Source: Eggerthellaceae bacterium | Lineage (GTDB): Bacteria; Actinomycetota; Coriobacteriia; Coriobacteriales; Eggerthellaceae | Length of the DNA stretch: 36,822 nt | Assembly (NCBI GenBank): GCA_900753095.1 | Contig: CAADXT010000166.1 | Span: forward strand, 1 to 36,822 | Reading direction: 5' to 3' | Part shown: positions 1-36,822 of the stretch, piece after piece | Layout of the letters: the number at the start of each line of letters is the position of its first letter | Numbering within the stretch: the stretch's first letter is position 1 | Notes under the pieces: generated by a model | What the model saw: only the letters and a program-made list of their open reading frames with translations | The model's database searches: none | What the model was told of the DNA's origin: nothing | Position numbers and translations under genes: made by a program

Positions 1-3000
1 CATGCTGCCGCGCTGGCAGCCGCAGCGGCAAGAGCTGCGAACGCACCGCCAAAGGCAAGCAGATTGTCGCCCGTCTTGGGTGCCTCGGAAGAAGAGCCGT
101 CGGCGCCTTGGTCGTCCGAGCCGTTATCCGGGTTGTTGGCAGAATCGCCGTTGGTATCGTTGCCGGCATCGGCATTGCCGCTATCGGATCCGTCATCGGA
201 GCCAGCGCCGGAGCCGGAGCCGTTGTCGTCAGCACCATCGTCGCCAGAGCCAGTGCCGGAGCCGTTGTCACCGGAGCCTGATCCGCCGTTATCGCCCGAA
301 CCGCTGTCTCCACCGTTGCCGCCGTCGTCCTTGCCGCTATCGGGCGCCGCAAGCGAGTCGATGGCATTCTTCAAAGCCTCGGTTGCCTGCGCAACTTCTT
401 CATCGGTTGCAGAGGCGCTCTTGCTTATCACCTGGGCGGCAGCCAGGGCATCCTGCAGGTTCTTCCAGGAATCCTGGGAATAGCTTTCCTTGTTCAGGGC
501 CTCGGCCTTGCTGATTGCGCTGTTCAGCTCCGTCTTGTCTGCCTGCTTGACAACTTCGAAGGAAAGGTTGGTCGTATAGCCCGTAGACGTTACCTCAATC
601 TGGTAGGTGCCGTTTTCAGGGAACACCTTGGTCTCAGAGCCGTCCTTGCCCTTTACTGCTGCATCCAAATTGATGGTGCCATCGGGGTTCACGATGGAAA
701 CAGAGCCGCGGCCCTTGGCGGCATACTCCACATCCCCCACCTTTACCTTGCTGATGTTGCCGAGGTAGGAGGCAATGTCGCCGCCTTCCTGCTTGGGCAC
801 AATCTGGTTCGCTTCGCTGTTGTAGGAGGCAACCTCGTTAGCCGTGGTAAGCAGGAAATCAGCAGAAACGCTGGCGTATTTGCCGCTCTTGTCCTTGGCA
901 ACGAGCGTGTACGAACCGGGGTTGGTACCGGCAGGAACTAGCAGATTCTTAGCTGCTGCAGAGCGCGCCTGTAAATCAGCGAACTCAACCTTGTCCCAGC
1001 CCGCTACGCTGTACTCAGCATCGAAGTCGGCAGGAAGGCTGATGTTAACACCCACCACCGGGTTTTCGGCATCAAGGGAGGCGTCCTGCGCCGCAATGGA
1101 AACATCGTTGCTCTTGATGGGCACATAGATACCCTTTTCACCAGCGGAAACAGTGAACGTACCCGCGCTGGTGTACACCGTGATGTCCTTGATAGTCTTG
1201 CCCATCATCGACTCGTAATGCGCCGAGCTGGTGGGGCAGCTATGCACGGCGTCGGTGAAGCCGGTGCACCAGGCAAGCTCGAAGCCGTGCTTGGCGGTTT
1301 TCCAAATGCTCTCCAAATGACGCATGCCGTACCCGTAGCCGTCGGTGGTGTTGACTACCGAGCCGTAGATGGTTGCATCCTTCAAGGCAGCGTACACCGC
1401 AGAGTCGGTGCCGAAGTCGAGCTCGTAATCGCCATAGCCGCTTTCGGTGGTGAACTTGCCGTCGGAGCCGTCAATCGCCTGAGCCTCAGCGCCCTCGGCT
1501 TTACCGAAGGAAAGCGTGCCGTCGCTGTTGGCGCTGAGCTCCTTATACGTTGCAGGCGCCTCGCTGAGCAGGGTATATGCGTAGCTCCCAGAACCGAATA
1601 GGGCATCCTGGCTTTCAGCCTTCGCGTACTTCGACCAATCGATCCCCGCTGCAGACTCGGTTACCTTCACCGGGAAGGTGATGCCGGTGATCTCGGAGCC
1701 GTCGTCCTTAGCGTGATACGAGCCGCCGGCCAGGCCGGTGTTCTTGGTCTTGTTCTTGGTGGCCGAGGTGAACACATCCACCGAAGTGTTGTTGCTGCCC
1801 GTTTCAGCCGCGTAGAACTCCGCGTAGGGAATGTTCATCAACACGTAATCGCCTGCCTGCGGCGTGGCTTTCTGCTCCTTCACCAGGGCATCAAGGGCAC
1901 CCTGCAAATGGGTGATCTGCTCGGATGCCTCAGATTCGGAAAGGTTCTCCTTGGCAAGAAGCTCCTTGGTCTCAGCCGTCTCGGTTTCAATGGCCGACTT
2001 CTCCCACGACTCTTGCGTGTAGTCCGCCTTGTTCAGCGCTGCGGCCTCGTCGTAGAGCGCCTGAAGCTTCTGCTTGGTCTCCTCGGTTACCGGGGTTTCG
2101 GCCTTCTTAACGTTGTCGGACGCTGCCTGGAACGTGTACGAGCTGTCGGCATAGCCCAGGGCGTGGACAGTCACCTTCCAATACCCCGTGCCATCGGTGT
2201 TTTCCGGCAGCTGGCAACGGGCGGAATCGGTAAGGCCCAGCTGAATTCCCAAGCTCTTGTGCATCCAGTTGTCCGCCGCGAACTTGGTGCCGAAGCTGCG
2301 CAGCGGCGTGGAGTACGTGGAATCGTTGCCGTAATACGTCCAGGTTACCGCCTGCATTGCAGAGCCCAAATCGCCAAAGTTGCTGGTGAAGTCCAAGCGA
2401 ATGAACTCGCCGTACGAGCCAAGCTTATCGCCGCTTACCAGGTTGGGGCCCATGGAGGAAAGGTCAGCGCTCTTCAGAGCCTGGCCCTTGATGCCGGAAT
2501 CGCTGCCCTGCTGCTCGGCCGAGAAGCTGAACGAGCCGCCGTTGTTGGTAGCCGTTTTCAGGCCGTTCGTGTTAGCAGTTACCTCCGCGGTGGCGCTGTA
2601 GGCGGAAAGCTGCCCCTCGCCGTAGCCGCCGGCGATGGCTTCGCCGTTTGCCACGAACTGGTACTTGGCCTTGAACGCATCGAGGTCGGCGGTCTTCACC
2701 TTCACCGGAACGTACTTGACGCCCGTTACCTCATAATCCTTCATGGTGTAGCTTGCGCCGTCGCAGGTCATTGCGCCCTTGCTCCACGTTACCGTTTTGC
2801 CATCGGTAGTGGTAAACGACTTGCCGTCGGATGCCCACGTGGCCAGGTTGAACGTGGTGCCTTCGTTGGTGTAGATGGTTGCCAGGCACTGGTAGCTGCC
2901 ACGATGCAGGCCGTGGTTGGTAGTAGCGCGCGTTACCACGTCGAAGGCGCCCTTGTCGGCCTCGCCGCGGCTGTCGAGCTCGCTCGAGCTGGAGGTGTCG

Positions 3001-3722
3001 CTTGCGTTGTACACGCCTTCAGCTGCCCAGTACTCCGCCCAGGAAAGGCCCGCATAGCCGTAGGTGTATTCATCGGCTGCCGGGGTTTCCTCGGTCTTGG
3101 CGTTCTCAAGCGCGTTGTTGGTGGCGAAAACAATGGCCTTGCTGGTTACCGTGGCGCCGGAAACGGCATCGACATCCGTCGAGTTTGCCTCGACGATTTT
3201 GCTGGCCACGCCTTTGACCTTCGAGTTTCCAGCAGCTGCCTTCTTGGCGTACTTCTGGCTTTCGCTGGGAACGCCCGTGTAATCGCCCGAGTCGTCTGCG
3301 GGGATTTCAACCTTCACGATTTTATGGTCGGCAACCGTAACCTTCACGGTAAGGGTGTAGCCGGTCCACTCGTCGCCGTCCTCAACGCCGGAGGCGGCGC
3401 CGTCGACGGTGAGGCCGTCGTCGCCGATAACCGCCTTGCCCTCGTACGTGCCGTCGGCGATCTTGGAAAGATCGTAGTTCGCAGAAGCGCTGCCCACCTG
3501 GGTGGAAAGGGCAACTGCGGTATAATCGTTGTTCGAAGTCGTCACGGCTTCATTTTGGGAAGAGGCCTCTTCAGTGTTGGTAGCGCTAGGGGCTTCTTCT
3601 TCGTTTTCGGGGCTTGCATAGGCAAGGGAAGGCACCAGCGAAAGCGTCAGCGCCGTGGCAACCAAGCCACGTGCGGCAGTCTGGCCCATCCCTGCGCGGC
3701 CCCGTACAGACTGTTCGTCCAT
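1..3722 (-). CDS. Large cell-wall-anchored surface protein, 3' end off window: signal peptide, FMN-binding domain, Tp47-like domains, FIVAR-like helical repeats, S/G/D-rich linker, LPXTG-like sorting signal
   Basis: Hand-translated in part; not in the ORF track because no stop lies in the window. ATG at 3722 after AAAGGA; MDEQSVRGRAGMGQTAARGLVATALTLSLVPSLAYA; DAVSGAT at 3150-3170; YAGLSWAEYWAAEGVY...TRATTNHGLHRGSYQC and YGEFIRLDF...FGTKFAADNWMHK resemble Tp47 domains; APKTG at 69-83 followed by a hydrophobic Ala-rich stretch. Frame spot-checked at ~3700, ~3150, ~1800 and 3-90. Confidence 0.85.
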   Translation of the reverse strand, partial: MDEQSVRGRAGMGQTAARGLVATALTLSLVPSLAYASPENEEEAPSATNTEEASSQNEAVTTSNNDYTAVALSTQVGSASANYDLSKIADGTYEGKAVIGDDGLTVDGAASGVEDGDEWTGYTLTVKVTVADHKIVKVEIPADDSGDYTGVPSESQKYAKKAAAGNSKVKGVASKIVEANSTDVDAVSGATVTSKAIVFATNNALENAKTEETPAADEYTYGYAGLSWAEYWAAEGVYNASDTSSSSELDSRGEADKGAFDVVTRATTNHGLHRGSYQCLATIYTNEGTTFNLATWASDGKSFTTTDGKTVTWSKGAMTCDGASYTMKDYEVTGVKYVPVKVKTADLDAFKAKYQFVANGEAIAGGYGEGQLSAYSATAEVTANTNGLKTATNNGGSFSFSAEQQGSDSGIKGQALKSADLSSMGPNLVSGDKLGSYGEFIRLDFTSNFGDLGSAMQAVTWTYYGNDSTYSTPLRSFGTKFAADNWMHKSLGIQLGLTDSARCQLPENTDGTGYWKVTVHALGYADSSYTFQAASDNVKKAETPVTEETKQKLQALYDEAAALNKADYTQESWEKSAIETETAETKELLAKENLSESEASEQITHLQGALDALVKEQKATPQAGDYVLMNIPYAEFYAAETGSNNTSVDVFTSATKNKTKNTGLAGGSYHAKDDGSEITGITFPVKVTESAAGIDWSKYAKAESQDALFGSGSYAYTLLSEAPATYKELSANSDGTLSFGKAEGAEAQAIDGSDGKFTTESGYGDYELDFGTDSAVYAALKDATIYGSVVNTTDGYGYGMRHLESIWKTAKHGFELAWCTGFTDAVHSCPTSSAHYESMMGKTIKDITVYTSAGTFTVSAGEKGIYVPIKSNDVSIAAQDASLDAENPVVGVNISLPADFDAEYSVAGWDKVEFADLQARSAAAKNLLVPAGTNPGSYTLVAKDKSGKYASVSADFLLTTANEVASYNSEANQIVPKQEGGDIASYLGNISKVKVGDVEYAAKGRGSVSIVNPDGTINLDAAVKGKDGSETKVFPENGTYQIEVTSTGYTTNLSFEVVKQADKTELNSAISKAEALNKESYSQDSWKNLQDALAAAQVISKSASATDEEVAQATEALKNAIDSLAAPDSGKDDGGNGGDSGSGDNGGSGSGDNGSGTGSGDDGADDNGSGSGAGSDDGSDSGNADAGNDTNGDSANNPDNGSDDQGADGSSSEAPKTGDNLLAFGGAFAALAAAAASAAA

Positions 3723-3869
3723 ATGGTTCCTTTCGGGGTAGCTTTGTTCGTTTACGTTCGTTCGGACGCGCCGCTCCTTCCATTCACGCCCGTCTGCTCG
3801 TTTGGGCTTTTGCCATACGCTGGCAGCAGAGCCCAAAGAGTTTACCAATGGTTACTTTTAATCAGGAAG

Positions 3870-3900
3870 TTAGATTAAGTTAACTCATAGCTCTTAGCAA
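3870..3900 (-). promoter_or_regulatory. Sigma70-type promoter overlapped by a possible DtxR/IdeR-like operator
   Basis: Minus strand TTGCTA (3895-3900), 17 nt, TAATCT (3872-3877). TTAGATTAAGTTAACTCAT at 3870-3888 matches about 13 of 19 positions of TTAGGTTAGSCTAACCTAA. Confidence 0.4.
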
Positions 3901-3943
3901 GGGATTTTTTGCCGAATCATTGCGAATGGCATCAGACGAGCAG

Positions 3944-4052
3944 GGACGAGTAGGGACAGCCCCCTAGCACGGTGAAGTGGAATCGGTCATCCCGCTAAAC
4001 GAGGCAGCACACCCACTTCACTGTGTTAAAGGGGGACTGCCCCTACTCGTCC
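3944..4052. repeat. Long imperfect inverted repeat overlapping the sipW stop codon
   Basis: ggacgagtagggacagccccctagcacggtgaagtgg (3944-3980) pairs with ccacttcactgtgttaaagggggactgcccctactcgtcc (4013-4052). Confidence 0.8.
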
Positions 4053-4666
4053 ACGTCCTGCTCGGATTTTTCCTGCTCGCGCTTCTTGCGCACAAGCTCC
4101 ACTGCCTCGCGCAGGGCCTTCTCGTCCTCGGCACGGGCAACTTCCTTGGTGGACTTCACCAGCTTGGCAATCTCGAAAACCATCAGCACCACCAAAGGCA
4201 AGATGATGAACGGGAAGAACACCAGCGGGTTCGAGAACAGCGAAACCACGGTGCCCAACGCCGCCGAGACGAACACCACGCGGCCCACCACGTTCACCGC
4301 GGCCACCGGCGCTGCGTCCTCAACGGCATTCGCATCGCCCTTGGTATGGAACATCAGCTGGCCGTTTTCCTCGTACACGCTGGTGATGCGGTGCGTGTTC
4401 AACGCGCCTTCCATGGAAGACTCCGTGGCGCGGAAGGTGATGATGTCGCCCACTTGAAGGCTGCTCGGATCAACCTCTTCCGTAACGATGAACGAGTGCA
4501 CGGGAATGGCCGGCTCCATGGAACCGGTAAGCGTGCGCATGAAGCTGTAGCTGCCCAGGCTGGGCACCTCGCCCGCCGGTGTGAACACCGTGCGCAGCAG
4601 CACCACCAGCGCAAGGGCGATAACCACCGCCGCCAGCACGTTCACCACACGAAGCACGTATTTCAT
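4043..4666 (-). CDS. sipW: Signal peptidase I, SipW/Sec11 (ER-type) family
   Basis: N-terminal TM, TGSMEP (catalytic Ser), GDIITF, THRI (His), TKGDAN, C-terminal TM; TAATG overlap with the upstream gene. Confidence 0.9.
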   Translation of the reverse strand: MKYVLRVVNVLAAVVIALALVVLLRTVFTPAGEVPSLGSYSFMRTLTGSMEPAIPVHSFIVTEEVDPSSLQVGDIITFRATESSMEGALNTHRITSVYEENGQLMFHTKGDANAVEDAAPVAAVNVVGRVVFVSAALGTVVSLFSNPLVFFPFIILPLVVLMVFEIAKLVKSTKEVARAEDEKALREAVELVRKKREQEKSEQDVDE

Positions 4667-6681
4667 TACTTGGCGTCCTCAGAAGGCTCATCGGCCGAAT
4701 CCTGCTCCTTGGAGCCAGGTTCGCTGCCGCCTGCAGAAGAAACCTCCTGACCGCGCAAACGCGCCAGCAGGTACTGCGAGAGCTTGTTGCCCTCTGCGCG
4801 CTTCTCGGCACGGATGCGCGCATTCTGGGCTTCCTCCAAGCTGCGGCTCAGCTGGTCGATGCGCTGCTGCATCTCCTGCTTCAGCTGGGCAAGCTCGGCT
4901 GCATGCTCCTTTTGCGCCTGCTCGTGCGCACGAGCCGCGGCATCCATCTGAGCGCGCAGCTGCGCCTCTTCGGCCTCGTGGTTCTTGCGCGCTTCCTCGT
5001 TCGACGACTGAACCGCTGCAAGGCGTGCCTCGGCTTCGGCCTTCGCAGCGGCAACCTGCGCCTTGGCATGCTCGTTTGCCGCCTGCACCTTGCTCTCAGC
5101 GTCGGCGCGCGCAGCCTCAACCTTCTCGGCGGCGTCAACGCGCGCCGCCTTCAGCAGCGCATCGGCATCGGCTGCGGCCGCCTCGATGCGCGCCCTGGCG
5201 TCTTCCTTGGCAGCCTGAGCCTCGGCCTTTGCCGCCTCAACAGAAGCCTGCGCCTCTTCCTTGGCAGCAGAAACCGTGGCTGAGGCATTGTCGAGCGCTG
5301 CCTGCACCTCGGCAGCCATTTCCGCCTGCATGCGCTGCACTTCCGCATCGGTCTCCGCACGCGCCTTGGCCGCCTCCGCCTCGGCGGCACGCTTGCCTTC
5401 CTCGGCATCCTCCAGGGAACCACGCGCGTCTTCCAGGTCGGCTTCCGCAATCTGAGCACGCTGGGTTAGGCCCTCTTCACGCGCCTTGGCCATATCAAGC
5501 TCGTCGGCCAGGTCGTCGCGCTCGTCTTCCAGCGCATGGGCCTGCACCTTCCAGGCCTTCAGCTGGCCTTCCAGCTCCTCAGTTTTCTTGCGCTCCTCTT
5601 CAAGCGCCGCCTCGGCATCAAGCTGCGCCTGTGTAACCTCATCAACGAACACCTTGCGCACTTCCACATCGGGAATATCGCAGCTGTCGACGAACTCTTC
5701 TTTGATCTCCTTGATGAACTTCGGCTGAACCGGCTCACGCTGCTGGCTGGCAAGCTCGGTAAAGTTGCGGTCGTCAGTGGTAAGGCTCTTGAACACCGTG
5801 TAGTTGTTGATGAGGTTGGTGTACATCTGCACCATGTACTCGTCGTCGAAGGCAAGGGCGGAATCCTTTACCTCGATGTTGTAGCCAACCTTGTCGTAAC
5901 GCTCCATGAACTGCCACAGCTGGTAGCACTTGCGGTAGTTCGGGTCCTTCATGATGAGGTTCGTGCGCTGGATAGGACTGCGCACCGTGGCGCACCCCTG
6001 CATAATCTGACAGAACGAGGCGTTGCGCAGCGCCATAACCAAGCGCCGCACACGGTCGATGCGCATGAAGGTGTCGATGTTGTCGGCATCGTTTTCGGCG
6101 AAGTTCTGGCGGTCCTTCACCGTCATCTCGACGTTGTACTCGATTTCCTCGTAGGCATCGCCGATCTTGCTGTGCATGGTGAAGCGGTTGCGAACCTCGT
6201 TGCCCGTCGACCAGAAGATCACGTCCGTACGCTTATCGACGAAGGTGAGCAGGCGCTGGATCAGGTGATAGACGAAGCGGTTCTCGTACAAGTCGTACGT
6301 TTCGGCCATGTTCACGTTCAGGATCTTCGTGGGATGGATGCTGCCATCGTCGGAAGGTGCCAAAAACTGCGTGTTCTGGCTTAGATGGCGCACGCTGTCG
6401 GCGGAAATCTTCTTCGCCAGCGAAACCGGCACCACCTCTTCCTCGGTGGTGATGAAGCGACGCGGCTTTTCGATGATGGTGTTGATGGCGTCAAGCGAAT
6501 CCTCGATAACGGAAATCCATTCCTCATCAACCACCTTAACCAGTTCTTCACGCTGCTGCTCGATGGTGGTATCGGAAGCCTGGGCCATTTCGAACAGGTA
6601 GCGGAAATAGCGGTCGTCTTCCTGAATGGGCTCCATTTGAGTGGCAAAGCTGCCGTACAGATCCTGAATGGTGTCTGACAT
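4666..6681 (-). CDS. DUF2357 (McrC N-terminal-like) domain protein with long C-terminal coiled coil; no nuclease domain seen
   Basis: ETYDLYENRFVYHLI and TNLIMKDPNYRKCYQLW motifs typical of DUF2357; about 300 aa of A/E/K/Q heptad-rich tail; follows the McrB-like NTPase. Confidence 0.75.
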   Translation of the reverse strand: MSDTIQDLYGSFATQMEPIQEDDRYFRYLFEMAQASDTTIEQQREELVKVVDEEWISVIEDSLDAINTIIEKPRRFITTEEEVVPVSLAKKISADSVRHLSQNTQFLAPSDDGSIHPTKILNVNMAETYDLYENRFVYHLIQRLLTFVDKRTDVIFWSTGNEVRNRFTMHSKIGDAYEEIEYNVEMTVKDRQNFAENDADNIDTFMRIDRVRRLVMALRNASFCQIMQGCATVRSPIQRTNLIMKDPNYRKCYQLWQFMERYDKVGYNIEVKDSALAFDDEYMVQMYTNLINNYTVFKSLTTDDRNFTELASQQREPVQPKFIKEIKEEFVDSCDIPDVEVRKVFVDEVTQAQLDAEAALEEERKKTEELEGQLKAWKVQAHALEDERDDLADELDMAKAREEGLTQRAQIAEADLEDARGSLEDAEEGKRAAEAEAAKARAETDAEVQRMQAEMAAEVQAALDNASATVSAAKEEAQASVEAAKAEAQAAKEDARARIEAAAADADALLKAARVDAAEKVEAARADAESKVQAANEHAKAQVAAAKAEAEARLAAVQSSNEEARKNHEAEEAQLRAQMDAAARAHEQAQKEHAAELAQLKQEMQQRIDQLSRSLEEAQNARIRAEKRAEGNKLSQYLLARLRGQEVSSAGGSEPGSKEQDSADEPSEDAK

Positions 6682-6741
6682 TTAATTACCCCACAGGCTA
6701 TAAACACGCCCGGGCGCCGCACAAGCACCCGGGCTGATTCG

Positions 6742-8433
6742 TTAGTGCATGTTCTGGATTCGCTGCAGATACGAAATGCTGTCGGGCAGGCCGCCCTCGC
6801 CGAAGGTCTTCTCGATGTAGTCGATAAGGCCCTGCATCTCGTCGCGCACGAAGCTGACGTTCATCGACTCGAACTTCTTCAGCACCTTGCGGGCGATGAT
6901 GTAGTCCATGCCGCCCAGCTCGGTGCCGCCGCACGCCACGTACACGGGAATGAAGTCGTACATCTGCTTGATGATACGGTTGCCGAACGCCAAGCGAAAA
7001 CGCGTTTGCAGGTACTGGTCGAGCTTGTGCATCTTTTCCAGCAGCTCTTCGGAAACCACGTGCTCCACTTTCGCCTTCTGGAACAGGTACTGCAAGTGCT
7101 CGCTGGTTACGTGCACGCGCTCATGCGGCGGGCACTCGAACGCATCGGCGCGCTCGTTCAGCTCGATGGGGATGGCGCGGTCGTACACCTTGTCGGTGAT
7201 GGTGAAGGTGGAGTCGTCGTTGTTGGCGGTGCCCACGAACCACAGGCTGCCCGGGATGCGGATCTTGCCGTCTTCCAGGCCCTTCGGGTCGCCGTCCCAC
7301 GCAACGGGCACCAAGTCGAGCGTCCATTCGTCCTGGCTGGGCATTTCCAGCACCGAAAGGATCTCGGCGAAGTAGTACTCCACGCGCGCCAGGTTCATCT
7401 CGTCGAGCACGATGTAGCTGGGGTCCTCGCGCAAGCCCGCCTCGTACACAGCACGCAGGAACTCGGTTTCGTTGAAGCGCTTCGAGAACTCGTTGAAGTA
7501 GCCCAGCACTTCCGTGCGGTCACGGTACGAAGGCTGCACCGAAACGATGGTGGCCGGGTTGTCCACATAGCGGCTGAACGAGTACGGCAGCGAGGTTTTG
7601 CCCGTACCGGAGATGCCCTCCAGGATAAGCAGCTTGCTGGCGGCCATGCCCGCCACATAGCGGCGCACGATCTCGGGCGTGTAGTACAGGCCCATTTCGC
7701 TGCAGGCGAAGAAGCGGTAGCCCTCCACGAACTGCTCCAACGTAATGTCGTTGTCGTACACCGGGGGCTGCCAGGTGCGGTACTTCAAGTCGACCATCGA
7801 AAGCTTGGGGAAGCGGTTGGCCTGGGCAATCTCCTTTTGCTCGGCCAGCGTCTTCGCTTCCACCGTGGCCTTGGCCATGGCCGCCGCAGCGCCTTCAACC
7901 GAATCGCTGTCAAGCGAAAGCGAGGCAGAGCCCGCAGCCGGGGCCAGCGCAGTGCCCGTGCCCGATACCGCCTGTTCCCCTTCGCCCGTTACGTTGGCAA
8001 CGGTGGGGATGGTGTCGTCGGTAAGGGCAGAAGCGCCCATGTAGGGAATGCGCTTCGTGCCGCCCATGGCGTTCACCTTCAGTGCCAGCACCTTGTTCTT
8101 CTCGTCCATCAGGTCAAGCACCTGCTTGTTCAGGCGCCCGATTTCGCGGTACAGCACCTTGTTGTCCGACTTGTCGGCCTTAAGCTCGTGGTGCAGCTTC
8201 CAACGGCGCACCAAAATCACCGCGATAAGAACGGGGATGGCAACAAGCAGGGCGAACAGGATAACCGCGCCGATCTTCCCCACGATGTCGAACGTGGTGA
8301 AGTACGTGATGAAGATGTTGAAGTAATCGATCCAACCGAATATCAGCAGGTTCAATATGGAAGCGAACACGGCGGCGATGTTGTACGCCACCTTTGCCAG
8401 CAGTTACCAGGCGAAACTCAGAAACTCGCTCAC
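6742..8433 (-). CDS. Membrane-anchored McrB-like AAA+ NTPase with an in-frame TAA at codon 10 (restart possible at GTG 8391)
   Basis: Walker A GISGTGKT, Walker B VLDEMNLARVEYYF, McrB-type GTANNDDST, DKVYDRA; two N-terminal hydrophobic segments and a short coiled coil. AAGGAG (8442-8447) precedes GTG 8433: MSEFLSFAW*LLAKVAYN. Confidence 0.8.
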
Positions 8434-8450
8434 GGTTCACGCTCCTTCCC

Positions 8451-8488
8451 AAAACGAAAGCGCACGTCGGGTGCGCGCCCGACGTGCG
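8451..8488 (-). terminator. Intrinsic terminator-like hairpin between sipW and the NTPase
   Basis: 11-bp stem cgcacgtcggg/cccgacgtgcg (8461-8488) followed on the minus strand by CTTTCGTTTT. Confidence 0.6.
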
Positions 8489-8498
8489 TGCGGTTGGC

Positions 8499-9290
8499 TT
8501 ATTTGCCGGATTCGTCCGAACCCTCTTCAGCGGACTTCGCGGAAGCCAAGGCAGCCTCCGCCTCGGCCTTCAGGCGCTTGGCCTCCGCAAGGGCAGCCTC
8601 CGCCTCGGCGCGTGCGGCTTCCGCCTGCGCACGCTCGTCGGCCGCCTGCTTGGCGGCGCCGGCCTGCTCGGCGTTGGCGGCCTTGGCCTGCTCGCCGTCG
8701 ACGATGGCCTCCGCCTGCTTCATGCGATCTTCCTCGGCCATGGCGCGCTTCAGGTTCATGCCCACGATTACCAGGTGATACACCTGGTAGATGAAGAACA
8801 AGAGCATCGGCAGCACGATGATGATCAAAAAGCCCCATGTGCTGGAGAGCACGTCCATAACCGCACCCAGGTACGGGATCTTGAACGCGTACTTGCCCAC
8901 GATGTCGCCGTCGGCGATAACGTGCTGGTCGGCAAGGTCGTTGTTGTCGCCCTTGGTGGTGTAGCTGTTCAGGCCGTTTACCTGGTTAATCGAAACGATG
9001 CGGTGCGTGTTCAGCGCATACTGGTTGTCGATGATGGTGTGGAACGTGACGATGTCGCCTTCCTTCAGCGTGGAAGGGTCGCACTGCTGGATGATGATCA
9101 GGTCGTTTTCGCCGAAGGTTGGCTCCATGGACTCCGATTGAACCGTAAGAGGCGTAAATCCTGCCAGGCTCGAAACGCTGCCATCGTCTTTCGTGGCCAA
9201 CGTGGTGAATGAGAACAACGCGGCAACCAGGATGATGATCCACATCACCACGCTGACTACAACGGATGCAGCCTTTTTTACTGTACTCAT
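8499..9290 (-). CDS. sipW: Signal peptidase I, SipW/Sec11 family, with Ala/Glu-rich helical tail
   Basis: QSESMEP, GDIVTF, THRI, TKGDNN, two TMs; ATG 9290 preceded by GGAAAGGG. Confidence 0.9.
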   Translation of the reverse strand: MSTVKKAASVVVSVVMWIIILVAALFSFTTLATKDDGSVSSLAGFTPLTVQSESMEPTFGENDLIIIQQCDPSTLKEGDIVTFHTIIDNQYALNTHRIVSINQVNGLNSYTTKGDNNDLADQHVIADGDIVGKYAFKIPYLGAVMDVLSSTWGFLIIIVLPMLLFFIYQVYHLVIVGMNLKRAMAEEDRMKQAEAIVDGEQAKAANAEQAGAAKQAADERAQAEAARAEAEAALAEAKRLKAEAEAALASAKSAEEGSDESGK

Positions 9291-9330
9291 AACGCCCTTT
9301 CCTATGCGCACTGCGCCCTAACGCAGCAAA

Positions 9331-10100
9331 TTACTGATTCTGGGATTCCTGCTGTTCAATGCCCTCGAACCGCATCGACACCGAATAATCGGCTCCTTTT
9401 ACCATATTAGTGCAATTTGGGTCGGTCCCCTCCAACCAGATGCGAACGATTGTCGGTTTGTCGGTATCGCGACCAGGCTAAACATGTTGGCAACCTCGCT
9501 TGACCCCCCAGGTACAATGCCGAACGTTGTCATTTGCCCCGAACCGGAGGCAGTGGCGCCCATATTGGGGTTGTACACCCACGTTCGCCCATCGCACGTG
9601 AAGCTCATGCGCATAGCCTCGGGCAGCCCCTGCACGTTCGAGGTGAACGCCGTGCCTGCCTCGCCGTTGCTGCCTGCCTCGCCGGTAAGGCGCACCACCA
9701 CGTCTTCGTGGCTGATGAAGTGCAGCGTGAACTCCAAGAACGCGCCCGTTTGCGCCTGCGCCGCCGAGCCGTCCTCGTAGGTGAAGCTCTGCCCATCGGA
9801 GGTGGTAACGGGTTGCAGCTTAGACGTGTCGATGTCCACACCGTTTTCCGCCGAGATGCGCGCCGATATCTGGTCGAAGCCCAGCGTGCTTACGTACTGG
9901 TTGAAGTCGTCGTGCGCATCCAGGTCGAAGCGCAGGGCGTTGCCGGCGTTCGCGGTAAGCGCGAACGAGCGCGCCTTGGCATGGTCGGCGATGGAAAACC
10001 ACGCGAACGTTGCCATAGCAATGGCCACCAGCGCAAACAGAACCAGCAGCAACGTGGTTGCCAGGCGGTGGCGCAGGTCTTGCTTTTCCTCTTCCTGCAT
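9331..10100 (-). pseudogene. SipW-class fibre subunit paralogue, frameshifted near 9469 (about 256 aa if repaired)
   Basis: ATFAWFS leader and LQPVTTSDG; the family C-terminus DTDKPTIVRIWLEGTDPNCTNMVKGADYSVSMRFEGIEQQESQNQ* lies in another frame ending at TAA 9331-9333, while the track ORF stops at 9399. Confidence 0.8.
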
Positions 10101-10991
10101 TTACGCCCCCTGTCCGTCAAGCACCGCGAAAAGGTTCACGTGCAAGATGCCCGTGTCGTTGTACAGATAGTCGGCGCTGTCCAAGTCGGTGCCCTCGATG
10201 TAGTAGTACACATCGAGCCGATACGTTGTGCCCAAGTCCATGGTAAGCAGCGTGTTCTGGGGGCGTGTGGCGTTCTCGCCACCCTGCATCATGTAGGAAG
10301 CGAAGTTCTGTGCGTTGTCGTTTGCGCAGGCCAGAGCACCGTTCTTCCAACCCAGCAGCATGCCTTCGGTATAGCCAGAAAGGCCGGTAGGCGCCGTGGC
10401 CGGGTGCTCAGCGCGATGCGAGCCCGCCGTGTCATCGAGCGTGAAGTAGCGGCTCTGCACCACTTCCCCGTTGCGGGAAAGCTTCAAGCCCACACGCGTG
10501 GCCTTCAGCAGCTCGGGGTCGGCGCCCTCTGGCGCCAGGGTGTCGCCCAGATACAGGCTCACCGCGCCCGTTGCCTTCGAGGCGCCCGAGCCTACCATGT
10601 TCGCGCGCATGTCCACCCAACCGTGGTAGTAGTGCTTGCCGTCCTCGGCCTGCACAAAGTGCACGGCGCGGCCCGCCTCGTCGGTGCGGGTGCATTCCGC
10701 AAAGCCGTTCAAGTCGAACGTGGAAACGGGGTAGAGCGTTAAGGGGCTGGAGCTGTTCGAAGAAAAGGCCACGTCTCCCTCTTGCGTCCAGCGGTTCGCC
10801 GAGGCATCGCCCAGCTCCACCACCAGCTTGCTTTCGTCGCTGTGCACCGAAACGGAGTTGGTGTTCACCGCTGTATTGCTGGTGAACCACGCATACGTTG
10901 CCGCCACCAGCACCGCCACGATAACCAGCAGCACCAGCGCCGTGCCCGCCTGCGTGAGCTTCAGCTTGGTTTTTTTCGCGTTCGCTTCCAT
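10101..10991 (-). CDS. SipW-class (TasA/camelysin-like) fibre subunit paralogue
   Basis: Basic N-terminus, hydrophobic helix, ATYAWFTSN; LYPVSTFD; YYIEGTDLDS. Confidence 0.75.
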   Translation of the reverse strand: MEANAKKTKLKLTQAGTALVLLVIVAVLVAATYAWFTSNTAVNTNSVSVHSDESKLVVELGDASANRWTQEGDVAFSSNSSSPLTLYPVSTFDLNGFAECTRTDEAGRAVHFVQAEDGKHYYHGWVDMRANMVGSGASKATGAVSLYLGDTLAPEGADPELLKATRVGLKLSRNGEVVQSRYFTLDDTAGSHRAEHPATAPTGLSGYTEGMLLGWKNGALACANDNAQNFASYMMQGGENATRPQNTLLTMDLGTTYRLDVYYYIEGTDLDSADYLYNDTGILHVNLFAVLDGQGA

Positions 10992-11000
10992 TGCGCCTCC

Positions 11001-11855
11001 TTATGCCTTGGCGCCCGCAAACGCGAACTGAAGGGTTAGGTTCTTCGACTGCGCCTCGGTGATGCAGTTGGCATCGCAGCCTTCCATGTGCACGAAGTAG
11101 CGCACGCTGGCTACCTCGTTCGCGCCTAGCGTAAACAGGGGCTGGGCGCCCGCACGCGTCACGGGGCTCGTACCCGAGCCGTCCATCGTGTGCGAGCCGA
11201 TGCTCTGCGCCGGGTCGGCGACGTAGCTCCACGAGCCCTGGCCGCCTACCACCACGTTGCTCTGCGTGGTGGTGCGCTTCGCCGTTGCCTGGGAGGTGTT
11301 ACCCAAGTCGTCGCACGAGAAGATGTAGGTGTGCGTGCCCGATGCGCTTTGCACCACGAACCCGATGCGCGCCGCCGCAAGCAGCTGAGGATCGGCGGAA
11401 ACGCTCATTTGGCTTTGGTACAGGTACACCGAAAGCGGCGCCTGCGCACCCTTCAGGTACAGGGTGCCGGTAAGGGCATACTCCCCCAGCTGAGAAGTGC
11501 AGTTCCCATAATCGGTGGTGATGCCGCTGGCGTTCTGGAACGTTGAGCGCCAGAAATTGGAAAGGTCGGCGGTGGAAATGGGGTACAGCGTTTTATCGGC
11601 CACCGAAAGCGCGCACTGCGTGTCGAACGGGCCCGCTTCGTTTGCGCTGATAAGCAGGTCGTAGCCTTCTTCCGAAACGGTGTGGGCCACCGGCGTTACG
11701 TTGGTGAAGCGCGAGCTGGAAAACCAGGCGAACGTCGCCGCGGTGAGCGCCAACGCCAACACCACCAACCAGGCAGCGGCGGCAACCATGTGCTTGCGGG
11801 CGGCAAGCACCGCACGCAAGTTCTTCTGGCGTTCGTTGTTTTCAGGCAAAGCCAT
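11001..11855 (-). CDS. SipW-class fibre subunit paralogue
   Basis: Start reassigned to ATG 11855 (MALPENN), just after the upstream stop; ATFAWFSSS; LYPISTAD; VHMEGCDANC. Confidence 0.75.
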   Translation of the reverse strand: MALPENNERQKNLRAVLAARKHMVAAAAWLVVLALALTAATFAWFSSSRFTNVTPVAHTVSEEGYDLLISANEAGPFDTQCALSVADKTLYPISTADLSNFWRSTFQNASGITTDYGNCTSQLGEYALTGTLYLKGAQAPLSVYLYQSQMSVSADPQLLAAARIGFVVQSASGTHTYIFSCDDLGNTSQATAKRTTTQSNVVVGGQGSWSYVADPAQSIGSHTMDGSGTSPVTRAGAQPLFTLGANEVASVRYFVHMEGCDANCITEAQSKNLTLQFAFAGAKA

Positions 11856-11863
11856 AGCGCCCC

Positions 11864-12736
11864 CTACCCCTGGCTCCCGGCAAAGTGCAGCGCCAGCGAT
11901 TCCAGGCTGGTGCCGCACAGGTTGTTGGTGCAGTCTGCGTCGCAGCCTTCCAGCCACACGAACACTTCCACCTGCACGGGCGTGCTGTGCTCAGCGCCTT
12001 CCGCCGCAGCGGGAAGCGTGCACAACTTGGTGCCGGGCTTGGTTACCTTGCCCGATTCCTCGTCGTACTGGCAGTAGTTGCTTGAGTTCAAGAGCCTGCC
12101 CGAGAAATCGACCGTGGAGCCATCGGTTTTCGTGCTGTCCAGCACGCTGCCCGCTTGGCCGTTCTTGGTGTTGTAATTCGCCTCGGGGTTGTGCTCTTGC
12201 GATATCTCGAACACATACTGGCCGGCCACTGGCTTATTTTCGCCTGGCTCGTGAACCAGCAGGCCCACGCGCAGCGCCGAGGAAATGGGGTTGTTGCTAT
12301 CGGTGTCGTCGAACTTAATGTCGGAAATGTACACGTCGGTTGGCAGTGAGCTGGTGGCAAGGTACAACGAGGTTTCGTAGTAGTCGGAGCGCTGCGCCGG
12401 CCCGAAGAACGTTGCCAGCAAAGACGATTGGGTGGGGCCGCCTGTGAAGCCGGTAACCTTTTGGAAACCGTTTTGGATGTTGTCGGTTGAAACGGGGTTC
12501 AAAAGGCCCTGGAACGAAAGGCCCGCATTCGATTTGTACTCACCGTTGTACTCGTTGGAAATAAGGAAGGTTACGCCGGTGCCTGCGGCCATCTTCACAT
12601 CGGTGATGTGGCGGTTTGCGTTGTAGATGTACCAGGCGTAGGTAACCAGCACGGCGGCAAGCAGCGCAACAACCAGCGTTACCAGCATGCGCCGAAAGCG
12701 CTTGCGCAGCTGTTGGGAATCGCGCGCTTCGTCCAT
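11864..12736 (-). CDS. SipW-class fibre subunit paralogue
   Basis: GGAGG RBS; VTYAWYIYN; LNPVSTDN; VWLEGCDADC. Confidence 0.75.
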   Translation of the reverse strand: MDEARDSQQLRKRFRRMLVTLVVALLAAVLVTYAWYIYNANRHITDVKMAAGTGVTFLISNEYNGEYKSNAGLSFQGLLNPVSTDNIQNGFQKVTGFTGGPTQSSLLATFFGPAQRSDYYETSLYLATSSLPTDVYISDIKFDDTDSNNPISSALRVGLLVHEPGENKPVAGQYVFEISQEHNPEANYNTKNGQAGSVLDSTKTDGSTVDFSGRLLNSSNYCQYDEESGKVTKPGTKLCTLPAAAEGAEHSTPVQVEVFVWLEGCDADCTNNLCGTSLESLALHFAGSQG

Positions 12737-13236
12737 TCAGGTTACCTCCCATCGCATCAAAGAACACCGCAGGCCACTGCAGCATACGTAATGTTCCATT
12801 TTACGTGATATGGCGCCGCCCCGACAGGCACGAGGAAGCAAAAGCTCCAGCTGAACTAAACGAACTTCACAAGCGCGGAATTCCAGGTTTCCACGCTTGC
12901 GAAGACTTCACAGCAACGCCTGTTTTTTGCTCAAGCGCTTAAAGCCACAGCTGCCTATTCGCCATTGCATAAAGGGGTATGTTCCTCATCCAATCCTGCT
13001 CGCGGTACGGGGAAAGCTAAATGTAAAAAATCGCACTTTTAAGGAGATAAAACTCAAAGAAAAAAAATCAATGCGGTTCTCCTCCTGCTTCCAGCCGATG
13101 AACCGGCAGATCGAAAAAGCGCAAAATAGCAGAATCGTACTGAATCGTTTGTTGCGATTCCGAAATTATCGTCACATTTTGCAATGCAAAATGATGCGCA
13201 TTTTTGCGTGCCCTTTTGCATGCGTTTCCGACGCGC

Positions 13237-13271
13237 AAAAAAGAGGAGACGGCTTAGCGCCGTCTCCTCTT
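13237..13271 (-). terminator. Intrinsic terminator after the giant gene
   Basis: Stem aagaggagacggc/gccgtctcctctt with a 5-nt loop and a T6 tract on the minus strand. Confidence 0.85.
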
Positions 13272-13297
13272 CGAAGGTTGAACGTCAATATCTGTCC

Positions 13298-16200
13298 CTA
13301 GTGATCGATTCCCTCAAGCTTCACCTTGGTTAGCGTGTAGGTGACGAAGTCGGAGTTCTCGTAGCCCTCGCCATAGTCCATTGCGTTAATGGGCGTATCG
13401 TTCACGCCGTTGCCTTCCATATGGGCCGTAAGCACCAGGCGGTAGTTCGCGTAAGGATGTCCAGCAGATTCAACATTGTCGGTTTTCACCTTCGCCACGA
13501 AACGATGCTTCAGCGCCAGGCTATCGCTATCGCGGGTGGCGAAATCCCCGCCTTCAGACCTCGTGTCGGTGAACACGATGCTGTTCCCATCGCCGCTTAC
13601 CCTGCCTGTACCCAGCTTGTCGCTTTCCGAAACAGCAAGGTAATTGTCGATACCGTCAACGTCCTCATACGCATCGTTTTCGTTCTTCTTCTGCAGCCTC
13701 AGCGTGTAGGTAACCGTCGTTGCCCTCTTCAGCTTCTCTTCTGCACCGCTGAGCTTCGACAGATCGTAGGTGCCAACCAGGACAATGGTGCCGTCGGCCT
13801 TATTATCCAGGTCGTCCACGTTGATGCCCAGCTGAGTCTTCTGGGGAGCCATCAGCCCAATAGTGGAAGAGCCGATGTCTTTGCGGTAATACACCGCCTC
13901 GCCGGCGGGATCGGACGTCATGCTACTCGAGCTCAACGTTTCCGCATGGGGCGAAAGGAACGCGCGATAGGTCGGCTTGGTGTATGCCGTAAGACCCGTC
14001 TGCGCATCATTGATCGATGCGGCAATCGCCTTATTGCACGCCTCGCCCGTCATAGTCAGGCTTGCCTCCATTCGCACAGCGAAGGGTTGGTATCCGCTGC
14101 TTGTTTTGGCCTTCTCTCGGATATCGCACAGGTCGATTGCCCTGCCATTCGAATCGGAAAGAACAAACGACATATCGTTTCCGTCGGCCTTCCAGTCCTC
14201 AATGACTGCTGCGGGAGTTTTATCAGTCTTGGACTCCCAACTCCATTTGCCTACCCCTTCATCATAGGAAGGCACGTAATAAGTTTCACCGATTTGCACA
14301 TAGAAGCTCACCGAGCCTGAAGTGCCGCTGGGGTACCCCGTAACACCGGTCAGCCTATCTTTATCGTAATTCTCCAACGAAGAGTCCAGCCGGAAATACA
14401 GCGAGTCGCCGCTGTTGTACTGGTTCTCTCCAGGATTGATAGTGTCGGTCACGCTCATGTTCAGCTCATTGGGTTTTTCGCCATCCATTTGCTGAACAAC
14501 GTTCTTTTTGTTGTCGGCAAGGGTTTGACGGTAGCTCGATGCGATGCTGTAGGTAGAGGCGGTGTTCTCACGCCTATCGGGTTGCGTCGCATCGTTCCTT
14601 CGCACGTAGTTGATGTTGGTGTTAACGTCGCTCTGGTCCGAAGCTGTCCCCAAAACGCCTTCTACGCTGGCGTTCGTCCCCTCAGGAACGCGTACCACCA
14701 GATAGAAGCTTTCGCTTTGGCTGTTTTCATTGGGAACTGATAGCCCGTAGTGAGGGGCGGAGGTTCCCATATTTTCGTCATAGCGATAGTAATGACCGTC
14801 AACTTTGGCACCGATCGATTCCTTGTCGGTTATCTTCGCGTAATCAGTGCCTAAGTCCAACCATTTTCCGCTTCCAGCCGCACCAACCTGAACGCCCATG
14901 GTTTCACTGAGCCACTTCTCTTCATAAGCGGTACCGCTTTGATCCTTGAAACTGGAAAGCGCTACCGAGCTGGCGCCTCCCGCCGGCACCGTATAGGTGT
15001 ATTCCTTGCTGTTGTTGGCAGGGTCGATAAGCACCAGCTGCGTGTTTTCGGGCAAGGTACCCGAAGTGCCGCTTCCCTCGAATTTGATGGTCTTGTTCAA
15101 AGGCCTCATGAAACCGCCGCTTTCCAGGTGCGTGTTCCAACCATATTCGGTGTTGATGCCCTTCGCCTGGTTGTAAGTCCAGGTAAGGTAGCCCGTCATA
15201 GCATCGCCCACGCTGGTAAGCACATGGTTGTTCTTTTCGGCAAGCTCTGCGTAATTAGAGCTCTTGTAATTCGTGCCATAGGTAAAGGTGGCAGCAAAAT
15301 CGATTTCCAGCATGCGCTTCACCACGATAGGCACCTGCACCTTGTACGTATGGTCGGCTCCGTCGTTGAAGGTAACGGTGAGCAGCGTGAAACGGCTTTG
15401 CTCGTTGTCCCATTTCGTGGACGCACGGAACAGCATGCCGCTGGTGCCATTGTTCAAGATTGCGAGAGAAGCAGAATCGTTGGGGTCAGCAACTTTAACG
15501 AACGACTTGCCACCGTCGCCGGATGCTACCAACTGAAACGCTTCTGCCGTTGCCGTAACGTACGGTTTGCCCCCGTCTCCGTTCAAGCGAACCGCATCAG
15601 AGAAACCGCCATTGGTAACCAGGTTCAAGTAATTCTTGACGGTATCGGCATCAGCGTCGTTGCCGGAAATAAGAAGAACGGGGAAATCGTTATCGACCTT
15701 GAGCGAGCTCTCCTTCACATTGCAGCTGTTGAAGCTGCTCTTCGAGCTCAATGCATTGTAGGTGTTGGTATTGGTGTACTCGCCCTGGTCGTTGCAGCCA
15801 CCAATGTTGGTATAGGTGTAGCTTCCATTTACAGCCTGGTGCGCTTCGGCTTTCGCCACATCATCTTTGATGGTTCCCGCTGTATCGATTGCAACGCCAT
15901 CGCCGAAGAGGCTCTTTTCGCTTGCATCCGAGTTGCCCTTAACCTTGATTTCGCTTACCGGGCTCGTGGTTACCCACGGGCTGGCAGCAGATACGGCAGA
16001 ATCGTCATCGCTGTAAAGCGTTGAACCGTCAACCTCATCGAAATTATCGAGGTAATCGCCGAAGGCTACGAACGACTTCTTGTTAACCGCTTTAGTGGTG
16101 GCGCCATCGGCTGAACGGATCACGGAAGGCGTCGCGGCACCCGCTTTCGGCTTTACGTCAACGCCCGTTGCGTACAAGCCCCTGAACCGCTTGACAACGT

Positions 16201-19200
16201 CGCCGCTTCCCACGATGCCCACCAGCACACCCTGGTTGCCATTGAAACTATTTTCCTCGAAGAGCAGGTTGGACAGGCGGAAGATGCCTCGACCATCGCC
16301 AGCCACGCCACCGGTATCGCTGCCGGTAAACGTAGTCGAGCAAATCGACGAATTCGAAACTGTAACAGACGACTTGTTGCTCCCTGAATCGTCTGCATTA
16401 GTGCTAATAGCACCAACGATGCCGCCGGACCACTGCCCAGTAATATAAGCCCCTTCTACCGTTACGCCATCGCATGTTATCTGCCTGCCGCCTCTCAAAG
16501 AGCCAACAAGCGCCGCACCGGCTCTGTCCGTCCCAACGCGAACATGCTTCACGCTCACGTCCTGGAATTTGGCAATGCTTCCGCTATCGATTTGGCCAAC
16601 GACGCCGCCGACATACCTCACATTTGAAGACGAATTCAGCGAACCAACATATGCTGAAGTTTTATCAGCGGAGGATCCGCTTGAATCGATATTCAGTTTG
16701 GCCGCCACGCAACCCACTTTGGGGTTTCCAGCAATGCCGCCAGTTCCGCTCAAGCTATCGTTGGTTACTCCGTACGAATTATCGACCGTAACGTTTTCGA
16801 CATTTGCGGCCTTGCAAGAGGAATCGATCGTGCCATCCGACGATGCATTCACCGACACAGGAGACCACGCTAATCCGACGAAACCGCCAGCAATACAGTT
16901 CGCCAGCGGCGTACTGCTTGATGGTTTAGCCTCATATGCCTTGATTGTCGAGTTCTTCGCAACGGTAAAGCTGTCCTTGGTAACGCTAACCTCAACCGAA
17001 GAATAGCGCCTGTCTTTGCCGTTGTTGCCTCCAACAGCAGCGACGAAGCCGCCAACGCGAGAAGCGCCATTCACGGTAAGGCTTTCATACCGGCAGTTGT
17101 ACAGCTTTACCGGAGAAGAATACGTGCTGGAGGGAGCATAATCGGCAATTCGGTTAGTGGTGCCATCAGTACGGCGCGATGCCCAGCCGGAATTGCCCAG
17201 CAAGCCGCCCGCCATAGAAGGCCCCGTTACCTCGCAATTTACAATTGCGACGTTGCTGTATTTGCCGCTATCGCCCAAGCTATCGTGGTTCGCGGTCATG
17301 CCCGCAAGAGCTCCAACACCCGAATGGGGGATTTTCGTATCATTGTCTGTCGCCACTGAGCTTGATGTTTTGAACTCGTCGTAAGAAACAGCGGAACCAT
17401 CTGCCTTTATGCAGGTCAACGAAACATTCGATTTCTTGCCTGCGTCACCAAGCTGCAGGTCTTTCACCACATAGCCACCATTAGCGGCAACGCTGCCGCT
17501 GGCATAGCTGTTGGTGTACTCGACAACGTTGAAGAGCCCACCCCACGACTGGAGGAAGTAGTTGTCGTAGACATACTGCTTCACCTGGCTATTGAAAACG
17601 ATCTTCGCGCCATTGCCGTTGATGCAGGCAACCTGCGGAATGATATGGTCGCGGTCGGCGCCAAAACCCGAAGCGCAGGCATTCGAATAGTAACGGCCAG
17701 AAAGCCCCACAAAGCCTGTACCATAGTCGGTCATATCGTAGGTGTCGTTGGCAAATTGGAGGTCCATGCCCGCACTCTTCGATGCGCATACATACCCCGT
17801 TTGCCACGTGGCGTAGTTCTTCACCAAATAGGGTGAGTTAACGGAATCCTCGGTTTCACCACCGTCCATCGGGTCGAGAGGGCCATGGGACGAAGCGTTC
17901 TGCCTTCCCGGTGCCTTAAGGTCATCGTTCTGGGATGTACTGAAGTCGCCAGCAGCATCCGTGCCCTTTCCCACCTCGGAATACGAAGCGTTGCGCACTT
18001 TGCCGTAAGAATCGTTGCCAAATTTGTACTTACCTGAAGCGGCACTTGTTCGCCCCGCATACGCGCGCGAACCGTTGAACGAGCCGAAACTGCCATCGTG
18101 ATAGGTACTATACACTGCGCCAGCACCAGCACCGCTGTTGATGATGGCGGAAAGAACCAGCAAGCCCTGGGCATTGTTTACCGTGGTGGTAATGGCCGTC
18201 TTGCTCGGATTCTTATCACCGTCGTAGTACTTGTTGGTTACGTCCCCCGTTTCAACGCAAGCCGTTCCCTTGCTTTTTAGCTCGTTGATCTTGTAGTTCT
18301 TGTTGCCATTGTCAACGGTGCAACCCTCGCTGAAGGCGTAGCCATCAATTACACGGCCAATATAGGGGTTGTTGTACAGGTCGCTGCTGTCTTTGACGCT
18401 GCTACGCCAAGAATCGCCCGCCATGTCACGGAATATCACGCCGCCGCCCGCAATGGCCCCAACATAACCGCCAATGGGAACAAGCTTGGAGTTGTCGCTT
18501 GTTCCGGAAAGCAGCGCCAGAGCTGCATCGGATATTGAAGAATCGGTTGCCTGGACAGAGAAGCTAGAGCTGCTCACCGTGACGCCATCGATGATGTTGT
18601 CGCCGCCCATGATGCAGCCGATTACGCCGCCGAAGAAAGCGGTAGGCACACCATCACTGTCATTCGCAGCGTCGTTGATCGCCGAAATGCCGGAGCTGTA
18701 TTCAACGTCAAGATCTTTGACAACGCTGCCATAGCTATAGGGAATCAGGCCAGAAATCGTGCCCGAGTTCGAGCTATCGGAAGATCCACCGTTCTTGATA
18801 ACAATCTTCCCGTTCTTGCCAGTGCCTGTTAAGTTGCCAACGATAACGCCCCTGAACGGGTTGCTCCTGCTGCCCAAGCCGGCAAACGACTGCACATCAA
18901 CTTCGATAGTGCCCGATTCGCTGCTAGGCTCAATGCTATAGTACGCACTCCGCAAATAACGGTGCATGGTGTCGGCATCAAGCGTGTCGCTGGCATTTTG
19001 CTTGTTCACCCATTTGCCCGTGCTCCGGCTGTAGACGTAGGTGGCCTCAAGCTGCTTGTTCTCTCCATCTTGGCGACGCTTGCAAAGCTGGGTTTGGTCG
19101 GTGGTTACCGTTACCTCCCAACCATCAAGTGCTGTTTTGTTGTTGACGTAGTTCGCAATTGCACCTAGCTCAGAAGCGTTCGTAACCGAATACGGGTCAC

Positions 19201-22200
19201 CGTAGGTGCCGCACCCCTTCGAGATGTTGGGCACGCGCTGGTTAACTTTGATTTCATGGTATTGCGCGTTGCCTGCCGTGCTTTTCCCCTGGCGGACATA
19301 GGGAAGGTAGCCGCCGAAAATGGGGTTATCCACGTTTGCTTTCTTGCCGTCAAGCTCAACCAAGCCGGCATCGGTTCCGTGCAGATCCTCGTCGTAGTAC
19401 CAAAGCTGATCGCCTTTGTATTCGCCGCTGCTGTCAATTTCCTTGCCGTATGTTACGTTGCCCGCTTCAGCTTCGCTTTTGATGAAGGTGTAGTCAGCCG
19501 AACCCGAATTCGTCAAACCGTAGCCGAAGCTATCCAGCAAGGTTGCCTTGGTGAAAATCGACTCACCAGCTTTACCAGGAAGAGCAATACCATTGAAGGT
19601 TGCGGTTACACGGTCGGCAGAAGCTCCGCCCAGCTTGCCGAAGAGGCTTGTAGCGGCCTTGGTACCGCTAGCGTAGTTTGCGCAATACACGTTTTTCACA
19701 TCAAGCGAAACGTAAGTCCTCATCCCATTGGTAAGCAGGGGGGGCGTACTCGGTGGAGTCGGAAACGCCGTCGACCGACAGCCCGTCCAAAGTCAAGCCA
19801 TCAATTGAGATTTTATAAGTCCCGTTTGTGCTGCTTCCTTCAATGTATCGGCACACTAAAGCACCTGATTTGCTTCCCAAAGCCGACCCGTCGGCATCGT
19901 TCACCACGCTGCCGATGGTACCCGCCAGCGTAGCATTCGCTACCGCTAAGTTGCTGTAAAGGGTTCGGGTTAAGCTGCTATGCATGTTTTCATGCTGGGT
20001 TCCCTGATCGTTTCGCTTGTTGTTAGCCTGCTCGTCTTTGATCTTCGAATAGCAAAATGTGATCTTTGCATTCTTCACCGCGAACGCATTGCTGTAATTC
20101 GTTGGATAGTAGCTATAGCCCGTAAGGTTGATATCCTGAACCGCGCCGTTGGCGCTGCCGATATTGATGGAGCCCTCAAAACAGTTTTTCATGCCATCGG
20201 GCACGATCAACGCTTTTACTTGCGGAGGGGCATAACGGCAAGCGCACATCAAAAGCAGTTCTTCGGGCGTGTTCAACCACGTACCGCTTCCATAGTTCTT
20301 TCCAGTCCCTTTAGCTACAGTAAGCGCCCTATCGAGGTTGTAGTAGTAGCGCGTATTCGCGTTGGTATTGTGGCTTTTCCCAAAGTTCGAACGATTCTGG
20401 TAGCTGTTATCGCTCGCAGAATTGCCGCTCATATCGAGTTTTTCGCCCTGGGTATGCAGCGAGACGATGGCGTTCCAGTCGCCATCGATGAGCTTGGCTT
20501 CGTTGCCGTCGCTATTAAAGCCACGACCCTTTGCCACCCACTCATCAAACACCGCGACCTTTGGAGCGTCAACCTGGATGCCTTCAACCTTGTACGCACC
20601 CGGATTGGCCTGCGTACCCCAGTAGGCGCGATCTTCCATATAAAGGCCAGCATAGTTTTCGGAACCATACCGCGTGTTTGAGTAGATGCGACCGCCCCGG
20701 CATACCAGCAAGCCGAAGGTATCTGCACTGCTTGCCGCAAACGAAGCGTTTCCCAAGTCGATTGCCTTTTCATCGATAACCCAATGACCGCTCGATGCGT
20801 ACACGAGGCCACCTAGCTCAGCAGCAGAATTCGCAGTTACGCTTGCACCACCATCGGCAACAGAAAGGGCGTAAGCGTTTGCCCCCTCAGCACCACCGAT
20901 GTTCACAAGGGCATTGCCCCAGCTGTACCCGAGCAAGCCACCTGCACCGTTCTTCCGGTTGTCGCATTTGCCGACATTCATGCTGAAGCCGCTATAGGTA
21001 AGGCCGGTTATATTGACGGTTTTGTAGGCCCGGTCGCCACCCTGGCCAATAGAGCCGATAAAACCGCCGATTTGCGCAATTGAGTTACTACCCTCTGCGG
21101 TAATGCTGCCGCCGATGGTTAAGCCCTTCACGTTGTAGACGGCAGCGGTGCCGTCGGCGTTTCCGGTATCGCCAGCAACGTGCCCAAGAGCGCCGCCCAC
21201 GCGTGTTTCCTCATTGCTGGTACCTTGCGCAGTTATAGCAGATTGAGCATTCGTGCCGCTTTCAAAGTTCACCTCTGAAGCAGATGAAGCGCCGGCGATG
21301 CCGCCCACGCGGATAATGTTGCCACCGAACGAAGAGCTATAGGTAATTGAGCTTTTAAACGTTGCCCCCGAAAGCGACGTGGCACCGGCGATGGAACCCG
21401 CGAGCGAGCCAGCATTCACGGCAGCACCGTTTTCGAATGCGATGGATCCATCGATAGTGACCCCCGTAATGGTTGCACCGCTGACCCCCGTAAACAGGCC
21501 AAGGCTGCTATGGCGATAGATCTTGCCGTTGCCGGCACTGGTGTCATTGGAACCGAGTTCGGTACCGTTGCGCATGCCATAGGGCTCGCCCACGGCCAGG
21601 CTGATGGTGCCGTTGCCCCTCAACGTGCCCTTGAACACATGGGCGGACTCCCATTCGCCGCCGCTTTCCGCCCTATAGGTGCTGTCCGTACCGGAAGGGT
21701 CACGGTCTTTCGTGAAGCCCGTAAGGCCCGTTCCCGCTAAATCGATGGTTCCCGTTACCTCGATAGTTGAAGAGGCCAAGCTGGCAACGCTGCCGCCCTG
21801 GATGCCGTCGACCATGGAAAAGTACCCGAACGTCTGCCACGTGATAGCGAGCTTCGCGAATGTATCGGCATTCGAAATGGAGTACGCTCCGTTCGCTGCG
21901 CTTAAAGGAGCTGCCAGGGCATAGGTATGCGCGTTCTGATCTACGGTAACCAGGTTGGCGCTGAGCTTGCCGCCCAAGCGGATAACCTCACCGTAATCGT
22001 GGATATCGTCAATCTTTTTGCCTTCGGAGGAGCGAAAGTACTTCCAACCGTCGTTACTGCCGCTGCCCGCTGCGAAAATCAGGGAATTGTAGTTTTGGTA
22101 CACGAGCTGAGCAGCATTGTCGGTTTCCGCAAACTTCGCGCTTGAGAGATCGGTTGAGCCGCTGAACTTGATTACGCCGCGCCATGCAGAGCCGGCAACG

Positions 22201-24119
22201 CCAGCGGAACCGCCGTTTTGAGCACCAATTTCATTGTCGCTTGAAAGCTTGAAATCACGCACATCAAGAACATTGTCCCTGTCGACAACGCCCACGGCAC
22301 CGCCGTATTTCCCGTTTGAGGTATAGGCGTAAGCGGCCCCAGCAAGAGAAACTTCTGCGCCGTCTACAACGATGGCAACATTGCTTGTAGAGGCGCTGTT
22401 ATTGCCCAGGTACCCTGCAATGCCGCCAACGTAGCAAAGGCTGCCTGCCCTTTCGATTTTGATGGAAGCAGCGTTTGAGCTATCGCGTTGCACAACCAAA
22501 GCGTTGTTTCTTCCAGCAGTGGCCTTCGTGCTTTCCACGATGCCGGCAATGCCACCGTAGCAGCCGCGCGTTTTGCTATCGCCCGGAGCATCTGCCCCAG
22601 CAGCCAGCTTGCTGAGGTAGGTGCCGCCCTGAACGGTAACATCGCCGTTGGCAACATCGAGCTCGCCGAACAAGCCGCCCGCGCGCCTTGTTGCAGCCAG
22701 CTGAACGCCATCGCTACCGAAATCGAACCAACTCGGGTCGATGCTGGCCGTCGAAGCAAACGATGCGTAGCCGAAAGCGCCGCCAGCGCATTGGGTGGCT
22801 GCATCGCCCACCGTTTTAGCGGGTTTTGCCTTGGCTCCGTTGCCGAAGCTTAAATTCACATTCGTTGCCTTGCCCGCAAAGCCGCCGGCATAACCGCCGT
22901 TCGACGTTACCGTGAGCTTCGATACGTCGACAACGTTTTCGGATGAACCTTCGGCAGCTGCACCAAGCGCAAGCGTTGCCCCGCTTTCCGCGCAGCCAAC
23001 CAAGCCGCCAGCGCAGCCGCCATCGGTCGAAGAGATTTTCGGCGTGCCTGCCAGCCCATCAAGACCCGACAAGCCATTCACCGTGAGCGAGGAACTCGCA
23101 GCTACCGTATTTGCAAGCAAGCCCACATTGCCGGCAGCGGAAATCCCCAAGCCTTTGCGCGTTCCCAAGAACGAATACGAAGCTTTAAGGGAAAGGCTGC
23201 CCGTTACGGTTCACAGCAAAGAGCCCGTAATGCCGGGCGTTGAGTCCTGCACGGTTGCCCCCGACGGGTCGGCAATCGAAATGTCGGCATTCAGCGTTTG
23301 CGCGCCGCCCTCAATTTGCGCTGCGACAATCGGAATGCTTTCCGTTCCCTTCCAGATGAGCTTCACGCTTGCGCCGTCTGCGGGAAGCTTCACTGCGTTA
23401 TAGAACGTTTTCGCGATGATGACGGCCTTGCCTCCAAGATCGATGGTCCCCTGGAAAGGAGTATCGCTCGCACCGAACCCCTGGAACTCATATCCGTCAA
23501 TCGGTTTGGTCACATCGAAGTCGCTCGATGAAGTGCCGCCTTTTGTGATGGCGGCACTCTGGTAAATGCTCGGATTGGCGTTGGAGACAATGAGCAGTGC
23601 CAACGAGTCGTTAACCACAATGGAGCTAGCAGCATCGCCCGAACCTGTAGCGCTACCATGGTCGCCAGTGGAAAGCGCTTTGTTGAGGTCGGCAAGCGTA
23701 TTGATCTTCCAGGCCCCCTTAGCGAAAGCCGCAGCCTCATTCTGCTGCTCGCCAGCAGCAGCGTCCGCACCAGCGGCAGCTTCGCCCGAAGATGCCGCGC
23801 CATCGTTTCCGGAGCCCGCTGCGCCCGCCTCGCTCGACGAAGAGCCGCTCGCCGCACCGGATTCCGCGCCGCCTGCAGCGCCAGCAGAGCCAGATTCGGC
23901 ACCCGATACACCAGCGCCAGCAGAGGAAGACTCGCCTTCGCCCGATTCAGCGCCGCCTTGGGCGGTTTTGCCTTCGTCGGAAACATTGGCTGCAACTTGG
24001 GCAGAGAAGCTGGAAACGGCATCGATTTCCGCAGCAAGCGCCTGCGAAGAAGGCGAAAGCATCTGAAAAGCCATTGTTGCGGTAAGGCACGCTGCAACTA
24101 TACGCTTTGCCGATTTCAT
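13298..24119 (-). pseudogene. Giant secreted GLUG-like repeat protein, putative adhesin, about 3,606 aa if repaired; split into track ORFs 23211-24191, 19701-23168 and 13298-19723
   Basis: ATG 24119 after GAGG; Sec signal MKSAKRIVAACLTATMAFQMLSPSSQALA. ORF1 and ORF2 share a frame separated only by TGA 23211-23213 (SLL*TVTGSLSLK). Removing one base from the 7-nt run at 19738-19744 joins ORF2 to ORF3 (YAPLLTNGMRTYV). Many GG[LIFV]xG motifs and GCGTYGDPY; no LPXTG or C-terminal TM. Confidence 0.85.
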
Positions 24120-24169
24120 CTCGTAAAACCTCGTTCTAATATCACTGCTCCGCACGGGAGCCAAGTTTG

Positions 24170-25285
24170 CTAATTTGCAACCTCGTTGCAAGTAACGCCG
24201 GTATCTTCCCAGCTGGAAGGCGCCTCAGCGCTTGCTCGGTAGAAATTGACTATCTCCGAACCGGGCTCGACGATGAATTCCGCGGTTCGCTTATCGCGGT
24301 CAACCGTGCAAGCGGAGCCCTGCCCTGAGTGGTTGGTTTCGAAATACGGATCGAGCTCAACCTTTTCACCCCAGGTGAGCCTTACCCTTGCCGCTTTGCC
24401 AGTGGCGGTAATGCGGTAGTTGTACGCATCGTATTCCTGGATATTTCCGGAATCGGCCCAGCCCTTCTGGACTGATGCGGAATTCACCTTGGAACTCTGA
24501 ACAGGCGTTAGCACCGCCGCTAGGCACGTCAGGGTGGTGCCTGGACTGTTATCGGGGTCGACGTTTGCCTTGATCACAAACTTCGTCTTATCAACCAAAT
24601 CGGTGTTCAGCGTAATCGTGTACTCCTTGATAACGCCCTTGGTGCCGGGAAGCTCAACCGTTCCCGGCGCAGGGCTGATGGACCAACCCTGCGTTACTTC
24701 GCTGCCATCAGTGTTTTTCGCAACAACGCTGAGCGTGTACATTGCTTCTTTGTCGTTAAACACATTCGGGTCGTCCAGCAAGCAGTTGTAGATCTTGAAC
24801 TTGAAGGAGCATTCGCTGCCGCTGGTGTCTACCGCCATGTTGCGCCCCGCCATTTCCCCTTCACTCGGCGTCGTTTTGTAGGGGGCAAGGATGTCGGAGG
24901 CGAACAGGCTCTGCGATTCGCCGGTTACGGGGACCGCCTTCAGGTGGTCGTTCCCGCTGAAGGCGGAATAGGTAAGTCCAGCGCCCAGCAGCAGGGCCGC
25001 GATGGCCACTAAGAATGCAGCAGCCCAAAGCGTCTTGCGTTTTTGGGGCGTTGCCGCCCGGCTGTCCACCGCTTGGTTCAGGGAAGCGGTGAGCGATTGC
25101 TTTTGCTCGGGCTGGCGTGCGTGCTTGCCCTGCGCGGTTTCGGGCAGGCTCGTACCACGTGCAAACCTGCTGCGCGAGCGCCTGCCTTGGTACTTGTCGC
25201 GCGCGTACTTGCTCAGGTCGTCTTCGCTTTGGCCTGCGCCCTGCGCGTGCTTGCCCTTATACATGTCGTTTCGGTTTTCGGTCAC
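24170..25285 (-). CDS. Accessory exported protein with SipW-like leader after a charged cytoplasmic N-tail
   Basis: Start reassigned to GTG 25285 (GAGGGGAGG RBS); GKHA occurs twice in the tail; hydrophobic helix ending LTYSAFSGN; beta-rich body. Confidence 0.65.
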   Translation of the reverse strand: MTENRNDMYKGKHAQGAGQSEDDLSKYARDKYQGRRSRSRFARGTSLPETAQGKHARQPEQKQSLTASLNQAVDSRAATPQKRKTLWAAAFLVAIAALLLGAGLTYSAFSGNDHLKAVPVTGESQSLFASDILAPYKTTPSEGEMAGRNMAVDTSGSECSFKFKIYNCLLDDPNVFNDKEAMYTLSVVAKNTDGSEVTQGWSISPAPGTVELPGTKGVIKEYTITLNTDLVDKTKFVIKANVDPDNSPGTTLTCLAAVLTPVQSSKVNSASVQKGWADSGNIQEYDAYNYRITATGKAARVRLTWGEKVELDPYFETNHSGQGSACTVDRDKRTAEFIVEPGSEIVNFYRASAEAPSSWEDTGVTCNEVAN

Positions 25286-25299
25286 TGTTCCCCTCCCCT

Positions 25300-26034
25300 C
25301 TACGACTGCGAACCGGCCGAGCGCGCAATGAGGTACGCCACGTCCGATTCCTTCATGTTTTCGCTTTTTGGCCACGAGCATTCGATGATGAAGTTGGTGG
25401 CGTCAGCGGGATCGGTGCCGCCATTGTTGAGATCATCCACGCTGAACTTCTTCCAGCGGTACGTGGGCACTGATTTGCTTTGGACGTTTCCGTAGTCGCC
25501 AAAAGTGCCTTTCTTGGCAGTATCCGAAGCTATCGTGCCGTCGAACGTAACTTCAGCGCCTTTGCTCCACGAGTACTTTTTTCCTGCTCCATCGCGCCCT
25601 GTCACATCGCCCGGGGCATTTTCATCGTTCACCTGTACGCGATATACGTGAACACCCAAGTCTTTGATGTTGGTGGTGTTCGCAACCTGCAGCTCGAAAG
25701 CTTTCTTCTTCCCGTCTTCACTCTGCCCGCTTTTCACGCAGAACGCACGGCGGCGAACCACCTTGCCATCGGTAGTTTTAGCGTCGTCGGAATCAGCATC
25801 GTAGGTAAGGTCGAGCTGCTCAGTTGCCGTTTGGTTGGGGCCCATGATCTTAAGCTCGGCCGGCGCGTCCACCTTGGCCACGGTGGAAAGCTCGCTGTTG
25901 GTTAAGAACCACGAAAGCGTTAAGGCAATAAGTATCAGGATGGTGGCCACCACTGCGATGGAAGCCAAAATGGGGCCGCGATGCTCGTAGATCCATTCCT
26001 TTGCGTTGCTCAAGCGGGCTTCTGCACTGCTCAC
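25300..26034 (-). CDS. Accessory protein with SipW-class leader
   Basis: LIALTLSWFLTN; GTGA overlap with the upstream stop. Confidence 0.7.
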   Translation of the reverse strand: MSSAEARLSNAKEWIYEHRGPILASIAVVATILILIALTLSWFLTNSELSTVAKVDAPAELKIMGPNQTATEQLDLTYDADSDDAKTTDGKVVRRRAFCVKSGQSEDGKKKAFELQVANTTNIKDLGVHVYRVQVNDENAPGDVTGRDGAGKKYSWSKGAEVTFDGTIASDTAKKGTFGDYGNVQSKSVPTYRWKKFSVDDLNNGGTDPADATNFIIECSWPKSENMKESDVAYLIARSAGSQS

Positions 26035-27023
26035 TGGCCAGTCCCCCTTGGAGTTTCATCTGCGCTCAGCTGGAGCTGCAGGTATTCCACGTTGTTGCCG
26101 AGGTAGTCGTCGGCCTTGTTGTAGTAGTCGGCGCACTGCCCAAGAGCGGCTGATTTCATCTCGTTGCTCAACTCAGGGATTGTTGCACCGTCGCCATAGC
26201 CGTAATAGAAATAGTCCCTATGCCCATTAACGTACGTTTGCATGCTGGTGTAGTCCTCGCTTGCTGAGGCGAAGATGTTTTTGTAATAGTTGGCGTTGCC
26301 GGTGTACACAAAGTTCTGGAGGTACTCGGGCCATACCCAACTGAGCACCACCTGCACAGGCCTGGTGGTATTGCCCGATTCGTCTTGGAACTTGCTCTTC
26401 TCAATAACAATAGAATCCGTTACATGGTTCGAGTAGAAGCCTGCATCGCTGCATGCGGTAAAGAACAGCAGGTGGCCCTTCGCCAGCTTGAGCGTATCGG
26501 GCATGTTTTGCTGCGTGCAATCGCTTTCCTTAACGAGGGTTCCGTCCCCGTCCTTCAGCTGCAGAACGCGGGAGATGTCGATGGTTGCACCATTCAAGTC
26601 CTTCGTAAGGGGCTGTACCGTGAACTTGATTTGGCCACGAGCACCCGGGTACAGGCTGCCGCTCGTGTAGTTGTTCAGGTTGGAGTTCAGCGTCACCGTC
26701 ATCGAGTTGGAGGTGTCGAAGTTGGTGGCTGTTTTGTCCTGCTCGTAAGCGCCAACATTGCTCCCCTTCTCCGTTTCAACAAGCGCCAGCTTCGCCCTTT
26801 CCGCGCTTATATTCACGCCGCCGGCGTTCACCTGGGTGTTGTTCAGAAACCACGCCAAACAGGCAAGGATGATGACGATGGCAGCCATAACGAACAGCCC
26901 GCTTACCATGAAACGCTTCCAGAAATCCTTCAGCGTTTGAGCGTGCTCGTCGGCGGTGGCGCGATACTCTTCTGCCGTTTTTTCGCTGACTTCCTGCCGG
27001 ATATGTTGGCCCTTGCCCGTCAT
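26031..27023 (-). CDS. Accessory protein with SipW-class leader
   Basis: IILACLAWFLNNTQV; LYPGARG motif of the kind seen in TasA/camelysin-like proteins. Confidence 0.7.
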   Translation of the reverse strand: MTGKGQHIRQEVSEKTAEEYRATADEHAQTLKDFWKRFMVSGLFVMAAIVIILACLAWFLNNTQVNAGGVNISAERAKLALVETEKGSNVGAYEQDKTATNFDTSNSMTVTLNSNLNNYTSGSLYPGARGQIKFTVQPLTKDLNGATIDISRVLQLKDGDGTLVKESDCTQQNMPDTLKLAKGHLLFFTACSDAGFYSNHVTDSIVIEKSKFQDESGNTTRPVQVVLSWVWPEYLQNFVYTGNANYYKNIFASASEDYTSMQTYVNGHRDYFYYGYGDGATIPELSNEMKSAALGQCADYYNKADDYLGNNVEYLQLQLSADETPRGTGQ

Positions 27024-27367
27024 GTTCGCGCGTTGCCCCGTAGGGCGGCTTTCCTTCCCCTGGTTGCCCGTGTTGCCAGGCGGTTTTCTTCGCTTAACCG
27101 CTTGCGTTGCTCGCTGGCTTCAAAGCGTTTGAGTTTGCTGCGTACCCCCTGTAAAAATAGGCAAATTCGCAGACCACTCCTAGCTTTATACAATCTTTAT
27201 AACAATACCATTTCCCCGCCCCGCCACGCAAAAGCAAGCCCCTGTTGCGCAACACGAAAGCGTGGCAGATGCGCCACTCCCATCAGCGGGCCGAATACGC
27301 TGCCGAAGCCAATGCAGAACGGCAAATACGCCGTTCCCGACGGCAGGGTCGCATGGGTTACAAAGCG

Positions 27368-27487
27368 CAGAAAATGAAAAAGCTGGGCGCGAAGCCCAGC
27401 CTAAGTTAATGAGCACCACCCGTAGCTAACTGAGATTGAGACCCTTAGTATCAGCGGGCGCCGCCTATGAACTTATTGTGGCATGGC
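27368..27487 (-). ncRNA. Candidate small RNA, copy 1, with promoter and terminator
   Basis: TGcCACAAT (27475-27483), long stem with a 15-nt variable segment (27430-27444), terminator GCTGGGC-TTCGC-GCCCAGC-TTTTT; near-identical copy at 29102-29223. Confidence 0.55.
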
Positions 27488-27564
27488 TTGCCACTACATG
27501 AGCGCAACGAGGTCAGGTCAACCGGCAACGCGCGTTCGATGCAAAGGCAACAGGGAAACGGCTC

Positions 27565-27626
27565 AAAAAGAAGGTCCCCGAACGTTGCACTCGAAGGCCT
27601 GAGTGTCCAAAAGGGGCAGTCGCTTT
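27565..27626. repeat. Hairpin plus REP-like palindrome unit, copy A
   Basis: aaaaagaaggtccccgaacgttgc...gtgtccaaaaggggcagtcgcttt is homologous to 29034-29099 and 29817-29880. Confidence 0.65.
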
Positions 27627-27639
27627 CAGCGCCCAGCTC

Positions 27640-28896
27640 CTAGAAATCAAGACTGTTTGGGTTAAGGAGGAAATCGTATACGTTCATCATCACGATTCCG
27701 TCCTCGTTGTAGTAGGGAGCAGGGCCTTCCTTGGTAATGATGATTTTCTTGAACCCATCGTTTGCCTTCAGCAGCGATCTTTGCTCTTGCTGAATTTTTT
27801 CGGCACTTGGAAGAGCAAACGCAGACTGAATGTAATACCGCTTACTGCCGCGGTTACATACAAAATCAATCTCAAGCTGCATACGTTGGCTTTTCCCCAG
27901 CTCGTTCTTGCCGCTTGACGCAACTACGCCGACGTCAACCCCCAAGCCACGGCCAACCAGTTCGTTGTAGATAACATTTTCCATGATATGCGTTTCTTCG
28001 ACTTGCCTGAAATTCATCCGGGCATTGCGCAACCCCAAATCGGTGAAATAGAACTTGAACGGCGTGCCTATGTAGCGACGGCCCTTCACGTCGTAGCGTT
28101 TCGCCCGCCTGATTAAAAACGAGTCTTCAAGATACGAAATATAATGCTCTATCGTTTCTTGAGCTATGCTCGCATTTTTCTTGCTTTTAAACGTTGCAGA
28201 AAGCTTCGAGGCGTTCGTAAGCGAGCCGATGCCCGAAGAAAGAACGTCGATAAGCTCTTCCAAATTCGAGGTATCGCGAATGCCGTTGCGGTCTACGATG
28301 TCACTCACGTATAGCTCGTCGTAGAGCCCGCTCAAGTAGTCAGCCTTTTCTTCTGGCGTTTCCCGAAGCAAAACCCCCGGAAGGCCGCCGTAAACCGAAT
28401 ATTCTTCGTAGCCATCCCTCTTATCGCCCGAGTAGGCGCCCATGAACTCCGAAAAGCTCAAAGGAGCCATGGGGATTTCCTCACCGCGCCCTCTGAATTC
28501 AGTGACAACATCGCGTGAGAGCAGCTTTGCGTTACTGCCGGTAACGTACACATCTATCCCGTCCATCGCGATAAGGTCGATGAGAATCTCTGCGAAATCG
28601 CCAAGAAGCTGCACTTCGTCGAGCAGCACATAGCGCTGCCCCTTTGTTGATTGCGCCCATTCTGATACGTGCTGGTAAAACGTATCAGGGTCACGATACG
28701 CGCGGCTGCTAAAGCGGTCGAACGCCATTTCGAAGATGTTGGATTCGGGCACGCCCTGCTCAAGCAGGTAGTTTTTGAATAAGTTGAACACCAGAAAAGA
28801 CTTGCCGCATCGCCGTAGCCCCGTCACAACCTTAACCTGGTTGCGCCCCATGCTTTTCACAAGCTTTTCCATGTATTTAGGCCTGGCGATTATCAT
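27640..28896 (-). CDS. ATP-binding protein, AAA_14 plus DUF4143 family
   Basis: TGLRRCGKS Walker A, LLDEVQ, VTGSNAKLLS, KFYFTDLGLRN, EIDFV; start taken at ATG 28896 (MIIARPKY) after AGGA. Confidence 0.9.
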   Translation of the reverse strand: MIIARPKYMEKLVKSMGRNQVKVVTGLRRCGKSFLVFNLFKNYLLEQGVPESNIFEMAFDRFSSRAYRDPDTFYQHVSEWAQSTKGQRYVLLDEVQLLGDFAEILIDLIAMDGIDVYVTGSNAKLLSRDVVTEFRGRGEEIPMAPLSFSEFMGAYSGDKRDGYEEYSVYGGLPGVLLRETPEEKADYLSGLYDELYVSDIVDRNGIRDTSNLEELIDVLSSGIGSLTNASKLSATFKSKKNASIAQETIEHYISYLEDSFLIRRAKRYDVKGRRYIGTPFKFYFTDLGLRNARMNFRQVEETHIMENVIYNELVGRGLGVDVGVVASSGKNELGKSQRMQLEIDFVCNRGSKRYYIQSAFALPSAEKIQQEQRSLLKANDGFKKIIITKEGPAPYYNEDGIVMMNVYDFLLNPNSLDF

Positions 28897-28906
28897 CGGA
28901 AATCCT

Positions 28907-28944
28907 ATCTGATTTTTTTGCATCTATAGCAAATTTTATCAGAT
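28907..28944. promoter_or_regulatory. Palindromic operator-like site over the ATPase promoter
   Basis: atctgatttttttgc (28907-28921) and gcaaattttatcagat (28929-28944) flank a minus-strand TGcTATAGA -10-like element. Confidence 0.45.
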
Positions 28945-29033
28945 TCATTCCGCGGGCTAGCAAAACGCGAGATGCCGAGCCGTGTAAACGGCAGCTTGGA
29001 CACTGGCGCTCGAGGTCCCGGGGAACTGTGGGT

Positions 29034-29099
29034 AAAAAAGAAGGACCCCGAACGTTGCGCCCGAGGTCCTGGGTGTCCAAAAGGGACTGTCCCTTTTGG
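29034..29099. repeat. Hairpin plus REP-like palindrome unit, copy B
   Basis: Ends in gtgtccaaaagggactgtcccttttgg, with a perfect ccaaaagggac/gtcccttttgg stem. Confidence 0.7.
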
Positions 29100-29101
29100 T
29101 T

Positions 29102-29223
29102 CAGAAAATGAAAGAGCTGGGCGCGAAGCCCAGCCTAAGTTAATGAGCACCACCCGTAGCTAATCGACTTTCCACCCCGGTTAGTATCAGCGGGCGCTGC
29201 TTATGGCTCGATTATAGCATGGC
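29102..29223 (-). ncRNA. Candidate small RNA, copy 2, with promoter and terminator
   Basis: Consensus extended -10 TGcTATAAT (29211-29219), same scaffold as copy 1, 17-nt variable segment (29164-29180), same terminator hairpin. Confidence 0.6.
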
Positions 29224-29380
29224 CCCGAGCCTTCCATCAGGCGAGGCGGGAGAAAGCTCCGTCCGAGTCCTTGGCAGGAGACGCGAACGCGGAGCCCAGG
29301 CAGGAAACTCCACCTGTCCCTATTTTCCCGCATTCCGTGCTGGTAAGATCGACGCACAATGCGCGTCATTTCGGCTGTCG

Positions 29381-29520
29381 AAGGCGAGATATGCTCCAAA
29401 TGTGCGCGTTTGCGATGCAAAACCCAACCTCGGGCGCGCATCTCGCGCGATTCTCGCCATATAGTCCCGATTATCGCGACCAAAGCTCGCAAAACGCGCA
29501 TTCGGTGCATATCTCGCCGT
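29381..29520. repeat. Palindromic repeat cluster (GGCGAGA-type units)
   Basis: ggcgagatatgctccaaatgtgcgcgtttgcga pairs with tcgcaaaacgcgcattcggtgcatatctcgcc; the internal gcgcgattctcgcca is shared with the 33926-34122 cluster. Confidence 0.65.
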
Positions 29521-29816
29521 AAGCTCCCGCAGAAAAAACCGCTGCCGATGCCACGCCCAACCAAATGAGGCTCCTGCAGGTTGGCTGAAATGCAGCACAA
29601 AATAAGACCTCGAAGTCCGACAACCGAAGTCCCAAGCGCTCAAAGGGGACTGTCCTTTTTGGGCGACGCGTATCTTGCCGCACCCCCCAGAAAAGAATCG
29701 CCGCCCTATTCTTAACCGAACGGAGCCGCTTCCTTTGTGCGATTCCCAGCCAAAAGGCACAACCCACTTGCCTGTGCTCAGTCGAGCAGGATGCTTATAG
29801 GCCAACCAATCAGCGC

Positions 29817-29852
29817 AAAAAGAAAAAGCCCCGAGCGCAATGCTCGGGGCTT
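29817..29852 (-). terminator. Intrinsic terminator of the putative major subunit gene, next to a REP-like palindrome at 29854-29880
   Basis: Stem aagccccgagc/gctcggggctt, then TTTCTTTTT on the minus strand. Confidence 0.85.
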
Positions 29853-29892
29853 AGTGTCCAAAAGGAGCCGTCCCTTTTGGTTATTCCGGCAG

Positions 29893-30738
29893 CTATGCCG
29901 TAGCCGCCTGAACGCCTACGAAACCAAGGTTGCCGGTAACCGCTCTGTCGATACCAGTTTTAGCATTCTCGGAGACGCAATCCTTGTCGCAGCCTTCATA
30001 CCATACGCGAACAGTGACCGTCTTCGGGGCATCATCGGAAATGGTAACGAGCTTATCGGTGCCCTTTTCCGCCTGGCCATTGCTGTCAACAGAGCCAGCG
30101 TAGTTGTTAAAATCGGAATACGTAGCAGAAGCAATAGATTCAGCCCCCGTTACCCAATAGTCGCCTTCCGTAGCGCCCTTATCGGTGTAATAGCCACTCT
30201 CAGTTGCGGTGCCATTTACCTTAAACAGCTTCCAAGTTGCACCGTCATCAAAGCTAATTGCAAAGCGGCCAGCAGTGCCCATCTTAGTTTCAGCGACAAG
30301 ACTAGTGGCTGCACCCTTATCGAAATAGATGTCCATCGAACCGTTAGTTACGCCCAAAGTAAAGGTGTAGTCGGCATAAACGGTCTTGCCGTCTTCGTGA
30401 GTAAGAACGCTCTGGTACTCGTCGGCAACTGCATGATTGCTACCGGTGTCGCCGCTCGTCCAATGCTTCGTTTCGTAAAAGGCTTTACCATCGTTGGTAG
30501 AAGCGGGATAAAGCTTTTTCGGGTTAGTGCCAGCCGCAGTCATGTTGTCTGCCGTTTTGCCCGCATCGGTAATGTACAGGTTCGGCACGGACGACGTGGT
30601 GCTCACATCAACGCCCTCTGCGGTAACCGCATTGTTGTTCACAAACCATGCGAACGTGGCGGCGCCGAGGGCTATGGCGGCTACGATCACCATGGCAATG
30701 GCAGCGCCGAGCTGCTTTTTCAGTGCCTTAGTTTCCAT
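29893..30738 (-). CDS. Putative major SipW-class fibre subunit, monocistronic
   Basis: AAAGGA RBS; METKALKKQLGAAIAMVIVAAIALGAATFAWFVNN; LYPASTNDG; VWYEGCDKDC; own upstream region and terminator. Confidence 0.8.
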   Translation of the reverse strand: METKALKKQLGAAIAMVIVAAIALGAATFAWFVNNNAVTAEGVDVSTTSSVPNLYITDAGKTADNMTAAGTNPKKLYPASTNDGKAFYETKHWTSGDTGSNHAVADEYQSVLTHEDGKTVYADYTFTLGVTNGSMDIYFDKGAATSLVAETKMGTAGRFAISFDDGATWKLFKVNGTATESGYYTDKGATEGDYWVTGAESIASATYSDFNNYAGSVDSNGQAEKGTDKLVTISDDAPKTVTVRVWYEGCDKDCVSENAKTGIDRAVTGNLGFVGVQAATA

Positions 30739-31084
30739 ATTGGATCCTTTCTCGATCCTTCTACCTCAAAAGAGCTAAGGCGCAGCCCCGCTCTGCTTTA
30801 CCAATAGGGAGACACCTCTCCCATTAAGCACTCCATAGAGTAGCACAACGTCCTCCCCGTAAAGGGTGCTTTTGTGCAGATAAACACCTATTTTCAGGTA
30901 TAAAAGCGCTGCAGCGCACCCCCTCCCACATTTAAAACCGAGCTAAACACTCGACTATTGCCTCAATCGAAAACCCCGCGCCTACAGCCCTAGCCGGCAA
31001 TGCAACAACGCCGAGCCAAAACAAACCAACCCTCATGCCCTTTGCAAAGCATCCTCTTCACCAAGCCGATGAATCCATCCACAC

Positions 31085-31172
31085 CAACTCTTGAAAACGT
31101 GTAGCTTCACGCCCTTAGCTACCCTTGAAAACGTGCAGAACTAGCGCATCGGCTACTCTTGAAAACGTGTAG
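31085..31172. repeat. Three direct repeats of about 20 bp with 34-bp period
   Basis: caactcttgaaaacgtgtag, ctacccttgaaaacgtgcag and ctactcttgaaaacgtgtag; TTGAAAACG starts at 31091, 31125 and 31159. Confidence 0.8.
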
Positions 31173-31182
31173 AGCGCGCTTA

Positions 31183-31518
31183 CCGAAAACGCCATGGCGC
31201 AACAGCTCACGGCGAAGGGACATCCTCTTCACTATTATTCATGCAACTCGCGCACATTCATGCAGCTCGCACGCGAGCAAAGAAGACCGCATGAAAATCG
31301 ATTTCCTCATTGTTTCGCCTTACACGGACGCAGGGATGAAACCGCGCGTTAGCCCCATCGAGGTGAAGTCGGGAAAGCAATACTCAACTATTTCCCTTAA
31401 CAAGTTCAAGAAGAAGTCCGACAAGCGTGTTGGAACTCGTATAGTTCTGCATCCTAAGCAGCTTCAGGCAAAGGAAGATGTCCTGGCACTACCCTTATAT
31501 ATGTCGTATTTGCTGTAA
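31183..31518 (+). pseudogene. C-terminal remnant of an AAA/DUF4143 ATP-binding protein
   Basis: ENAMAQQLTAKGHPLHYYS, then an imperfect 19-bp tandem duplication (31237-31255 and 31256-31274) shifts frame into KIDFLI...PIEVKSGK...LPLYM; the Walker motifs are absent. Confidence 0.75.
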
Positions 31519-31530
31519 GCATTTGCCAAA

Positions 31531-31584
31531 GAAGCCCTGGGCGAAACGCGATTCACAGCGCTCCGCCCAGGGCTTCACTTTTTT
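31531..31584 (+). terminator. Hairpin terminator between convergent genes
   Basis: 13-bp stem gaagccctgggcg/cgcccagggcttc followed by acttttttg. Confidence 0.7.
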
Positions 31585-31610
31585 GTTAAGCAGGGGCTCC
31601 GCTGCCGGGC

Positions 31611-32789
31611 TTATGCGGGCGGGTTTTCCTGGTTGCGGCGGGTGTCCCACGTAACCTGGTTGTTCTTGTAGTAGTCGGGGGCGTCGTTGCCGGAAGCGCT
31701 GATGGGGTCGTTGCCGGTAAGGGTATCCAGGATATCCTCCACGAACTTCGCTATCAGGCTGGTTTCCTCGGCATCGTCGGCATCGAAGTCCATGGCGAAC
31801 TCCACTTCACCGCCGATGATGCTGTCCACGCATTCGGGGTCGTCGCCGTCAAGCCAGATTACGACGGTGTACTTGTCCACGTAGCCCAGCTTGAAGTCCT
31901 CGTCGGAAATATGGCACACCGTGTCGTCCGACTCGAAGTTCTCGCAGCCCGCCTCGTTGCCGCCGTTTGCGGCGGGGGCAGCATACGTAATGGCCTCGCC
32001 GTTGCGGTACACGCGCACGCGCGCGGCCTTTTCGGCGCCCTTAGACGCAGACACGATCTTAAGCTTGGCGTCGTAGTTCAGGTCTTCCTTGCCCGCGTTG
32101 CGGATGTAGAAGGTGTACGCCACATAGCTTTTGCCGTTGTGGCTGCCGTCCACCTGATCGAGGTTGTCGGGCAGGTCGGTAACGGCAATGTTGGTGCCGT
32201 CAGCCACCGCTTCGGCGCTAAGGCGCGCGGTTGCCCCCTCGAACTGGGCGTTGTCGGCAATGGCAACGCCGCGCCTGAACAGCTCCAGGCGGTTCAGGTT
32301 GATGGTGAAGTTGCCCATGTTCTCCTGCATGAACGAGATGCCGAACAGCACCGCCATGAACAGCGCCAGGCACAGCAGCACCTTCTGCAACGTGCCGATG
32401 CGCAGAAGCGCCGCGCCGATACGGTGCATGCGGCGCTTGGGCAAGTACATGGAAACGATGGCTTCCGCATCGATGTCGGCGTCTTCGGCAAGGGCGTCTT
32501 CCAGCTCTTGCACGCGCAGCATTTCCTTTTTCGAGAGCCGCTTGGAGCGACGCTTCCCGCGAAAGCCGCGCTTCTTTTCAGGGCTCGCGGATTCGGAGGC
32601 AGCTTTGGCGGAACGAGCGGCCTTAGCTTCACCAGCGGATTCCGCTTGTGACCCTTCCGCTCTCTCATTCACGCCCGCAACTTCCCGGGCATCCATTTTC
32701 GAAGCAGCTTCCTGGGCGTTCGCCTCTAGCGCTTCCGCCGGTTGGGCATCGTTGGGCTCTTCGCCCTTCTTTTTGCTGAACAATGCCAT
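31611..32789 (-). CDS. Single-pass membrane protein with a fibre-subunit-like extracellular domain (candidate anchor)
   Basis: About 130-aa charged N-tail, TM VLLCLALFMAVLFGISFM without the AWF site, then YTFYIRNAG and YTVVIWLDGDDPEC. Confidence 0.7.
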   Translation of the reverse strand: MALFSKKKGEEPNDAQPAEALEANAQEAASKMDAREVAGVNERAEGSQAESAGEAKAARSAKAASESASPEKKRGFRGKRRSKRLSKKEMLRVQELEDALAEDADIDAEAIVSMYLPKRRMHRIGAALLRIGTLQKVLLCLALFMAVLFGISFMQENMGNFTINLNRLELFRRGVAIADNAQFEGATARLSAEAVADGTNIAVTDLPDNLDQVDGSHNGKSYVAYTFYIRNAGKEDLNYDAKLKIVSASKGAEKAARVRVYRNGEAITYAAPAANGGNEAGCENFESDDTVCHISDEDFKLGYVDKYTVVIWLDGDDPECVDSIIGGEVEFAMDFDADDAEETSLIAKFVEDILDTLTGNDPISASGNDAPDYYKNNQVTWDTRRNQENPPA

Positions 32790-32794
32790 GAGAA

Positions 32795-33460
32795 TCAGAT
32801 CTTATACTTGGCGCGCACGTAGCCCATGTATTCCTTCATGGCCTCGCGCTCCAGATCGTCGGCATAGCGGAACTGCAGGCCGCATGCGTTGCGGTACAGG
32901 CTGCCCTTCGGCGCCTGTCGAAGCCAGCACACAATGCCCAGCTGATCAGGCAGTTCGTGGCGCTCGCCATTCAAGCGGATAACGGGCATCTGCACCTGCA
33001 GCGCCTCCCCCACATCGGGAAAGTCGTTCAGGTACATTGCCAAGCCGCCGGCGGAAACGTCGATGGTCATGGCGTCTTCGCGCTCGTCTTCCGTGGCGTT
33101 GTCGCGCTGATAGTGCAAGCGCATGGAAACTTTGAAGCGCTCATCGCGGCGCTTGAAGAACGTGCGGTGCTCGGCCACCTGGCGCATTTTCCAGTACGTG
33201 CGGATGCCGGCCTTTTCCACCGATTCGGGGTAGCCCGCCACCATAAAGGTGTTTTCGCCCACGCTGTACTGCATGAGGAACTTCTGGTTTTCGTCCAGGA
33301 TAAGCGGCTTGCCCGCCAGCATGGGCACGCTGATAAGGAAGTACGCTTCGTCGACAGCGCCCTTATACGTGGCCATCATGTTGAAATCGGTTTTCTGCCC
33401 CATGGGCACGTCGAAAGCTACCTGCAGCTTAGTTCCAGGCTTTATCTGCAACTCGGCCAT
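32795..33460 (-). CDS. PilZ-domain protein (YcgR-like N-domain plus PilZ), putative c-di-GMP receptor
   Basis: RRDER (RxxxR) and DVSAGG (DxSxxG); start reassigned to ATG 33460 after GGAAGGAAGG. Confidence 0.85.
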   Translation of the reverse strand: MAELQIKPGTKLQVAFDVPMGQKTDFNMMATYKGAVDEAYFLISVPMLAGKPLILDENQKFLMQYSVGENTFMVAGYPESVEKAGIRTYWKMRQVAEHRTFFKRRDERFKVSMRLHYQRDNATEDEREDAMTIDVSAGGLAMYLNDFPDVGEALQVQMPVIRLNGERHELPDQLGIVCWLRQAPKGSLYRNACGLQFRYADDLEREAMKEYMGYVRAKYKI

Positions 33461-33543
33461 TTTGCCTTCCTTCCCGATTCCAGTAATGCCATGCCGGACG
33501 CTCACGCTGAACGGCAATGCTGCGCCAAGCGTTCGTGCCGTGA

Positions 33544-33627
33544 GATGGCGCCAAACGTTGCGCCACAGCCCGTACCGAACGATGGCGCCAAACGCTGCAC
33601 CAAAGCCCGCACCGAACGATGGCGCCA
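33544..33627. repeat. 37-bp tandem repeat, about 2.3 copies
   Basis: gatggcgccaaacgttgcgccacagcccgtaccgaac (33544-33580), gatggcgccaaacgctgcaccaaagcccgcaccgaac (33581-33617), gatggcgcca. Confidence 0.8.
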
Positions 33628-33925
33628 TGCCGAACACCCATTTCGGACGTTCGCACGAGGTGCTTGCGCCAAGCGGTTGAACCATTTCGAATGCTCGAGC
33701 CAAACGCTGGGAGGGGCCCCACACAACAATTCTGCTTATTATAAGGTGAAACCATCGGAAAACGCCGAGAGCTTTGCCATTCCCAGAAGCAAGACAGCGA
33801 AAGGCTCAGAAGCGCGACCAAGGCAAGCTGCATCCATCCACGACCGTTCCCGCTCACAGGTACCTTCGCCCATTCTTCTGTGGCGGAAAACTCGCGAAAT
33901 GCTTGCTTAGCGGGCTGCGGTCGCT

Positions 33926-34122
33926 GAAATCGGTCCCATCTGGCGAGAACTGCGCGAAATGTACGCTCTGTGCGCAAATCGACGCCTCAAATTCGTACAT
34001 TTGGCGCGTTTCTCGCCATCAGCAGCTCAAAAGGCGTACATCTGGCGCGATTCTCGCCAGATGGGCCCGATTTCCTTAGATAAAGGCGAGATCCACGCAC
34101 ATTGCGCGCGAATCTCGCCACA
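33926..34122. repeat. BIME-like cluster of palindromic units
   Basis: 41-bp inverted pair 33926-33966 and 34034-34074 (36 of 41 match), with further units at 33994-34019 and 34084-34120. Confidence 0.75.
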
Positions 34123-34555
34123 TGCTCCAGCCGAACGCCCCAGCCGCACCACCAGCCGCACTTTCGTCCCCATCCGTACGAGCCCCAGCCGCGCGGCCTT
34201 TGACCACTCTCGTCTTCGCACCGCATCCCAACTTGCATGCACGCCGTACGTAGCCGGCACTCAGCTCGAACATGCGCGATTCGAACGAGAGGAACGCGCA
34301 AGCCGAATGGAGGGGAGCGCAATCTGGGCGTTTGGCGCCCGCACGACCCAACCCGCACCCCTACGGCGCCGGCGCCTGCCCCGCCCCGCAACCTCCTAGC
34401 GAGCCAAGCTGCGGATAAGCGGCTTTATTAATGGCGATGGGGTGAAAAAGCTCCCCATTTTCTCCATTTATGGCAAGATTAACCGTTGGAATACCGTGCG
34501 GCCGTGCGCCGTACTCCCAATACAACGATTTGCACACCGTAAAAGGAGATCACAC

Positions 34556-35569
34556 ATGGGGTTTTTCTCGAAATTCGAACGCCGCGTAGAAGATGGCTTC
34601 GATGAGATGGGCGACAAGTTCTTCGACGCGCCCATCAGCCCCGTTCAGATTGCCAAAAAGGCCGAAAAGCAGATGCGCCGCGAAAAGATGGTAGGCGCCG
34701 GCAAGGAGTACGCCCCCACGCTGTACACCGTGCTGGTTAACCCCGACGACGACGAGCGCCTCTTCGGCTACTACCCCACCCTGGCGGGCGAAACCGAAAC
34801 CTACCTGCGCGGCAAGGCACAGGAGCTGGGCCTGGTAATGGACGGCTCCCCGCTGGTGCGCTTCATCATCGACGACGAGCTGAAGCACGGCAAGTTCGAC
34901 GTGGTGGCCGAGCTGGTCTCCGCGCCCATCGTTTCCCAGCTCCGCGCCGAGGAAATGCAGCGCTACGGCCTTTCCTCCCAGGAAGCCGGCGCTCCCATCC
35001 CCGCAAACATCCCTGCGCCGCAGAGCTACGGCCAGCAGCAGGCATACGCACCCGAGCCCTACGCACCTGCGCAGGAAGCTCCGGCGCAGGCACCGCACTA
35101 CGCAAGCACCGGCATCGATGTGATGGCGGAAGACGCCCTTGCCATGGAAAACGCCGAAGAAGACTACGCTCCCGTAGCGCCGGCTCCGGCACCCGTTTCC
35201 CCTGCTCCCGCAGCTGCCGCGCCGCAAACCGTCCGCTTCGATGAGCTGAACGCCCCCGAGGCCATCCCCCAACGCGCCGCAAACCAGCAGCCGCGCCTTA
35301 TCGACCTCACCACGAACCGCTCCTTCCCCATCACGAAGGCGCAGATCGTCATGGGCCGCGCCCTTTCGAGCGACATCGCCATCGAGGACTTGAACGTAAG
35401 CCGCACCCATGCCGAAATCCGCCGCGAGAACGCCAACGCCTGGAGCGTTGCCGACCTGGGCTCCACCAACGGCACGCTGGTGAACGGCCGCCACATCGCC
35501 TCCACCATGCTGCAGGAAGGCGACCGCATAACGGTGGGCACTACCACGTTCTTATTCACGTTCCGATAA
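34556..35569 (+). CDS. fhaA: FhaA-like protein (DUF3662, Pro/Ala linker, FHA domain)
   Basis: AAGGAG then ATG 34556 MGFFSKFERRVE; ISPVQIAKK; FHA motifs GR, SRTHA, DLGSTNGT. Confidence 0.9.
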   Translation: MGFFSKFERRVEDGFDEMGDKFFDAPISPVQIAKKAEKQMRREKMVGAGKEYAPTLYTVLVNPDDDERLFGYYPTLAGETETYLRGKAQELGLVMDGSPLVRFIIDDELKHGKFDVVAELVSAPIVSQLRAEEMQRYGLSSQEAGAPIPANIPAPQSYGQQQAYAPEPYAPAQEAPAQAPHYASTGIDVMAEDALAMENAEEDYAPVAPAPAPVSPAPAAAAPQTVRFDELNAPEAIPQRAANQQPRLIDLTTNRSFPITKAQIVMGRALSSDIAIEDLNVSRTHAEIRRENANAWSVADLGSTNGTLVNGRHIASTMLQEGDRITVGTTTFLFTFR

Positions 35570-35665
35570 GGAGTTTTTCCTTGAACGGGCTGCGTCACTA
35601 GCTGGCACAGCCCGTTTGCGCTTTATGCGCGCCTTTTTAATCCGCTCCAAACGATAGGCTATTCA

Positions 35666-36082
35666 GTGATCGACGTAATCCTTCTTATAGGCAGGCTGCT
35701 TTTCGTGGCGCTGCTTTACCTGTTCCTTTTCGCCATCATGAAAACGGGCATTGGCCTGGTGCGCGGCCAGCGCAAAGGCGAAAAAGTGTGGACCGTTGCC
35801 ATCGAGAAGGGCCCGAAGGAGCTGCGCGGCGTGAACATCGCCGTGAACGGCCCGGTTATCGTGGGCCGCAGCCCCGGATCGGACATCGTCATCGGTGCCG
35901 AATACGTATCCTCGCGCCATGCGCGCTTTGTGCTTATGGGCCAGAACCTCTTCGTGGAAGACTTAGGCTCCACCAACGGCACATCCGTAAACGGCCGCTT
36001 TATCTCTGAACCCACCGCGCTCAAGAACGGCGACAAGGTTGCCGTCGGCGATGTGACCATGCGCGTACGGTTCGCCCAGTAA
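35666..36082 (+). CDS. fhaB: FhaB/FipA-like membrane-anchored FHA protein
   Basis: N-terminal TM, VGRS, VSSRHAR, DLGSTNGT; conserved position after fhaA. Confidence 0.85.
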   Translation: MIDVILLIGRLLFVALLYLFLFAIMKTGIGLVRGQRKGEKVWTVAIEKGPKELRGVNIAVNGPVIVGRSPGSDIVIGAEYVSSRHARFVLMGQNLFVEDLGSTNGTSVNGRFISEPTALKNGDKVAVGDVTMRVRFAQ

Positions 36083-36091
36083 AAGAGGAAG

Positions 36092-36822
36092 ATGAATTCT
36101 ACTATGCCCACTCCCCGCAATGCGCGCGCCGAGCGCAAAGCCGCAGATAGCCCCAACGCCGTAGCCTTCTTCGGAAGCCGCACGGAAGTTGGCCATGTGC
36201 GCGAGCACAACGAAGACAGCCTGGTTGCCGTACCGCCGCTGTTCGCCGTCGCCGACGGTATGGGCGGCCACGAAGCCGGCGAGGTTGCCTCGGAAATCGC
36301 CATCAACACCATCACTGAGCTGGCTCCCGACCACGCCGACTCCGACGCGCTGGCGCGTGCCGTGGTTGCCGCGAACCTCAACGTCATCAAGGCGCCCGCG
36401 AAGGGCATTGGCCGCGAGGGCATGGGCACCACGCTTACCGCAGCCATCCTGGAAGGTGAGCGCCTGATCATCGCCCAGGTGGGCGATTCGCGCGCATACC
36501 TTCTCCATCAGGGGAAACTGCAGCAGCTCACGCGCGACCACAGCCTCATGGCCGACATGATCGAGGCGGGCCAGCTTACCGAGGCCGAAGCCCGCGTGCA
36601 TCCCAACCGCAGCGTCATCACGCGCGCCATCGGCTCCGACCCGCACATGCAGCCCGACATCTACGAACTCAACGTTGAGACGGGCGACCGCATCCTGCTG
36701 TGCTCCGACGGCATCTGCACCATGATCGAGGATCCGCAGATTGAGCACATCATGGGCCACACCCGCACCGCGCAGGAATGCGCCGATGCCCTGGTGGCAG
36801 CAGCACTCGATGCCGGCGGCTA
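36092..36822 (+). CDS. pstP: PP2C-family Ser/Thr phosphatase (Stp1/PstP), runs off window
   Basis: Hand translation from ATG 36092 (GAGG RBS): VREHNED, VADGMGGHEAGEVAS, GMGTT, VGDSRAY, TRDHS, LCSDG. Confidence 0.92.
   Translation, partial: MNSTMPTPRNARAERKAADSPNAVAFFGSRTEVGHVREHNEDSLVAVPPLFAVADGMGGHEAGEVASEIAINTITELAPDHADSDALARAVVAANLNVIKAPAKGIGREGMGTTLTAAILEGERLIIAQVGDSRAYLLHQGKLQQLTRDHSLMADMIEAGQLTEAEARVHPNRSVITRAIGSDPHMQPDIYELNVETGDRILLCSDGICTMIEDPQIEHIMGHTRTAQECADALVAAALDAGG

Follow-up and report, generated by a model that had tools for sequence, protein, structure and literature searches.

The closest described relatives of the locus analysed here are the "CoCoPALM" systems of Bell et al. 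(eLife 2024, PMC11090510), which that paper describes in one paragraph, with analysis deferred, as McrB-like GTPases that begin with a membrane and coiled-coil segment, are partnered by coiled-coil McrC proteins and are linked to signal peptidases. As far as this description goes, the GTPases are recognized by an NxD variant in place of NxxD and by an FtsB-like transmembrane plus coiled-coil N-terminus. A literature search for "CoCoPALM" returned the naming paper and its preprints only, and no experiment on any member.

The exported proteins of the locus lead to a second group of systems, those built on TasA and BsaA. The TasA leader reads T-W-A/A-F (the slash marks the cleavage site here and below). 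A Phe at P2' of the TasA-type leader is reported in PMC10269814, and an isopeptide triad of the BsaA type in PMC11580942. The best explanation of the present locus, which we hold to be moderately probable, is a surface fibre system that is sortase-independent, processed by SipW-like peptidases and linked to a McrB-like GTPase.

Extent, conservation and lesions of the locus

The window, that is the whole stretch of DNA analysed (36,822 nucleotides), carries the entire locus on the minus strand at positions 4043-33724, with the peptidase, subunit and GTPase genes co-oriented. The first-pass annotation had described about 15 co-oriented genes ending at 33460. All components named there were found again, the count is now 16 with the giant gene taken as one and one unrelated insertion included, and 33460 stands as the likely start of the PilZ gene, the ORF there being open to 33724. 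The conserved core order is PilZ, tethered protein, major subunit, a variable cassette, four subunit paralogues, peptidase B, GTPase, DUF2357 partner and peptidase A.

Two samples of 201 genomes were searched, one of the class Coriobacteriia and one of the order to which the Lachnospiraceae genome belongs. A strong AAA+ match was present in 14 genomes of the two samples, and subunit genes were adjacent to it in 14 of 14. In the Coriobacteriia the 12 genomes with a strong AAA+ match (12/201) were exactly the 12 matched by the subunit profiles, and the matches shared contigs; in the other sample both occurred in 2/201, and the six genomes with weak AAA+ matches only were all without subunits. 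The gene order was common to 18 loci, as far as each extends, and was the same in Coriobacteriia, one Lachnospiraceae and one Eubacteriales genome. The GTPase pair lay between both peptidase genes in all three loci reaching that far (L010, L021 and L023), which belong to two phyla. This survey of gene neighbourhoods, proposed with the first-pass annotation, bore out the co-occurrence of the components and supports the view that the genes form a single conserved system and are not neighbours by chance.

The AAA_14/DUF4143 ATPase gene (27640-28923, minus strand; PF13173 97.6 bits, PF13635 68.8 bits) is an insertion and not a part of the system. Direct repeats border it on both sides (27368-27629 and 29030-29223), and its place is empty of such a gene in the other loci compared.

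The GTPase gene contains an in-frame TAA at 8404-8406 (codon 10), and the ORF open from the GTG at 8391 encodes 549 aa, the intact relatives having 563 aa; the intact 563-aa form (P0274) was found on 39 contigs. The subunit gene at 9349-10100 is split, with its N part at 9522-10088 and the C-terminal motif at 9349-9447 in another frame, and its counterpart in other genomes is a single frame of 257-270 aa. The giant gene (13298-24191, minus strand), which would code for about 3,620 aa without its interruptions, consists of three ORFs of 326, 1155 and 2141 aa, broken by an in-frame TGA at 23211-23213 and a frameshift around 19701-19760. In loci L011, L012, L018 and L022 an unbroken ORF matches the three pieces one after the other; the frame of L010 is also uninterrupted (0 stops), the junction alignment covering the former four loci and not L010. 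The 3,600-aa secreted protein annotated at first is therefore retained as a secreted giant but not as a single ORF.

With four gene lesions and one insertion, the locus is decaying in this genome and, because of the lesions, may be inactive there. Whether it is a non-functional remnant here, whatever the system does elsewhere, we regard as evenly balanced. The lesions and the insertion speak for a remnant, as does the fact that the same genes are open elsewhere (P0274, and the giant frames in the five loci L010, L011, L012, L018 and L022). On the other side, the source is a metagenome bin of 172 contigs, in which errors of assembly could account for single-base lesions. Translation of the GTPase could begin again at GTG 8391, and the core subunits, peptidases, PilZ and tethered protein are all open. 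The independent data are low-depth contigs that bear on one lesion only, namely one extra base at 9468 in a contig of run X1, which concerns the subunit frameshift.

Exported proteins, signal peptidases and the variable cassette

Eight proteins, as annotated at first, carry a SipW-class leader in which a basic n-region and a hydrophobic helix precede the motif [T/C]-x-[A/S]-[W/A]-[F/Y] (8/8). The small residues at -3/-1 and the aromatic residue at P2' are of the SipW-cognate type, and cleavage is predicted. The presumed major subunit (29893-30738, minus strand; leader ATFA/WF; 427 relatives) is followed, 41 nt past its stop, by a predicted terminator-like hairpin with a T-run at 29826-29852 on the same strand (11 pairs, 8 of them G-C, consensus match). 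Four subunit paralogues, also on the minus strand, are encoded at 11864-12736 (leader VTYA/WY; profile match E 1.7e-61), 11001-11957 (ATFA/WF; E 2.5e-80, the strongest hit of the family profile), 10101-10991 (ATYA/WF; E 1.1e-61 to profile A2) and 9349-10100 (ATFA/WF; ORF 9399-10100, frameshifted; hhalign 98.4%, E 8.9e-15). The second of these probably starts further downstream than the GTG given for it.

The subunit family comprises 8478 representatives at E<=1e-3. Residues T28, A30, W31, P78, R158, E248, G249 and D251 were invariant in 23 sequences of the family, and in 98 sequences A30 and W31 were invariant and T28 was conserved in at least 90%. Alignment of the family with 20 PF12389 members by hhalign covered the leader only (33 columns, probability 95.4%, E 1.9e-8), and several of these members read ...GGATMAWFTD, a sequence similar to the subunit-family leader. 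Judged from the sequences, the subunit leaders are homologous to those of the TasA/camelysin family, with the homology limited to the leader. PF12389 (Peptidase_M73) was matched by none of the eight locus leader proteins at E<=0.01 and weakly by 2 of the 98 relatives (best E 8.3e-4), and there was no TasA among the PDB-sequence matches of the family. Of the profile expectations raised at first, the SipW-cognate leader was confirmed, and TasA/Peptidase_M73 over the mature domain was not, the match being leader-only.

The AF2 model of the major subunit is an all-beta sandwich (pLDDT 85.1, pTM 0.81). A wide structural search with this model gave the TasA fibre 8aur as top row (Z 5.1, rmsd 3.9, 127 residues aligned), together with a Sulfolobus acidocaldarius thread (Z 4.9), cannulae (4.4) and ABP (4.3); in a further search FimA reached 5.3. 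A Z of about 5 is under the level that the tool treats as meaningful. Foldseek returned nothing at E<=1e-3 for the same model. The subunits may have a TasA-like fold, but the 8aur match is tied with many unrelated beta-sandwiches.

No LPxTG motif was found in the 18 locus ORFs and no sortase domain in the domain searches of the locus proteins, and the system is therefore sortase-independent, in agreement with the earlier reading. LPxTG sorting signals and a pilus sortase are the marks of a sortase-assembled Gram-positive pilus, and neither was found in the locus.

Two archaeal/ER-type signal peptidases are encoded on the minus strand, peptidase A at 4043-4666 (TIGR02228 91.0 bits, NF046067 95.2 bits) and peptidase B at 8499-9311 (TIGR02228 113.2 bits, NF046067 102.6 bits; Peptidase_S26 27.3 bits). 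Both exceed the cut-off of 51.85 bits for archaeal-type signal peptidase I (TIGR02228), and neither reaches the 190 bits of NF046067, the equivalog of B. subtilis SipW. Analysis of their sequences thus indicates that they are SipW-like and not SipW orthologues; the first-pass annotation had called them SipW peptidases. Motifs SMEP and THR are common to both, followed by GDAN in A and GDNN in B. Peptidase A has membrane segments at its N- and C-terminus and a charged tail on the cytoplasmic side, and the first nucleotide of its gene is also the last of the DUF2357 gene; peptidase B ends in a C-terminal membrane segment and a cytoplasmic tail rich in Ala/Glu.

The bitopic membrane-tethered protein (31611-32789, minus strand) has one hydrophobic segment (residues 124-157), an N-region that is charged and cytoplasmic and carries the conserved block DIDxDAIVSMYMPKRR, and a conserved ectodomain with the C-terminal block W-L-D-G-D-D-P-E-C. 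No leader cleavage motif was found in it, and its structure model is unusable (pLDDT 58). It had been annotated as a membrane-tethered relative; the tethering holds, and the kinship with the subunits extends to the C-terminal W-x-[ED]-G-x-D-x-x-C block only (hhalign E 2.1e-5, 36 columns). In all 18 loci its gene adjoins that of the major subunit.

The variable cassette contains the giant gene, in a region of lower GC (0.53-0.54), and three proteins with leaders, all on the minus strand. The giant protein starts with a conventional Sec signal peptide and contains GLUG-like GG-h-h-G repeats that recur periodically (11 + 7 motifs, compared with shuffle means of 0.5 and 0.4); its family lead is Glug, and no Pfam match was obtained at E<=1. 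The protein at 24170-25381 has a TasA-like leader (LTYS/AF) with a leader-only profile match, no relative of a known family was detected for its mature part, and loci L008, L011, L012, L018 and L022 have both its gene and the giant gene. The proteins at 25300-26034 (LTLS/WF; hhalign 87% over 47 columns, leader plus first strand) and 26031-27023 (CLA/WF; hhalign 95.3%, E 2e-8, N-terminal 76 columns family-like) have family-type leaders.

These proteins might instead be SipW-processed surface or matrix proteins without a pilus, such as a coat, a hydrogel-like matrix or secreted binding proteins, with the GTPase pair acting as an export regulator or in quality control and not as an assembly motor. 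We consider this rather unlikely. It draws on the structural search, in which the top low-Z rows are donor-strand filament subunits but carbohydrate-binding modules (CBM) and MAM beta-sandwiches score alike, on there being no invariant Lys or Asn for an isopeptide lock among the residues invariant in the 23 subunit sequences, and on the TasA family, whose proteins are matrix formers rather than pili according to PMC9674648 and PMC11580942. The layout of the locus, however, is that of a multi-subunit fibre, with five to eight paralogues in fixed order beside one tethered relative, one strongly conserved subunit gene with the terminator-like hairpin behind it, and large adhesin-like genes that are swapped in or out.

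The GTPase pair, the PilZ protein and a proposed mechanism

The McrB-like AAA+ GTPase (6742-8433, minus strand) consists of an N-terminal hydrophobic hairpin (segments at residues 1-24 and 30-67), a short coiled coil in a conserved heptad-like stretch, a low-complexity linker and the AAA+ domain with Walker A GISGTGKT, Walker B VLDEMN and GTANNDDS. Pfam AAA_5 scored 16.3 bits, under the cut-off of 22, and the Atlas leads are also AAA_5. Searches of PDB sequences by phmmer gave the AAA_5 protein midasin (E 0.002) and, over the Walker B to N-x-x-D region, McrB 6ut3 of Thermococcus gammatolerans (E 0.085). GTANNDDS is invariant in the GTPase alignment and can be read as N-N-D then D, the NxD clade pattern, or as N-x-x-D, the reading in which HMMER aligned it to McrB NTAD. 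As this evidence is weak alone, it is the DUF2357 partner that decides the McrB-like assignment. The FtsB/DivIC families of Pfam did not match the N-terminus at E<=5.

The partner (4666-6681, minus strand) matches PF09823 at residues 53-182 (E 3.4e-11, 43.3 bits, cut-off 23.3). Its tail of about 300 aa is an Ala/Glu/Lys-rich coiled coil, hypervariable in length among close relatives, with matches confined to coiled-coil chains (PDB sequences) and SMC, and the protein has no membrane segment. No nuclease domain was found in it by Pfam at E<=5, the sole other match being a weak one to FAM195; residues 183-340 may hold a degenerate nuclease fold. The AAA+/DUF2357 pair of the earlier reading is upheld as a part of the system. 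That the pair serves in defence, as a CoCoNuT-like derivative of type IV restriction riding in or guarding a surface island, for example by sensing phage at the fibre, is very improbable. In its favour, DUF2357 proteins and McrB-like GTPases are defensive in every case studied (PMC11090510), and the locus occurs patchily in related genomes, as defence islands do (0/40 other genomes in one set, 11/200 in another). Against it, neither a nuclease in the partner nor a DNA-binding N-domain in the GTPase was detected by Pfam, the GTPase begins with a membrane anchor, the pair keeps its place between the peptidase genes and beside subunit genes in the loci surveyed above, and the GTPase is the best-conserved protein of the locus (65-68% identity between phyla vs 23-47% for subunits).

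The PilZ protein (32795-33460, open to 33724, minus strand) combines a YcgR-like N-domain (PilZNR 20.6 bits, under the cut-off) with a PilZ domain (PF07238 35.8 bits, cut-off 22.5) and, as a component recognized at first, belongs to the conserved system. Its gene stops 5 nt ahead of the tethered-protein gene start. The motifs RRDER and DVSAGG, of which DxSxxG is found in 16/16 orthologues and RxxxR in 14/16, are those of a c-di-GMP receptor, making it a putative binder of this ligand. The genome has one PilZ match, which is this protein, and 10 GGDEF matches.

In the favoured fibre model, Sec would export the eight leader proteins, the two SipW-like peptidases would cleave them behind the Ala, and the freed beta-sandwich subunits would assemble into a polymeric surface fibre without sortase, possibly via N-terminal strand donation. 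The uncleaved tethered protein could be the nucleator or anchor of the fibre at the membrane, and PilZ, the sole one of the genome, may link this step to c-di-GMP. A membrane-bound GTPase ring with its McrC-like activator would drive or gate assembly and is possibly tied to the coiled-coil cytoplasmic tails of the peptidases. The cassette, with three adaptor-like leader proteins and the giant GLUG-like protein, would be a swappable adhesin. On this model the first-pass terms major, minor, anchor, tip and energiser are putative names for the parts.

Comparison with known systems

The PilZ protein resembles YcgR/MotI in having a PilZN-like domain together with PilZ and the motifs RxxxR and DxSxxG, while its putative partner here is a fibre-base membrane protein or the GTPase and not the flagellar motor. 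Two kinds of fibre protein rank high in the structural searches, archaeal donor-strand filaments (S. acidocaldarius thread, Pyrobaculum calidifontis bundling pili, cannulae, Tafi) and chaperone-usher pilins. Like the subunit family, they are Sec/Tat-exported beta-sandwich subunits, but with Z of only 3.8-5.3 and no sequence relation. We know of no filament or pilus of these kinds with a McrB-like GTPase.

In McrBC type IV restriction, the likeness lies in the AAA+ domain, which aligns to T. gammatolerans McrB, and in the DUF2357 partner. The differences are a membrane anchor in place of the DNA-reading N-domain of McrB, a coiled coil where McrC has PD-(D/E)xK, none being detected here by Pfam, and a context of protein export, not restriction-modification.

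The B. subtilis tapA-sipW-tasA and C. perfringens sipW-bsaA-bsaB-bsaC operons share with the locus a dedicated ER/archaeal-type peptidase, a homologous leader, several paralogous exported proteins and independence of sortase. They differ in being compact (3-4 genes) and without the GTPase pair, PilZ or tethered relative, while PF12389 is not detectable in the mature domains here and the BsaA-type triad has no counterpart among the subunit-family invariants.

With CoCoPALM the locus shares the McrB-like GTPase with a membrane and coiled-coil N-terminus, where the resemblance to FtsB is in architecture, the DUF2357 (McrC N-domain) partner with a long coiled coil and no nuclease detected, and two TIGR02228 signal peptidases flanking the pair, and on this combination it is a member of that group. 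The earlier statement that no characterised system has such a composition still holds for experiments, but not for the combination of GTPase, McrC-like protein and peptidase, which is in print in the paragraph on CoCoPALM. The subunit family, leader motif, PilZ, tethered protein and adhesin cassettes are absent from that published paragraph, and the present member comes from the Coriobacteriia (Actinomycetota). Apparently new are an actinomycetotal member, the conserved module of PilZ, tethered protein and major subunit, the swappable adhesin cassette and the decay in the present genome.

Gene order and co-occurrence of the locus

The source genome is a 1.72-Mb bin of 172 contigs (94% complete), and the window is one entire 36.8-kb contig. 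All locus genes were encoded on the minus strand. The rightmost is a PilZ gene (32795-33460, in an ORF open to 33724), followed by the genes for a bitopic membrane protein, hereafter the tethered protein (31611-32789), and for the presumed major subunit (29893-30738), after which a terminator-like hairpin was found. An inserted AAA_14/DUF4143 gene (27640-28923) comes next, and then three cassette leader proteins (26031-27023, 25300-26034 and 24170-25381), the giant gene in three pieces (13298-24191), four subunit paralogues (11864-12736, 11001-11957, 10101-10991 and 9399-10100), peptidase B (8499-9311), a membrane-anchored AAA+ protein (6742-8391/8433), a DUF2357 protein (4666-6681) and peptidase A (4043-4666). 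On the right the border is formed by fhaA (FhaA_N and FHA domains) and a PP2C phosphatase gene (34442-36820, plus strand), the start of a conserved actinobacterial cell-division/Ser-Thr signalling cluster. The left flank (3-3848, minus strand) lies outside the conserved locus and encodes a surface protein longer than 1282 aa that runs off the contig; it has FMN_bind, Tp47 a and c, Shr-like haem-binding and FIVAR domains and an APKTG sorting-like signal.

A search seeded with the major subunit yielded 18 loci, from Eggerthella sp. CAG:368, uncultured Senegalimassilia, Collinsella, Coriobacteriaceae and Eggerthellaceae bins, and one bin each of Lachnospiraceae and Eubacteriales. The tethered protein adjoined the major subunit in 18/18 loci and PilZ adjoined the tethered protein in 15/18, the remaining three being short contigs that start within the tethered gene. 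The four paralogues and peptidase B came next in every locus extending there, the AAA+ gene followed in seven loci, and the DUF2357 protein and peptidase A were present in the three compared loci that reached them (L010, L021 and L023). In a sample of 201 genomes of the class, AAA+ matches of at least 81% identity occurred in 12 genomes, and subunit-profile matches were found in the identical 12 genomes, on the same contigs; two more genomes gave weak AAA+ matches only, with subunits absent. Among 201 genomes of the order of the Lachnospiraceae genome, two carried both, six gave weak AAA+ matches without subunits and one gave a leader-only match. The expectation of the first-pass annotation that the components would co-occur in other genomes was borne out by the 18 loci and the two 201-genome samples, and co-occurrence is strict as judged from these matches.

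The distribution was patchy: the locus was found in 0/24 other genomes of the same genus and 0/16 others of the same order in the first sample, and 2/5 other genomes of the genus were positive in the 201-genome class sample. Identity between phyla is 65-68% for the AAA+ protein but 23-47% for the subunits, which fits a locus that spread horizontally as a unit while its exposed parts evolved fast.

Subunit family, leader and predicted fold

Pfam and NCBIfam yielded no family for any of the eight leader proteins, nor for the tethered protein or the pieces of the giant. The major subunit (29893-30738) and the proteins at 11864-12736, 11001-11957 and 10101-10991 are full-length paralogues of one another, and 9399-10100 belongs to the same family by profile comparison (probability 98.4%). 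Of the cassette proteins, 26031-27023 overlaps the family over the first 76 columns, 25300-26034 over the leader plus the first strand, and 24170-25381 over the leader only. Alignment of 23 paralogues and orthologues revealed T28, A30, W31, P78, R158, E248, G249 and D251 as invariant, and the two Cys of an E-G-C-D-x-D-C block were at least 90% conserved in a 98-sequence alignment (the window protein, 88 of 150 listed representatives, hand-picked and mainly near-full length, six locus orthologues and three paralogues). The family profile matched 8478 representatives among 1.84 billion proteins at E<=1e-3 (3628 at 1e-10, 284 at 1e-30) and thus represents a large family missing from the libraries; none of five cluster members, from three clusters with NCBI records, was named.

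The profile was compared with 20 PF12389 members from Bacillota genomes (20 of 30 listed loci, in listing order), several of which had leaders like ...GGATMAWFTD. The hhalign comparison aligned the leader only (33 columns, probability 95.4%, E 1.9e-8), and PF12389 was weakly touched by 2/98 family members. PMC10269814 names an aromatic P2' residue as the feature of the SipW substrate TasA. Because the leaders align, the subunit family and the TasA family have a leader class in common, including the aromatic P2'; the mature subunit domain has no TasA relation detectable by sequence. Against PDB sequences the family profile recovered only a nanobody (E 0.072).

The confident AF2 model of the major subunit (pLDDT 85.1, pTM 0.81) consisted of an all-beta domain preceded by the helix of the leader, residues 31-40, the stretch after the predicted cut, being of low confidence (pLDDT about 57). 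A Foldseek search of this model against the PDB gave no match at E<=1e-3. In a wide VIA search the TasA fibre 8aur ranked first with a Z of 5.1 (rmsd 3.9, 127 aligned), which is sub-meaningful by the notes of the tool, followed in the same sub-meaningful range by the S. acidocaldarius thread (4.9), cannulae (4.4) and bundling pili (4.3). A second structural look placed FimA on top at a Z of 5.3, also under the meaningful level; unrelated beta-sandwiches scored comparably in both searches. A three-copy oligomer prediction of the mature major subunit (residues 31-281, subunit-family alignment A2) gave a score of 0.00 and a mark of 0.42 and is uninformative either way. The AF2 model of the membrane and ecto parts of the tethered protein (pLDDT 58, pTM 0.53) was too poor for a fold search.

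Variable cassette, giant protein and lesions

The cassette site, flanked by the major subunit gene on one side and the four paralogue genes on the other, differs in content between loci. Three leader proteins and the giant gene occupy it in the window, L008, L011, L012, L018 and L022, and more distantly in L010, while L013, L014, L016, L017 and L020 carry an unrelated 4.7-5.5-kb stretch and the site is nearly empty in L021 and L023. The Eggerthellaceae loci L024 (11926-16914) and L025 (4334-9319) encode a 1662-aa cassette protein with the family leader ...TSLAWFINGKEVD, whereas the window giant has an ordinary Sec signal. The GC content is 0.53-0.54 in the cassette (13000-21000) versus 0.59-0.62 in the conserved core (4000-12000), in line with separate acquisition of the cassette.

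Besides its Sec signal peptide, the giant has periodic GG-h-h-G motifs; its middle piece contains 11, compared with a mean of 0.5 after shuffling, and within two runs these are mostly spaced by 35-43 residues. No LPxTG was found in the giant protein, and the locus as read here is devoid of sortase signals. Atlas leads pointed to the Glug family (scores 0.92-0.93). Its size, export and repeats suggest that the giant is an adhesin. Its C-terminus, whose ...KLEGIDH ending resembles the family motif, was also considered as a pilin-like domain, an idea rejected on the hhalign result (probability 0.1%).

The first-pass annotation had described a secreted protein of 3,600 aa; the giant gene with its Sec signal stands, but here it is in three pieces, interrupted by a TGA (23211-23213) and a frameshift (~19701-19760). 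Since the pieces align in succession to single unbroken frames of L011, L012, L018 and L022, both interruptions are read as lesions; the L010 giant frame has no stop, the junctions lying outside the alignment. The paralogue at 9399-10100 is split over two frames and is one 257-270-aa frame in other genomes, and an independent contig from sequencing run X1 has one extra base at 9468. The GTPase gene, coding for the AAA+ protein, has a TAA at codon 10, and the 563-aa GTPase form was found on 39 contigs, 100% identical across the aligned part. Low-depth Logan contigs were informative at 9468 only and not at 8404, ~19720 or 23211. The lesions point to a decaying locus in this genome. Given that the assembly is a bin, compared here with low-depth contigs only, the single-base lesions may be assembly errors.

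Direct repeats border the AAA_14/DUF4143 gene, which is absent at this place in the other loci. These intergenic direct repeats around 27640-28923 (window 27368-29223) are of 62 nt (98% identity), 67 nt (84%) and 43 nt (79%), and a 39-nt hairpin-containing element is present in four copies in the stretch 27591-29880; the region has the look of an insertion or of a duplication in place. Broken genes were also seen elsewhere: two sampled genomes have a TAG in the GTPase gene (G066:C8) and a TAA in a paralogue (G180:C9), respectively, and in L020 (Coriobacteriaceae bacterium AM49-12) PilZ, the tethered protein, the major subunit, one paralogue and the GTPase are split or contain stops. These could reflect recurrent decay, phase variation or assembly quality.

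Peptidases, GTPase pair, proposed c-di-GMP link and known systems

Peptidases A and B scored 91.0 and 113.2 bits against TIGR02228 (archaeal-type signal peptidase I; cut-off 51.85). With the B. subtilis SipW equivalog (cut-off 190) they reached 95.2 and 102.6 bits. The two SipW peptidases previously proposed are thus retained as archaeal-type signal peptidases I and fall below the SipW equivalog level. Both contain SMEP, THR and GD[AN]N motifs, which we take to be the catalytic Ser, His and Asp motifs of the archaeal-type class. A third, weak signal-peptidase match lies elsewhere in the source genome (G000:C125:2863-3099, plus strand; 31.1 bits, under the TIGR02228 cut-off).

The DUF2357 match in 4666-6681 was significant (Pfam, 43.3 bits), and the AAA+ protein matched Pfam AAA_5 weakly, below the cut-off (16.3 bits). 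In single-sequence searches of PDB sequences the AAA+ protein matched AAA_5 modules of midasin (E 0.002) and, over the region between Walker B and N-x-x-D, McrB of T. gammatolerans (E 0.085); with a profile of eight orthologues the McrB and midasin matches were no longer recovered. No peptidase domain was fused to the DUF2357 protein among the 120 close relatives listed. Relatives P0393-P0512 with the first 345 residues at least 91% identical had total lengths of 441-774 aa, hence the coiled-coil tail (4666-5700) is hypervariable in length among near-identical strains; no DNA-level tandem repeat that would account for this was found in the DUF2357 gene. Ala/Glu-rich cytoplasmic tails are predicted on the two peptidases and on the DUF2357 protein.

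The PilZ protein has the motifs RRDER and DVSAGG, of which DxSxxG is kept in 16/16 orthologues and RxxxR in 14/16, and the gene of the tethered protein begins 5 nt past the PilZ stop codon. The source genome gave 10 GGDEF-domain matches versus a single PilZ match, that of the locus, and the locus may be the main PilZ-type c-di-GMP output of the organism. Neither Rfam, at gathering thresholds, nor a tRNA scan had any match in the window, and accordingly no c-di-GMP riboswitch was seen in it.

On balance the leader proteins probably form a surface fibre. The leader proteins would be exported by Sec and cleaved after Ala30 by the two peptidases; the beta-sandwich subunits would then polymerise, possibly via the low-confidence N-terminal stretch behind the cut, and the uncleaved tethered protein would anchor or nucleate the fibre. 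Gating by c-di-GMP would act through PilZ, and the McrB-like ring with its McrC-like activator would act in a GTP-dependent manner, possibly tied to the peptidases via the Ala/Glu-rich tails. That the GTPase is a true assembly motor is unlikely. Equally doubtful is the full scheme, in which a membrane-anchored McrBC-derived GTPase ring would drive assembly (or retraction) of a Sec/SipW-dependent strand-donation fibre, with PilZ as a c-di-GMP clutch on the tethered base protein. If the motor reading were true, this would be a third type of NTP-driven pilus machine in monoderms, beside type IV and conjugative pili, horizontally transferred between gut Actinomycetota and Bacillota with exchangeable giant adhesins. 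The fibre, if it exists, would be a candidate structure for colonisation by Coriobacteriia that are common in the human gut (Collinsella, Senegalimassilia and Eggerthellaceae bins).

In the sections concerned with this clade, Bell et al. (eLife 2024, PMC11090510) describe a large NxD-branch group of McrB-like GTPases fused to an FtsB-like transmembrane and coiled-coil domain, with coiled coils on McrB and McrC homologues alike and with linked signal-peptidase-family genes; they name it CoCoPALM and defer its analysis to a later publication. A literature search for this name in its biological sense returned only that paper and its preprint versions. CoCoPALM loci are abundant in gut bacteria, with at least 8000 database relatives of the GTPase and 8478 representative clusters of the subunit family. 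The Coriobacteriia member offers three handles on them: a fixed module of PilZ, tethered protein and major subunit pointing to control by c-di-GMP, a cleavage site predicted to the residue (A30|W31), and natural variants with or without the giant adhesin cassette and with broken genes.

The locus very probably belongs to the CoCoPALM kind. The signature GTANNDDS of the window GTPase is ambiguous as an NxD motif, and Pfam detected no FtsB homology at its N-terminus. The GTPase and its DUF2357 partner fit the clade, as outlined in those sections, in architecture, in partner and in their association with a peptidase.
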